Shown: piece by piece, positions 1-64,000 of the stretch
Layout of the letters: the number at the start of each line of letters is the position of its first letter
How positions within the stretch are numbered: the stretch's first letter is position 1
DNA from: Candidatus Methanomethylophilaceae archaeon
GTDB lineage: Archaea > Thermoplasmatota > Thermoplasmata > Methanomassiliicoccales > Methanomethylophilaceae
Length of the DNA stretch: 64,000 bases
Direction: 5' to 3'
NCBI GenBank assembly: GCA_944320495.1
Contig: CALUHR010000003.1
Location: 64,001-128,000 of the forward strand
Notes under the pieces: generated by a model
The model's database searches: none
What the model was told of the DNA's origin: nothing
What the model saw: the letters and a program-made list of their open reading frames with translations, nothing else
Program-made: the position numbers and the translations under genes

Positions 1-1
1 G

Positions 2-3000
2 ACCCAGATGTTCGACGGATGGAGGGTCAACGGCCAGGGGGACATACTCAGGTCTGGTGACACGTTCACCGTCACCGGACCCACCGACCTGGTCCCCGCG
101 CTGAGGGACCGCCAGACCTACAAGGTCACATACCTGGCGGACGGACAGCCCTTCTTCGAGGACACCGCGTACGAGGACCTCCAGTACACCGTCACCGACA
201 GGTTCCCGGACAACGAGACCCGCAAGTTCATCGGATGGCTGGGTACGTTCTCCGACGACATGCTGAGCGCGGGGGACACCCTCGACATCGATTCCGACAT
301 CACCCTGTCCGCCGCCTGGAGGGACAGGATCCAGTTCAAGGTCACATACACCGCCGACGACGGGGAGTTCCTGACCGGCACCGCCTACGACGGCTACCCG
401 TACACCATCATGGAGGGGGTCCCCGAGAGGGAGGACAAGATCTTCGACGGATGGCAGACCCCCGACGGGGATGTAGTCTGGGCGGGAGAGACCATCGACG
501 TGGGCGAGGCCACGGAGCTGAAGGCGACCTGGAGGGACAGGACCCCCTACGATGTCGTCTATGTGACGGAGGACGGGGAGGTCTGCAGGGAGACCGCCTA
601 CGAGGGCATCCCGTATCCGGTGACCCAGACGGTACCGGAGAAGGAGGACGGTATCTTCGTCGCATGGTAGGATGCCGACGGCAACCAGCACACGGCCGGG
701 GAGATGATCGACATCGCCGGCGACTGCCAGATGACCGCCGTTTGGCGCGAGAGGACCGAGTTCACCGTGACCTTCATGGCCGAGGGCTCCGAGTTCACAA
801 AGGCCACGGCCTATGAGGGACTGGACTTCACCATCGATGCGGGCATCCCCACCGGGGAGGGCATCTTCACTTACTGGCTCATGGACGGATCGGAGGAGCA
901 CCTCAACGACGGCAGCATCCTAAGGCTCGACGGGGACACCGTCCTCACCGCGCAGTGGAGGGACAGGACCGAGTACAAGGTGACCTATGTGGCCGACGGC
1001 GTCATCGTCGACGTCGACACCGCATACGAGCAATTGGACTACGAGATCGGCTCCATCATACCGACAGCCGAGGACAGGATCTTCACCCACTGGCACATCG
1101 AAGGCGAGGAGGAGCAGCTGGACTCCGGGGACAGCATCTCTGTCAACGGAGACATCAGACTCATCGCCGAATGGAGGGACAGGGAGAGGTACGCAGTCAC
1201 CTTCGTGGCCGACGGCGAGACCATACACACGGCCACCGCCTACGAACAGATCCCCTTCGAGATTCCCGAACTGGACATCCAGAAGGATGGCATGGTCTTC
1301 GACGGCTGGAGCTGCGGAGACGCGAACTACCACACCGACGACGAGATAGACGTCACCGGACCCGTGACGCTCACCGCCGAATGGCGCGAGATCGTCAAGC
1401 ACACCGTCATAATCGTCGATTCCGAGGGCGAGGAGCACCGCTACACCGTCGAGGAGGGTCAGAGCCTCACCATCGACCTCGATGAGCCCACAGACCCTGA
1501 CAGGGTGTTCCTCGGCTGGAAGGTCGAGGGGTCCGACACCCTGTACCGCAACGGTGACCAGGTCCCCGTGAGCGGGGACATGATCCTCAGCGAGGAGTGG
1601 AGGGACCGCTACACCTTCGACGTCACCTACGTGACTGCTGACGGCACCTTCCGCGAGGACACCGCCCGCGAGGGGTACGAGTACGCCATCATTCAGGATG
1701 TCCCGGTCAACGGGGACCACATCTTCGACGGATGGACCGCGGACGGACTCGGATCCGCGCTGTTCGGCGGAGAGAAGGTTGAGCTCGACGGCGACACGAC
1801 CTTCACGGCTCAGTGGAGGGAGCGCGAATCCTACGACGTCACCTACGTGACCTCCGACGGCACCTTCCGCGAGGATACGGCAGTCGAAGGCATGCCCTAC
1901 GAGATCATCGACGACATCCCGACCTCCGAGGATTCCGTCTTCGTCGGCTGGGAGATCGACGGAAGCGACGGCACGCTCGTCGGAGGAGATTCCGTCACCA
2001 TAGACTGCGACACCGTCCTCACCGCGCAGTGGAGGGACAGGTACCAGTATGGTGTCGTCTACGTCACGGATGACGGCGAGATCCTCAGGGAGACGGTCTA
2101 CGAGGGAATCCCCTACATCGTCGCCGACACCGTCCCGGAGAGGGAGGACGGGATCTTCGTCGCCTGGAGCGACGATGACAGGAACCAGCACACAGCAGGC
2201 GATTCCATCATCGTCGACGGCGAGTGCCAGCTCACCGCAGTATGGCGCGACAGGGCCGAGTACTCCGTGACCTTCAAGGCCGGCGATTCGGAATTCCTCG
2301 TGACCACCGCCTACGAGGGGCTGGACTTCACCATCGACGCCGGCATCCCCACGGGAGAGGGCATCTTCACCTACTGGCTCATGGAGGGCTCCGACGAGCA
2401 GCTCGAGGACGGCGACGTCCTGAGGCTCGACAGGGACGTCGTGCTCACCGCCCAGTGGAGGGAGCGCCAGACCTTCGACGTCGTCTACGTCTCCGACGGG
2501 GAGGAGCTCCTCAGAGAGACCGCCTACGAGGGGATTCCATACAAGATCGCAGACACCACCCCCGAATCCGAGAGCGGCATCTTCGTCGCCTGGCAGGATG
2601 CCGACGGCGACCAGCACACCGCGGGAGACTCCATGGACGTCTCCGCCGAGTGCACCCTGACCGCCGTATGGCGCGAGAGGTCGGAGTACACCGTCACCTT
2701 CGTCTCCGACAGAGAGACCGTAAGCACGGACACCGCCATCGAGGGCGTGCCCTACGAGATCCCCGAACTCGATCTCGAGAAGGACGGCATGGTGTTCGTC
2801 TCCTGGAGCTACGATGACCAGAACTACTCCGCCGGAGACGAGATCGACGTCTCTGGCCCTATCACCCTGACCGCCGTGTGGCGCGAGATCGCCGAGCACA
2901 CGGTCGTGTTCGTCGATACCGAGGGCAACGAGCACTATGTCACCGTCGAGGACGGCGAGAGCCTGACCATCGACATCGAGGAGCCCTCGGATTCCGACAG

Positions 3001-5578
3001 GATCTTCCTCGGCTGGAGCGTGAACGGCTCCGACGAGCTTGTACACGCGGGAGACGAGATCACCGTCGACGGGGACCTGACCCTGAACGAAGTGTGGAGG
3101 GACCGTTACACGTTCACCGTCACCTACATGATGGAGGATGGCACCTTCCTCGAGGATACAGCGGTCGAAGGTATCCCCTACACGATCGTCGACGACATCC
3201 CGGTCTCTGAGACTTGCATCTTCGACGGGTGGATGATGGACGGACGTGATTCCGCCCTCTCCGGAGGGGAGGAACTCGTCCTCGACGACGACACCACCTT
3301 CACGGCGCAGTGGAGGGAGCGCGAGACCTACGACGTGGTCTACATGTCCGAAGGCTCGGAGTTCCACAGGGACACCGCGTACGAGGGCATCCCCTACACG
3401 ATCGCAGACGATGTTCCGATCTCCGAGACCGCGACCTTCGCCGGCTGGGCCGCCGACGCATACGGCGTCCTCCGCGCCGGCGATGAGATCACGGTGGACG
3501 GGGACACTGTCCTCACCGCCGAATGGACACCTCTGATGGGATTCACCGTCATCTACATGTCGGACGGCGAGACGGTCGCCGTGGACAGCGCCTTCGAGGG
3601 AGTCCCCTATCAGATCATCGAGCTACAGCCCGAGAACGGTGAGCGCATCTTCGTCGGATGGGCGCTCGGGGAGCAGGTCCTCGCATACGGAGACAGCATC
3701 GACGTCACTGAGAACCTCGTCCTCGACGCCGTCTGGAGGGAAAGGGAGACCTACACCCTGACCTTCGTGTCCGAAGGTGCGGAGTTCATGACCACTCAGG
3801 CCGTGGAGGGCATCCTCTTCACGATCGGTGCGGAGATCCCCGAGAACGGCGACATGGTCTTCGACGGATGGATCGTCGACGGGACAGACGTCATCCTCCG
3901 CGAGAGGGACGGCTTCATCCCCGAGGGAGATACCGTGCTGACGGCGAAGTGGAGGGACTCGTCATGCTTCACGGTCACCTACGTGACCGATGACGGCACC
4001 GTCCTGACGGACACCGCCAGGGAGGGCGAGCCCTACACTGTGGAGCACTGGAACCCCGCCGATTCGGACATGATCTTCACCGGCTGGAGGGTCGGCGGAG
4101 AGGGCGAGATCCTCAACGCTGGCGACACCATCGATGTGACCGGCGATATCACCCTCGTGGCCTCCTGGCGCGAGAGGGGAGACATCTCAGTCACCTACGT
4201 CGTCGACGGAGACACGTACATGGTCGGCACCGCCACAGAGGGCGTGCCGTACCAGATCGAGGATTGGGTTCCCTCGGACATCAATGGTATCTTCGTCGGA
4301 TGGTCATTGGCCGGTTCCGATGTCACGCTCGTCCACGGGGACAGCATGACTCTCGCCGAGGACGCCGTACTCGAGGCGGTCTGGAGGGAGAGGCTGCAGT
4401 ACGATGTCACCTTCGCGGTCGACGGGGAGACGTTCCTCACAGGAGTAGCCACCGAGGGGCTCCCGTTCGAGATCCCCGAGGGCGTTCCCGAGAGGCAGGA
4501 CGCCGTCTTCGACGGCTGGATGCTCGGAGAGCAGAGGCTGTACGCCGGCGATTCCGTCGTCCTGACAGGGGACACCGTCCTGGAGGCATCCTGGCGCGAC
4601 AGGATAGAGTACACCGTGACCTACGTCTCCGGCGACGAGGAGATCCTCGTCGGCACCGCCTACGAGGGGCTCCCGTACACTATCGATTCGACGATCCCCA
4701 CGGACGGGACGATGCTGTTCACCGGATGGTCCCTCGACGGCGACGTCCTCGAGAGAGGGGACGTCATCACCGTCGAAGGCGACATCACCCTCACCGCGAA
4801 CTGGAGGGCGAAGGAGACGTTCACCCTCACGTACGTGGTGGACGGCAGCGTCATCGGCTCTGTTCTGACGGTGCTCGAAGCCACGTCGGTGACCGTGGAC
4901 ATGAGTGTGTCTTCGCCGTGGGCGGAGTTCCTCGGATGGAGCGACGGCCACGACCTGTACCCCGTAGGCTCGCAGTACGTGGTCACCGCCGACACCGTCC
5001 TCCACGCGATGTGGGGCGAGAAGACCCCGTCGTGCCCGGAGGATCCTGACGACGGAGATGATCCGAAGGAGCCGGAGACCCCCGGAGAGGACGAGACCCC
5101 CGATGAGGAGGAACCCGACACCGATGACAGGGAGCCAGAGACTCCCAGCACGGACGACGACAGTAACGATCCTGCCGTCGATGATGGGGACCACTCCCAC
5201 ACCGGAACGACCGGCGGAAGCACCGGAGGCTCCGGAAGCACCGGCGACTGTCCCTCCGACAGGCCCTCGACCGGACCGGAGACGCCTTCGGACGATGATT
5301 CCGAGAGACCCTCCGATGAGCCTTCCGACGAGCCCTCCGGCGACGATCCCGTCCCGGAGGACCCGGACGACGGCACCGACGAGACGCCTGACGACACGGA
5401 CGACACCCAGGGACCGAGCGATCAGGACCCCGAGGACGACGGAGGAAACGTCTCCGACATCACCCAGACGACCACCGATAACAGCGACGAGGGCGGCATA
5501 GCCGTCCCGGCCGCCATTGCGGCGGCCGTCGCCGCCGTCGTGGTCTGCATGCTGCTGGTCGTCGCCAGGCGTAGCTGA
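2..5578 (+). CDS. Giant surface adhesin-like protein (5' part outside window) with many ~70-aa Listeria-Bacteroides/Flg_new (InlB B-type) repeats, an acidic Pro/Asp linker and a C-terminal TM anchor; reads through an in-frame TAG at 668-670
   Basis: ORFs 8..670 and 704..5578 share a frame and are separated only by TAG plus 11 sense codons. Repeat signature F.GW...G..I.V.GD.TLTA.WRER recurs throughout. The protein ends in AIAAAVAAVVVCMLLVVARRS. Confidence 0.85.
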
Positions 5579-5602
5579 AATATAGGCCAGAGACCTAGAG
5601 TC

Positions 5603-7549
5603 ATGGGAGTGAACATGGGCGCGATACGTCTCGGAAAGAACCACCTCAGATGGTGCCGCAAGTGCAACCTGCCGATACTGGAAACCAAGGAGTGTCCGGT
5701 CTGCGGATCGGCCACCGAGGAGATCGTGCTCACGCCGTCCGGCGACGCCAGGCCGGCGTTCCCCCATGACGTAAACATGATAAGGGGCCTGCTGGACAGG
5801 GACTACGGCGAGGGTGCAGGGAGGGCCGTCCTCCCGGAGAACCACGTCGTGATCCTCAGCAAGGCCCCGGCCCTGGACCGCATGGACGAGGTCGTGGTGG
5901 ACGGCGACATAGTCGCCACCGTCCGCTACGACATGGGCTCCGGATGGAAGGCCATCCTCAGGCTCCAGGGCGCCTACCGCCTCGGGAAGGCGGCCACCAA
6001 GGGATGGGTCATCTGCGACCCCGGCGCGGTGAAGTTCGTACAGGAGAGCAAGAACCTCATGGCCCCCGGCGTGGTCGACGCCGACCCTGACATAAAAGAG
6101 GGCGACGAGGTCCTCGTCATGACCGCCGACAGGACCGTCGTGTCCACCGGCATGGCCAGGATGGACGGGCCCACGATGGTGAAGGAGGACCACGGCGTCG
6201 CCGTCAAGACCAGGTGGTACAAACCCGAGGAGTTCAGACCCTCGGACGTGGAGCACTCCTGGGACGATGTCGTGGAGGCCAACCGCGCGGTGATGCAGAA
6301 GCGCATCGACGAGGCCGTCGGCTTCATCAGGAACACCATCGCCAAGAACGACCTGCCCGCCATCGTGTCGTTCTCCGGAGGGAAGGACAGCCTGTCCACG
6401 CTCCTGCTTACGATCGACGCGGGACTCGATCTCCCCGTACTGTTCGTGGACACCGGGCTGGAGATGAACGAGACCGTCCAGCACGTCCACGACGTGTGCG
6501 AGAGGCACCACCTCAAGCTGATCGAGGAGAAGGCCCCCGCCGACGCGTTCTTCGGCAACCTGGTGTACTTCGGCCCGCCCGCGAAGGATTACAGGTGGTG
6601 CTGCAAGACCAACAAGCTCGGCCCCACCGTCGGGGCGATCACCAAGAACTTCCCGGACGGGGTGCTCTCGTTCATCGGCCAGAGGAAGTACGAGTCCGAG
6701 GCCAGGAACGCCAAGCCGCGTGTGTGGAGGAACCCCTGGACCCCGGGTCAGCTCGGAGCGTCCCCGATCCAGAACTGGTGCGCCATGCACGTTTGGCTGT
6801 ACATCTTCATGCGCGGGGAGCCGTTCAACGTGTGGTACGCCCGCGGGCTGGACCGCATAGGATGCTTCATGTGCCCCGCGTCGGACCTGGCGGAGTTCGA
6901 CCTGATAGCAGGGCAGAGCGACCGCTGGGCCCAGTGGGACGGGTACCTCGACAAGTACATGGAGGACCGCGGGCTCCCGCCGGAGTGGAAGGAGTTCGGC
7001 CTCTGGAGATGGAAGGATGCGCCGAAGTCCATCAGGGAGGAGGTCAGCAGGGTCACCGGCAAGGGCGTCTCGGAGCTCACGAAGCAGACCAAGACGCCGG
7101 AGACCGGACCCCTCACGATCAGGGTGCAGGACGGCTACAGCCCCTGCACCATGGGATACAGCATCGAGGCGGCCCTGTCCAGGCCGATAGACCTCGAGAA
7201 GGTGAAGCCCTTCTGCCACGCGCTGGCGTGGCAGGTGGACATGGACCCCGACGGCGAGTACATCACCGCCGGGTTCATGACGATCTACCGCGAGGGCTCG
7301 ATCATATCGAAGGCGAACGTGGAGAACGACGCCAGGACGAACATAGACCACGCGTTCCAGTGCATCGTCCGCGCCGAGCAGTGCGTCGGCTGCGGGCTCT
7401 GCGCCGCGAGGTGCGACCCCAAGGCGCTGTACATGGAGGACGGCAAGGTCAAGATCCACGAGGACGACTGCATCTTCTGCAGGGACTGCTTCGGACCCTG
7501 CCCGTCCGTGGACTTCGTGAGGGACAACAAGGAGGGATTCGAACAGTGA
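5603..7549 (+). CDS. Phosphoadenosine-phosphosulfate reductase family protein with PUA domain and C-terminal 4Fe-4S ferredoxin domain (start may be 5615)
   Basis: N-terminal WCRKCN Zn-ribbon, PUA-like MAPGVVDAD, PP-loop SFSGGKDS, YRWCCK, RIGCFMCP, and two CxxCxxCxxxC motifs at the C-terminus. Confidence 0.85.
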   Translation: MGVNMGAIRLGKNHLRWCRKCNLPILETKECPVCGSATEEIVLTPSGDARPAFPHDVNMIRGLLDRDYGEGAGRAVLPENHVVILSKAPALDRMDEVVVDGDIVATVRYDMGSGWKAILRLQGAYRLGKAATKGWVICDPGAVKFVQESKNLMAPGVVDADPDIKEGDEVLVMTADRTVVSTGMARMDGPTMVKEDHGVAVKTRWYKPEEFRPSDVEHSWDDVVEANRAVMQKRIDEAVGFIRNTIAKNDLPAIVSFSGGKDSLSTLLLTIDAGLDLPVLFVDTGLEMNETVQHVHDVCERHHLKLIEEKAPADAFFGNLVYFGPPAKDYRWCCKTNKLGPTVGAITKNFPDGVLSFIGQRKYESEARNAKPRVWRNPWTPGQLGASPIQNWCAMHVWLYIFMRGEPFNVWYARGLDRIGCFMCPASDLAEFDLIAGQSDRWAQWDGYLDKYMEDRGLPPEWKEFGLWRWKDAPKSIREEVSRVTGKGVSELTKQTKTPETGPLTIRVQDGYSPCTMGYSIEAALSRPIDLEKVKPFCHALAWQVDMDPDGEYITAGFMTIYREGSIISKANVENDARTNIDHAFQCIVRAEQCVGCGLCAARCDPKALYMEDGKVKIHEDDCIFCRDCFGPCPSVDFVRDNKEGFEQ

Positions 7550-8217
7550 CGATCGACTACGAGATAGACCCGGACGACCTGGCGGTCGCCATGGAGGAGG
7601 ACCCCGCCATCGTCAACGAGGAGGACGCCAGTAGGTTCCACACCGGACTGCAGGCCGTCAGCATGTACAGGCTGAGCCACAGGCTCTGGATGGAGGGAAG
7701 GAAGATGGAGGCCCGCGAGGTGAACTTCGTGGCGCACCAGCTCACCGGATGCGACATACACCCGGGGGCGACCATCGGCAAGAGGTTCTTCATCGACCAT
7801 GCGACCGGCGTGGTGATCGGGGAGACCGCGATAATCGGCGACAACGTGTCCCTGTATCAGGGCGTCACCCTCGGAGGTGTCTCGACCAACAAGGGCAAGA
7901 GGCACCCGACCGTGGGGAACCACGTGGTCGTGGGATGCAACGCATCCGTGCTCGGGGACATCACCATCGGGAACAACGTGCGCATCGGCGCCGGTTCCGT
8001 GGTGCTGAAGGACGTTCCGGACGACTGCACCGTCGTCGGCGTTCCCGGCAGGATCGTCAGGAAGGCCGGCCTGAAGACTGACGACTGCGACAGCGACCTG
8101 AGGCACAACGACCTGCCCGACCCGATCAGGGACAAGATGTCCTCCATGGAGGGTGAGATCGCCGCCCTGAGGGCGGAGGTCGCAGCGCTGCAGAGGTTGC
8201 TGAAGGAAAAGGAATGA
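7546..8217 (+). CDS. cysE: Serine O-acetyltransferase
   Basis: GTG start overlaps the upstream TGA (GTGA). Motifs TGCDIHPGATIGKRFFIDHATGVVIGETA and LYQGVTLGG...KRHPTVG. This is the 3' third of ORF 6214..8217. Confidence 0.92.
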   Translation: MTIDYEIDPDDLAVAMEEDPAIVNEEDASRFHTGLQAVSMYRLSHRLWMEGRKMEAREVNFVAHQLTGCDIHPGATIGKRFFIDHATGVVIGETAIIGDNVSLYQGVTLGGVSTNKGKRHPTVGNHVVVGCNASVLGDITIGNNVRIGAGSVVLKDVPDDCTVVGVPGRIVRKAGLKTDDCDSDLRHNDLPDPIRDKMSSMEGEIAALRAEVAALQRLLKEKE

Positions 8218-8221
8218 GAAC

Positions 8222-8244
8222 GCCGGCGGGTCGTATCCCCGCCG
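8222..8244. terminator. GC-rich stem-loop between convergent cysE and wHTH genes
   Basis: ccggcggg-tcgtatc-cccgccgg inverted repeat. Terminator function is inferred. Confidence 0.4.
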
Positions 8245-8334
8245 GATCATCCCGCATCTGCGATACGGGTCCGAAACGATTTTCAGATTCTGGGCCGCCC
8301 CTCCCGGGACGGCCCGAAGTTGGTTTGCAAGAGC

Positions 8335-8610
8335 TCAGCTCTCGACGTTCATGGCCTTACCGACCTCGATGAGCGCATCGACCGTGCGCCTGCCGGAGTC
8401 GGTGAGGTAGAAGCGGCGCATCATCCTGTCATCCACGCCCTCGGCGCGGATGAGGCCACCCTCGGCCAGGGTGTCCAGCTTCCCGGGCATGCCCTGGGCG
8501 TGGGAGACCTCGCGGTAGATGTCCGTCTTCATGCATCCCTCGTTCTTGGCGATGTACAGGAGGATCGAGATCATGTGCCTCTCCTCCAGCATGCGAAGCT
8601 CGTTCATCAT
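8335..8610 (-). CDS. Small winged-helix (HxlR/MarR-like) transcriptional regulator
   Basis: 91 aa with pattern ISILLYI...KTDIY...KLDTL...GLI...FYLTDSGRR. ATGA overlap with the upstream gene. Confidence 0.7.
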   Translation of the reverse strand: MMNELRMLEERHMISILLYIAKNEGCMKTDIYREVSHAQGMPGKLDTLAEGGLIRAEGVDDRMMRRFYLTDSGRRTVDALIEVGKAMNVES

Positions 8611-9902
8611 ATCCTACCTCTCATGTACCATACTGCGACGATCGCGACGATGACCACAATGATGACCACGACGATCCACAGCGGGAATCCGCCGTCGTCG
8701 GCGGGCTCCTTGGGCTCGTCGGGTTCGTCGATGCCTCCGGGGTCGAGAATGGGCGTCACTTCACCATCGATGTTTACGACCGTGTTGGTGCTGATACCCG
8801 AAAGCGTGTAGATGCCCTCGGCAAAACTGATGCTGCCCCTATTGGATGTCACATCGGCATCGCCCCTGAGCACATAACCGTCGGTGACGTTCACCTGGAA
8901 CGACACGCTACGGTCGCCTTGACTGACAACGGTGTATTCGAGACCGACGGTGGTATTGAACGTGACCGTGTAGACACGATCGATATGGATTGTCGATGAC
9001 CCTCCACCGGCGACCTCGGTCTGCCCGGAGATCGTCACGGTCGTGTCGGAATCTATGTCGCTGAGGGTGTAGACACCATTCGAGGAGGAGATAACCCCTC
9101 CGTCCGATGTTACCTCTATGTCACCTATAAGATTGAAACCCCCGACCACGTTCACCATGAACGTCACACTATCGCCTGTCTGACCGATGACCCTGTACTC
9201 CAGACCCCGGTCCGTCTCGAACAGGACAAGATGGTTCTGCACCTCAACGGGCGGATTGTCGGGCCCCTCTGTCCCCTGAGAAGTCCACTTGGCGTAGACC
9301 GTCAGATCATCGTAAATCGGATTCTTCGTGTTAAGATTCTGGCTGAATCCCGTGTCCGTATACCATCCAGCGAACTCGTAACCGACCTTCTCCGGTGCTA
9401 CATAGGGCTCCAGGAAATGGTCGTCTCCGACCTTGACAACGGTCTTGTTGGTGATCGTCTGACGGTCAAAGACATAGGATCCATCCATGAACACAATCTC
9501 GATCTCCCCCTCCGATCCGAAGACGTGAAGTGGCGTCAGATAGAGAGTCATGGCATCGCTCTCATCAGGATCGATGGTGGAAGTCACAGTCTGTACTACC
9601 TTGACTGAATCTATACTCTCGTCTGAGAGATCCAGAGTCACCGAGAACTCATTCTCGTGGTATTGGTCTGCACCTATCGGGGAACCGCTCTTATCATAGA
9701 ACGAGACGACCCAGTCGACGGTCCTGTCAGTCTGCACTCCGCTGTATCTCAGCGTCGGGTGGTCCCCGTAGCAGTAGTAGTACTCGGACTCCCCTTCACT
9801 CCCAGAGTCGCCGACGTCGGCATCCGCTTCCGCGGATGCGAGGAACGGCAGGCATAACAGCACGAGAGCGACGGGAATCACTATCCTCAGTATGTCTTTC
9901 AT
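8607..9902 (-). CDS. Membrane-anchored surface protein with InlB-B/Flg_new repeat
   Basis: Signal peptide, PEKVGYEFAGWYTD...DDLTVYAKW repeat, two internal beta-sandwich-like repeats, and a C-terminal TM helix followed by RGR. Confidence 0.8.
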   Translation of the reverse strand: MKDILRIVIPVALVLLCLPFLASAEADADVGDSGSEGESEYYYCYGDHPTLRYSGVQTDRTVDWVVSFYDKSGSPIGADQYHENEFSVTLDLSDESIDSVKVVQTVTSTIDPDESDAMTLYLTPLHVFGSEGEIEIVFMDGSYVFDRQTITNKTVVKVGDDHFLEPYVAPEKVGYEFAGWYTDTGFSQNLNTKNPIYDDLTVYAKWTSQGTEGPDNPPVEVQNHLVLFETDRGLEYRVIGQTGDSVTFMVNVVGGFNLIGDIEVTSDGGVISSSNGVYTLSDIDSDTTVTISGQTEVAGGGSSTIHIDRVYTVTFNTTVGLEYTVVSQGDRSVSFQVNVTDGYVLRGDADVTSNRGSISFAEGIYTLSGISTNTVVNIDGEVTPILDPGGIDEPDEPKEPADDGGFPLWIVVVIIVVIVAIVAVWYMRGRI

Positions 9903-9943
9903 CTTTCATCCTCCAGCAATGAAGGGGGCCGAGCCCCCTGTTT

Positions 9944-11128
9944 TCAGGCGCCTTCTATCACGACACCCGCCTGTATGGCATCGATATCCGATACGACGTT
10001 CAGCACTACGTAGTCCTGATTGCTCACGCCGTCGAGGATGTAGGAGACACAGATCCTGTACTGACCGATACCGCCCGTAGGAACCTCCATGTTATCGGTA
10101 TAGCTGGTATAGCGGTCACCGTCATCGCCGATGATCCTGACACCGACGACATCCAGCGATGACTCGGAGTCAACTGGAATGGAGACACTGAGCTTCACTG
10201 TGCTGCCCTGCTGTGCGGTGTATGTGTTACCCCCCTCGGTGGGCTCTTTGAAGTTGGTAGATTCACTGGTGAGGGCAATCGTCACATCCGTTTCTGTAGC
10301 CTCTTTGTTGGAAATTGTAAGGGAGTACTCCGTGACGGTTCCACTGGAGTCGGTAGCGTAGACTGCAACAGTTACTGTGTTATTGTTACCGTCAGCGATC
10401 TTCTCCGTCATCATGCCGGACACGATGCCGTCAGGAGACATGGAAAGCCCCTGAGGGAGTCTGACAGCATACCAGCTCATGTCTGCTGGAACATCAGTAG
10501 GAGACTCTCCGTCTACCTGGATCTTCTGGTAGAACGGAATGCCTACAGGGACCTTCATTTCGACGAGGGATATAGCCTGAGTCTGACCCTTTACAGTCAC
10601 ATCGATGACACCATAGACGGAGGGAACAACGTAGTTACTAGAGCCTGTGGTAACGGAACACTTGATTCCGAAGACGCCAGACGTAGCACCATCTGTGGCA
10701 GTGATGCGGAGGATGTACGTTCCGAGATCCTCCGTCTTCTCCATCTTGAATTTCAGGGCATCATTCTGGAAGGATACACCATTGTTATCCGTTATTGCAT
10801 TGGCCGCCTCCAGAGAGGTACCTGCCTGAATAGTCCTCTTCGCCAGGATATCGTTTTCTCCGCTGAAGTCATAGGTGTATGGGCCCTCGCTACCAGTGGC
10901 CTGGGCGATCTCCCATGTGAGGGTGTATCCCAGAGGGAGATACTCCGCCTCGGAGACCTTCAGCATGACCACGGCATCGCTGCCGCCTTTGATCACATCT
11001 ACTTCGACGTTTCCGAGCGCCGGATCCTCAATTGTATCGGCATCCGAGCCCTGAATCGCCATGGCTCCGGCAAGGGCGGCGGCCACCATGACCGTCACCG
11101 CGACAAGAGCCACAATTTTGCTGTTCAT
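9944..11128 (-). CDS. Secreted protein with a putative Ig (He_PIG-like) domain
   Basis: Signal peptide, LPQGLSMSPDGIVSG motif, GGTGA Shine-Dalgarno 4 nt upstream of the ATG. Confidence 0.7.
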   Translation of the reverse strand: MNSKIVALVAVTVMVAAALAGAMAIQGSDADTIEDPALGNVEVDVIKGGSDAVVMLKVSEAEYLPLGYTLTWEIAQATGSEGPYTYDFSGENDILAKRTIQAGTSLEAANAITDNNGVSFQNDALKFKMEKTEDLGTYILRITATDGATSGVFGIKCSVTTGSSNYVVPSVYGVIDVTVKGQTQAISLVEMKVPVGIPFYQKIQVDGESPTDVPADMSWYAVRLPQGLSMSPDGIVSGMMTEKIADGNNNTVTVAVYATDSSGTVTEYSLTISNKEATETDVTIALTSESTNFKEPTEGGNTYTAQQGSTVKLSVSIPVDSESSLDVVGVRIIGDDGDRYTSYTDNMEVPTGGIGQYRICVSYILDGVSNQDYVVLNVVSDIDAIQAGVVIEGA

Positions 11129-11216
11129 TCTATCACCTTGTTGCTTGGCCCCGAGATCGCCTCATCAGCGGACTCGAGCCGAAGTTGTTTCATGGGATCC
11201 TCGGCTGCGACAGCAA

Positions 11217-14200
11217 TCGGCGTCCGCTGCCTACCGCCTCCAATCCGCCTTCTAGATCCGGAAGGATCGTGATGGTCAGTCCCGTCCCGTCATGGAACAC
11301 TGTGAACTGCCCAGTTCCCGCCCCTTCCACTTTAAGAGTCTTGGAGTCCGCATCGTAGGATACCAGATGCGTATCGCTCCATGTGAACACATGGACCTGG
11401 AATCCGGGAACCCCGAGATCGACAACCACACCCTGCGCGAACTGCGACTGGGTGGCCGTCACGCTTATGACTTCGGGAACCCCCGCTTCGCCCGTGAGCC
11501 GCGGCATCGCATAGTATGTTATGGTCTGGGAATCACCAGCCTCGATGGAATCGACCACGGCATAGACGCCGTCGGACATCTCCATCCAGACCTGGGAGTC
11601 CCCCACAACCAGGACACTCGCATTGTCGCAGTGCGGTGCTTTCTTTTCCGAGATAATGGTCCATCTCTCACTGTCGAAGAGTGAACCGTCCAGAGAACGG
11701 TACTCTATGGTGTAGGCTATCAGGTCGAGATGCACCGTGCCCTCGAACCTGTCGGACGTCAGCGGGATGCTGATCGTTCCGGTCTCGAATCCTTCCAGAC
11801 CCACCGTGAGCTGGGTGCTGTTGTACGCATCCGTCGGCACCTGTGCGGTGAAGATCATACGAGCGTCGGAGATAGTGCCGTCGACAATCGTGACAGTCGA
11901 GGAGGATCCGAGGCTGAAGTCAAACCTTATCGACATCCCCGTGAGCCTGGATACCATCTCCTCATCCAGCTCGTTCTCGCTCTCATCGCGGAATACCACG
12001 ATGATTGACACCTCTGTGCTCTGGAGCGTCGCGATGAGCTCCACATCCACCGTTCCGAGGACAAGATACACCATTGAGGAACCTGTCATGGTTCCGGCAT
12101 CGGTGCCGACCTGGGAGGTGGACATGGTGTATGCATCCTCAGTGACAACGGTCAGGATGTACCCCTCGAAGAGAACATCCCCTTCTTGGGCTTCGACCGC
12201 TCCGCTCTCGTTTCCGGATACATCCACGGATGCGACATTCACTGATGATATCCCTTCCCCGATGTCCTTGAGCTCCACCTGCCGGTAGACGGAGAACGTT
12301 AGCTCCACATCCTCCTGGACATCGAGATTCAGTGTCACACTCACGGTCACCCTCCCGCCAATGCTCCCACTATCCGAATCAGTGAGCATCCTCTCGCCCA
12401 TCCACATCGCGTAGCGGTAGCCTGTGGGAAGACTGACTGAGATCGTGATCGATCCAGAGTCAACGACGGCACCCTTCGAATCAGGATTGTTGCCGGTAAA
12501 CGATATGCTTCCGAAACTCCCGAATGAGATCGTCGCTGAGCCATCGCCGAGACCGCTGGAAAGGCCATCGTCCCCGGTGTAACCTACGGTGACGGTGACC
12601 CCAGTCCTGAGATGGATCTCCAGCTCCAGGGTCCCCTCACCATCGTCACCGGCATTCGGCACTACAAACGCCATCTCCATCCCGGGGACCCCGCTGATGG
12701 CTACGCTGTTGTCTCCATAGGAACAGACAGCGGATGAGATCCTGTAGCCATCATCAGCGGTCACGACGACCCTGAGCCCGAACGCCACGCTCAGTGTGGC
12801 ATTCCAGGAACCCGAGCTCGGAGTCCAAGATATCTCCTCTGTGGACCAGAGCCCCTCGAACGAGAGCACTGAACTGGGGTCGCCACCCTCGACGATGACT
12901 TTCATTGTGTACTCGTTCGGCTCCCAAGGCACGTACAGTGTGGTGTCGGTGTACAGGACTGTATCGTCGAAAGAGAATTCGTCTGCATCCGTGAATCCCC
13001 CAACAGGTGCTGAGGAACTCAGGGTCCAGTACTTTCCTGCGAGATGATACCCGGGATATGCCGTGGCGGCCGTGCCGTCCCAGGGTATGACCAGTCCCTC
13101 CCCTTCATCTCCCGGTTCGCCGATGCCGTTGGCCTTCAGCGTGGTCCCGGGTCTGATGTAGACGCTGGTGGTCTCTAGATGGACGTACTGTCCGACGAAA
13201 GAGACCTTGATGCCGAACTTGGCGGTGAGGGTCAGTGACTCCTTGAGCTCGGACGTCATGTTGTACTTCAGAGTCTCGCTGACGTACCAGCCGTCGAGAC
13301 TTTTGAAATATGTGAAGATCGACCCATCTTTCAAGGTTTCGTCGGGGATTAGCGTCAGGAGCCATCCCATCATCTCCCCGATGGTCCCGGTGACCTGCTG
13401 ACCGTCCCTCATGTATGTAATGGTCTCGCTCTCGAGGATGCCTCCGAAGGGGATCTTGATGGATTCCGAGGGGGAATCTGACCATACGAAGGTGTAGATT
13501 CCAGTACTCTGATCCATGGTCACTTCGAGACCGTGTACTTCCCCGTCGATGTCCTTGTATTGAAGGGCCAGGTCCACGGGCTTGGCCTCTTGGAAATGAA
13601 CCGTGACACGATAGTTCACAGTCTCACTACCAGCGGTAGCAACCACGGTGAACACTGTGGACTGCATCTCGCCATCGCCGGAATAGAATATCCTCATTAC
13701 CGAGTCCTTGACACCGCCCTCTCCGAACTCCTTACCTTTGGCATCGGAACCGTTGAGGCCGTCGCTCATGTACTGCGATGCCACCCAGCCCTTGCTGGAC
13801 AGATACGTGGTGTCCGCGAACAGCGTCAGATCCCCGTCGACATCGCTCGTAATCGTGTAGGAGTGCCTGTTTCCGAGGGAGGGGAATAGGACATACCCGG
13901 TACCAGTGCAACGTCCGCCCGACACGGTGGTCATTATGGTGACAGACAGATCGATCGTTTCCGGTACGCTCCTGGGGAGGACGTTGAGCGTGACCTCGAC
14001 ATCGACGAAGTTCACGGGCAGATAGCTTACACTCCCGTTTAGCGTATACGGGATTACCTCCGCCAGGTGCAGAGTGATCACCCCTACGTTCCCCGTCGTC
14101 CCGAAGACGGTCGTTTGATTCATACCGAGATATGAGTTCGATATCAGGGAAGCATCGACGCGTATGGCGAAGTCGTTGGCATTTCCTACTTCTTCGTATG

Positions 14201-17200
14201 CCGAATCACCGCTGAAATAGTACCTCTGGAGCGAATCCCTGCCGGATCCGCTCACATATTCGTGGGTCTTTACGGCGACCTGCTTGGTATTATCCCCGGC
14301 ATCGGATCCGCTGATGGTCATGCTGAAGAAGTCCGAAACGCCAATATCATCAACCGGATTGAATCCGTCTGCCCTCACGTAGCTGTTGTAATCACCCTCT
14401 GTCAGGATATAGAACCCGTTCTGGACAGTGGGATTCGCATATGCCGCTGCGTACGCCAGCATAGAGCCGTTGGACATGTGCGGAAGGATCGCGGTGCCGG
14501 TGGCGCTCCAGTTCTGGGACCCGTCATCCGATGTCGTCCCGAAGTTCAGGACCATCCCCACGCTTACATGCCCCGAGATATACCAGGTCTTGGTCTGGCT
14601 GTTGCCGGTTCCATATATGTAGCTAGCAGGGGAAAGTCTCCCACTATCATCCCTGATGACAAAGCCTGACTCCTCGTCAGTGTACATTGATCCCACAGCA
14701 AAGGCTCCGTAATAGGTATCGCCGGCGGCCCTCGATATGATCGTGTATCCTTTGATGAGTCCTATCCCGTCATCTTTGTTATTCGGACCGATGTCGTCGG
14801 GACCGAGGATGTAGAGCATCCTCCCATCGCGCAGGACGATCTCGTTACCGGTCCCATCCTCATATCCTGTCGTATAGTCCCCGGACTGGGCCAGGTTTCC
14901 GTCGATGTAGCTCTCGTAGCTCTGGATGCCCGATGTCTGAGCCCTCAGATCCAAGACTGTCCCGCCGCCCAGGACGAGCTTCTTCGTGATGCTGTTGATG
15001 GAGACGCTGATGGAAAGGCCCGTGGACGTTCCGTCAGCTGATCCTTCCACGACGATACTGGCATTCTCTATCAGAAGCTCGTTAGCACGCTGGATGGACT
15101 GGATGAAATATTCGCAATCCTGATCGTAATCATGGATGCTGATGGTCGACGTGCCGCCTATCGCACTGTAGTTCCCCTGCCCGAAGATATCGCCGTAGAT
15201 GCTGATCTTCGGAACATCCGATACATCGCTGGGACCTGGCATCACATATCCTGCGAAACCGATGGATGGAACGGGACCGCCGGAAATCTCGATCGTAACA
15301 TCCCCCATCAGCAGCTCGCTGCCCTCCTGGAACGCGGCCTCGCCAGGGGAGTTGAGGTTACCTCCGCCGTAGATGCTGTTGATCCTGAGGTCGTATCCCG
15401 AAACACCGTTGTAGACGGTCAAATACGGAACCGCACCCTCGGCCTCGACGGCGCAAGAGCCCACGAGGATTGTGGCATCCATCAGGGAATGACCCATGAA
15501 GCCCCCTCCATAGACGCCCTGCATGACGACACCGGCCAGGAGACGGATGCTGACGCTACCGACGGCATTTTTGGATTGGTTGCCATCGTAGTCTTGGGGG
15601 GCATCGTGGCCGAGCCTGCTTCCCCCATAGACGCTACCGTTTATCGTAGCACCGTTGATGACCAGCGTCCTCTCGCCGTTCGACATTATGGACTTCGCAT
15701 CGGAGGCCTCGGGCTCATCATCCGGCACTACACCGTAGCCACCGCCGTAGACGTCGCCGTTGACTGTGGAGCCTCCTCCGATGCTGATGCACACCGATTC
15801 TGCTTCGGTGTACGCAGCCGCTCCTCCTCCGAACACCGCATACTGGGTGCTCGTCTCGCCGACATTCGATGCGAACACCGAGACGGAGATGCTATCCACA
15901 TCCACCTTTGCGATATCTGGTTGACCTGTGACCCCTTTACCTCCGCCGAAGATCGCCCCAAGAACTTTGGCTGGATTCGCGGTGGAACCAGTCACGATGA
16001 CGGAGATCGAGGGCCCGGAGACCAGACCGAGTGCCCCTCCCCCATAGACGGATTCTTCGACCGTGCCGCCGGAGATGGTGACGGACGTGCCACCGGTGAC
16101 CATCGCGACATCCTTGCTGGTGTCTCCATCGACTCCCATGCCTCCGCCGTAGACGGATTCTTCGACCGTGCCGCCGGAGATGGTGACGGACGTGCCGCCG
16201 AAGACAGAGGCCACATCTGATGTGCCCTTGCCGTTGTATACGACGCCTTCACCTCCTCCGTATATTGAACCCACGACAGTCCCATCTTGCATGATGATGC
16301 TCGTGGTCCCGTAGACATAGGCTTTTCCTGTAGGATCGTCTTTTGTTTCTGCATATTCAGCTTCACTGAGCGGATCTGCCCCTCCGCTACCGCCGCCGAA
16401 AACCGATCCTGTGATCTTTCCCCCGAGGATATTGACAGTGGTGGACCCCTGTTCGTCAGTATAGACGGTTCCCACGGTTCCTCTGAACCCTCCCCCATAT
16501 ACCGAGCCGTTCACAACCGCCGATTCCTTGATTGTCACATCAGTGTACCTGACTCCAGGCCCTTTCGTACTTGCAAAGGTGTCCCAACCACCTCCAAGCA
16601 CATCTCCCGGATATTCTGATGTCCCCACCTTTGCGGAGCCACCGATGACGACATTTGCCGTCACCACCGGGAACTCATCTGATGGGTTGCCGTCGGTCAC
16701 CGCGCCGCAGACCATGTACACGACGTACGAATCCCCGGCTACTGTGACGTTGGCAGTGTCCACGTGAGATGACTGGCCTGACCTCCCTCCACCCTGGACT
16801 GCGAACACCTTGGCTTTGCCGACGATATCGACATTGCTCGTAACGACTTCACCAAGACGAGAGCCGCCGACGACCGTCTGATAGACGGAGTTCGTAATCG
16901 AATGGATGTTCCCATCCCAGATGCTTCCTCCGGCGATGAGAACGTTGGTCTCCGACAGCTTCGACTTATTACTCTGGACCCCGTGCCCCCCATAGACGGA
17001 ATCCGTCACCGTCCCGCCGAGGATCTTCACGGATGTTGTGGCTTCAGCGGAGCTGGATCCGGATGAACCACCCATTATTGTCTGATAATTGCCACTGAAG
17101 ATGACTATGTCGGATGAAGTTCCACTGGAGGAGAGTCCGCTTACCTGCACACCTTTACTGGAATCTGAGATCCCCGTGCCCAGTATGACGGACTTACTGT

Positions 17201-18104
17201 TCCCACGGATACCTTCATCTTGATTTCCGTGAGCGTTTGCAGATGCTTCCTTTCCGTCAATACGGACATTATCGATGATACAATCCGCTTGGATGTCCCA
17301 GGTGGAGTTAAAATTCAGAGTCTTTAGAGAACCATTCTTGCTGTCGCTGTCTGAGACGTAGCTCCTGATCGTGACGGTCTTGTTTATCGTGCTTACGGCG
17401 ATGTTCCGACTCTCATTATCATCGAAATACAGAAGGATGATGCTGCGATATTTTGCCTGGGGACCATCAACAATTGATATTCCTTCATTCCACCACCCAT
17501 CAAAGACACTATCTTCACAACCATTCAGCGCATAGTCCAATGTCGTCGGTTCAGACCGCGTTCCATCGTCTCTTTCCCGATGGACCAGCGAACTATTTCC
17601 GTTATCATCGTCATCATGCCCATCAACATAGCGGACATCGTAAAGTGTGTCCCACTGAGCTGTGAGTGTCAGAGTCTTATTATTCCAAAGCCCAGCATAC
17701 TCTGATGATAGGAGATCCGTTCCCGGATCGACGACATAGTCAGTTCCCGAGACCTTCCATCCGACGAACACAATCGTCTGTTTTTTCACATAGTCTTCTA
17801 TGATATACCAATCTTCCACGGTATTCGCATAACCGGCTCCCGTGACGACGGTCGCATGCTCATCTATGCTACTAGAATAACCAGAAGAGGCCGTACTCCA
17901 GAACTGCGGGTTGTATTCGGCCACAGCATAGCCGTCGTACTTCACCTTCACATTCTGATAGCCTGTGCTGTCCGGGTCACTGTTGTTCCCTGTAGGCAGG
18001 CCTTTTACTGTGCCCGGCTCATACACGACATAGTAGTCATCATCGGTGAAGTCCGTATCATCCGGATCTGCCGAATACAGGACGGTGATGCACGATAGCA
18101 GCAT
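11217..18104 (-). CDS. ~2300-aa adhesin-like protein with VYGGG/VFGGG Gly-rich repeats and one Flg_new-like repeat; start uncertain; proposed end at CGA 11219-11217 (standard stop at 11190)
   Basis: ORF 11190..18104. Repeated (T)V.GSVYGGG motifs suggest a beta-helix. The hydrophobic signal helix begins upstream of the first ATG. Confidence 0.8.
16045..16196. repeat. Exact 47-bp direct repeat (16045-16091 and 16150-16196) inside the adhesin
   Basis: tagacggattcttcgaccgtgccgccggagatggtgacggacgtgcc occurs twice, 105 bp apart, encoding GTSVTISGGTVEESVY. Confidence 0.9.
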
Positions 18105-18316
18105 GAGGGCTACAGCTAGGATCGCGAAGGCTCTGACAGAGTGCTTATGACTTCCTCCACTCGTCCTCGCAAACAGGGAAATCCCCTCCCTCCCCCCCCA
18201 GCGAAAGCCGGGAACGACCCATAGTGCATGTCTGAATCGCCATTGGATGCTCCTTCATACCTGGTCTAGGAAACATATTCTGTGGAACATGTTCATAGCT
18301 TGATTTTCCACTCCAC

Positions 18317-18331
18317 TATATTATAATATTT
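18317..18331 (-). promoter_or_regulatory. Putative TATA box of the adhesin operon
   Basis: AT-only stretch tatattataatattt upstream of the minus-strand operon. Confidence 0.45.
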
Positions 18332-18780
18332 ACGCTATTGTGTACTATGGAGAATACAAATTGTACCAAATGTACGGAACGAAGTGAAATTAAAACGCCG
18401 TTAAGTCCGAGTTCGGTGTTAACTCGAGATTTCGACGAAACTGCATAATGCATGGTCTGAGAACCGAATATCCTATTCCTTAACGCGAAAAACCAGGGCG
18501 GAAACGGCCGCTTTTCTTCCGAAACCCCCGTTCCGATGCGGAGATCCCCCAATGTTCCGACCCCTTAGTAACACCCGGATCGCCCGATCCGCCGCGGACG
18601 CTGGCCTTCATCCGCAATCCTACCATCGGGTGCGTTGGTTATGTCAATCCGCAAAACATACAATTTATTCCATTCATAGTTTCACATTTCATACGTATTT
18701 TTCATACGAATAATAAGTATTAACAACGTGAGATTTCCATAAAAAACTAGTTATTTAACCTCAGATTAACATTCATCATT

Positions 18781-20127
18781 ATGCTGAGAAGGAAGATTGA
18801 CACGGAGCTCTACCGCTGGCGCGGCTCCCACGGCCACGGACCGCTCATCATAGCCGGCGCAAGGCGCGTCGGCAAGACCACCACCGTCCGCGAGCTCGGG
18901 AAGCTCTACGAGCACTTCGTGGAGCTCGACCTCGAGCGTTACGCCAACCACCGCGCCATGCTCGCCGACTCCCCCGACCCCCAGACCCTCGTGAACAGGA
19001 TCAGGGACGAGTACGGCAGGGACTCCGTCGTGAAGGACAGGACCCTGATACTCCTGGACGAGATCCTCGCCTGCCCCGGCGTGTGGGCCACCCTGGAGAA
19101 GCTGGTCGGCTTCCGCGACTGCGACGTCATCGCCACCGCGTCCCTCCCCGGGATGGTCCGCCACCGCGTCCCCGACGGGATCGGCTACATGGAGATGGGG
19201 CCCCTCGATTTCGAGGAGTACCTCTGGGCCCGCGGGATCTCCGAGGCCATAATCGCCGACGGCGTCTGGAGGATCCGCGCCCGCAGGCCACTGGACGACG
19301 AGCAGATGGCCAACGCCGGGATGAGGATGCGCGAGTACATCGCCGTCGGCGGGATGCCTCAGGCGGTGAACGAGTACATCGCGACGAACAGCATCGACGA
19401 GGTGCACCGCGTGCACGGGGAGCTCATCACCGTCTTCAGGGGGATCGCCGGCATCTACGCCGACCCGGGCATCAGGGAGAGGCTCTACGAGTGCTACGAG
19501 TCCATCCCCGAGCAGCTCGCCGAGGGGAACGGGAGGTTCTTCTTCTCCAAGATCAGGACGCACGACGGCAGGAAGACGTCCTACGGCGCCAGGGAGTACG
19601 GCCCCGCCATCAGATGGCTCACGGACAGCGGCTTCTGCATCCGCTGCGACGTGACCGACGACACGTCCACCGACGGCTCCGGGGAACTGTTCAAGCTCTA
19701 CATCGCCGACTCCGGGGTGCTCAACTCCATATACCCCAGGACCGCCATGCGCGACATCCTGGACCCGTCCTCCCCCGTGAGCGAGACCCCCGGCGCCGAG
19801 AACATGCTCGCCTGCATGGTCGCGAGGTTCGGCGACGGGATGCTCCGCTACCGCAGGAGGTCCACCGAGGTGGACTTCCTCACCTACCGCGGTAACGACC
19901 TCGTGGGCATAGACATCAGGTCCGGGAACAACCCCAAGTCCAAGGCCCTGGAGACCCTGCTCTCCGGAGGGAGGATAGACCGCGCCGTGAGGTTCTGGGA
20001 CGGCAACCTGTCCATCGGAACAAACGGTGTGGAGAGGTACCCCCTGTTCTCGGCCGGGTTCCTGGACACCATCCTGGGCCCGGTGCCGGTGGCGGATTCG
20101 CGGCGGGGGGGGGGGCCCGGCGCCTGA
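18781..20127 (+). CDS. AAA+ ATPase (AAA_14 type) with DUF4143-like C-terminal domain
   Basis: Walker A GARRVGKT, Walker B ILLDEI, MGPLDFEEYL, YIAVGGMP, KLYIADSG, TEVDFL. Confidence 0.85.
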   Translation: MLRRKIDTELYRWRGSHGHGPLIIAGARRVGKTTTVRELGKLYEHFVELDLERYANHRAMLADSPDPQTLVNRIRDEYGRDSVVKDRTLILLDEILACPGVWATLEKLVGFRDCDVIATASLPGMVRHRVPDGIGYMEMGPLDFEEYLWARGISEAIIADGVWRIRARRPLDDEQMANAGMRMREYIAVGGMPQAVNEYIATNSIDEVHRVHGELITVFRGIAGIYADPGIRERLYECYESIPEQLAEGNGRFFFSKIRTHDGRKTSYGAREYGPAIRWLTDSGFCIRCDVTDDTSTDGSGELFKLYIADSGVLNSIYPRTAMRDILDPSSPVSETPGAENMLACMVARFGDGMLRYRRRSTEVDFLTYRGNDLVGIDIRSGNNPKSKALETLLSGGRIDRAVRFWDGNLSIGTNGVERYPLFSAGFLDTILGPVPVADSRRGGGPGA

Positions 20128-20396
20128 GGCGCGACCGCCCGCCCGTGCGATGCTATCGATCCCAATGTGCCAGCATGGCCGTTCCGTACCTCTGAGGACG
20201 GGCGGAGGAGCCGCCCGGACCCCGTCAACCGCCGGAGGATGCTGGCACCCTTCCCGCCATCCTCCTGCCCCTCCCGGACATGTGAGTCCCGAATGCATCC
20301 AGAATGCCGCCCCTCCGCGACGTCTGGGTCTTTCCTTATCCCGACCTGAGGAAGGACTTTGTTTTTATATCCGAAAGGTATCGACCGCCGATTAGC

Positions 20397-21809
20397 TTGC
20401 TGCGCATCCACAACACCCTCACCGACTCGGTGGAGGAGTTCAGTCCAATCGTTCCCGGTAAGGTCTCCATGTACGTCTGCGGCGTCACCGTCTACGACGA
20501 CATCCACATGGGCCATGCCAGGAGCATCATCGTGTTCGACGCCGTCGCCCGCTACCTGCGCTACCTGGGGTACGACGTCACCCACGTCACCAACTTCACC
20601 GACGTGGACGACAAGATCATCCGCCGCTCGGCGGAGGAGGGCGTGGAGCCCCTCGAGCTCTCCGCCCGCTACATCAAGCGCTACTTCGAGGACGTCTCCA
20701 GGCTCGGCGTCGTCCCCGCCACCATGTACCCCAAGGCCAGCGAGAGCATCGGCGACATCATCTCCATGATCGAGGAGATCATCGCCAACGGCTTCGGCTA
20801 CGCCGCCGCCGACGGCAGCGTCTACTTCGACGTCTCCAAGGTCGAGAACTACGGCAGGCTCACCAACCAGACCGTCGACCAGCTGCAGTCCTCCGGCAGG
20901 ATCGCCGACGACCCCAACAAGCGCGGCCCCCTGGACTTCGCCCTTTGGAAAGCGGCCAAGCCCGGCGAGATCTCCTGGGACTCCCCATGGGGCCCAGGAC
21001 GCCCGGGATGGCACATCGAGTGCTCCGCCATGATCAGGAGCTGCATGGGCGAGCAGATCGACATCCACGGCGGAGGGAACGACCTCATCTTCCCGCACCA
21101 CGAGGACGAGATCCTTCAGACAGAGGCGGTCACAGGCAAGCCCCTGGCCAACTACTGGATGCACAACGGCATGCTCCAGGTCAAGGGCCACGGCATGTCC
21201 AAGGAGGAGAAGATGTCCAAGTCCCTGGGCAACTTCTTCACCGTCCGCGACGTCCTGCAGAAGTTCGACGGGCGCACCGTCCGCTTCTACTTCCTCAACA
21301 CCCACTACATGAGCCCCCTCGTCTACGGCGAGGACATGCTCGCCGAGGCGGACGCGGCGAGGGGACGCCTCGTCAACAACTACCGCGAGCTCCAGTCCTA
21401 CGCGAAGACCGCGCCGTCCTCCACCGCCGACCCCTCGGCCACCGTGGAGGAGTACCGCGCCAGATTCTGCGCCGCCATGGACGAGGACTTCAACACCCGC
21501 GAGGCCATCGCGGTCATGTTCGAGATGGCCCGCGCCACCAACAAGTCGATGGCCGATGGCACGCTCTCGAGGGAGGAGGCCGAGGCCATGCTGACCCTGA
21601 TCGGCGAGTTCGACTCCATCCTCGGCATCATGCCAGAGGACACGAAGGACGAGGGGCTCGACGAGATCATGGGGATCCTCATTGACTTGAGGAAGGAGCT
21701 CCGCTCCAGGAAGATGTACGACCTGTCGGACCTCATCCGCGACCGCCTCAAGGAGGCCGGCTTCGTGCTCGAGGACTCGGCGGAGGGCGCCAAATGGAAG
21801 AGGGCCTGA
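20397..21809 (+). CDS. cysS: Cysteinyl-tRNA synthetase (TTG start, probably leaderless)
   Basis: MYVCGVTVYDDIHMGHAR (HIGH-like), DFALWK, GRPGWHIECSAM, KMSKS. TTTTTATAT box about 30 nt upstream of TTG 20397. Confidence 0.95.
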   Translation: MLRIHNTLTDSVEEFSPIVPGKVSMYVCGVTVYDDIHMGHARSIIVFDAVARYLRYLGYDVTHVTNFTDVDDKIIRRSAEEGVEPLELSARYIKRYFEDVSRLGVVPATMYPKASESIGDIISMIEEIIANGFGYAAADGSVYFDVSKVENYGRLTNQTVDQLQSSGRIADDPNKRGPLDFALWKAAKPGEISWDSPWGPGRPGWHIECSAMIRSCMGEQIDIHGGGNDLIFPHHEDEILQTEAVTGKPLANYWMHNGMLQVKGHGMSKEEKMSKSLGNFFTVRDVLQKFDGRTVRFYFLNTHYMSPLVYGEDMLAEADAARGRLVNNYRELQSYAKTAPSSTADPSATVEEYRARFCAAMDEDFNTREAIAVMFEMARATNKSMADGTLSREEAEAMLTLIGEFDSILGIMPEDTKDEGLDEIMGILIDLRKELRSRKMYDLSDLIRDRLKEAGFVLEDSAEGAKWKRA

Positions 21810-22819
21810 CCAGGAAGGGCGAGCTCCTCCTCGGAGGCGGGATACGCCTCCCCGAGGGGTTCGTCCTCCCCTGCCGCGTCTCGCAGTCCACCGCGGGACC
21901 GGGAGCCGGGTCGGGTTCGGCAGTCTTCGCATTCGACAGATACAGGGTGAAGAAGACCGTCTCCTACGACGAGGGGGAGTTCGACCTCCGCGTCGTGGAC
22001 GGGGAGATGTCCATCTGGAGGGACGGGACCCTCGTGGTGGACGGCGTGACCATACAGCCGGTAATCCGCCACTGCCCCAACCAGGCGTTCTTCAACCTGG
22101 ACCAGCACTGCATGTACAACTGCGCCTACTGCACCTCCCCCCTCCTGCCGAGGAATCTGGACAAGGGCCTCACCACCGAGAGGATCATGGAGATGCTGGA
22201 GGAGTCCCTCTCGCAGTACAGGTTCAAGACCGTCGCCTTCACCAGCGGGGTCGTCGGGAGCGTGGGGCACACCGTCGACAGGATGGCGGACGCCGTGAGG
22301 GCGGTCCGCGAGACATACCCCAAGATGACCATCGGCGTCGAGCCGTACATCACCGAGCCGGGACAGATCGCCCAGCTCAGGGAGGCCGGTGCCAACGAGA
22401 TCAAGATCAACGTGGAGTGCGCCACCAGGGACATATTCGAACGCGTATGCCCGGACCTCGACTACGACAACACCTTCGCGATGCTCCGCGAGGCGGGCGT
22501 CCATTTCAAGAAGGGGAAGGTCGCATCGAACGTCCTCTACGGACTCGGCGAGACCGACCAGGACATCGACATGACCCTGGAGAGGCTGTGCAGGATGAAC
22601 GTCCTGCCCGGCCTGCGCGCGGTCCGCATCAACGACATGAACAGGGACAGGCTGCTCGCGGCCGGCGTCCCCGACGAGAGGCCCACTGTCCTCAGGGCCC
22701 TCTTCCTCGCAGGCCTCCAGAAGAGCGCGATGAAGCGCCACGGCCTGAATCCCGAGCGTTTCCACAGCATGTGCTTCTCATGCGCATGTTGTGATCTGGT
22801 GCCGTTCGTCGATTTCTGA
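21794..22819 (+). CDS. Radical SAM protein (biotin-synthase-related archaeal family)
   Basis: CMYNCAYC CxxxCxxC motif and a Cys-rich CFSCACCD C-terminus; overlaps the end of cysS. Confidence 0.8.
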   Translation: MEEGLTRKGELLLGGGIRLPEGFVLPCRVSQSTAGPGAGSGSAVFAFDRYRVKKTVSYDEGEFDLRVVDGEMSIWRDGTLVVDGVTIQPVIRHCPNQAFFNLDQHCMYNCAYCTSPLLPRNLDKGLTTERIMEMLEESLSQYRFKTVAFTSGVVGSVGHTVDRMADAVRAVRETYPKMTIGVEPYITEPGQIAQLREAGANEIKINVECATRDIFERVCPDLDYDNTFAMLREAGVHFKKGKVASNVLYGLGETDQDIDMTLERLCRMNVLPGLRAVRINDMNRDRLLAAGVPDERPTVLRALFLAGLQKSAMKRHGLNPERFHSMCFSCACCDLVPFVDF

Positions 22820-22900
22820 ATCGGACACCGTCCGGAATCATCCCATAACGAAGTGTGGACAGAGGCTCGACTGACCTCTAATGGGCCTGCCTATTCGCTT

Positions 22901-22909
22901 TTTATAAAT
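22901..22909 (+). promoter_or_regulatory. TATA box (TTTATAAAT) inside a convergent intergenic region; candidate promoter of an antisense/sRNA
   Basis: Canonical archaeal TATA with no annotated gene downstream on the + strand. Confidence 0.45.
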
Positions 22910-22987
22910 GGACCACGATACAAAACGCAGACCGCAGGCGGCCGTCTTTGACGGCCTAAGCTGTTTAGTAACCTGTTCGCGAGCAGG

Positions 22988-23080
22988 TTACCGCAACAGT
23001 TCGACTATCAGCCGAACCGTTTGGAGGACCAGGGACGCGAATTGCAATAGGAGTCCCTGGTCCGGATTCTTCTGATTCAG
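22988..23080 (-). CDS. Candidate 30-aa amphipathic peptide (CTG start), DinQ/TisB-like type I toxin: MNQKNPDQGLLLQFASLVLQTVRLIVELLR
   Basis: Perfect GGAGGTGA Shine-Dalgarno (23092-23085) 4 nt before CTG, the same spacing as gene 11128. TAA at 22990-22988 lies in an 8-bp hairpin. Confidence 0.45.
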   Translation of the reverse strand: MNQKNPDQGLLLQFASLVLQTVRLIVELLR

Positions 23081-23196
23081 ATTATCACCTCCTCGAAGTT
23101 CCAGATCATCGGGAACCCACCACAGGGAAGCCCCCTGCGGTAGGCTTCCTCCTTGGCCGAATCACATATCCAGCGCTTCCGATTCTTAAACGCCAT
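23077..23196 (-). CDS. Candidate 39-aa upstream ORF whose TGA overlaps the CTG of the peptide (CTGA)
   Basis: ATG at 23196 and TGA at 23079-23077, encoding MAFKNRKRWICDSAKEEAYRRGLPCGGFPMIWNFEEVII. No homology recognised. Confidence 0.25.
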   Translation of the reverse strand: MAFKNRKRWICDSAKEEAYRRGLPCGGFPMIWNFEEVII

Positions 23197-32748: not shown

Positions 32749-34211
32749 CTCGACCTCTCTGACCTGATCCGCTCGAGCAGCTCGGCGGCGTCCGGGTCGC
32801 CCTGGCGGGCGGCCAGGCCGAGCAGCTTCTTCGCACGGGGGATGTTCCTCTTGACGATCTCCCCCTCGTAGTAGATCTTGCCCAGGTAGTACTGGGCCTC
32901 GTAGTATCCGGCGTCGGCGACCTCGTTGAGGATCTCCAGCCCGCCCTCGACATCCTTCTCCACGCCGGACCCGGTTATCTTCATCATGGCGAACATGGAC
33001 TTGGCGCCGGGGTGACTCTGGTCGGCCGCCTGATCCAGCCACATCGCCGCCTTCTCCGGGTCGCGCTCGCATCCGCGGCCCTCGTAGTACATGCATCCGA
33101 GGCAGTACTGGGAGTTGGGCTCGCTGCCCTCCGCCGCGTTACTGAACCATTTGAAGGACTCCTCGTCGTCCCTCTCGAAGTAGTATCCGGAGCCGTACAT
33201 GCATCCGAGGGCGTACTGCGCGTATCCGTTGCACATGTTCGCCGCCTCGGTGAACCATTTCGCGGCCTTGGCGAGGTCCTTGGGCAGTACCTGCCCCTCG
33301 AATGACATGTTGGCGAGGTCCACCATGGCCTGCTGGTAACCGTTCTCGCAGGACTTCTCCAGCCAGTAGAGCGCCCTGGACGGGTCCCTCTGGACGCCCT
33401 GCCCGTAGGCGAGCATCATGCCCAGCTGGTACTGGGCCTCGTCATGGCCCTGCTCGGCGGCCTTCTCGAACATCTCGGCCGCCTTCTGGTCGCTGGTCCA
33501 CCTGGTCTTGGGTATCGAGTGGATGCAGCCCATGGCGAACTGGGCGTCCCTGTCGCCGGCAGCGGCGGCCTTCTCGTACCACTGGACCGCGGTCTTCAGG
33601 TCGGGGTCGGCATCGCCGGTTCCCTCGTCGTACATCTGACCGAGACGGTACATGGCGTTGGCGTCGCCGTTGTCGGCGGCCGCCTTCAGCCATCTCACGG
33701 CCAGCTGGGGGTTCTTCGGGATCCCCTTCCCCTTGAGATGCATGAACCCGATGACGCGCTGCGCCACCGGGTCGTCGTTCTCGGCGCAGACGGTGTAGAA
33801 CCTGACGGCCTCCGCATGGCTCTTCCTGACGCATTCGGAGCCGTTGTCGTACAGCTCGAAGAGCCTCGCGCAGGCGGCGGTGTCCCTCTCCTCGCCCCTG
33901 AGCCTGAGTGCCATAATCCTCCTCTGGACGTCGGGCTCGTTGCGCTTCAGCTCGGCGGAGACGATCGACGCGGGCATGTGGCCCTCGGCCTCCGCCAGGG
34001 AGAACATCTCGGCCGCCGTGGCGGGGTCCGCGATGGCTCCGCCCTCGCCGAGGTAGAGGAATAGGCCGTGGAGGTAGCGGGCGTCCGGGTTGCCCTCCGA
34101 CGCACCCTGCTCCGCCAGGGCCTCGGCCCTCTTGGGATCGAAATCCGGGGATGCGCAGTCCATGTACCTGCGGGAGGGTTCGTACAGCCACTCGCTTCCA
34201 TTCTGCTCCAT
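32745..34211 (-). CDS. Sel1-repeat protein (~490 aa; start 34211 or 34223)
   Basis: About 10 Sel1 repeats. It has its own TATA box at 34235-34241. This is the 3' part of composite ORF 32745..35459. Confidence 0.88.
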   Translation of the reverse strand: MEQNGSEWLYEPSRRYMDCASPDFDPKRAEALAEQGASEGNPDARYLHGLFLYLGEGGAIADPATAAEMFSLAEAEGHMPASIVSAELKRNEPDVQRRIMALRLRGEERDTAACARLFELYDNGSECVRKSHAEAVRFYTVCAENDDPVAQRVIGFMHLKGKGIPKNPQLAVRWLKAAADNGDANAMYRLGQMYDEGTGDADPDLKTAVQWYEKAAAAGDRDAQFAMGCIHSIPKTRWTSDQKAAEMFEKAAEQGHDEAQYQLGMMLAYGQGVQRDPSRALYWLEKSCENGYQQAMVDLANMSFEGQVLPKDLAKAAKWFTEAANMCNGYAQYALGCMYGSGYYFERDDEESFKWFSNAAEGSEPNSQYCLGCMYYEGRGCERDPEKAAMWLDQAADQSHPGAKSMFAMMKITGSGVEKDVEGGLEILNEVADAGYYEAQYYLGKIYYEGEIVKRNIPRAKKLLGLAARQGDPDAAELLERIRSERSR

Positions 34212-34233
34212 AAACGCCCCCATGCGCGCGCCC

Positions 34234-34242
34234 CTTATAAAG
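34234..34242 (-). promoter_or_regulatory. TATA box (CTTTATAAG) of the Sel1 gene, located just downstream of the pdxT CGA
   Basis: TTTATAA about 12-25 nt upstream of the candidate ATGs. Confidence 0.55.
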
Positions 34243-34253
34243 GCAGTCCGGCC

Positions 34254-34814
34254 TCGGATCAGGTCCAGGAAGTACCTGTGGACCGTGGCGTCCCCGGTGA
34301 GCTCCAGGTGGAACGCCGTGGCGATCTGCCTGCCGTTGCGCACCGCGACCGGGATCCCGTCGAGGGAGCACAGCGCCTCGGTGCCCTCCCCCAGAGAGAC
34401 GACCGAGGGGGCGCGGATGAACCTGAGGGGCACCTCTCCGAGACCGGCGAAGTCCGCACTGGAGCTGAAGCTCCCGAGCTGCCTCCCGTAAGCGTTGCGC
34501 CTCACCGTCATGGGCAGGGTGCCGAGGCAGGGCTCCCCTCCCTCGACCCGGGAGGCCAGCAGGATCATCCCCGCGCAGGTCCCCAGCACGGGCATGCCGC
34601 CGGAGACCGTCCCACGGATGCGGTCGGTCATGCCCATGTCCCCGAGGAGTTTTGCCATGACCGTGCTCTCGCCCCCCGGGATCACGAGGGCGTCCGGGTT
34701 CCTGTCGAGGTCGGAGGGCTTGCGGATCTCGAAGCATTCGGCACCCAGGTCCGAAAGCACCCTCTCGTGCTCTGCGAATGCCCCCTGGACGGCGAGAACG
34801 CCTATGCGGCTCAT
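34254..34814 (-). CDS. pdxT: Pyridoxal 5'-phosphate synthase glutaminase subunit; proposed end at CGA 34256-34254 (186 aa)
   Basis: [49 protein letters not shown] overlap with pdxS. Confidence 0.92.
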
Positions 34815-35707
34815 ATGCCGCGCTCCGCCATGCGGATTCCCTCGAGCCTCTCGATCTCGTCCTTGTTGATTCCCACCATGGCCTCGCCCAGACCAGCTGA
34901 TACCTCCGCCAGGATCTTCGGGTTGTCGTAGTTGGTGACCGCCTTCACTATGGCCGCGGCCCTCCTCTCCGGGTTCCCGGACTTGAAGATGCCAGAGCCG
35001 ACGAATACGCCCTCGGCGCCGAACTGCATCATGAGCGCCGCGTCCGCGGGCGTGGCGATGCCGCCGGCGGCGAAGTTGACGACGGGGAGCCTGCCCGTCT
35101 CGTGCACCTGGAACGCCAGGTCCAGCGGGACCTGCAGGGACTTGGCGTACTCGTAGACCTCGTCGTCCGCCAGCGCCCTCAGCTCCCTGATCTGCCTGTT
35201 CATGGTGCGCATGTGCGAGACCGCCTGGATCACGTCGCCGGTGCCGGGCTCGCCCTTGGTCCTGATCATGGATGCGCCCTCGCCTATGCGCCTGAGGGCC
35301 TCTCCGAGATCCCTGGCCCCGCATACGAAGGGCACGTCGAACCTGCGCTTGTCTATGTGGTGGACATCGTCCGCCGGGGAGAGCACCTCGCTCTCGTCGA
35401 TGTAGTCGATCTCGATCGCCTGGAGGATCTGGGCCTCCGCGAAGTGACCTATCCTGCACTTAGCCATCACGGGGATGGAAACCGCGTCCTGGATCCCCCT
35501 TATCATCTGCGGGTCGGACATCCTCGACACGCCGCCAGCGGCGCGTATGTCCGCCGGGATCCTCTCCAATGCCATGACCGCACACGCCCCAGCCTCCTCG
35601 GCTATGCGGGCCTGCTCCGGGGTGGTGACGTCCATGATAACCCCTCCCTTGAGCATCTGCGCGAGTTCCTTGTTCAGCTGATAGCGGTCCTTCCCTTCCT
35701 CAGACAT
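34811..35707 (-). CDS. pdxS: Pyridoxal 5'-phosphate synthase lyase subunit
   Basis: [44 protein letters not shown]. Confidence 0.96.
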
Positions 35708-35889
35708 CGTTGCGTCTCCTGTCCGGATAGACCCCGATGCCTATAATGGCGAACTATTTACACTTTTGTCTATTTTACATCAGCCATATACATTTATAAT
35801 CACCCTCATCTCTGCCGATTCTTTATCGACGGAACGCATCCTGATCCGCACGGGAACGGCATTCGCCGGCCCCGACTGGAGTGTTCAGA

Positions 35890-36324
35890 ATGGCGGATGA
35901 CGACATCAACGACAGGGCGTACGAAACGCTGAGGGAGACCTTCGGATCGAAGGGATGGGAATACGAAACGGTCCCGGAGAACCGCGGGATCATGTCGTCC
36001 TTCCAGGGGAACGACCTAGTGATAGGCTTCCACGCGTTCGTGAGCGACGGGATGATCCGCATGGCGGCGATCCTTTCCTTCAAGGTCCCCGCCGAGAGGA
36101 TGCGCGACTTCGTCTGGGGCCTGAACGCCATCAACTCCGACCTCCCCTTCGGGAGCTTCGCCATGAATCCCGCCGACGGATACGTGACGTTCGACTACGC
36201 CCTCGTGTACAGGCGCTCCGTCCCCCCGGCCGATCTCATGGCCGATGTGGTGGTCACTATGATCAACACGGCCGACAGGTTCGACGGCAGCCTCAAGGGG
36301 CTATCCGAGGGACGGAACGAGCGA
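35890..36324 (+). CDS. YbjN-like (sensory transduction regulator family) protein; proposed end at CGA 36322-36324 (144 aa)
   Basis: Pattern of short beta strands followed by LNAINSDLPFGSFAMNP.DG.V. The standard-code ORF runs 296 aa antisense into the MFS gene. Confidence 0.65.
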
Positions 36325-36327
36325 TCG

Positions 36328-37650
36328 TCAGCGCGACGACCCCGCCTCTCTCACGGCCTCCACCCCGAACAGGCCGTCCCCGGGACCCTTCTCCCTGGAC
36401 ACGAGCAGGAGGACCACCGCGAGGACCGAGGTGGCGGTCATCAGACCCCAGACGAGGGAGAAGTTCTCCAGCGTGTACGAGGTCCCGATTATCCACCCGG
36501 ACACCGTGGTGAACACGCTGGCGCCGAGGAACAGGAACACGTTCGCCGCGGACACGGAGGTCCCGGCCACCGCTATTGGGTACCACTCCTTAATCTGCGA
36601 GAACGAGAGGGTCATGAACCCGCCGAAGAACCCGAACAGGAAGCTCGTCAGGAACCAGAACCAGTAGCTGTCGATGCTCCCGGCGAACACGAAGATGACC
36701 GCCCACACGACGACGAATGCGGAGGTCCCCCAGACCATGGCGGCCCTCTTCGAGGTGATGATGCCGCGTGATGTCAGCGCACCGACCGCGACGGTCGTCA
36801 TTATCTTCCCGATACCGAGCGCGGTGACCATCCACGCCGAGGACAGGGCGAAGGCGTAGACGGAATCGAAGTAGGTCACGGCCCAGGTCCCCTGGAACAC
36901 CATGATCGAACCGTAGACGAGGAAGTACGCCAGCGCGCACGGCCAGAACCTCCTGCCTCCGGACATGACGATGTGAAGCCCGGTGAGGATCGGCACCCTT
37001 GCGGCCGACGGGTCGTCGGATCCCAGGCCCTCGGTCTCCTCCACCGACGGGAGGCCCCTGTGGCTGGGGTGGTCGCGTATCACGAACGCGCATGCCGCCG
37101 CGAGGACGAGGGTGATCACACCCAGGACGAGGAACACCTCCCTCCACCCGAGCGCGTCTGCCAGCATGCTAAGGGGTCCAGACGCCGCTATCGCGCCGAC
37201 GTTGCCGACGGCGATGACTATGCCGCTGAGAACCGCGAAGTCCGACTTGGGGAACCACACGGAGATGAGCTTCATGAGCGGGACGTAGACCACCGCCATA
37301 CCGGCGGCGATCATCATCTTGCCGAGCACCATCATCCAGAACTCGTCGCCCGCGAAAGTCAGCAGCGAACCGGCTGACGCCAGCAGCAGGAACGCGGTGG
37401 AGGACATCCTCGGGCCGAACCTGTCTGTCAGCAGCCCGCAGGGAATCTGCATCGCCGTGTATGTCCAGAAGTAGACGCTGCTGAGGATGCCGATGGTCCC
37501 TCCGACCTCCTCCACCATCTCCTGCCCGACAACGCTGACGGACATCCTGTGGAAGTAGACGAAGAAGTAGCCTATGGCCAGTACGGTGAATATCGCCCAT
37601 CTGTGCCTCCACAGCCTGCGGAGGATGGGATCGGTGGTCTCGCCGGTCAC
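36328..37650 (-). CDS. MFS transporter (12 TM, ACS/sugar-phosphate-like)
   Basis: YFHRMSVSV, QIPCGLLTDRFGPR, LISVWFP; multiple TM segments; GTG start. Confidence 0.88.
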   Translation of the reverse strand: MTGETTDPILRRLWRHRWAIFTVLAIGYFFVYFHRMSVSVVGQEMVEEVGGTIGILSSVYFWTYTAMQIPCGLLTDRFGPRMSSTAFLLLASAGSLLTFAGDEFWMMVLGKMMIAAGMAVVYVPLMKLISVWFPKSDFAVLSGIVIAVGNVGAIAASGPLSMLADALGWREVFLVLGVITLVLAAACAFVIRDHPSHRGLPSVEETEGLGSDDPSAARVPILTGLHIVMSGGRRFWPCALAYFLVYGSIMVFQGTWAVTYFDSVYAFALSSAWMVTALGIGKIMTTVAVGALTSRGIITSKRAAMVWGTSAFVVVWAVIFVFAGSIDSYWFWFLTSFLFGFFGGFMTLSFSQIKEWYPIAVAGTSVSAANVFLFLGASVFTTVSGWIIGTSYTLENFSLVWGLMTATSVLAVVLLLVSREKGPGDGLFGVEAVREAGSSR

Positions 37651-37714
37651 GCCACCCCGTGCCGGTCATCGTATAAAACCATACCCCGGGGGACACCCCG
37701 TGATCCTATGCCGG

Positions 37715-39121
37715 TTATCCCTTCCCGGGGACGTCCCTGCGCCTGCGGTCCCTCACGAGGACGGCGGCGATCAATCCGATCGCGGCGAGCAGCACACCGC
37801 CCCATAGCATGGCGAATCCCATCCCGTCCATGAACGCCTCCGGGGTGAGGTTCTCGATCGAGACCCCGGCGGAACCGCTACCGATAGTCAGCAGCGATGC
37901 GAACAGCGCCGTCCCGACGGTCCCGCCCATATAGTTCATGAAGTTCATCATGGAGGATCCGATGGCCTTGGACCCCTCCGGTATGTTGTCCACCACGCGT
38001 CCGGTGCACGCCGACCCGCTGAATCCCCACACTATGCCCATCGTCAGGGATGCCACGACCAGCGGGAGGAGGCCCATCTCCGGCTCCATCAGGAAGAACA
38101 TGACGTTGTACACCAGCGTGAAGAAAGACGCGGCTATGGCGCAGGACCTGCGGCCCCTGTGGTCGGTGTAGTTGCCGACAGGGATGCTCATTATGATCAC
38201 GAGGACCGAGGGCAGCAGGAGGATGAACCCGCTCATGACGGAGCTGAGGCCCAGCTCTATGTCCATGTAGAACGGCAGCACATAGAGCACGCCCATGTAC
38301 ACCAGGTTCAGGAGCAGGTATGCGATCAGAGCCAGGTCCATGTCCCTGAGCCTGAACAGACTGAGGTCGAACAGCGGACGTGAGGCGTGGGTGCTCTCCC
38401 TGACGTATCCCACGAGGAACAGCACGGCCACGACACCGGCTATGGCGGCGATCCACATCTCGTCGGGGTCGGAGATCGACTCCACGGCGATGACCATCGC
38501 CGCGACTGTGACGAACAGCAGGAACGATCCGCGCACGTCCAGCGCCCCCTTGGAGACCTCCTCCCTCGGCAGGGAGGCCCTCCCCAGGAGTATGCATGCG
38601 ATGCCCAGCGGGATGTTGATCAGGAAGATCCAGTGCCACGAGAGGTACTGCACGAGCACACCTCCCAGCGCCGGACCCAGCGCGAAGCCTGTGGACGACG
38701 CGATCGCCATTATCCCGAGGGACCTGCCGAGATGCTCCCTCGGCAGGAGCTTCACGCAGATCATCGGGGCCACCGCCACGATCGCTGCCGCCCCCACGCC
38801 CTGGAATATCCTCGACACGACGAGGAGCGAGAGCGAGGTGGACATGGCGCAGAACACGGAGAACAGCGTGAACACGGCGAACCCCGTGATGAACACGACC
38901 CTTATCCTCCCGGCGTCGGCGATCCTGCCGAAGGGAATGATGAGGCCGGCCATCATCAGGGAGTATGCGATGGACACCCACGACACGGAGCTCGTGTCCG
39001 TGTGGAAGTCGGCCGCGATGGTCGGCAGGGCGACGTTCACTATGCTCGCATCGATGTTGTCCATGAGGACACCGAGAACCATCGTCAGAATCAGCAGACC
39101 CACGGTACCCTTCGCAGACAT
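37715..39121 (-). CDS. DHA2 (EmrB/QacA) family MFS efflux transporter
   Basis: DASIVNVALPTIA, GRIADAGR, RIFQGVGAA, GPALGG...WHWIFLINIPLG. Confidence 0.9.
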   Translation of the reverse strand: MSAKGTVGLLILTMVLGVLMDNIDASIVNVALPTIAADFHTDTSSVSWVSIAYSLMMAGLIIPFGRIADAGRIRVVFITGFAVFTLFSVFCAMSTSLSLLVVSRIFQGVGAAAIVAVAPMICVKLLPREHLGRSLGIMAIASSTGFALGPALGGVLVQYLSWHWIFLINIPLGIACILLGRASLPREEVSKGALDVRGSFLLFVTVAAMVIAVESISDPDEMWIAAIAGVVAVLFLVGYVRESTHASRPLFDLSLFRLRDMDLALIAYLLLNLVYMGVLYVLPFYMDIELGLSSVMSGFILLLPSVLVIIMSIPVGNYTDHRGRRSCAIAASFFTLVYNVMFFLMEPEMGLLPLVVASLTMGIVWGFSGSACTGRVVDNIPEGSKAIGSSMMNFMNYMGGTVGTALFASLLTIGSGSAGVSIENLTPEAFMDGMGFAMLWGGVLLAAIGLIAAVLVRDRRRRDVPGKG

Positions 39122-39219
39122 GCCAGACTAATCTGGATGTCCTTTGAAAAACCCTTCTGGCCAGCGGTTTCGGGGGAGTCTGAGACTGTATTATAAATGA
39201 CAATGCGATTCCCACCCGC

Positions 39220-39903
39220 ATGGCAGGTGTGGACAGGAGCATGGACCCGATGGAATGGGCCAAATTCGTCATCCGCAACAGGGACGAGAGGAACTACGTC
39301 GAGGCCTACTCCATCTTCATCCGCGAGTCCAAGACGGACAATCCGGAGGCGGAGTACTGCCTCGGACTCATGTACGCCCGCGGACAGGGGATCTCCAAGG
39401 ATCACGCCGCCGCCCTCAACTGGTTCCTGAAGGCGTACGACCACGGATACACCCGCTCAGGCTACTTCATCGGCAGGATGTACCTGTCTGGCCTGGGGAC
39501 CGAGAAGGACGTCCAGAAGGCCATCAGATACCTGGAGTCCGTCTCGAAGGAGGACGCCCGGGCCATGTACGAGCTCGGCCTGATCCACTTCGAGGACCGC
39601 GACGTGCCCCGCGACCTCCACAAGTCCGCCGAATGGATGCTCAGGGCGGCCAACGCGGGCAACGCGGAGGCCCAGTTCGTCCTGGGACAGTTCTACAAGG
39701 CCGGTGCCGGATTCCAGAAGGACATCGACAAGGCGGTCCACTGGCTCACATCAGCGGCGCTGAACAGGCACAAGGGCGCCCAGATCCTCCTCGGTAACAT
39801 GTACCGCACAGGGGACGGCGTCAAGGTGGACCTGGACGAGTCCGACCGCTGGTACGACATGGCCGACGGCATCAGCAACGTCCAGCCAGACGAGAAGAGT
39901 CGA
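39220..39903 (+). CDS. Sel1-repeat protein; proposed end at CGA 39901-39903 (TAA at 39957)
   Basis: Five Sel1 repeats (AEYCLGLMYARGQG, AQFVLGQFY and others). Confidence 0.85.
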
Positions 39904-39983
39904 ACTGACACCACCGGCCCCCAGGACCGGCGATCAGACCGATTATTGAGAATGTAAGGCCGGGGTCTCCCCCGGCGTTTTGA

Positions 39984-41654
39984 TCACTTGAGTCCGACGA
40001 TCCTGCCGTCCTCGAGGAGGTCCATCCTCATGGCGGCGGGGACCTTCGGGAGACCGGGCATGAGGGTCAGGGTTCCGCAGACGGGGACGATGAACCCTGC
40101 TCCGGCGGAGAGTGTGACCTCCCTGACGCTGAGGGTCCATCCCCTCGGGGCCCCCTTGACCTTGGAGTCGTCCGTCAGGGACGCCTGGGTCTTGGCGATG
40201 CACACCGGGAGGTTCCCGTATCCGTCGGCCTCCATCTGGGCGATGGCCTTGTCGGCCTCCTTGGAATAGACCACGGATCCGGCGCCGTAGATGTTGGTGG
40301 CGACGGCCTCGATCTTGTCCTTGATCGGGGAGTCGGTCTGGTACAGGAAGTGGAAGTCGGGCTTCACGGTGTCCAGGACGTCGAGGACGGTGTTGGCCAG
40401 CTCGACGGCCCCCTCGCCTCCCTTGGAGAAGGCCTCGGAGAACGCGCACCTGACGCCGATCTCCCTGCAGTGGTCCATGATGATGTTCATCTGCTCGGGG
40501 GTGTCGTGCTGGAACCTGTTGACGGCCACGACGACGGGGACGCCGTAGGAGGACATGTTCTCGATGTGCTTGTCCAGGTTGCAGAGGCCGAACCTCAGGG
40601 CGTCGTCCGTCAGGGTGGACTCGTCCTCGAGCCTGGCGCCGCCGTGGGTCATGAGGGCGCGGATGGATGCGACGAGGACGACGCAGTCGGGCCTCATTCC
40701 GGACTCCCTGCAGACGATGTCCATGAACTTCTCCCCTCCGAGGTCGGAGGCGAAACCCGCCTCGGTGATGACATAGTCACCGAGGGAGAGCGCGGCCTTG
40801 GTGGCGATGACGCTGTTGGTGCCGTGGGCGATGTTGGCGAACGGGAAGCCGTGGACGAACACGGGCTGCCCCTCGAGGGTCTGGACGAGGTTGGGGTTGA
40901 TGGCGTCCTTGAGGAGTACCATCATGGCGCCGACGCATCCCAGATCCTTCACGGTGACGGGCTTGTTGTCGTAGGTGTATGCGACGACCATCCTCTCGAG
41001 CCTCCTGCGGAGGTCGGCCCTGTCGTTGGAGAGGGCGAGGATGGCGGAGATCTCGGAGGCGGATGTGATGAGGAAACCCGCCTCGTGGGGCACACCTCCG
41101 AGGATCCTGTCCCTTCCGAGCCCGGTGACGATGTTCCTCAGCTCGCGGGCGTTGATGTCCATGGCCTTCTTGAGGACGACGCGGGTGGGGTCGATGTTGT
41201 GGACGTTGTCCCTCACGAGCTCGTTGTCCACGATGGCGGACAGGAGGTTGTGCGCCGCGGTGACCGCGTGGATGTCACCGGTGAAGTGGAGATCGATGTC
41301 CCACATGGGGTAGACCTGGGAGTAGCCGCCTCCGGTGGCGCCTCCCTTGATTCCGAAGGTGGGTCCGATGGAGGGCTCCCTGAGGGCTCCGACGACCTTC
41401 TTCCCGAGTCTGCCAAGACCCTGGATGAGTCCGATGGTGGTGACGGTCTTCCCCTCGCCGGCGGGCGTGGGGGTGATGGCGGAGACCATCACGAGCTTAC
41501 CCTTCTTGTCGCCCATCTTGGCGAGCCTGTCGTAGGGGATCTTCGCGATGTACTTGCCGTAGGGCTCGATGTCATCCTCGGTGAGTCCTATGGTCGCTGC
41601 GACCTCCTTGATCGGCTTGACTTTCGCATTCTGGGCGATCTCGATGTCATCCAT
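39984..41654 (-). CDS. fhs: Formate-tetrahydrofolate ligase
   Basis: AITPTPAGEGKTVT, IKGGATGGGYSQ, HFTGDIHA, PFANIAHG, TEAGF, MPGLP. Confidence 0.96.
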   Translation of the reverse strand: MDDIEIAQNAKVKPIKEVAATIGLTEDDIEPYGKYIAKIPYDRLAKMGDKKGKLVMVSAITPTPAGEGKTVTTIGLIQGLGRLGKKVVGALREPSIGPTFGIKGGATGGGYSQVYPMWDIDLHFTGDIHAVTAAHNLLSAIVDNELVRDNVHNIDPTRVVLKKAMDINARELRNIVTGLGRDRILGGVPHEAGFLITSASEISAILALSNDRADLRRRLERMVVAYTYDNKPVTVKDLGCVGAMMVLLKDAINPNLVQTLEGQPVFVHGFPFANIAHGTNSVIATKAALSLGDYVITEAGFASDLGGEKFMDIVCRESGMRPDCVVLVASIRALMTHGGARLEDESTLTDDALRFGLCNLDKHIENMSSYGVPVVVAVNRFQHDTPEQMNIIMDHCREIGVRCAFSEAFSKGGEGAVELANTVLDVLDTVKPDFHFLYQTDSPIKDKIEAVATNIYGAGSVVYSKEADKAIAQMEADGYGNLPVCIAKTQASLTDDSKVKGAPRGWTLSVREVTLSAGAGFIVPVCGTLTLMPGLPKVPAAMRMDLLEDGRIVGLK

Positions 41655-41844
41655 GAGCAGATGTTACCAGTTCGCCCACTTAAAGGTTGACGCCGGTTAA
41701 AAATCCGGGACGCCGTAGGACGCCGCGGGATGCATGCCGTTCCCCGGGATCGTCCAGCATCCGACGGGTGCTCCCAGGTCTTTTAAAATAAGCGAAATTT
41801 GTTTAATCATACCATATATAATTTTAATCATTCCATTCATTTTT

Positions 41845-41885
41845 TTAGGAATTACTAACTATTAAATACATTTAGGATATCCGAA
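41845..41885 (+). promoter_or_regulatory. Two DtxR/IdeR-like boxes upstream of feoA
   Basis: TTAGG-AATT-ACTAA (41845-41858) and TTAGG-ATAT-CCGAA (41872-41885), both near-palindromes of TTAGG-N4-CCTAA. Confidence 0.5.
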
Positions 41886-41890
41886 CAGAC

Positions 41891-42196
41891 ATGAATCCAG
41901 CATCACCTTGTGTGACCGCCACTGCAGCGCCATGCAGCGAACAGAAGCTCGGGTGCTCCATGGGCGTCCCTGGTGTCCCGATTTCCATGATGAGGGTCGG
42001 GGAGGTCGGGACCGTCGTCAGCATCTCCGGCAAGGAGGACGTGAGGAGGTTCCTGAACGAGCTCGGGTTCACACCGGGCACGGAAGTCAGGGCCGTGAGC
42101 CAGGCCGGAGGCAACATCATCCTCGAGGTCAAGGACTCGAAGATTGCCATCGACCGCCACATGGCCAACAGGATTCTGTTCTGCCCCGCGAGATGA
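41891..42196 (+). CDS. feoA: Ferrous iron transport protein A (true start may be later)
   Basis: RRFLNELGFTPGTEV...GNIILEVKDSKIAIDR. Confidence 0.85.
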   Translation: MNPASPCVTATAAPCSEQKLGCSMGVPGVPISMMRVGEVGTVVSISGKEDVRRFLNELGFTPGTEVRAVSQAGGNIILEVKDSKIAIDRHMANRILFCPAR

Positions 42197-42200
42197 TAGC

Positions 42201-42422
42201 ATGAAGACACTGAGAGACGCCGATGTCGGCTCCACCGTCACCGTGGTGAGGCTGCACGGCGAGGGCGCTCTCAAGAGGCACATCATGGACATGGGCATCA
42301 CCAAAGGATGCCAGATCTATGTGCGCAAGGTCGCCCCGCTCGGGGATCCCGTGGAGATCACCGTGCGCGGCTACGAGCTGAGCCTCAGGAAGAGCGACGC
42401 GGAGAGCATCGAGATCGCCTGA
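42201..42422 (+). CDS. feoA: Ferrous iron transport protein A (second copy)
   Basis: KRHIMDMGITKG...APLGDPVEITVRGYELSLRK. Confidence 0.92.
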   Translation: MKTLRDADVGSTVTVVRLHGEGALKRHIMDMGITKGCQIYVRKVAPLGDPVEITVRGYELSLRKSDAESIEIA

Positions 42423-42472
42423 CGATCCTCTGGCCCCGTCCCCCATGCGCGGGCCGTTCTGGAGTGAGAACA

Positions 42473-44683
42473 ATGAGTCTTACAATTGCTTTGGCCGGAA
42501 ATCCAAACAGCGGGAAGACCACCCTCTTCAACAAGCTGACGGGTGCTAACCAGCGCGTGGGGAACTGGCCGGGGGTAACCATCGACAAGAAGACCGGGAA
42601 GGTCCGCGGCCACGACATCGAGGTCGTCGACCTGCCCGGGATCTACTCGCTGTCGCCGTACTCCCCGGAGGAGCTGGTGTCCAGGAACTACCTTCTCAAG
42701 GAGACCCCGGACGCCATCATCAACATCGTGGATGCGACCAACCTCGAGAGGAACCTCTTCCTCACGCTTCAGATCCTCGACCTGGGAATCCCCACGGTCG
42801 TCGCCCTGAACATGATGGACCAGGTGGAGAAGCTCGGGGACAGGGTCGACGTCGGGAAGCTGTCCAAGGAGCTGGGATGCCCGGTAGTGCCGATATCGGC
42901 CATCAAGAACCAGGGCATCCAGGACCTGATCGAAAGGATAGAGAAGGCCGGCGGATCCGGGGAGGTCCCGGAACCCGTCCTCTTCGACGGGGACATGGAG
43001 GGCCTCATCGCCGAGGCCAGAGATGCCCTCGGGTCCAAGGTCCCTGCGGACCGCTCCCGCTTCTACGCCGTCAAGCTGGTCGAGAACGACCACCAGATCT
43101 GCACCGAGTTCGCATCCGAGAAGGAGTCCATCGCCGCCTCGGTATCCGAGGTCGAGAGGAAGAGGGACGACGAGATCGACTCGATCGTCGCCGACTCCCG
43201 CTACAACCGCATCTCGGACATCGTCGGGGACTGCGTCAAGAGGGCACCCCGCGACGAGAGGGGCACGCTCTCAGACAGGATCGACAGGGTCGTCACCAGC
43301 AGGATCTGGGGAATCCCGATCTTCCTCGGAGTTCTCGCCGTCGTGTTCCTCGGCATCATCGGGTTCGCCTGGGGCGACTTCGAGGTCGTAGGAATCGGGA
43401 CATGGTGCACGGACTGGCTCAACGGGTTCATCGAGGACCCCATCCAGTCCACCGTGGCCGACTGGTGCGCCGACAACGGCGTCAGCGACGCCATGACGGG
43501 CCTGCTCGTCGACGGCATCATCGGAGGAGTGGGGGCCGTCATCGGATTCCTGCCCCAGATGCTCATCCTATTCCTCGCCCTGTGCATACTCGAGGACATC
43601 GGGTACATGTCGAGGATCGCCTTCGTCATGGACCGCGTGTTCAGGCACTTCGGGCTCTCCGGCAAGTCCCTCATCCCCGTCCTCGTGGGAACCGGATGCG
43701 GCGTCCCCGGGATCATGGCCTCCCGCACCATCGAGAGCGAGAGGGACCGCAGGATCACCGCGATGACCACCACGTTCATCCCCTGCGGAGCCAAGCTGCC
43801 CGTCATCGCCATGCTGACCTCCGCCGTCTTCGGCGGCAACGGACTCGTCGCCGTCGGATGCTACGTCATGGGGATAATCTGCATCCTCATCTCCGGAATC
43901 ATCCTCAAGAAGTTCAGGAGCCTCTCCGGAGCCGCGACCCCGTTCATCATGGAGCTGCCCCCCTACCACATCCCGTCCGCCTCCAACATCGTCAAGGGGA
44001 CCCTCGACAGGGGCTGGGCGTTCGTGAAGAAGGCCGGTACCATCATCCTGCTCGCGTGCATCCTGATCTGGTTCCTCTCCAACTTCACCTGGGGCCTGGA
44101 GTTCAACGGCGGAGAGACCGGGAACTCCATCCTGGCGTCCATCGGAGAGGTGCTCATGTACGTCTTCATGCCCCTCGGCTGGGGCGACAACTGGGAGCTC
44201 ACCGTGGGATCCATCACCGGGCTCATCGCCAAGGAGAACATCGTCGGAACGTTCGGCACCCTGTTCGGCGTCGAGGCGGGAGAGAACGGCGAGGGTCTCG
44301 AGGCCGTCCTCGGGTCCATGCTGTCCACCGCCTCCGGCTGGTCGTTCCTCGCCTTCAACCTGATCTGCGCCCCGTGCTTCGCCGCCATCGGAGCCATGCA
44401 CAGGGAGCTCGGGTCCTGGAAGGACACGGGCATCGCCGTCGCCTACCAGTGCATCCTGGCGTACTGCGTCGGGCTGGTCCTCTACGGCATCCTCGGATGC
44501 GTCGGAGGATGGAACACCGTCGTGATCGACGGCGTGACCGTGGACAACGGCGTGCCGATCGGAAGCACCATCGCCGCCATCGTCGTGATAGCCGCGTTCG
44601 TCTACATCCTGTGGGCCAAGGACCCGTTCCGCCAGCTCGCCGGCAGGGACGAGTACGACGCGGAGGACGAGGTGAAGGCATGA
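42473..44683 (+). CDS. feoB: Ferrous iron transport protein B
   Basis: GNPNSGKT, VGNWPGVT, DLPGIYS, NMMD, and a membrane domain with GCGVP and PFIMELP. Confidence 0.96.
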   Translation: MSLTIALAGNPNSGKTTLFNKLTGANQRVGNWPGVTIDKKTGKVRGHDIEVVDLPGIYSLSPYSPEELVSRNYLLKETPDAIINIVDATNLERNLFLTLQILDLGIPTVVALNMMDQVEKLGDRVDVGKLSKELGCPVVPISAIKNQGIQDLIERIEKAGGSGEVPEPVLFDGDMEGLIAEARDALGSKVPADRSRFYAVKLVENDHQICTEFASEKESIAASVSEVERKRDDEIDSIVADSRYNRISDIVGDCVKRAPRDERGTLSDRIDRVVTSRIWGIPIFLGVLAVVFLGIIGFAWGDFEVVGIGTWCTDWLNGFIEDPIQSTVADWCADNGVSDAMTGLLVDGIIGGVGAVIGFLPQMLILFLALCILEDIGYMSRIAFVMDRVFRHFGLSGKSLIPVLVGTGCGVPGIMASRTIESERDRRITAMTTTFIPCGAKLPVIAMLTSAVFGGNGLVAVGCYVMGIICILISGIILKKFRSLSGAATPFIMELPPYHIPSASNIVKGTLDRGWAFVKKAGTIILLACILIWFLSNFTWGLEFNGGETGNSILASIGEVLMYVFMPLGWGDNWELTVGSITGLIAKENIVGTFGTLFGVEAGENGEGLEAVLGSMLSTASGWSFLAFNLICAPCFAAIGAMHRELGSWKDTGIAVAYQCILAYCVGLVLYGILGCVGGWNTVVIDGVTVDNGVPIGSTIAAIVVIAAFVYILWAKDPFRQLAGRDEYDAEDEVKA

Positions 44684-44856
44684 ACGGGAACCTCGTCGTC
44701 GGAGCGATCGTCATAGCGGTCGTCGCGGCCTCCCTGGCATACCTGGTATGGCAGAGAAGGAGGGGCAGATGCAGCTGCGGCATGGACTGCAGCTGCAGGA
44801 AGCCCGCCGGCAAGGACGACGGGGAGACCTGCGACTGCTGCAGGAAGGACCGATGA
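44680..44856 (+). CDS. FeoB-associated Cys-rich membrane peptide; ends CGA-TGA
   Basis: TM helix followed by RRRG-CSCGMDCSC...CDCC. ATGA overlap with feoB. Confidence 0.75.
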   Translation: MNGNLVVGAIVIAVVAASLAYLVWQRRRGRCSCGMDCSCRKPAGKDDGETCDCCRKDR

Positions 44857-44936
44857 CCGCAGGGGGCCCAGGCCCCCGAACAAACGGCCCGGCCGGGTGC
44901 CGGGCCATCAACCCAATACATCGCGAGGTCGGAGAA

Positions 44937-45128
44937 ATGGACATGAACATCGTCGTGGGCGGCGTGATCGCACTGATCGTAATAGCCGACGTGGCCTATC
45001 TCATCAGGAAGAGGCGCAGGGGCGAGAACTGCTGCGGCTGCACCGGATGCTCCGGCCGCGGATGCGGATCCTGCCACGGCCCATCGCTCGTCATGGTCGA
45101 AACGGAAGGGCCCGACAAGGATAACCGA
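44937..45128 (+). CDS. Second FeoB-associated Cys-rich membrane peptide; proposed end at CGA 45126-45128
   Basis: TM helix followed by [24 protein letters not shown]. Confidence 0.7.
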
Positions 45129-45187
45129 TGTACGGAACGAAGCTTCCGACCGCATGTTTTATTATAAAGACCCAGGATGCTGACGAC

Positions 45188-45322
45188 ATGAAATACCGTT
45201 GCCCCCTGTGCGGGTACATCTACGACGAGGAGAAGGAGGGCGTCAAGTTCGCCGACCTCCCCGACGACTGGTGCTGCCCCGTCTGCGGAGAGCCCAAAGA
45301 GGAATTCGTCCCGATGGAATGA
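45188..45322 (+). CDS. Rubredoxin
   Basis: [11 protein letters not shown]...[18 protein letters not shown] box at 45157-45168. Confidence 0.92.
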
Positions 45323-45325
45323 TCC

Positions 45326-46252
45326 TCAGGTCCCGTCGATGCGGATGAGCTGCGAGTTCTGACGGCGGCGGATGTCCTGCACGAGCTGCAGGGCTATCTG
45401 ACTGCCCGCCGCGGCCGCCCTCGACAGGAGTTCGAAACCCTTTACCTCATCCTTATCCGTGCCCAGCCCCTCGAACATCATCCTACCGACCATGAACATG
45501 GCGTCTGGATCCTCGTCCATGATGGACTGGTACATACCGAACGCCGCCGACAGGTCCCTGGTCACACCCTCGCCCTGGTAGAGCATGGTGGCCAGCCTCA
45601 TCCTGGCCGGCACGAAGCCCGCGTCCGCCGCCGACCTGCACCAGTTGTACGCGGCGGCCTTCCCGCCATCCGCCTTCCCGGACGAGCACAGCTCGGACAT
45701 CTTCAGCATGGCCTCCGGCACTCCCGACGCCGCTGACATCCTGAACATGCGGATCGCCTCGGCATCGTCCCTCTCGCATCCTATCCCCTCGGACAGCATG
45801 TACCCGGCCTTGAACATCGAGAGGGAGTCCCCGGCGTCCGCCGCCCTGCGGTACCAGCCGAGCGCCCCTGTCGGATCCGCATCCGTCCCGTATCCGTACA
45901 GGAGGATCCCGGCGATCTCAGGATACGCGGGAGGGAACCCGGCATCCGCAGCCCTCCGGAACCAGTCCGCTGCACGCGAAGGGTCCTCCGGATGCTCCAT
46001 GGCGCCTGCCCACAGCATACCCAGCCTGTACATCGACGGAGGGTGTCCCGCATCGGCCGCGACCTCGTAGAGCCTCTCGGCGCCCTCGGGGTCCCTCTCC
46101 GTGCCCCTGCCGGACATCTTCATCTCGGCCATGCCGAAGACCCCGTTCGGATGCCCCGCGGACGCGGCCTCCTGGAACATCCCGTATGCGGACTCGGGGT
46201 CCTCTCCGACCATCTCCGCGGCGCGTGCGCAAAGCTCCTCCGGATCGCTCAT
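45326..46252 (-). CDS. Sel1-repeat protein
   Basis: Repeated AM..LG.M...G.G...D...A..W...AA..G. Confidence 0.88.
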   Translation of the reverse strand: MSDPEELCARAAEMVGEDPESAYGMFQEAASAGHPNGVFGMAEMKMSGRGTERDPEGAERLYEVAADAGHPPSMYRLGMLWAGAMEHPEDPSRAADWFRRAADAGFPPAYPEIAGILLYGYGTDADPTGALGWYRRAADAGDSLSMFKAGYMLSEGIGCERDDAEAIRMFRMSAASGVPEAMLKMSELCSSGKADGGKAAAYNWCRSAADAGFVPARMRLATMLYQGEGVTRDLSAAFGMYQSIMDEDPDAMFMVGRMMFEGLGTDKDEVKGFELLSRAAAAGSQIALQLVQDIRRRQNSQLIRIDGT

Positions 46253-46306
46253 GGCCGAGCCAGTGCCGTGCATCTTATTTTTAATTTGTAGGCCGGTTCA
46301 CGGGTC

Positions 46307-46495
46307 ATGATCAAAGGCCCGCTGGTGTATGCAGCAGTCGCCCTGGCATTCATCCTCATCGCGATGTCGTTCGTCATCGCCGCCTTCCCCGATATGATCG
46401 AGACCCTCGGCATCATAACCGCGGTGGTGGCCGTCCTCGTCGTCATAGTCCTCGTCGGCATCCTGATCAAGACCAGGAGGGGTTCCGGCGAGCGA
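46307..46495 (+). CDS. Small two-TM membrane protein; proposed end at CGA 46493-46495
   Basis: Two hydrophobic helices, then KTRRGSGE. The standard-code ORF runs on 175 aa over the ArsR gene. Confidence 0.55.
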
Positions 46496-46553
46496 GGACG
46501 TCTGCGACGTCCCCGAGATACACGGGGACCGCGTCACCAGAGCCAGATCCTCC

Positions 46554-46838
46554 ATGCCCAGCCCCGAGATGGTCGAGGGGCTGGCAGACTTCTTCAGCAT
46601 TTTCGGCGACAGCACCCGCGTCAGGATCCTCCTGGCCCTCGACACCGGCGAGATGTGCGTCTGCGACATCAGCGAGACACTTGGCATGTCCATGTCCGCC
46701 ACATCGCACCAGCTCAGGATGCTGCGCGAGGCCCATCTGGTCTCCTCCCGCAGGGAGGGGAAGAACATATTCTACTCGCTCTGCGACGACCATGTCAGGG
46801 TCGTGCTAGAGACTGCCGTCGAACATCTCAGTGAATGA
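46554..46838 (+). CDS. ArsR/SmtB (CadC-like) metalloregulator; in-frame EDVCDVPEIHGDRV upstream suggests a start near 46488 without a canonical start codon
   Basis: FFSIFGDSTRVRILLAL...MCVCDISE...SATSHQLR.L...RREGKNIFYSLCDDHV. Confidence 0.88.
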   Translation: MPSPEMVEGLADFFSIFGDSTRVRILLALDTGEMCVCDISETLGMSMSATSHQLRMLREAHLVSSRREGKNIFYSLCDDHVRVVLETAVEHLSE

Positions 46839-46982
46839 TGCGACTGCGGATTCCGCAGCGCACATCCCATGTCGGTGCATGGGTCCCGTCCCATGAAACA
46901 CGACTACGGATTTCGTAGCGGTCCGACACTGCCACTGGCTCTTCCTTTAATATAATGCTCGCGATACGGAATCCGATGGGAC

Positions 46983-49067
46983 ATGAAGGTTGGGATAGAC
47001 CTCGGCACAACGTACTCTGCAGTCGCAAGATATGACACCAAGAATAGCAAACCCGTGATAATCCCGAACGCGTTCGGCAAGGAGATCACGCCGTCCGTCA
47101 TCTGCTTCCTGGATGACGGGGACATCCTCGTTGGAGAGGACGCCAAGGACATGCAGTCCAACGGAACCGGGGTCAATGCCGCCGCGTTCAAGAGGAACAT
47201 GGGCGACGGGTCCATCGCTGTGAGCTTCAACGGCAAGGACTACACCTCGGAGGACCTCAGCGCCATGCTGCTCAAGCATCTGATCCAGGATGCCGAGCGC
47301 GCCACTGGCGAGAAGGTCGACGAGGCCGTCATCACGGTGCCCGCCTACTTCAACGACTTCCAGAGGACCGCGACCATCAGGGCCGGCGAATCCTGCGGCG
47401 TGAAGGTTCCTAAGATCATCAATGAACCGACCGCGGCCGCGATCTCGTACGGGTACAAGCACTCCAACGACAAGACGCTCATGGTCTACGACCTCGGAGG
47501 CGGGACCTTCGACGTCACCATCGTCAGGATCAGCAAGGGCAACATCGAGGTCATCGGTACGGACGGTAACCACATCCTCGGAGGAAAGGACTGGGACGCG
47601 GCCATCGTCAAGTACGTCTGCGACCAGTTCATCGACGAGTATGACGTCGACCCCAGGGACGACCTCCCCACCAAGAACGAGCTCATCGTCGCCGCGGAGG
47701 GGTACAAGAAGACCCTATCCATCGCCGAGAGCGTCACCATACCGATCAACTACGAGGGATACAGCGCCAAGTACACCCTCACCAGGGACGAGTTCGAATC
47801 CATGACCGAGCACCTCCTGGAGGCCACCAAGGAGGTCTGCCTGAACCTCATGGGCGACCTCGGCCTCGCCTGGACCGATATCGACGAGATCCTCCTCGTG
47901 GGAGGCTCCACCAGGATGCCCGCCGTCGCCAGATTCCTCAGGGACCTCACCGGCAGGGAGGTCATAGCCCACAGCGACACCGACCTGGCCGTCGCCAAGG
48001 GGGCCGCCATCGTCAGCGAGCTCTACAACAGCAAGGCCACCGGCCTCAGGGCCGAGATGACCGTCATCGACGTCACCGCCCACTCCCTCGGAGCCCTCTC
48101 GGTCTCCCCGGACGGATCCAAGTTCGTCAACGAGATCATCATCAAGAAGAACTCCAAGGTCCCGTGCACCGCCAGCAGGCAGTTCACCATCAAGAAGGGC
48201 AACATGACCGATAGGATCGAGGTCTACACCCTGCAGGGCGAGTCCAGGATGCCTTTGGACTGCAACGTCCTCGCCAAGGTGGTCATCACCGGGTTCTACA
48301 ACAACGGCCAGGGCCTCAACGTCGACATCGAGTACAACTACGATCAGAACGGCGTGGTCAACATCGCCGCCTACCAGGACGGGGAACCCCTCACCGTGGA
48401 GGCCCAGCCGATAGACGAGGACATCAGGTGGATGGGCGGAAGCCCCAAGAACAGGCGCAGCGACGAGTGCATCCTCAAGAACATCGCCATCTGCGTCGAC
48501 CTGTCCAGGAGCATGGACGGCGAGCCCATCGAGCGCGCCAAGGCCTCCATCCGCGATTTCGTCAACACCCTGCAGAACGATGACACCTACTTCTCGCTCA
48601 TCGGGTTCGGGGACAAGATCAAGGTCGTCCAGGACCTCAGCAACGACCCCCGCGCCGTGCTCGCGTCCATCGACGAGCTCAAGGTCAAGATGGTCGGCAG
48701 GGGAACCGACGCCAGCCCCCTCGACACCGCCCGCTCCATGCTCGGCTCGAAGCCGGGTGTCGGCATCATAGTCGTCCTCACCGACGGCATATGGGGAAAG
48801 AGGGACCGCGCGGTCGAGCAGGCCATCGGATGCAGGAACGACAACATCACGATCATCGCCGTCGGTCTCGGAGAGGCGGACACGTCCTTCCTCAGGCAGA
48901 TCGCCACCGTCGACGACGGAGCGCTGTTCACCACCATCGACAGGCTCGGGGACACCTTCGGAACCATCGCCACCGCGATCTCCTCCGGCAGCATGGGCCT
49001 GTCCGTCCGCGAGGGCGGAACCGGGCTCGCCGTGAGGCAGTCCACCAGGATGCAGTCCCGCGAATGA
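46983..49067 (+). CDS. Hsp70/DnaK-family protein fused to a C-terminal von Willebrand A domain
   Basis: GIDLGTTYS, TVPAYF, INEPTAAA, YDLGGGTFD, LVGGSTRMP; then vWA with MIDAS DLSRSM, GRGTD and VLTDG. Confidence 0.9.
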   Translation: MKVGIDLGTTYSAVARYDTKNSKPVIIPNAFGKEITPSVICFLDDGDILVGEDAKDMQSNGTGVNAAAFKRNMGDGSIAVSFNGKDYTSEDLSAMLLKHLIQDAERATGEKVDEAVITVPAYFNDFQRTATIRAGESCGVKVPKIINEPTAAAISYGYKHSNDKTLMVYDLGGGTFDVTIVRISKGNIEVIGTDGNHILGGKDWDAAIVKYVCDQFIDEYDVDPRDDLPTKNELIVAAEGYKKTLSIAESVTIPINYEGYSAKYTLTRDEFESMTEHLLEATKEVCLNLMGDLGLAWTDIDEILLVGGSTRMPAVARFLRDLTGREVIAHSDTDLAVAKGAAIVSELYNSKATGLRAEMTVIDVTAHSLGALSVSPDGSKFVNEIIIKKNSKVPCTASRQFTIKKGNMTDRIEVYTLQGESRMPLDCNVLAKVVITGFYNNGQGLNVDIEYNYDQNGVVNIAAYQDGEPLTVEAQPIDEDIRWMGGSPKNRRSDECILKNIAICVDLSRSMDGEPIERAKASIRDFVNTLQNDDTYFSLIGFGDKIKVVQDLSNDPRAVLASIDELKVKMVGRGTDASPLDTARSMLGSKPGVGIIVVLTDGIWGKRDRAVEQAIGCRNDNITIIAVGLGEADTSFLRQIATVDDGALFTTIDRLGDTFGTIATAISSGSMGLSVREGGTGLAVRQSTRMQSRE

Positions 49068-52000
49068 GGTTGAGGGAATTGGCTTCAAGACAGAACTACT
49101 GCCAGCTGCTCGGGCTCAACCCGCTGAAGGAGTCCTCCTACAGCACCGAGTCCATCCTCAAGAAGATAGAGGCGAAGCGCGGCAAGTGGGCCAACGACAG
49201 CAGGAACAAGCAGAACGACACCGAGCAGCGCTTCAAATCCGAGCGCCTGGTCGAGATGACCTCCGACATGGAGGAGGTCTTCAAGGACCCCAGGCGCAGG
49301 CGCGACGAGTTCAGCAAGGGCCAGGAGGTCCTCAAGGGCAAGGTGCAGAAACTCAGGATGGACTGCGTCATCCTGTCGGACGGGACGTACATCGCCCTGC
49401 CCGGCGCCGCCGACGCGTACACGAAGAAGCTGCACTGGGAGGGCGTCGCCAAGGCCGACGTCCTCAGGCTCGCCGGCATCAAGGACGGGACCCCGCCCAA
49501 GCCGGTCAGCGACAAGGTGCTCAACGCCTACAAGGGACTACGCGCCGTCGACACCTACACGCCGGTCGAGATGCTGAACGCCCTCATCAACCACCCCAAC
49601 CTGGAGATCGACGTCCCGCCGCTCACAGAGGGCAGCTCCTACTCCCAGATCCGCAACGCCTTCGACGTCTGCGAGAAGAGGGTCAACAGCGTCCGCCCGG
49701 ACGTCCTCCCGGAGCAGGACTCCTACATCCAGTCCATGAGGGGCGTCAAGCTCGTCCTGGAGCCGGACAGGGAGCTCGCCACGCTGATATCCTACGGTAA
49801 GTGCAACCGCGCCCTGGTCCCGGTGATGGAGACCCTCGAGCAGGAGTACTCGTCCCAGTTCAACAGGCAGTACATAGACCAGCTGCTGGGAGCGCACCTG
49901 ACGCGCGACGTCGACAGCGGCATGGCGATCCAGATCCTCCAACAGTTCTGCTACAAGAAGAAGATCGCGGCCAACTTCTCCGACACCGAGAGCAGCATGA
50001 TCCGCTGCTCCGAGTGCGGTCAGATGGTCCCCGCCGGACCGAACACCGTGTTCTGCCCGGCGTGCGGGAAGAACTTCAAGACCGTGTGCCCCGCGTGCGG
50101 CACCTCCCAGCAGTCCAAGAACACCGTCTGCATCAAGTGCGGGTTCAACTTCAAGGAGGGTCAGCAGAAGGCCGACCGCCTATCGATCGACTTCCGCATG
50201 AGCATGCAGGCCGGCAAGGTCGCCAAGGCGGAGAAGGCCCTCACCCAGCTCAAGGCCACGTTCCCGAGCTTCGCGGGCATCTCCACCATGGAGCTCGACC
50301 TGAAGCGCGCCCAGGACGAGATAGCGGCATCCCGCAAGTACGTCATGGACTCGTACAACCGCAACAGGTTCTACGAGGCCAAGACCTCGGCGGAGGCGCT
50401 CGCCGCCAAGTACCCGGACGCCCTGGAATCCGACCTGGAGCTGAAGCAGAAGGCCGCGGACGCCAACAACAGATACAACGCCGCGGAGGTCTACTGCAAG
50501 AAGGCCGTGACGGCCGAGTCCAGACAGGCCCGCATGGCCCAGTACGTCGCCGCCGCGGAGATCTGCCCCGACCACCCGGTCGCCAGGAGCAAGCTCAGGG
50601 AGAGCCCGCCGTCCGGACCCGCCGACCCCGTCGGCACCATGAACGACCGCTCGTTCACCATCAAGTTCGAGCCGCCAGCAGAGGCTACCGGAGTCACATA
50701 CTGCATCTACAGGGAGAGGAACTCGCTCCCCGTCGTCAACGAGGACGCCCGCCCCCTGGCGGAGATCCCCACCACGGTCTACGTGGACAAGACGCTGGAC
50801 CCCGGAATCGAGTACTACTACTCGATCCACTCCAAGCGCTGGGGCATCCTCTCGAAGGAGGGCGCCCACATCGGTCCCGTGATGACCATCTCGGAGGTCG
50901 ACAAGGTCAACATAGAGCCCATCGACGGCGGCCTGCGCATCATGTACGAGAAGCCCCGCGGGGCCTCACGCGTGAGGCTCTGGAGGTCGGACGGGAAGGA
51001 CTCGTCCTCCGTGGGCACCGAGATCGCCCTCAACGGCCAGACCGTCTACGACGACATCGGCCTCGTCGGGGGCAAGAAGTACTACTACCTGTTCGTCGCG
51101 GAGTACGAGGGTCGCAACAAGGTCGAGCGCTCCCAGGGAGTGGTGTTCAGCGAGACCACCGTCGACGCCCCCAAGCCCGTCCGCGACATGAAGATCAAGT
51201 GGAACAAGACGGACGGCACCTACACCGCCAAGTGGAGCACTACCGAGCGCGTCCTCCTCTACTCGTCCCCCAAGAAGATCGCCATTTCCGGCAGCATGGT
51301 CAGCATGGAGGACGTGAAGGCCTGGATGACCGAGATCAAGCCGATCGCGGAGTACTCCGACGGGGTCAAGTTCGCTCTCCCCGACGGCGCCGTGCAGTAC
51401 ATCTACCCGATCATCCCGCGCGGCCGCGTCGGCATCCGCGGGACCGAGACCCTGGTGGCCAACCTGAAGCCCTTCAGGGACGTGGAGTGCGTCCTGAGCA
51501 ACAAGGACTGCGTCATCACCATGGGATGGCCGGCGGACGCCGTGGAGGCCAAGCTCGTCATATCCAACGGCACCGAGGCCAGGAGCCTCGACGACATCGA
51601 CGCCGAGATCGTCACCGTGCGCCGCGAGGAGTACATGGAGGACAAGCAGATCCGCATCCCGATGGGCAAGGCCCGCAAGAAGTGCATCAACATCTTCGCG
51701 GTGTACATGCTCGGCAACGAGATGCGCCCATCCAGGGGCATCGTCGTGGACATCAACTCCGGTGACAGCAAGAAGGTCCGCTACACCGCCAAGCGCGTGC
51801 GCGGCGGCGCTGACATCGAGGTGTCCACCGAGCCCGGCGTCTACGAGCTCCCGGCGATGATGCTCGTGCAGACATCCACTGGGATACCGCTGAAGCGCAC
51901 CGACGGGGAGGTCGTCTGGAGGTCCGGGGGACCGGTGCCTCTGCAGAACGGCCGCGGCGTGATCGAGGCCCGCGGGGATATCGAGGACGTGAAGAGGTGC

Positions 52001-52072
52001 AGGCTGTTCCTGGAGAACGACGCCGACTACTTCGACTACAGGTTCGTGCACCCGCTCTACAGGGAGGGATGA
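49064..52072 (+). CDS. ~1002-aa multidomain protein: degenerate J-like domain, helical region, triple CxxC Zn-ribbon, TPR-like helices, Fn3-like repeats
   Basis: ATGA overlap with the upstream gene. NYCQLLGL...EQRFK...EVFKDPRRRRDEF; CSEC, CPAC, CPAC, CIKC; DKTLDPGIEYYYSI and DDIGLVGGKKYYYLFV. Confidence 0.75.
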   Translation: MRLRELASRQNYCQLLGLNPLKESSYSTESILKKIEAKRGKWANDSRNKQNDTEQRFKSERLVEMTSDMEEVFKDPRRRRDEFSKGQEVLKGKVQKLRMDCVILSDGTYIALPGAADAYTKKLHWEGVAKADVLRLAGIKDGTPPKPVSDKVLNAYKGLRAVDTYTPVEMLNALINHPNLEIDVPPLTEGSSYSQIRNAFDVCEKRVNSVRPDVLPEQDSYIQSMRGVKLVLEPDRELATLISYGKCNRALVPVMETLEQEYSSQFNRQYIDQLLGAHLTRDVDSGMAIQILQQFCYKKKIAANFSDTESSMIRCSECGQMVPAGPNTVFCPACGKNFKTVCPACGTSQQSKNTVCIKCGFNFKEGQQKADRLSIDFRMSMQAGKVAKAEKALTQLKATFPSFAGISTMELDLKRAQDEIAASRKYVMDSYNRNRFYEAKTSAEALAAKYPDALESDLELKQKAADANNRYNAAEVYCKKAVTAESRQARMAQYVAAAEICPDHPVARSKLRESPPSGPADPVGTMNDRSFTIKFEPPAEATGVTYCIYRERNSLPVVNEDARPLAEIPTTVYVDKTLDPGIEYYYSIHSKRWGILSKEGAHIGPVMTISEVDKVNIEPIDGGLRIMYEKPRGASRVRLWRSDGKDSSSVGTEIALNGQTVYDDIGLVGGKKYYYLFVAEYEGRNKVERSQGVVFSETTVDAPKPVRDMKIKWNKTDGTYTAKWSTTERVLLYSSPKKIAISGSMVSMEDVKAWMTEIKPIAEYSDGVKFALPDGAVQYIYPIIPRGRVGIRGTETLVANLKPFRDVECVLSNKDCVITMGWPADAVEAKLVISNGTEARSLDDIDAEIVTVRREEYMEDKQIRIPMGKARKKCINIFAVYMLGNEMRPSRGIVVDINSGDSKKVRYTAKRVRGGADIEVSTEPGVYELPAMMLVQTSTGIPLKRTDGEVVWRSGGPVPLQNGRGVIEARGDIEDVKRCRLFLENDADYFDYRFVHPLYREG

Positions 52073-52073
52073 G

Positions 52074-53339
52074 ATGGCCAGGAAACAGAAGGAGACTTCC
52101 AGGGAACCGTCCAAGGAGTACATCTGCCCGTACTGCTTCGCCAAGGTGGACCTGTCGCAGGTCCACTACATCTGCTCGGGACAGACCTGCGCGAGGACCT
52201 TCGCCGCCACAGCGTCCAGCACCAGGAGCGCGGACGCCGCGAAGTACGTCACCGCGGACGGCCAGAACGAGATAGACTACGAGAAGAGCCTGTTCTACGG
52301 GAGGGACCCACGCGGACCCCAGGCCGTGATCGCAAAGAACCACATCATCAGGAACTCCTCCGGGGTCTGCGACGTGTGCAGGCGCCCGGTGTACACCCGC
52401 GTGTGCCCCGTGTGCCACAACCCCATACCTCCCGGCGCCGAGGAGGAGGGCAACAAGATCTTCGTCATCCTCGGACCCAAGAGCGTTGGCAAGAGCCATT
52501 ACATCGCGGTCCTGATCAACCAGCTCAAGAACTACGTCTCGACGGAGTTCAACGGCGTCCTCAACGCCGCCACTGACAAGACCACCCTGAAGTACCGCGA
52601 CATGTACTACAGGCGCCTCTTCGAGGAGAAGCGCAAGCTCCCGGCCACCAAGTCATACGATGTCTCAGACGACAGCAGGGAGCCTCTGATCTACTACCTG
52701 AGGCTGTTCGACTCCGAACGCCCGAAGGTCTTCACCTTCGCGTTCTTCGACACCGCGGGAGAGGACCTTGTGTCCTCCGACAAGATGATGTCCCTGAGCA
52801 TCAACTCGTTCATCTCCAAGGCCGCGGGCATAGTCTACCTGGTGGACCCGCTCCAGATCCGCTACATCAACCAGAGGATCCATGTCGACGGGAAGCCGCC
52901 GGTGGGACCCGACGTGTCGGATGTCCTGAACAACATCTGCCAGATAATCAGGACCAACAACAAGCTCAGCCCCAAGGCCAAGATCGACATCCCACTCGCC
53001 GTCGTCCTGACGAAGGCGGATGTCCTGCTCAAGAACCCCGAGGACGAGGAGGAGGACAAGGTGCTGTTCGGACAGTGCTCGTCCATCCACATCCCCAGGG
53101 AGCACGGGAAGGTCGACAACGAGAACTTCGAGCAGATCGACGCCGAGCTGACCGAGTACCTGCACAGGTGCCTCGGCGACAACTTCATCCAGACCGTGGG
53201 AGGCTTCGAGGACCACTGCTACTTCGCCGTGTCCGCCCTCGGATGCAATCCCGTGGGGAGCAGCCTGCCCAGGGGCGTAACGCCCATGAGGGTGGAGGAC
53301 CCGTTCATCTGGCTGCTCAGCAAGGAGGGACTCCAGTGA
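52074..53339 (+). CDS. TRAFAC-class GTPase with N-terminal Zn-binding region (double-GTPase/DO-GTPase-like)
   Basis: CPYC...CDVC..CPVC; G1 GPKSVGKS, G3 DTAGE, G4 TKAD, G5 VSALG. Confidence 0.82.
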   Translation: MARKQKETSREPSKEYICPYCFAKVDLSQVHYICSGQTCARTFAATASSTRSADAAKYVTADGQNEIDYEKSLFYGRDPRGPQAVIAKNHIIRNSSGVCDVCRRPVYTRVCPVCHNPIPPGAEEEGNKIFVILGPKSVGKSHYIAVLINQLKNYVSTEFNGVLNAATDKTTLKYRDMYYRRLFEEKRKLPATKSYDVSDDSREPLIYYLRLFDSERPKVFTFAFFDTAGEDLVSSDKMMSLSINSFISKAAGIVYLVDPLQIRYINQRIHVDGKPPVGPDVSDVLNNICQIIRTNNKLSPKAKIDIPLAVVLTKADVLLKNPEDEEEDKVLFGQCSSIHIPREHGKVDNENFEQIDAELTEYLHRCLGDNFIQTVGGFEDHCYFAVSALGCNPVGSSLPRGVTPMRVEDPFIWLLSKEGLQ

Positions 53340-54157
53340 ACGATAACACCAACAACCGTCTCAAGAACTTCCTGATCTACGGGCCGCAGGTGCCCCTCCC
53401 GAGGGAGAGCCCCGAGCCTGAGACCGTCATCACGGAGGAGACCTCCATGGAGCAGGCCGAGATGCCCGTCCGCGAGGAGGTCCCGGCCCAAGCGCCGGAG
53501 GCCCCCGCCTTCGACGGCGCCGTCCTCGAGTCCCTGGAGTCGCAGCTCGCGGAGATCCGCGGGATGCTCGAGGAGCTCGGCTCCCGCCCGACGGTCCCGG
53601 ACCTGACTCCCTACATGACCACTAGGGAGCAGCAGAAGGCCCTCTCGGCCACTATCTCCAAGATCGAGACCTCATCGAGCAACAAATCCCTGGTCAAGGC
53701 CATGGAGCAGATCAGCACCATGAGGGAGGACTTCCTGAGGCTATGCAAGGACATGCGCCCCCGCATCTCGGAGATGGACCCGGAGATGGTCCTCTCGAGC
53801 TTCGAGGCGTACTGCGTCGACATGGAGAACATCCTGACGGACGTCGGAGTCTACATCGGGAGGTTCGAGTTCGACAAGCTCAACACACTCCACCAGCGTA
53901 TCGTCGGTGTCGTGCCGACCGGCGAGAAGGAGAAGGACGGCACTATAGCCGAGAGGCAGTCCGACGGTTACAAGCTGGGCGACAAGGTCCTCCTCAAGGA
54001 GAGGGTCTCTGTCTACAAGTACGATCCAAGCTTTGGCACTCCGGATGCCCCAGAGGTAGAAACCCCTTCAGAAACCGCAGAAACCGCTTCCGAAACGTCT
54101 TGCGATGGCGGGGACGGCCCCGAAGGCTCGCCCGTCACAACGGAGGAAAAGGAATGA
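53336..54157 (+). CDS. GrpE-like nucleotide exchange factor
   Basis: GTGA overlap. Coiled-coil N-terminus, then LNTLHQRIVGVVPT...DGTIAERQSDGYKLGDKVLLKERVSVY, which matches the GrpE C-terminal pattern. Confidence 0.75.
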   Translation: MNDNTNNRLKNFLIYGPQVPLPRESPEPETVITEETSMEQAEMPVREEVPAQAPEAPAFDGAVLESLESQLAEIRGMLEELGSRPTVPDLTPYMTTREQQKALSATISKIETSSSNKSLVKAMEQISTMREDFLRLCKDMRPRISEMDPEMVLSSFEAYCVDMENILTDVGVYIGRFEFDKLNTLHQRIVGVVPTGEKEKDGTIAERQSDGYKLGDKVLLKERVSVYKYDPSFGTPDAPEVETPSETAETASETSCDGGDGPEGSPVTTEEKE

Positions 54158-55719
54158 CAGACTATAGCATCGGCATAGACCTGGGCACGACCTACTCGTG
54201 CCTTGCCTATATCGACGAGGATGGGGACCCGGTCGTTGAGAAGAACTTCGAGCAGGAGGACACAACGCCGTCCGTCATCCTATTCAACGAGAACGGGGAG
54301 ATCATCGTCGGATCCCCCGCCAAAGACATGGCAATGATGTATCCCCCCGAGAGGGTCATCACCTCGATCAAGAGGCAGATGGGAACCGACTACGAGGTGG
54401 ACATCGACGGGGAGAAGTACAACCCCATCATGCTGTCCGCGGTCATCCTCAGGAAGATGATCAACGACTTCAACGAGAACCACGGATGCGACGTCAAGAG
54501 GGCCGTCATCACCTGCCCCGCCTACTTCGGACAGAACGAGAGGGACACCACCAAGACCGCCGGCACCATCGCCGGACTCGACGACGTCACCGTGATCAAC
54601 GAGCCCACCGCCGCCGCCATCTCCTTCGGATTCGGCAACGCCGGCGAGGGCAAGAAGAGGGTCCTCGTATACGACCTCGGAGGAGGAACCTTCGATGTAA
54701 CCATCCTCGAGATCGACGGCACCGCGTTCACCGCCGTCGCCACCGACGGAGAGAGGCTCCTGGGAGGAAAGGACTGGGACGCGGCCATCTCCAAGATCAT
54801 CAAGGAGAAGGTCGCAGAGGAGATCGGCGTCGACGTCGAGTCCATCGACGAGGACGAGGAGGTCAGGCAGGCCCTGATCAACGACTCCGAGACCATCAAG
54901 AAGAGGCTCTCCACCGCCGAGTCCACCAAGGGAACCCTCACCGTCAACGGTCAGAAGGTGGTCTTCACCGTCACCAGGGACGAGTTCGAGGCCGCCTCCG
55001 CCAGCCTGATCCAGACCACAGTCGAGATCATCGAGCGCGTCCTCGCGTCCAAGGAGTTCGCGATGTCCGACATCGACGACGTCATCCTCGTCGGTGGATC
55101 CTCCAGGATGCCCCAGGTCAAGAACGCCATCGCCGCCAAGTGGCCCGACGCCCAGATCAAGGTCTTCGACCCCGACCAGTCCGTCGCCAAGGGTGCCGCC
55201 ATCTTCGCGCAGTCCAACGCCGCCGAGCCCGTCGTCAACCCCACCACCGGGGCCGTCGAGCCTCCCGCGGAGGGTGTCCTGAGCGTCCACAACGTCCTGA
55301 GCAAGACCTTCGGAATCAAGGCCATGTATGAGGACGGAACCGAGATGATCTCCAACATCATCTTCAGGAACGAGGTCCTGCCCATCGAGTCCGTCAAGAC
55401 CTACTACCCCGTCGATGACGGACAGACCACCATCAAGGTCGAGATTTACGAGGACGCCGCCATGAACAACGAGGAGGGCAAGAAGACCGCCGTCATCGAC
55501 GCCGCCCCCGTCGGAGAGTTCATGATGGACCTTCCCTCGCAGGTCACCAAGAACACCCCGATCACCGTGAAGTTCACCGCCACCGACGAGGGTATCCTCA
55601 TCGCCTCGGTCGACTGCATGGACCAGCACACCGACTATCAGATCGAGAACGACCTGAAGATGTCCGCCGACGACATCGCCAAGTCCCAGGGTCTGATGGA
55701 GAAGGTTACCAACGCCTGA
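54154..55719 (+). CDS. Second Hsp70/DnaK-family protein (521 aa, lacks the helical lid)
   Basis: GIDLGTTYS, TCPAYF, INEPTAAA, YDLGGGTFD, LVGGSSRMP. ATGA overlap. Confidence 0.9.
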   Translation: MTDYSIGIDLGTTYSCLAYIDEDGDPVVEKNFEQEDTTPSVILFNENGEIIVGSPAKDMAMMYPPERVITSIKRQMGTDYEVDIDGEKYNPIMLSAVILRKMINDFNENHGCDVKRAVITCPAYFGQNERDTTKTAGTIAGLDDVTVINEPTAAAISFGFGNAGEGKKRVLVYDLGGGTFDVTILEIDGTAFTAVATDGERLLGGKDWDAAISKIIKEKVAEEIGVDVESIDEDEEVRQALINDSETIKKRLSTAESTKGTLTVNGQKVVFTVTRDEFEAASASLIQTTVEIIERVLASKEFAMSDIDDVILVGGSSRMPQVKNAIAAKWPDAQIKVFDPDQSVAKGAAIFAQSNAAEPVVNPTTGAVEPPAEGVLSVHNVLSKTFGIKAMYEDGTEMISNIIFRNEVLPIESVKTYYPVDDGQTTIKVEIYEDAAMNNEEGKKTAVIDAAPVGEFMMDLPSQVTKNTPITVKFTATDEGILIASVDCMDQHTDYQIENDLKMSADDIAKSQGLMEKVTNA

Positions 55720-55725
55720 TCATCC

Positions 55726-55774
55726 CCGGGCCTTCGGGCCCGGCAAACACCTTACCCGGACGAAGACGTCCGGG
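55726..55774 (+). terminator. Two tandem stem-loops after the Hsp70 operon
   Basis: ccgggcc-TTCG-ggcccgg (55726-55743) and cccggacg-aaga-cgtccggg (55755-55774). Confidence 0.55.
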
Positions 55775-56220
55775 ACACATCTTTTGATAATTCATGACTG
55801 CAAGGCCGCATCCGAAGATCCGAGGCCATGGATCGTGATCGACACTGATGCCGGATTGTTCCGAATTCGGTTGAAACAATCCTTGGTGGAGGGTGACAGC
55901 CGACCGGGAACCCGCTGATGAGGCGGGTCCTTCAGACGGTGATAAGATGATGGGCTTTTTTGAAGCCTAATACCGATCGGCCGTCTGGCACTGTATCGAA
56001 CTGTGGTATAAGAACTTCATTCTGAGGTGTCGACAACGATTACGAAGAAACTCGGAAACCTTGAATAATGAGGACGATAACTGGTATAGTTCTATCCATA
56101 TTGACCACATTATGGACTATGTTTTGAGGGGTTCAGACCTTCGCCGGGATTTGTCTGGCACATGCTGATTCAAACATCAATGAGCCCAACGAGGCCATCT
56201 TACATCCGAGAATGGGTCGA

Positions 56221-56628
56221 TCACTCGGAGCTGCCGGATACGACGATGACGGTGCAGTTGGCGTTCTTGACCACATACGTGGAGACACTGCCCATCAGAA
56301 GCCTGTCCAGGGACGATCTGTTGGACTTTCCGACGATGATGGTGTCACAATCATACCTGTCTGCGACATCCAGGACGGTCTCATCCGGCCTGCCAGTCAT
56401 GATGATCGTATGGGCCAACGCTCCGGCATCTACGGCCATGTCGCGGGCGTTCTCCATGTACTGGCGGATGCTCTCATCGACATCGTCTGGGTCGACCTGA
56501 TCCTCCTTGACAACGGTGAGGATGTAGAGCGGCTGCTCGTACCTCACAGAGTGCTCTATGGCGTAATCCAGCGCACGCTGGCTCATAGGCTTCCCATCAT
56601 ATGCCAGAAGGATGGACATCGCCGACAA
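56221..56628 (-). CDS. Universal stress protein
   Basis: ILLAYDG...ALDYA...G.PDETVL..A..YDCDTIIVG...LLMGSVSTYVVKNANCTVIVV. Confidence 0.92.
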   Translation of the reverse strand: MSAMSILLAYDGKPMSQRALDYAIEHSVRYEQPLYILTVVKEDQVDPDDVDESIRQYMENARDMAVDAGALAHTIIMTGRPDETVLDVADRYDCDTIIVGKSNRSSLDRLLMGSVSTYVVKNANCTVIVVSGSSE

Positions 56629-56726
56629 TATCCCATCACGCGAATAAAATCATTCGCACAAATGTGCCAGTAGTCATAAAAGTGCCCGACGGGCATTGCC
56701 CGTCGGTAAGGGGTTTAGAGAAAGAC

Positions 56727-58130
56727 TCAGAGCCCGTAGTTCTTGGGGTTGTACCTGGGAACGGACTCCTGGAACTCCTTGGTGCAGTACTCGACGAACT
56801 TGTCGGTGTCGTCGGGGAGCTCCTCGAGCTTCTTGATGATGTCGTTGAGGACCTCGAGCTGCTTGTTGGTGAGAGCGAGCTCCTTGGAGTCGTATCCCTG
56901 CTTGAGGATCTTGGCACCGCAGAGACCAGCGGCCTTGGCCCTCATGTAGAGGTCGTTGCCGTTCTCGGCGATGGCCTGTCCGATCATGTAAGCGTGGTCG
57001 TAGGCGAGCACGTAGGCCTCGGGGCCTCTGAACCTGTCGGAGTACATGTACAGGTCCCTGAGGGTCTTCTCCTGTCCCAGCTGGATAGCGGTGTTCATCA
57101 GGGAAGCCTCGTATCCGAGGGAACCGGCCCAGCACTGGACGGAGGTTCCTCCGAACTCGGGGTGGTACTCGACGGACTCGTTGGACCAGAGGTCGCAGCA
57201 CTGGGCGATCAGGTTACCCTGGAGGTCGCAATGGGCACACTGGCAGTTCTTACCCTCCTGAGCGGTGGGCTTTCCGGTGATAGCCTTGACGATGGGTCCC
57301 TCGTATCCGCAGTCCTTGTCAGGTCCGACGGCGCCGGCCTCGCAAGCGGCGAGGGTCCTGGCGGCGGAGATGCACCTGGTGACAGCGGAGAAGGTCCTCT
57401 GGACGTCGTTGTCGAGGTATCCACCGGCCATGAACATGGCGACGTTAGCTCCCGAGCAGTTGGTGTCTCCTCCGGGGATGGTCTTGTGCTTCTTGCAGAT
57501 GTCGACGCACTGCTCCCAGATGTAGGTCATGTCGATGGCACCGAGGTATCCGACACCGAAGAGGAAGGCGACGATGTCACCGTTGGTGACGGCGTAGTCG
57601 GCGAACTCTTTTCCTCCGACGGACTCGACGGAGAAGACATCGGCACCGTTCTCGCAGGCGAACTCGGCGCACTCGAAGAACTTGTGGGCGTAGGCGTGCT
57701 CGGACTTGTCGACCTCGGGCCTGAGTCCCTCGTCAGCCTCACGCTGGTCGGGGATGGTCTGCCTGACGGCGCAGTTCAGTCCGTACTCCTCGTGGAACTT
57801 CTCGCAGATGGCCTTCTGACCGGCGACGACGGGGGCGCACAGCTTCTCCTGGTTCATCTGGGAGACCCACTCGGTCTCGAGCTGGACGTTGGGGAATCCG
57901 GCGGTGACACACCTGTTGAGGATGTCCTTGGAGATGTAGTCGACGTACTCCTTCCTCAGCTTCTCGGGATCCTTCTCGGTTCCGGGCCTGGGGGCGTAGT
58001 TGACCTCGGGGATAACGTATCCGGCTCCGACCTTCAGTCCGAAGCCGTAGGACACGGGGTGCTGGGACGATCCGAAGATCATGTCGTCAGCGTTCTCATA
58101 AGCCATTTTGGTGCATCTAGTAACTGCCAT
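56727..58130 (-). CDS. mtaB: Methanol:corrinoid methyltransferase, copy 1
   Basis: VGAGYVIPEVNYAPRPG, SVESVGGKE, GGDTNC, GPDKDCGYEG, EGKNCQCAHCD, LWSNESVE. Confidence 0.93.
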   Translation of the reverse strand: MAVTRCTKMAYENADDMIFGSSQHPVSYGFGLKVGAGYVIPEVNYAPRPGTEKDPEKLRKEYVDYISKDILNRCVTAGFPNVQLETEWVSQMNQEKLCAPVVAGQKAICEKFHEEYGLNCAVRQTIPDQREADEGLRPEVDKSEHAYAHKFFECAEFACENGADVFSVESVGGKEFADYAVTNGDIVAFLFGVGYLGAIDMTYIWEQCVDICKKHKTIPGGDTNCSGANVAMFMAGGYLDNDVQRTFSAVTRCISAARTLAACEAGAVGPDKDCGYEGPIVKAITGKPTAQEGKNCQCAHCDLQGNLIAQCCDLWSNESVEYHPEFGGTSVQCWAGSLGYEASLMNTAIQLGQEKTLRDLYMYSDRFRGPEAYVLAYDHAYMIGQAIAENGNDLYMRAKAAGLCGAKILKQGYDSKELALTNKQLEVLNDIIKKLEELPDDTDKFVEYCTKEFQESVPRYNPKNYGL

Positions 58131-58136
58131 TCTACC

Positions 58137-58919
58137 TCACTCTCCGTTGACGATGTTGTCCCACTCATCCCTGATCTTCTTCCAGTCATAGCCGTCGAGC
58201 AGCTTCTGGGCGATCAGAGGGGTCTGGGGGGCCTTCTCGGAGTAGATTCCGAGGTCGTAGGAGTTGGCGAACTCCCTGTTGACGGCGCCTCCGCATCCCA
58301 TGACAGGGGTGTTGTATCCCTTCTCCTGGAGGATCTTGGCCTCGGCGGGGAAGGCGGTCATGGTGGTGGTCATCAGAGCGGTTCCGGAGATGAAGAGGGG
58401 CTTGACCTCCTCGACCTTGGCGACGGCGTCGACGATCGGGACGTCGCGTCCCATGTCGATGACGTTGTATCCGGAAGCCCTCATCATGACGGCGGCGATG
58501 TTCTTTCCGATGTCGTGGGGGTCTCCCTCGGCGGCGTGCATGACGACGGTGGCCTTGGGGGTGAGTCCTCCGGGGACCTGCTTCTCGGCGAGAGCGATTC
58601 CGATCTCCATGGTCTTGGCGGCCATCATGATCTCGGGCAGGTAGTAGACGTGCTCCGCATACAGCTTGGCGACGACTTCCATTCCAGCAACAAGACCGTT
58701 GTTGATGATGTCGAGGGGGTCCCTCTCCTTCAGGGCCTGCATGACGGTGGGCCCGACGGTCTTGAACCTCATGTACATGACCTCCTCAGCGACCTTGTGG
58801 AAAACAGGGTCGGTCGGGAGGAGCTTCTTCGCCATCTCCTCAGGCGTGACCTCGACCTGCATGTCGACGTCGTAGCGCTTGAGGACTTTGCTGAAGTCTG
58901 CACCTTCGCAACTAAGCAT
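58137..58919 (-). CDS. mtaC: Methanol corrinoid protein, copy 1
   Basis: EGDPHDIGKNI (B12 His ligand), GTALMTTTM, GGAVN. Confidence 0.92.
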   Translation of the reverse strand: MLSCEGADFSKVLKRYDVDMQVEVTPEEMAKKLLPTDPVFHKVAEEVMYMRFKTVGPTVMQALKERDPLDIINNGLVAGMEVVAKLYAEHVYYLPEIMMAAKTMEIGIALAEKQVPGGLTPKATVVMHAAEGDPHDIGKNIAAVMMRASGYNVIDMGRDVPIVDAVAKVEEVKPLFISGTALMTTTMTAFPAEAKILQEKGYNTPVMGCGGAVNREFANSYDLGIYSEKAPQTPLIAQKLLDGYDWKKIRDEWDNIVNGE

Positions 58920-59456
58920 TTTATTCCTCCGCAGGGGAAAAACCCCTACGGAGCGAAGATTCGACAAACAGTATTTTTAGACTTTGTTGGATGTTTGTAA
59001 TATCCATACATTAATTGGATGCAATTTATAAATTAACACCGTTTAAAATAATCCAACATCTGGGTTAACTAATTCATATATATTCATTTTCAAAGATTGG
59101 AAGTTCATACATCCAATGAATCGAGTTCGGATGTAGACGAATGAGCCACGTTTTCACTCATAATGAGATGATTAATGGGAAAGAGTGCTGTTAATAATCG
59201 CAACATTTCCGCAGAAACACAAGATGACGATGGACGAATCGCTCATTTCCTCAGATTTCGAGCCGAATCCCACGATTAACTGGGTCTGATCCAGCAATAT
59301 TCCTGATTGTATAATTATGCGAGAATTTCAGGCGAGAATTATCCTGAAATTCAAAATTAGTTAACATGGGGCGTTGGATGGAAATCCGCGCCGGAGACGG
59401 AAAAAATAAGAAGGGTGGGGGCCGAAGCCCCCTGGAGGTTTAACTCGAAGTTACGA

Positions 59457-60857
59457 TCAGAGACCGTAGTTCTTCTTGTTGTACAGAGGCACGAGCTCGG
59501 AGTACTTCTTGTCGGCGTACTCGAAGAACTTCGCCTCATCGTCGGGCAGCTCGCCGAGCTCCTTGATGATGGTGTTGAGGACCTCGAGCTGCTTGTTGGT
59601 GAGAGCGAGCTCCTTGTTGTCGTAGCCCCTCTTGATGATCTTGGCGGCGGTCTCTCCTGCGGCCTTGGCCCTCAGGTAGATGTTGTCACCGTTGTCGGCG
59701 ATGGCCTTTCCGATCTCGTAGGCGTTGTCGTAGGCGAGGATGTATCCCTCGGGGCCACGAGCCCTGTCGGAGATCATGTACAGGTCCCTCAGAGTCTTCT
59801 CCTGGCCGCACTGGATGGCGGTGTTCATCAGGGAAGCCTCGTATCCGATGGATCCGAGCCAGCACTGGACGGAGGTTCCTCCGAACTCGGGGTGGTACTC
59901 GACGGACTCGTTGGACCAGAGGTCGCAGCACTGGGCGATCAGGTTACCCTGGAGGTCGCAGTGGGCGCACTGGCAGTTCTTACCCTCCTGGGCAGCGGGC
60001 TTTCCAGTGATGGCCTTGACGATGGGTCCCTCGTATCCGCAGTCCTTGTCGGGTCCGGTGGCACCGCACTCGGGGGCCACAAGGGTCCTGGCAGCGGAGA
60101 TGGCACGGGTCACAGCGGAGAAGGTCCTCTGGACATCGTTGTCGAGGTATCCTCCAGCCATGAACATCGAGGTGTTGGCTCCGGAGCAGTTCGTGTCTCC
60201 TCCAGCGACGACCTTGTTCTTCTTGCAGATGTCGACGAACTGGGACCAGACATACTCCATGTCGATGGATCCGAGGTATCCGACACCGAACAGGAAGGCG
60301 ACAATGTCTCCGTTGGTGACAGCGAAGTCAGCGAGCTCTTTTCCGCCGAGGGTCTCGCAGCTCAGGACATCGGCACCGTTCTCGCAGGCGATCTCGGCGC
60401 AGTTGAACAGAGCCTCGGGGTAGGCGTGCTTTCCGCCCATGCCAGGCCTGTATCCCTCCTCAGCCTCACGCTGGTCGGGGATGGTCTGCCTGACGGCGCA
60501 GTTGATGCCGTACTCCTCGTAGTATTTCTCGCAGATGGCCTTCTGTCCCTCGACGACGGGGGTCGCCATCTTGGGGTTACCCATCTGGGAGACCCACTCG
60601 GTCTCGAGCTGGACATCGGGGAATCCGACGGTGACAGCCCTGTTGAGGATGTCCTTGGAGATGTAGTCGACGTACTCCTTCCTGAGGGACTCGGGGTCCT
60701 TCTCCTTTCCGGGCCTGGGTCCGTAGTTGATCTCAGGGATGACGCGGCCAGCTCCGACTTTCATTCCGAAGCCGTAGGAGATGGGGTATTTGGCGGTTCC
60801 AAAGACCATCTCGTCCGCGTTGCTGTATGCCATCTTGGTGTATCTAGTTGCTGCCAT
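59457..60857 (-). CDS. mtaB: Methanol:corrinoid methyltransferase, copy 2
   Basis: Close paralogue of copy 1 with the same motifs. Confidence 0.93.
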   Translation of the reverse strand: MAATRYTKMAYSNADEMVFGTAKYPISYGFGMKVGAGRVIPEINYGPRPGKEKDPESLRKEYVDYISKDILNRAVTVGFPDVQLETEWVSQMGNPKMATPVVEGQKAICEKYYEEYGINCAVRQTIPDQREAEEGYRPGMGGKHAYPEALFNCAEIACENGADVLSCETLGGKELADFAVTNGDIVAFLFGVGYLGSIDMEYVWSQFVDICKKNKVVAGGDTNCSGANTSMFMAGGYLDNDVQRTFSAVTRAISAARTLVAPECGATGPDKDCGYEGPIVKAITGKPAAQEGKNCQCAHCDLQGNLIAQCCDLWSNESVEYHPEFGGTSVQCWLGSIGYEASLMNTAIQCGQEKTLRDLYMISDRARGPEGYILAYDNAYEIGKAIADNGDNIYLRAKAAGETAAKIIKRGYDNKELALTNKQLEVLNTIIKELGELPDDEAKFFEYADKKYSELVPLYNKKNYGL

Positions 60858-60862
60858 TTTAA

Positions 60863-61648
60863 TCACTCCTCTCCACCGACGATCTGATCCCACTCGTCCC
60901 TGACTCTCTTCCAGTCGTATCCGGCGAGGACCTTGTCCGCAATCGGCGGGGTCTGGGGAGCCTTCTCGGAGTAGATTCCAAGCGGGAAGGACTCGGCGAA
61001 GTCCCTGTTCACAGCGCCTCCGGCGGCCATGAAGGGGATGTTGACGCCATCGGCGACCAGTTTCTCGGCAGCCCTGGGGAAGGCGGTCATGGTGGTGGTC
61101 ATCAGAGCGGTTCCGGTAACCATCAGGGGCTTGACCTCCTCGACCTTGGCGACGACATCGACGACAGCGACGTCCTTACCCATGTCGATGACAGTGTATC
61201 CAGAGGACCTCAGCATGACAGCGGCGATGTTCTTTCCGATGTCGTGGGGGTCTCCCTCGGCAGCGTGCATGACGATGGTAGCTTTGGTCTCCCTTCCGCC
61301 GGGGATCTGCTTCTCGGCGATAGCGATTCCAATCTCCATGGTCTTGGCGGCCATCATGATCTCGGGCAGGTAGTAGATGTGCTCGGCGTACAGCTTGGCG
61401 ACGCACTCCATACCAACGACGAGTCCGTTGTTGATGATGTCAAGGGGCTGCTTGGAGGACAGAGCCTTGGTAGTGACCGGTCCGACTTCCTTGAACTTCA
61501 TGTAGAGGACGCACTCCGCAACCTCCTTAAGAACGGGGTCGGAAGGCAGCATCTTCTTGGCGACGGCCTCAGGGGTGGTCTCGTTCTGAGACTCAACGTC
61601 GTAGCGTTTGAGGATCTTAGCGAAGTCCACCTTCTTGTAGTCAATCAT
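60863..61648 (-). CDS. mtaC: Methanol corrinoid protein, copy 2
   Basis: EGDPHDIGKNI, GTALMTTTM. Confidence 0.92.
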   Translation of the reverse strand: MIDYKKVDFAKILKRYDVESQNETTPEAVAKKMLPSDPVLKEVAECVLYMKFKEVGPVTTKALSSKQPLDIINNGLVVGMECVAKLYAEHIYYLPEIMMAAKTMEIGIAIAEKQIPGGRETKATIVMHAAEGDPHDIGKNIAAVMLRSSGYTVIDMGKDVAVVDVVAKVEEVKPLMVTGTALMTTTMTAFPRAAEKLVADGVNIPFMAAGGAVNRDFAESFPLGIYSEKAPQTPPIADKVLAGYDWKRVRDEWDQIVGGEE

Positions 61649-62154
61649 TCGTTTTCCTCCTATCGCCTTGTCCGGTGTTACCCGAACTCAGCAATACATC
61701 CAACCCATGGCGGTTATTTAACCCAAATCGAGGATGGATGTTTTGACCATAATTTATATACTACAAACAAAGATTTAAATAATAGTTTACATAACTTTCC
61801 TATTTTGAAGACGAATTCAATATTTTGTTTAAATATCATTATTTAAAGAATCTCGATTTATTTAAAAAGAAGATTTGATTATTTCTTTTAGGATTTTATT
61901 ATCAAATATTTCCTTTTGAGATAATATTGAGCCATCAATACAATGGATTCGGACGGACTACGGCACGGAGACTGATGCAAGAGCATACATCCAACCACCA
62001 TCCATCCAAGTTCCGTCCGAAGAAACCACTTTCCTACTCTATACAAAAAGTATATAGATGGTAGGATTGGGAAATCCATCCATCGCGATAAAGCCTCATT
62101 AAAAAAGGGAGTAAGATTGGAAACCGTTTTAATCAGAAAAACATCGGACCAATC

Positions 62155-62742
62155 ATGTACGTATACATACTGGGCGGCTTCCTCGGAAGCGGGAAGACCA
62201 CCCTTCTCATGAAACTGGCATCCATGTACACCAAACGCGGCGAGAAGACCGCGCTCCTCGTGAACGAATCCGGGGAGATCGGTGTGGACGGGGCCACTCT
62301 GAAGGCACAGGGTTACGACGCCATCGAGCTGCCGAACGGATGCATCTGCTGCTCCCTCTCCGGTACCCTGCAGTCCGCCCTCAAGAACATCAAGAAGGAC
62401 ATCGACCCCGACATAATCATCATCGAGCCCACCGGACTCGCCCTCCCCCACAAGGTCAGGGAGCTCGTCAAGGTATCCATGATCGACCCGGACGACATCT
62501 TCATCATCGGAGTCGCCGACGTCCAGAGGTTCGACGACCTCGTCAAGAAGAAGGAGCAGTTCTTCAAGATGCAGATGTCCAACGCCGACTTCATCCTGAT
62601 CAACAAGAAGGACCTGGCCAGGCCCGGACAGATCGAGGAGGTCACCGGATGGCTCAACAAGGAGTTCCCCGGCAAGCCCGTGGAAGCCATCTCCGCCAAG
62701 ACCGACGAGAACATCGACAAGCTCTACGAGATGATGAGATGA
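62155..62742 (+). CDS. CobW/HypB/UreG-family (G3E) GTPase
   Basis: GGFLGSGKTT, LVNESGEIGVDG, NGCICC, IIEPTG, NKKD. Confidence 0.88.
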   Translation: MYVYILGGFLGSGKTTLLMKLASMYTKRGEKTALLVNESGEIGVDGATLKAQGYDAIELPNGCICCSLSGTLQSALKNIKKDIDPDIIIIEPTGLALPHKVRELVKVSMIDPDDIFIIGVADVQRFDDLVKKKEQFFKMQMSNADFILINKKDLARPGQIEEVTGWLNKEFPGKPVEAISAKTDENIDKLYEMMR

Positions 62743-63365
62743 GCGGACACGACGAGGAATGCCACTGCCACGATCACGACCATGAGCACGAGCACACCTC
62801 GCTCGACGACGCGAGCGGATGCGCGGTCGGGCTGCAGGGTAGCATCGTCGGCTGGAACGCCGATGCCGAGGCAAGGATGGCGAACGCCCTCCTGACCGTC
62901 GGGAAATGGGTCGCCCAGGAGTCCGGCTGCCTCCTCGGGCACATCAAGGCCGCCGTCGTCGACGAGAACGGCGCCGGCGTGACCCTGAACCTCACCGACC
63001 TCGACAACGGGGTCGAGCACCACGGTACCCTAGAGCCCATGGAGAAGGTGCGCTTCGCATTCATGTGCGCCGTCGTCGACGTCGACGAGCACGAGCTCAG
63101 GCACAGGATGTTCCACGCCATCGACGACACCGGCCTCGACTACGAGCTGGACGAGCACGTGGAATGCCACTGCCACGATCACGACCATGAGCATCACCAC
63201 CACGACGGGGAGTGCCACTGCCATGACCATGAGCACGAGCACGGACACGAGCACCATCATGATGGCGAGTGCCACTGCCACGATCACGATGACAAGGGCT
63301 GCTGCGAGCAGAAGCCCGCGAAGGAGGAGAAGAAATCCTTCTGGAGCAAACTCAGGAGGAAGTGA
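62739..63365 (+). CDS. His/Cys-rich putative metal-binding protein
   Basis: ECHCHDH repeated four times around a small alpha/beta core (GHIKA...NLT). ATGA overlap. Confidence 0.75.
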   Translation: MSGHDEECHCHDHDHEHEHTSLDDASGCAVGLQGSIVGWNADAEARMANALLTVGKWVAQESGCLLGHIKAAVVDENGAGVTLNLTDLDNGVEHHGTLEPMEKVRFAFMCAVVDVDEHELRHRMFHAIDDTGLDYELDEHVECHCHDHDHEHHHHDGECHCHDHEHEHGHEHHHDGECHCHDHDDKGCCEQKPAKEEKKSFWSKLRRK

Positions 63366-63411
63366 GCCCTCGGGACACGTCTTCCGAACCAAACCTTAGG
63401 AGGAAAATAGA

Positions 63412-64000
63412 ATGGCTTATGGAATATCGATTGACATCGGCACCAGCGGGAGCAGGGCGCACGCGGTCGACCTGGACAGCGGGAAGATCCTGTCCACCTC
63501 GGTCACCGAGTGCCACCCCCTCCCCGGCGCGAACATCATGGACCATCTCACGTTCTGCATCAACGTGGGGACCGAGGTGGCCCACAAGATCCTCATCGAC
63601 ACCGAGAACAAACTGATCAAGACCCTCGGCATCGACCTCAAACAGGTCGAGAAGGTCAGCATCTGCGGTAACCCCATCCAGCTCTCCCTGTTCCAGGGAA
63701 TCCCCGTGGACGACCTCGCCTTCGCCGGCGAGAACGCCCACAAGGCCAGAGGCATCACCGCGCAGAAGAGGGATGCGGGAGTGTTCTCCGCGGTCGACGT
63801 CGGACTCGAGGTCAAGGACGGCTGCGAGCTCTACGTCCCCCCTGCGATCAGGCACGAGATCGGGGCCGACGCACTCGCCATGATGTACAAGAGCGGATTC
63901 CTCGAGGACAAGCGCAACTGCCTCGTCACCGACTACGGAACCAACGCCGAGATGGCCCTGAAGATCGGGGACGACATCTATACGGGGTCCGCCGCGGCCG
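63412..64000 (+). CDS. ramA: Methyltransferase corrinoid protein reductive activase (ASKHA family), truncated by the window end
   Basis: AGGAGG Shine-Dalgarno; GISIDIGTSG, HPLPGANIMDH, ICGNPIQLSLF, HEIGADALAM, TDYGTNAEMAL. Confidence 0.85.
   Translation, partial: MAYGISIDIGTSGSRAHAVDLDSGKILSTSVTECHPLPGANIMDHLTFCINVGTEVAHKILIDTENKLIKTLGIDLKQVEKVSICGNPIQLSLFQGIPVDDLAFAGENAHKARGITAQKRDAGVFSAVDVGLEVKDGCELYVPPAIRHEIGADALAMMYKSGFLEDKRNCLVTDYGTNAEMALKIGDDIYTGSAAA

Follow-up and report, generated by a model that had tools for sequence, protein, structure and literature searches.

The question raised by this locus is whether CGA, an arginine codon, can serve as a stop codon in an archaeon. The window, which is the whole stretch of 64,000 nucleotides analysed here from a Candidatus Methanomethylophilaceae archaeon, contains genes in which an in-frame CGA stands where the protein would be expected to end, and the original prediction held that CGA was a terminator, that TAG was used for pyrrolysine, that the pattern was no base-calling artefact and that tRNA-Arg(UCG) might have been lost; the first three parts are upheld below and the last is not. 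The reading favoured here, to which a probability of roughly 85% is given, is that CGA is a terminator beside TGA and TAA across the genus and no ordinary arginine codon, with TAG encoding pyrrolysine. To our knowledge, all stop codons known for class-I release factors begin with U, and no paper on CGA as a stop in this clade was found. If the reading is true, this would be the first sense-to-stop code change in a free-living organism, a gut methanogen.

CGA at gene ends in the window

The codons of 41 confident genes (18,558 codons) were tallied, and the 996 arginine codons among them were divided between AGG (572), CGC (308), AGA (46), CGT (45) and CGG (25), with CGA at zero. The absence of CGA from gene bodies and the dominance of AGG and CGC, both noticed by eye at first, are therefore borne out, as is the CGG at the arginine of the Cdc6 motif YVNCR. 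Off frame, CGA has a frequency of about 34 per 1000 codons, so chance comes nowhere near to explaining why it is missing in frame. The same 41 genes terminate at TGA in 32 cases, at CGA in eight and at TAA in one, and none of them ends in TAG, as had been claimed; the TAG listed in Table 1 is internal. All 11 CGA codons singled out in the original prediction are present, in the frame and on the strand given there.

Table 1. Codons under study in the window and the genes or open reading frames (ORFs) in which they lie
Feature	Codon position	Strand	Gene or ORF	Remark
In-frame TAG, candidate pyrrolysine codon	668..670	+		within very large ORF
Adhesin-like giant ORF, CGA end	11217..11219	-	11217-18104	next standard stop 8 codons on
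ncsA (tRNA 2-thiolation), CGA terminator	23454..23456	-	23454-24386	
orc1/cdc6, CGA terminator	24367..24369	-	24367-25524	
NIF3-like gene, CGA terminator	25526..25528	-	25526-26488	cdc6 ATG one base further
HAD-family phosphatase, CGA terminator	29030..29032	-	29030-29686	
pdxT, CGA terminator	34254..34256	-	34254-34814	
YbjN-family gene, CGA terminator	36322..36324	+	35881-36324	table 11 tail 148 codons
Sel1-repeat gene, CGA terminator	39901..39903	+	39220-39903	
CGA-TGA tandem ending small ORF	44851..44856	+		CGA 44851-53; downstream of feoB
Cys-rich membrane peptide ORF, CGA end	45126..45128	+	44937-45128	63 codons
Membrane peptide ORF, CGA end	46493..46495	+	46307-46495	62 codons

For five of the proteins the family profile finishes at the CGA, as the original prediction implied. 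Residues 3-184 of PdxT match positions 1-184 of the 184 positions of TIGR03800, with CGA as codon 187, and residues 5-302 of NcsA match positions 2-318 of 322 in NCBIfam NF047749, with CGA as codon 311. The alignment of Cdc6 to NF001623 reaches position 403 of 411, the HAD-family phosphatase is aligned up to position 216 of 222 of the HxpB profile (CGA is codon 219), and the YbjN-family protein reaches position 121 of 126 of PF10722 at residue 135 (CGA is codon 148). When CGA is translated as arginine under table 11, Cdc6 acquires an arginine-rich tail of 331 codons that crosses ncsA out of frame, the NIF3-like protein a tail of 372 codons overlying cdc6, and PdxT an extension of 502 codons that enters the next Sel1-repeat gene in frame to give a fusion of 689 amino acids, so that the predicted overlaps of hundreds of codons are indeed produced.

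Four of the sites are individually weak, namely the adhesin-like ORF, the tandem and the two short peptide ORFs. The end of the adhesin is ambiguous when taken alone because the coding score is low over its final 40 codons, and the tandem is uninformative by itself because a standard stop directly adjoins the CGA. At the two peptide ORFs the coding score falls from +8 before the CGA to -20 after it (Cys-rich peptide) and from +30 to -18.5 (the other one), and the table 11 tail of the latter has 13 further CGAs in it and extends, out of frame, into the next gene.

CGA and TAG across the genome and the genus

The genome is 1.8 Mb in size with 61% GC, and CGG is still arginine in it. The 1417 confident ORFs have the end codons TGA (1041), CGA (313), TAA (40) and TAG (23), so about 22% of the genes end at CGA. 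By a frame score trained on the genome itself, with CGA and the stops neutralised in scoring, in-frame CGA follows a strong coding signal at 572 sites, and at 5 of them the coding signal lies on both sides, against 350 such sites for CGG, 729 for CGT and 764 for AGA; this is the genome-wide count by which the absence first seen in the window is generalised. The frame profile of TGA resembles that of CGA (1176 sites, 34 with coding on both sides), and the mean downstream coding score is -15.0 for CGA and -16.0 for TGA. The in-frame CGAs left after inspection lie in the aRF1 gene, at the gmhA/gmhB junction, in one strain-specific gene and in one flavodoxin paralogue. From a CGA to the next standard stop the median distance is 28 codons and the maximum 735, so CGA is not backed up by a second stop.

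TAG is a sense codon here, encoding pyrrolysine as in Genetic Code 34. The mean score after TAG is +11, the 23 confident ORFs interrupted by it continue as coding sequence, and TAG accounts for 3 of 1239 clear gene ends. In the window, the very large ORF scores 19.7 upstream and 24.2 downstream of its TAG and remains open for 1635 more codons. A PylS was found above the curated cut-off in a profile search (G000:C9:67854-68522 of this genome), and no more than about 2.5 kb from pylS there is a tRNA-Pyl-like gene whose anticodon loop carries CUA.

About 30 species of the genus (Methanoprimaticola-like, Methanomethylophilaceae) share the occurrence of CGA at gene ends, and CGA, TGA and TAA interchange at the orthologous ends of the NIF3-like, Cdc6, PdxT and NcsA genes. 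Among 13 NIF3-like orthologues the alignment is directly followed by TGA in nine, CGA in three and TAA in one, and the conserved cdc6 start comes next. At the end of cdc6 the orthologues have GTG-CGA-CCT or GTG-TGA-CCT, in pdxT TGA or CGA occupies an identical codon position, in ncsA TGA, TAA or CGA occur a few codons apart, and in the Sel1-repeat gene it is mostly TGA, 0-2 codons from the position of the CGA. In other families of the order, taken as outgroups, CGA is used inside genes and aligned to arginine, and in sister genera of the family it is already purged from genes. Therefore, the occurrence of CGA at gene ends is confirmed in the window, the genome and the genus, and the favoured reading is strongly supported by the genome-wide frame statistics, the profile ends and the orthologous stop swaps taken together.

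This evidence leaves hardly any room for the view that CGA is plain arginine with real tails and fusions, or that a true T was turned into C by a mistake in assembly or base calling. A tRNA-Arg(UCG) gene does exist and the long forms are present in public gene calls, the PdxT-Sel1 fusion in 30 public assemblies, but the coding statistics and the family profiles end at CGA, the tails run through neighbouring genes out of frame for hundreds of codons, and a sequencing error model is unable to purge CGA from gene interiors. Moreover, about 30 species show the same pattern, and 27-30 independent public assemblies from varied projects and assemblers contain the read-through ORFs, which bears out the view taken at the outset that base-calling error is not the cause. 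All of these lines contradict the arginine or error explanation, and public gene calls for genomes of the genus, in which CGA is treated as arginine, would be wrong.

The sequence around the terminal CGA is not neutral. The original prediction stated that the flanks share no motif, and this is incorrect: the base that follows (+4) is T(U) at 62% of terminal CGAs, against 23% for all genomic CGAs, +5 is C or G in 88% and U occupies -1 in 6%, a context opposite to that of the CGA in the aRF1 gene. In addition, the best codon-adapted genes, codon adaptation being a proxy for expression, avoid CGA stops (7 CGA ends versus 116 TGA in the top decile, 200 versus 394 in the bottom half).

The swapping of CGA and TGA also admits another explanation, C-to-U mRNA editing, by which a genomic CGA would become a normal UGA stop. 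The two codons differ at the edited base alone and exchange freely among orthologues, the preference for U and then C or G downstream could be the context of an editing enzyme, and stop-creating CGA-to-UGA editing is documented in plant mitochondria. However, editing is site-specific, so unedited CGA arginine codons should be common, yet hardly any in-frame CGA occurs, whatever the context; the degeneracy of tRNA-Arg(UCG) in the genus and the single CGA at an essential arginine of the release-factor gene, both described below, are left unexplained as well. We know of no description of C-to-U editing of mRNA in archaea, and editing is considered improbable.

The tRNA, the release factor and the reading of CGA

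This genome and those of at least 13 further species of the genus retain the tRNA-Arg(UCG) gene, whose loss had been proposed. In these organisms the tRNA has compensatory stem changes and an abnormal anticodon arm, with a 31-39 mismatch conserved in 12 species and C33 in 2 species; in sister genera the stem is normal. From this sequence we infer that the tRNA is weak. Because the tRNA is kept and 38% of the terminal CGAs are without U at +4, read-through tails may form at some level.

The aRF1 gene itself contains one CGA, at the conserved Arg78, in all 36 distinct sequences of the genus. Its context is fixed as NCT-CGA-CTN among surrounding codons that vary, and the outgroups have CGC, CGG, CGT, AGG or AGA at this position. 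The frame runs on unbroken past this CGA, with no programmed +1 frameshift there, so full-length aRF1 requires CGA to be read as arginine; downstream of it the genus sequences showed no conserved element of any great length. This internal CGA looks like RF2-style self-regulation. The gmhA-CGA-gmhB junction is likewise conserved, which indicates some read-through, and the conserved in-frame CGAs in aRF1 and gmhA/gmhB, which must be read through, mean that CGA is not an absolute stop. The NIKS and YxCxxxF motifs of aRF1, named at the outset as places to inspect, are intact and have no genus-specific change. The genus-specific fixed substitutions are A17D and S142C, both outside the known codon-contact motifs; an R-to-M change four residues past NIKS is family-wide, rare among 137 representative sequences and also present in a genus that decodes CGA as arginine. 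This change, the U bias at +4 and the CGA kept in the aRF1 gene are indirect signs of a release factor, or another release route, at CGA.

These features suggest a mechanism in which termination at CGA most likely results from aRF1 outcompeting a deliberately weak tRNA-Arg(UCG), weakened by the broken 31-39 pair or by C33. U at +4 would probably strengthen the stop signal, and the weak tRNA would leave low-level read-through, which appears to be used at Arg78 of aRF1 to sense release activity and feed back on it, in the manner of the in-frame UGA of bacterial prfB, and apparently exploited again at the gmhA-CGA-gmhB junction. The history was likely one of codon capture, in which several genera of the family would first have lost CGA from their coding sequences, and the codon would later have been regained in this GC-rich genus through TGA-to-CGA changes at gene ends.

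The same tRNA is compatible with a different account, in which CGA is effectively unassigned, the ribosome stalls because the tRNA is crippled, and release is due to aPelota/ABCE1 and peptidyl-tRNA hydrolase, not to aRF1. The genus-specific defects of the anticodon arm, the lack of genus-specific change in the decoding motifs of aRF1, the shunning of CGA ends by highly adapted genes, as for a slow or costly finish, and the emptying of CGA from the genes of sister genera all agree with stalling. Against it, about 22% of the genes, including cdc6, pdxT and ncsA, would have to rely on a rescue pathway, the strong bias at +4 and +5 is typical of stop signals read by a factor, and the lone conserved CGA in the release-factor gene fits an aRF1 sensor better than a hungry codon. 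Stalling with rescue is thus judged unlikely. That CGA is a genuine third stop read by aRF1 and balanced by an attenuated tRNA, with about 300 terminators, the aRF1 sensor and programmed gmhA-gmhB read-through as its parts, is given roughly even odds; CGA would then be the first stop codon not beginning with U in any cellular genome.

Comparison with known systems

Sense-to-stop changes are known from organelles (NCBI tables 2, 22 and 23), where AGA/AGG in vertebrate mitochondria, TCA in Scenedesmus and TTA in Thraustochytrium mitochondria are stops. As in those codes, an amino-acid codon is missing inside genes and found at their ends, and as in table 2 the recoded codon is an arginine codon. 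However, organelle codes belong to tiny genomes with a handful of genes, while here a cellular genome of 1.8 Mb with about 300 affected genes is concerned, in which CGA is the recoded codon, the gene for its tRNA has been kept and read-through is apparently regulated. Like bacterial RF2, whose gene prfB contains an in-frame UGA, the release-factor gene holds an early, clade-conserved copy of a terminator codon. The autoregulation of prfB depends on a +1 frameshift that a Shine-Dalgarno-like element stimulates, whereas full-length aRF1 would be made by reading the in-frame CGA through as arginine, a function suggested by sequence. In plant-mitochondrial CGA-to-UGA editing, a genomic CGA also stands at the stop position, but editing there is site-specific and the remaining CGA codons stay arginine; here all gene interiors have been cleared of CGA.

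Genetic Code 34, in which all TAG is pyrrolysine, is described by Kivenson et al. (bioRxiv 10.1101/2024.09.30.615893), with proteomic validation in Methanomethylophilus alvi of the same family; two stops, TGA and TAA, are given there, and a text search of the paper found CGA unmentioned. The present genome resembles Code 34 in having pylS, tRNA-Pyl and TAG inside genes and almost never at their ends, and differs from the code as published in having CGA as a third terminator. Furthermore, CGA and CGG are the prokaryotic codons most prone to change according to Codetta (eLife 2021, PMC8629427) and KACI (bioRxiv 10.64898/2026.04.02.715157), and the latter describes two hydrothermal-vent archaeal MAGs without CGA in known domains and without tRNA(UCG), asking in an aside whether CGA might be a stop in those MAGs, of a lineage with CGG as tryptophan. 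The arginine-codon cases of both studies are sense-to-sense (Trp, Gln, Met, Ala) and mostly from low-GC genomes, unlike the present genus, in which the genome has 61% GC, CGG is arginine, the tRNA is retained and the use of CGA as a stop is seen by comparison of orthologues.

Gene ends in the window and across the genome

The genome GCA_944320495.1 (G000) is 1.77 Mb in 14 contigs with 61% GC, and the records closest to its archaeal class-I release factor, aRF1, belong to an uncultured Methanomassiliicoccales MAG (100%) and to Candidatus Methanoprimaticola sp. MG2 (91%), the farther ones being labelled Methanomethylophilaceae, Methanogranum, Methanoplasma and Methanomethylophilus. When the window is read with table 11, several genes pass an Arg codon at the expected end and either continue as Arg-rich nonsense or enter the gene that follows; the Cdc6 product then has 717 aa and the NIF3-like one 693 aa, and PdxT is joined in frame with a Sel1-repeat protein into a product of 689 aa. 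The gene table was built with CGA as an additional stop and holds 41 confident genes; coding was scored by codon-usage log-odds trained on long GC3-rich ORFs, in which CGA and the three stops were set to zero and consequently had no influence on the result. The last codons of the 41 genes are TGA (32), CGA (8) and TAA (1), and none of their 996 Arg codons is an in-frame CGA, in agreement with the original prediction that CGA is missing inside genes. All 11 of the gene ends at which it had placed a CGA do carry one, seven being informative alone and four weak (the adhesin, a CGA-TGA tandem and two short peptides). In addition, the NCBIfam/Pfam profiles of PdxT, Cdc6, NcsA, the HxpB-like protein and YbjN stop at CGA, as listed below.

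Locations and profile ends of the features discussed (G000 is the genome assembly; coordinates without a contig are those of the window, which is G000:C3:64001-128000)
Feature	Location	Strand	Remark
tRNA-Arg(UCG)	G000:C13:413317-413390		Outside window; retained gene
gmhA-gmhB junction CGA	G000:C13:194143-194145	-	Outside window; conserved, one frame
aRF1 CGA	G000:C2:86932-86934	-	Outside window; aRF1 gene about C2:85903-87135
CGA in flavodoxin-like paralogue (outside window)	G000:C8:55685-55687		In-frame
CGA in membrane-protein gene (outside window)	G000:C5:178733-178735		In-frame
TAG in very large ORF	668-670		In-frame
Very large ORF	1-5578	+	>2,200 codons, open at window start
PdxT joined with Sel1-repeat protein	32745-34814	-	Table 11 reading
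PdxT profile end			NCBIfam/Pfam; 1-184 of 184 reached at residue 184; CGA is codon 187
Cdc6 profile end			NCBIfam/Pfam; aligned to 403 of 411, ends at CGA
NcsA profile end			NCBIfam/Pfam; aligned to 318 of 322, ends at CGA
HxpB-like profile end			NCBIfam/Pfam; aligned to 216 of 222, ends at CGA
YbjN profile end			NCBIfam/Pfam; aligned to 121 of 126, ends at CGA

Genome-wide, a continuation test was applied which makes no assumption that CGA is a stop: in-frame codons following 40 codons of strong coding signal are taken, and it is recorded whether the signal persists. It persists past CGA in only 5 of 572 cases (0.9%), past TGA in 34 of 1176 (2.9%), past TAA in 6/118, past TAG in 31/249 and past sense codons in 30-80%, so the predicted behaviour of CGA extends to the genome as a whole. 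The mean score downstream of the codon is -15.0 for CGA, -16.0 for TGA, -14.5 for TAA and +11.0 for TAG, and confident ORFs end in TGA (1041), CGA (313), TAA (40) or TAG (23). From a terminal CGA to the next standard stop there are 28 codons in the median and 735 at most, a spacing much like that after TGA, and because of this CGA is not merely the last Arg before a nearby stop. The same likeness led to the rejection of another idea, that backup stops are selected after CGA. CGA-TGA tandems are mildly in excess (18 of 278 CGA ends vs 28 of 924 TGA ends).

TAG behaves as a sense codon in G000, since the coding score after it stays positive; moreover, the genome encodes PylS and, no more than about 2.5 kb from its gene, a tRNA whose anticodon loop carries CUA, which bears out the proposal that TAG is freed for pyrrolysine. 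The in-frame TAG in the very large ORF of the window has coding signal on both sides and is a candidate for pyrrolysine in a protein that is not a methyltransferase.

End codons of relatives and the public records

In 20-kb samples, CGA is found again at frame ends in 11 other species of the genus and inside genes in high-GC members of other families of the order. The window genes were aligned at their C-termini with some 50 orthologous loci, which represent about 30 species. Directly behind the final residue of the NIF3-like protein, nine species have TGA, three (and G000 as well) have CGA and one has TAA, and the conserved cdc6 start follows in each; the orthologues of Cdc6, PdxT and NcsA swap their end codons likewise, and some relatives have CGA where the G000 gene ends in TGA. 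The orthologous stops are thus interchangeable.

That prediction had also argued against a base-calling error, and the public records agree. Among public proteins clustered at 90%, the table 11 product of 693/703 aa is recorded in 27 cluster members and that of 689 aa in 30, which come from NCBI, ENA and Logan assemblies; because the read-through products recur in this way, the C of CGA is reproducible and the public gene calls are wrong. The 693/703-aa record consists of the NIF3-like protein and an out-of-frame Cdc6 tail, and both it and the PdxT-Sel1 "fusion" are artefacts of table 11 gene calling. On these frame statistics and alignments, CGA very likely (roughly 85-90%) acts as a translation terminator in the genus.

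Release factor, tRNA and read-through

If CGA terminates translation, recognition by aRF1 has slightly better than even odds of being the mechanism. A relaxed aRF1 had been suggested as one possibility, but no genus-specific change was found in NIKS, YxCxxxF or GTS, and the only genus-specific substitutions, A17D and S142C, lie in no known codon-contact motif. Four residues past NIKS, at the equivalent of human R68, the whole family Methanomethylophilaceae (compared loci L127-L226) has Met or Leu instead of Arg; among 137 representative aRF1/eRF1 sequences this position is R or K in 127 and M in 3, and the family-wide R-to-M change is also present in a genus still using CGA as Arg. Q56, A59 and the M68-equivalent looked genus-specific when compared with other families and were rejected, being family-wide or found in Halobacterium aRF1 too.

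The clearest internal CGA of the genome is codon 78 of aRF1 itself, which specifies a conserved Arg in the RLK segment that follows NIKS. All 36 distinct aRF1 sequences from the genus have CGA here and at no other codon of the gene, in the fixed context NCT-CGA-CTN, while nearby codons for Ala, Leu, Lys and Thr are free to vary. Another Arg, codon 99, is CGC, AGG or CGT among the genus, and codon 78 in outgroup families is CGC, CGG, CGT, AGG or AGA. No sign of RNA structure was seen downstream of this CGA, synonymous variation being normal again from codon 79. With U in front and C, U behind, this CGA sits in a context that is the reverse of the terminator consensus. The flanks of terminal CGA had been thought to share no motif, but T is the following base in 62% of them, compared with 29% at terminal TGA and 23% when every CGA of the genome is counted; 88% have C or G as the second base after, and a preceding T is rare (6%). 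Furthermore, CGA ends are avoided by the best codon-adapted genes (top decile, 7 CGA vs 116 TGA; bottom half, 200 vs 394; Mann-Whitney p about 4e-21), a bias that would fit a weaker or leakier terminator.

The tRNA-Arg(UCG), supposed lost, is retained. Compensatory changes in four anticodon-stem pairs among 12 species of the genus point to structural selection acting on it. All 12 nevertheless have a 31-39 mismatch (A-A, C-A or U-C), leaving an anticodon stem of 4 bp, and C33 occurs in two complete genomes from a branch of the genus with lower GC, at a position that is near-universally U in tRNAs; in three sister genera the stem has its normal five pairs, with U33. The mismatch and C33 probably weaken decoding by this tRNA. 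(ARAGORN with introns allowed gave many implausible intron-containing predictions, which were disregarded.) Beside such a tRNA, termination could also come about by stalling of the ribosome at CGA and its subsequent rescue, a route that we consider unlikely, and aRF1 recognition is preferred.

At the gmhA-gmhB junction, most species lack a start codon for gmhB. The codon joining the two genes was compared at 30 loci of the genus: 24 have CGA, three TAG and one AGA, and at the remaining two, which have TAA, gmhB lies in a different frame and starts with a TTG or GTG of its own. Partial read-through of CGA would be the simplest interpretation, making the junction a candidate programmed read-through site. 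Two further internal CGAs were observed. One, in a flavodoxin-like paralogue, stands where relatives have AGG or AGA and is possibly a recent nonsense-like change or a read-through that is tolerated; the other carries little weight, as no counterpart of the membrane-protein gene around it was found in 40 further genomes of the genus.

History in the family and relation to known codes

Other genera were scored on 100-120 kb samples, as the 20-kb samples around aRF1 had too few CGA-ended genes. In G092 (a complete Methanomethylophilus-like genome; compared loci L213, L227-L231), CGA accounts for none of 446 aligned Arg codons, and five CGAs occur at or near gene ends, each with a standard stop within 0-8 codons; two further genera gave 0/377 and 0/552. 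In the Methanoplasma-like G048, CGA is Arg (6/443, plus 12 clear internal cases). In the sampled genera with no CGA in their aligned coding regions, aRF1 mostly keeps exactly one CGA, at a codon (11, 25 or 50) that is constant within each genus; genus g10, represented by one genome, has none in aRF1, and in g17 the sole one is at codon 327. The distribution looks like codon capture, in which CGA would have been lost first from genes, tRNA-Arg(UCG) would then have been weakened, and CGA would have come back at the ends of genes in the GC-rich genus, by mutation of TGA to CGA. G092, the organism used to validate Code 34, is possibly an early stage of the same change.

If true, the change concerns about a fifth of the genes in a common gut methanogen genus, challenges the rule that class-I release factors need a first-position U, and offers a testable natural codon capture whose intermediate stages are alive in sister genera. 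Hundreds of genes per genome are mis-annotated in this genus by standard gene callers, as false fusions (PdxT-Sel1), long Arg-rich tails and suppressed neighbour genes, and these are already in public protein collections. There is relevance for biotechnology as well, the Methanomethylophilaceae being a source of PylRS/tRNA-Pyl pairs widely used for genetic code expansion.

To our knowledge, accepted alternative codes of cellular genomes change a stop to sense or sense to sense only, and mitochondria provide the only known cases in which a sense codon has become a terminator. Full-text literature searches turned up no account of a stop function for CGA in this clade; "CGA stop codon" elsewhere in the literature they covered means C-to-U editing in plant mitochondria, and RNA editing as the cause of CGA termination here is less probable still than stalling and rescue. 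Aside from editing, the KACI preprint (2026, bioRxiv 10.64898/2026.04.02.715157) describes two hydrothermal-vent archaeal MAGs without CGA in known domains and without tRNA(UCG), in which CGA might be a stop, a possibility its author left untested. The behaviour of TAG in G000 matches Code 34, which according to Kivenson et al. was confirmed by proteomics in Methanomethylophilus alvi (bioRxiv 10.1101/2024.09.30.615893); that code has two stops, searching the text of the paper turned up no mention of CGA, and G000 would have a CGA terminator in addition.

Follow-up and report, generated by a model that had tools for sequence, protein, structure and literature searches.

A five-gene archaeal operon of lid-less Hsp70s, a J-like scaffold protein and a zinc-ribbon GTPase is probably a GAP1-less derivative of the DO-GTPase HSP70/GrpE theme

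The HSP70/GrpE theme of the GAP1-N2-type double-GTPase (DO-GTPase) systems, a bacterial 'conflict' system, has been described by computational prediction alone (Kaur, Burroughs, Iyer & Aravind, eLife 2020; PMC7159879, sections 27 and 29). DO-GTPase systems, for which surveillance against invaders was the proposed role, are defined by two components, of which GAP1 is one, and are described as patchy and mobile (PMC7159879). The literature that we searched holds no experimental functional test for any member of the system. We have analysed a locus from a Candidatus Methanomethylophilaceae archaeon, a gut methylotrophic methanogen, that lies in a window of 64,000 nucleotides (the whole stretch of DNA considered). 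A first-pass annotation of this DNA had compared the locus with double-GTPase/GAP1 systems; the comparison was correct, and homology ties the operon to the HSP70/GrpE theme.

The operon (46983-55719) comprises five translationally coupled genes in the order A-B-C-D-E, all on the forward strand. Gene A (46983-49067) encodes an Hsp70-vWA protein of 694 residues, gene B (49064-52072) a scaffold of 1002 residues, gene C (52074-53339) a DO-GTPase2 of 421 residues, gene D (53336-54157, with a GTG start) a GrpE-like protein of 273 residues and gene E (54154-55719) a second lid-less Hsp70 of 521 residues. The A/B and D/E junctions are ATGA overlaps, C/D is a GTGA overlap and B and C are separated by 1 nt. 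Direct reading of the sequence places an archaeal TATA-box-like element, TTTAATATAA, at 46946-46955 on the same strand. This putative promoter sits 28 nt 5' of the ATG of gene A, so that the transcript would be leaderless or have a very short leader. At the other end, two tandem G+C-rich hairpins (55726-55743 and 55755-55774, forward strand) are followed by TTTT at 55782-55785; the RNA fold has an energy of -32.2 kcal/mol (z -4.36), matched by none of 200 shuffles, and the element is, from its sequence, the probable transcript end and a putative terminator. The gene layout, an AT-rich promoter near 46940 and the twin hairpins had all been proposed in the first-pass annotation and are borne out.

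In protein A the Pfam HSP70 match (2.8e-112) reaches position 488 of the 599 of the model, and residues 1 to about 470 form the nucleotide-binding domain and the beta substrate-binding domain. The ATPase motifs DLGTT, DLGGGTFD and GGSTR are all present. A vWA domain follows at residues 500-650 (48480-48932; Pfam VWA match over 500-649, 1e-17) with an intact MIDAS (DLSRS at 506-510, TDG at 600-602), and the ATPase and MIDAS residues of A are invariant across 21 archaeal and metagenomic homologues. Protein E (Pfam HSP70, 1.3e-93) also keeps the ATPase motifs. Its residues 5-510 correspond to positions 4-506 of the 625 in the NCBIfam DnaK model and, since the match stops at about position 506-515, E lacks the helical lid and consists only of the nucleotide-binding domain and the beta substrate-binding domain. 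Against the cut-off of 648 bits for the NCBIfam DnaK equivalog, A scores 369 and E 315 bits.

Protein B represents a family of proteins of about 1000 residues that falls into 893 clusters (50% identity, E <= 1e-30). Residues 1-310, modelled at pLDDT 92.3, combine a J-like head (residues 1-100, 49064-49363) with a conserved helical module (residues 101-310, 49364-49993). When the first 95 or so residues were compared with 48,161 structural representatives, J domains or J-type co-chaperones made up eight of the ten top matches at modest Z values of 5.1-6.2; by its model the head has a J-like fold, without the HPD motif. Neither Pfam DnaJ nor a sequence-profile search of the PDB returned a J-domain match for it. 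Residues 43-45 read AND where HPD is expected, and the residues at this position vary among orthologues. HPD was found in the N-terminal module of none of the 149 best representatives of the family; its sole occurrence among them is in a 473-residue fragment that aligns with the TPR/FN3 part of B. The remainder of the protein comprises a double zinc ribbon (residues 311-362, 49994-50149; Pfam DZR, 2.1e-07) with four CxxC motifs at 315-359, TPR-like helices (residues 363-545, 50150-50698), for which there are weak TPR matches in B and its homologues, and an array of about five FN3 domains (residues 546-1002, 50699-52069). The model of residues 540-1002 (pLDDT 88.6) has fibronectin FN3 repeats 7-10 as its top structural match (E 1.3e-10).

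Protein C scores 34.7 bits with Pfam PF19993 (DO-GTPase2, a TRAFAC GTPase), for which the cut-off is 27. Its N-terminal part bears two zinc ribbons (residues 18-114, 52125-52415), with CxxC pairs at 18, 99 and 111, and is followed by the GTPase domain (residues about 128-390, 52455-53243), which carries the motifs G1 GPKSVGKS, G3 DTAGE, G4 TKAD and G5 SAL; DTAGE is the Walker B motif with the glutamate of the DO-GTPase family. Protein D is, as far as its sequence indicates, a divergent GrpE-like protein. It falls slightly below the Pfam GrpE cut-off (5.6e-05, 23.3 against 25.8 bits), BLASTP relates it to the GrpE of its own genome at 2e-05, and a profile of 14 orthologues has as its sole significant PDB match, over nearly the full length, Geobacillus GrpE (4ANI, E 3.9e-04). 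The N-terminus and tail are acidic and of low complexity, and the conserved core spans residues 90-230 or so (53603-54025). One genus has lost the GrpE-like gene from the locus and can therefore do without nucleotide exchange by D. These results agree with the parts that had been read from the sequence: lid-less Hsp70s with ATPase motifs, the first bearing a MIDAS vWA domain; a J-like domain with AND for HPD, followed by CxxC ribbons, TPR-like helices and Fn3 repeats; a GTPase with G1, G3, G4 and G5 motifs and a zinc-binding N-terminus; and a GrpE-like gene.

Of 113 genomes of the family Methanomethylophilaceae, 80 have the operon GTPase, among them all sampled genomes of five genera. The GTPase gave no match in at least five family genera with several sampled genomes each, or in any of 87 genomes from other families of the order. 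Among 18 loci examined the order is A-B-C-D-E in 13 and A-B-C-E in five; conservation of gene order, put forward earlier as a check, holds across the family, and the A-B-C core recurs in metagenomic contigs. Upstream synteny is kept across genera. Neither GAP1-N2 nor GAP1-M gave a match in the genome (90.6% complete), and GAP1-N2 occurs in one of 121 family genomes. Three same-genus genomes hold a second operon copy with GAP1. In the Hsp70-vWA tree the GAP1-less archaeal copies form a clade (13 rows, support 100/99) that is sister to the GAP1-bearing archaeal copies (support 100/98). The tree tracks the genera, which means that inheritance has been vertical. With a distribution that is clade-stable and syntenic a mobile island is a poor fit, and an ordinary defence island likewise accords poorly with stable vertical inheritance. 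Since GAP1 is missing, the published model in which GAP1 coordinates the GTPase does not apply as written.

Another locus of the genome encodes a second DO-GTPase, which has zinc ribbons and about four TM segments. It is found in 43 of 121 family genomes, solely in genera that have the operon. At 16 loci from four other genera, about 5-7 kb separate it from the GTPase gene of the operon; where mapped, it is about 2-4 kb past the 3' end of the operon.

We consider it likely that the operon is an archaeal derivative of the HSP70/GrpE theme that is fixed in the chromosome, has no GAP1 and works as a nucleotide-gated assembly machine, probably self-contained, built on B. Through its FN3 array and TPR-like helices B would bind a target or further copies of the machine, and its compact N-terminal module with the J-like head would dock A without classical HPD-driven stimulation of the ATPase. 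The MIDAS of A, in place of a lid, could clamp an acidic partner peptide. Protein C would be the on/off switch, probably paired with the membrane-anchored second DO-GTPase, and D would reset E. The binding partners, the gating of the ATPases by GTP and the biological output are what we infer from these parts. A predicted complex of full-length A with B (1-305) scored 0.46 (best control 0.00); the three runs have at least 81% of their contacts in common, and the pLDDT of the partner is 85 or more. Of 80 solved complexes 58 reach the mark, as do two of 110 mismatched pairs; at 0.60 or below just seven of the 80 do so, together with both passing mismatches. The prediction lends weak support to the pairing, and the pass may mirror a likeness to solved J-domain/Hsp70 complexes.

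What the machine would serve is a more tentative matter, and the stress or anti-phage defence suggested in the first-pass annotation is a candidate role. One possibility, which we rate as somewhat short of an even prospect, is active antiviral or anti-invader immunity along the lines of Kaur et al., with the FN3/TPR scaffold sensing a viral protein, the GTPase switching on and the lid-less Hsp70s polymerizing or sequestering as the effector. Six metagenomic contigs carrying B homologues were sampled for context. Three read GrpE - Hsp70 - Hsp70-vWA - B - DO-GTPase2, with GAP1 (N2 and M) immediately after this series in two of them; a fourth has Hsp70-vWA, B and GAP1-N2 genes in a different arrangement and two are too short for the order to be read. 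The neighbours in these contexts are mobile and defence-like (integrase, transposases, TIR, colicin-DNase/WHH). Immunity would also suit the extra paralogous copies in some genomes and an evolution much faster than that of housekeeping DnaK (identity 46-88% for A and 30-74% for B, against 81-92% for DnaK). Against this, the locus occupies a syntenic site in all sampled genomes of several genera, and its neighbours in the window (FeoB, a Sel1 protein, ArsR and mtaBC) are no defence island. PADLOC gave no match for the operon, and neither GAP1 nor an effector gene, whose absence had been remarked on at first reading, was found there. The idea of a hypervariable sensor is weakened because within B it is the TPR-like region that evolves fastest, the FN3 array varying no more than the remainder of the protein.

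A domesticated role particular to this lineage is nearly as likely as the surveillance of Kaur et al., although taken by itself we think it rather unlikely. The operon would then be a Methanomethylophilaceae machine for membrane-proximal protein assembly or quality control, or for cytoskeleton-like assembly, descended from a conflict system that lost its sensor/coordinator GAP1. Vertical inheritance, the syntenic site, the presence of the locus in every sampled member of five genera, purifying selection on the motifs, the conserved FN3 array and the co-occurring membrane-anchored paralogue all speak for such a role. The operon is not essential, however, given the genera and families in which it found no match, it changes faster than a core function would lead one to expect, and no client or pathway is linked to it, adjacency to mtaBC being limited to a same-genus locus. 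Finally, that the operon is the housekeeping DnaK/DnaJ/GrpE system in an unusual form, as the intact ATPase motifs and the GrpE-like and J-like proteins might suggest, is very improbable and is refuted as an identity by the sub-cut-off DnaK scores of A and E, the missing lids and HPD, the many relatives without the operon and, as the first-pass annotation had anticipated, the canonical grpE-dnaK-dnaJ operon that the genome has on a different contig (C13:428094-430722; scores of 696 bits for DnaK, 148 for GrpE and 99 for DnaJ).

The operon shares with canonical DnaK-DnaJ-GrpE the Hsp70 ATPase motifs, beta substrate-binding domains, a GrpE homologue and a J-fold domain. It departs from it in scoring far under the equivalog cut-offs, in the absence of a helical lid from both Hsp70s, with a vWA domain instead in A, and in a J-like domain without HPD, the motif required for stimulation of the Hsp70 ATPase. 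An HPD-less J fold is also found in mitochondrial Pam16/Tim16, which controls an Hsp70 machine or serves as its scaffold but does not activate it. Pam16/Tim16 has no detectable sequence relation to B, in which the head is part of a compact 310-residue module and is accompanied by zinc ribbons, TPR and FN3 domains.

The MoxR-vWA pairs (RavA-ViaA, CoxD-CoxE) and the vWA 'ternary' conflict systems (PMC7159879) likewise couple a MIDAS vWA domain to an NTPase that drives conformational change. Here an Hsp70, fused in cis, takes the part of the NTPase in place of an AAA+ MoxR protein, and the operon has no VMAP or iSTAND third component.

The closest relative remains the DO-GTPase HSP70/GrpE theme. 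The operon differs from it in the absence of GAP1, of a variable effector and of a TM segment in any of the five proteins, in the relocation of the GrpE-Hsp70 pair to the usual position of GAP1, in an FN3 array that is not hypervariable and in an archaeal host in which the locus is vertical and syntenic, not mobile. The TM-bearing DO-GTPase paralogue in the genome recalls the two-GTPase systems (PMC7159879). The order Hsp70-vWA - B - GTPase is the same in four of the six metagenomic contigs (in one of them in part), and a fifth keeps it apart from one inserted gene. Both theme and operon combine a DO-GTPase2 that has the Walker B glutamate and a pair of zinc ribbons at its N-terminus, an FNIII-repeat protein joined to a DnaJ-like domain and TPR (corresponding to B), an Hsp70-vWA fusion, a GrpE-like protein and a second Hsp70.

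The five genes form a tightly coupled operon on the forward strand, and their positions in the window agree exactly with those in the first-pass annotation, made from the sequence alone. Gene A (46983-49067, 694 aa) encodes an Hsp70-vWA fusion, gene B (49064-52072, 1002 aa) a multidomain protein with a J-like head, gene C (52074-53339, 421 aa) a DO-GTPase2, gene D (53336-54157, 273 aa, with a GTG start) a GrpE-like protein and gene E (54154-55719, 521 aa) a second, lid-less Hsp70. The junctions are ATGA (A/B), a 1 nt gap (B/C), GTGA (C/D) and ATGA (D/E). The element TTTAATATAA lies 28 nt 5' of the first ATG, that of gene A; the promoter described before as AT-rich is best read as a TATA box of archaeal type. 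The last stop codon is followed by two strong hairpins and a T run (z -4.4). No hydrophobic segment of sufficient length for a membrane helix was observed in any of the five proteins.

Protein A is an Hsp70 with a complete ATPase domain and a beta substrate-binding domain, in which a vWA domain with an intact MIDAS (DLSRS at residues 506-510 and TDG at 600-602, giving the DxSxS, T and D metal ligands) takes the place of the helical lid. Asp506, Ser508, Ser510 and Asp601 do not vary among 21 archaeal and metagenomic homologues, nor do the ATPase residues. Protein E terminates at the end of the beta domain. Protein C matches the DO-GTPase2 family (PF19993) with 34.7 bits against a cut-off of 27, and carries the features of this TRAFAC clade, namely the Walker B glutamate (DTAGE) and two N-terminal zinc ribbons, with CxxC pairs at residues 18, 99 and 111. 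Three weak but concordant sequence comparisons identify protein D as a divergent GrpE: it scores 23.3 bits against Pfam GrpE, BLASTP aligns it with the genome's own GrpE (2e-05), and a profile of 14 orthologues finds GrpE 4ANI, over nearly the full length, as its sole significant match in the PDB.

Protein B was modelled in two pieces, residues 1-310 and 540-1002, from alignments of orthologues. The model of residues 1-310 is compact and confident (pLDDT 92.3), and Foldseek returned no match to it in the PDB at E <= 0.001. An exhaustive structural comparison with 48 161 PDB representatives (VIA-align) placed J domains or J-type co-chaperones at ranks 1-5, 7, 8 and 10 for residues ~1-95, with Ydj1 at rank 11. 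DNAJB8 (Z 6.2) and HscB (Z 6.1, rmsd 3.6 over 75 residues) lead the list, and a mouse DnaJ-like protein, RAC/zuotin, dnj-2, human HscB and a mitoribosome factor also appear. This enrichment is striking, but the Z values are modest (4.9-6.2), so the models give moderate support to a four-helix J fold for the head. The first-pass annotation had proposed a J-like N-terminus without the HPD tripeptide of classical J domains, and that proposal is sustained: the pattern NYCxLLGLNP ... KW-AND aligns with DYYxxLGV ... KY-HPD of DnaJ, with AND in place of HPD. HPD is absent from B and from the N-terminal module of every one of the best 149 representatives of the family, among which the lone match is in a 473-aa fragment corresponding to the TPR/FN3 part.

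Profile methods were less responsive to this head. Residues 1-309 do not match Pfam DnaJ (PF00226) at E <= 10, and a head profile built from 23 orthologues retrieved no J domain from PDB sequences, the best match being an unrelated helical protein (7lsv, E 0.025). Sub-threshold DnaJ matches occur in two distant homologues of B, at residues 7-67 of P0201 (E 0.0064) and 160-220 of P0155 (E 0.001); from these two positions, the ancestral B may have carried two tandem J-like domains. The head is followed by a double zinc ribbon (residues 311-362) and TPR-like helices (363-545), the latter with weak Pfam matches here and in homologues. The model of residues 540-1002 (pLDDT 88.6) comprises about five beta sandwiches, and its best Foldseek match is to fibronectin FN3 repeats 7-10 (E 1.3e-10, probability 1.00). 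The B family is large, with 893 clusters at 50% identity having E <= 1e-30, and the close homologues bear source names such as Methanomethylophilaceae or Thermoplasmata archaeon. Faint matches to Fn3_SaeA_2nd/3rd in B homologues suggested a 'SaeA' lead, which was dropped when literature searches showed no tie to a DO-GTPase/Hsp70 system.

We considered whether these proteins could be the housekeeping DnaK, DnaJ and GrpE of the organism, and this is excluded. Against the DnaK equivalog, A and E score 369 and 315 bits, below the cut-off of 648, with both matches stopping before the lid; B lacks HPD; and another contig, C13, holds a canonical grpE-dnaK-dnaJ operon (GrpE 148, DnaK 696 and DnaJ 99 bits). 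The window operon is therefore accessory, as the first-pass annotation had anticipated. We also note another accessory pair, on contig C9 (L019:15164-17301, + strand), in which a GrpE-like gene (26.7 bits) precedes a divergent Hsp70-like gene (161 bits). The neighbouring genes encode a 956-aa Sel1/TPR-S protein and a TraG/VirD4-type coupling protein, and the pair may belong to an integrated mobile element.

The host genome (1.77 Mb) is that of a methylotrophic methanogen of the Methanomassiliicoccales. The neighbours of the operon are mtaB, mtaC and a second mtaB (methanol:corrinoid methyltransferase), FeoB and Sel1-repeat genes. A functional tie to the adjoining mtaBC was rejected, since the same adjacency recurs in only one locus, of the same genus. 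Across genera, 12 of 12 primary loci are preceded by a Sel1-repeat gene, a small regulator gene or both. In the window, an ArsR/CadC-type metalloregulator gene with an ELCVCD-like motif (46470-46838, + strand) stops 145 nt short of gene A; its conserved N-terminal part offers no ATG, GTG or TTG start 5' of the internal Met codon at 46554. A small ORF with two TM segments (from 46307) lies 5' of it, and a matching antisense-frame signal is found again 5' of the operon in other genera. Downstream, between the operon terminator and the convergent mtaB, is an unusually long spacer (55790-56727, ~940 nt) of lower GC content (about 53%), with no Rfam family, tRNA or Pfam-matching ORF. Codon usage in the five genes (46983-55719) is also uneven: among 2911 sense codons there is no in-frame CGA or CGG, arginine being encoded by CGC (64), AGG (84), AGA (5) and CGT (2), and the trinucleotide CGA occurs 264 times over all frames. 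The codon counts are compatible with CGA not being a sense codon here or, equally, with strong codon bias.

The GTPase gene is present in 80 of 113 Methanomethylophilaceae genomes, whereas 87 genomes representing the other families of the order gave no match; it is found in all sampled genomes of five genera (39/39, 16/16, 9/9, 6/6 and 2/2) and in a further genus represented by a single genome. Conservation of gene order had been set beforehand as a test, and it holds: the order A-B-C-D-E occurs in 13 loci from six genera, and A-B-C-E in five of five loci of one further genus (L036 and L056-L059), with ~110 nt where the GrpE-like gene sits elsewhere. The GrpE-like factor must then be dispensable in that genus. 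In a second copy from one genome of another genus (L047), a B reading frame stays open for ~1370 codons across the GTPase gene, which occupies another frame; the probable cause is a frameshift in the assembly, or else a frame left open by chance at high G+C content.

In a maximum-likelihood tree of Hsp70-vWA proteins, the clade lacking GAP1 (13 rows, 100/99) tracks the genera and is sister to archaeal paralogues from GAP1-bearing systems (100/98), apart from the metagenomic sequences. The operon is vertically inherited, and the simplest history is a single acquisition together with GAP1, followed by GAP1 loss and rearrangement before the family diversified. Judged by sequence identity, the operon proteins diverge much more than DnaK. 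Across five genomes whose DnaK is 81-92% identical to that of the host, the identities are 46-88% for A, 47-90% for E, 39-80% for C, 30-74% for B and 38-53% for D; within B the TPR-like region changes fastest.

GAP1 deserves particular attention since the predicted 'GTPase-centric' conflict systems are defined by a DO-GTPase together with a GAP1 protein (Kaur, Burroughs, Iyer & Aravind, eLife 2020, PMC7159879). No GAP1 (GAP1-N2, -M or -C) adjoins or is fused to the GTPase here. Even with E <= 10 allowed, the Pfam GAP1 models match no protein of the operon, and PF20013 and PF20014 find nothing in the host genome (90.6% complete). In paralogous and metagenomic loci these models do recover GAP1, and PF20013 (GAP1-N2) is present in one of 121 sampled family genomes. 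The earlier remark that no GAP1 was visible thus stands. Three genomes of the same genus (L045, L046 and L048) each carry a second, paralogous system in which two or three DO-GTPase genes accompany a true GAP1 (N2+M), in the order GTPases - GAP1 - Hsp70-vWA - B - GrpE-like - Hsp70, which is presumed to be the ancestral archaeal arrangement. That D might be a degenerate GAP1 was rejected, because its homologues coexist with GAP1 in these paralogous loci and D itself matches GrpE.

A second DO-GTPase2 gene, a paralogue of C, lies on contig C9 (L019:2501-4120, + strand, 29 bits). It encodes about four N-terminal membrane segments, then zinc ribbons and the GTPase, the layout described for the second GTPase of two-GTPase systems (Kaur et al., 2020). 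Orthologues occur in 43 of 121 family genomes, solely in genera that carry the operon, and in 16 loci of four other genera they are about 5-7 kb from the operon GTPase gene. In mapped loci the second gene is convergent, about 2-4 kb past the 3' end of the operon, and two annotated loci have pirin and pseudouridine-synthase genes in between; in the host genus the distance has grown to 30-500 kb. Because related genomes do not count as independent, this co-occurrence is suggestive and falls short of proof, but it makes a pairing of soluble and membrane DO-GTPases plausible.

How might such an assembly work? B would serve as a scaffold, with its N-terminal module holding the Hsp70-vWA protein A. 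The MIDAS of A might grip an acidic peptide, perhaps one of the acidic tails of D. C, perhaps together with its membrane paralogue, would act as a GTP switch, and D would reset E. A complex prediction for full-length A with residues 1-305 of B lends weak support to the first of these steps. Its score of 0.46 (best control 0.00) passes a mark reached by 58 of 80 solved complexes and two of 110 mismatched pairs, in a range (<= 0.60) where only seven of those 80 complexes, and both passing mismatches, reach it. The runs share at least 81% of contacts, with partner pLDDT of at least 85, and this pass may reflect resemblance to solved J-domain/Hsp70 structures. With HPD absent from the B family, the head is unlikely to stimulate an Hsp70 as a classical J domain does and more likely has a holding or scaffolding role.

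With respect to biological role, we tentatively regard an active function against invaders as possible. Integrase and transposase genes, and genes for a TIR protein or a colicin-DNase/WHH toxin, lie near the metagenomic relatives. The mobile neighbourhood with variable effectors that typifies the known systems (Kaur et al., 2020) is lacking around the archaeal operon, however, where neither Pfam searches of the five proteins nor the annotation of the window neighbours revealed an effector gene, as the first reading had also reported, and where no defence-island context was seen. PADLOC matched none of the five proteins, its library appearing to be without models of such systems. A domesticated cellular role we rate as nearly as likely as the one against invaders. 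The boldest reading is that a predicted 'conflict' system has been domesticated in one gut-methanogen family as a stable, GAP1-independent machine, in which soluble and membrane DO-GTPases gate two lid-less Hsp70s via an HPD-less J-like scaffold; as a whole this is unlikely. Were domestication and GTP gating correct, an Hsp70 cycle would be switched by GTP and not by a classical J domain in archaea, which acquired even their usual Hsp70 from bacteria. That the locus has become fixed in host-associated methanogens also makes one ask whether 'immune' modules turn into housekeeping components.

Of the natural versions found, the archaeal operon is the most minimal, with five soluble proteins (four in one genus) and no GAP1, effector or membrane part. 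This make-up provides a practical entry point for reconstitution and structural work, which could reveal how a lid-less Hsp70 works with a vWA 'lid', what an HPD-less J domain does and whether a GTPase gates an Hsp70 cycle. No experimental work on any DO-GTPase/GAP1/Hsp70 member was found in the literature searched.

Apart from GAP1, the operon fits the GAP1-N2 type of DO-GTPase system gene for gene. That type also contains an FNIII-repeat protein (Kaur et al., 2020), and B corresponds to the form fused to a DnaJ domain or TPR repeats. HSP70 and GrpE genes are linked in both, and a second HSP70 is shared with a subset. In that subset the second copy is without a peptide-binding domain (Kaur et al., 2020), whereas both operon Hsp70s keep the beta substrate-binding domain. 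The FNIII repeats of the known systems are described as 'rapidly evolving' (Kaur et al., 2020), but the FN3 array here changes no faster than the N-terminal module of B. A GrpE-Hsp70 pair follows the GTPase gene, at the place that GAP1 normally takes in GAP1-bearing systems. In support of common descent with the latter, each of the five proteins has homologues in loci that carry GAP1. Six metagenomic contigs encoding B homologues were sampled for context. Three have the order GrpE - Hsp70 - Hsp70-vWA - B - DO-GTPase2, with GAP1 (N2+M) directly after the GTPase in two; in a fourth, Hsp70-vWA, B and two GAP1-N2 genes are arranged differently, and the remaining two contigs are not long enough to judge. 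It follows that the known system already has the Hsp70-vWA fusion and the A-B-C core order, and that this archaeon did not invent them. Methanomassiliicoccales are not mentioned in the portion of the supplement text of Kaur et al. (2020) that we consulted. The operon is real and well conserved; the system to which it belongs was already known computationally, and what is new is its GAP1-less archaeal variant.
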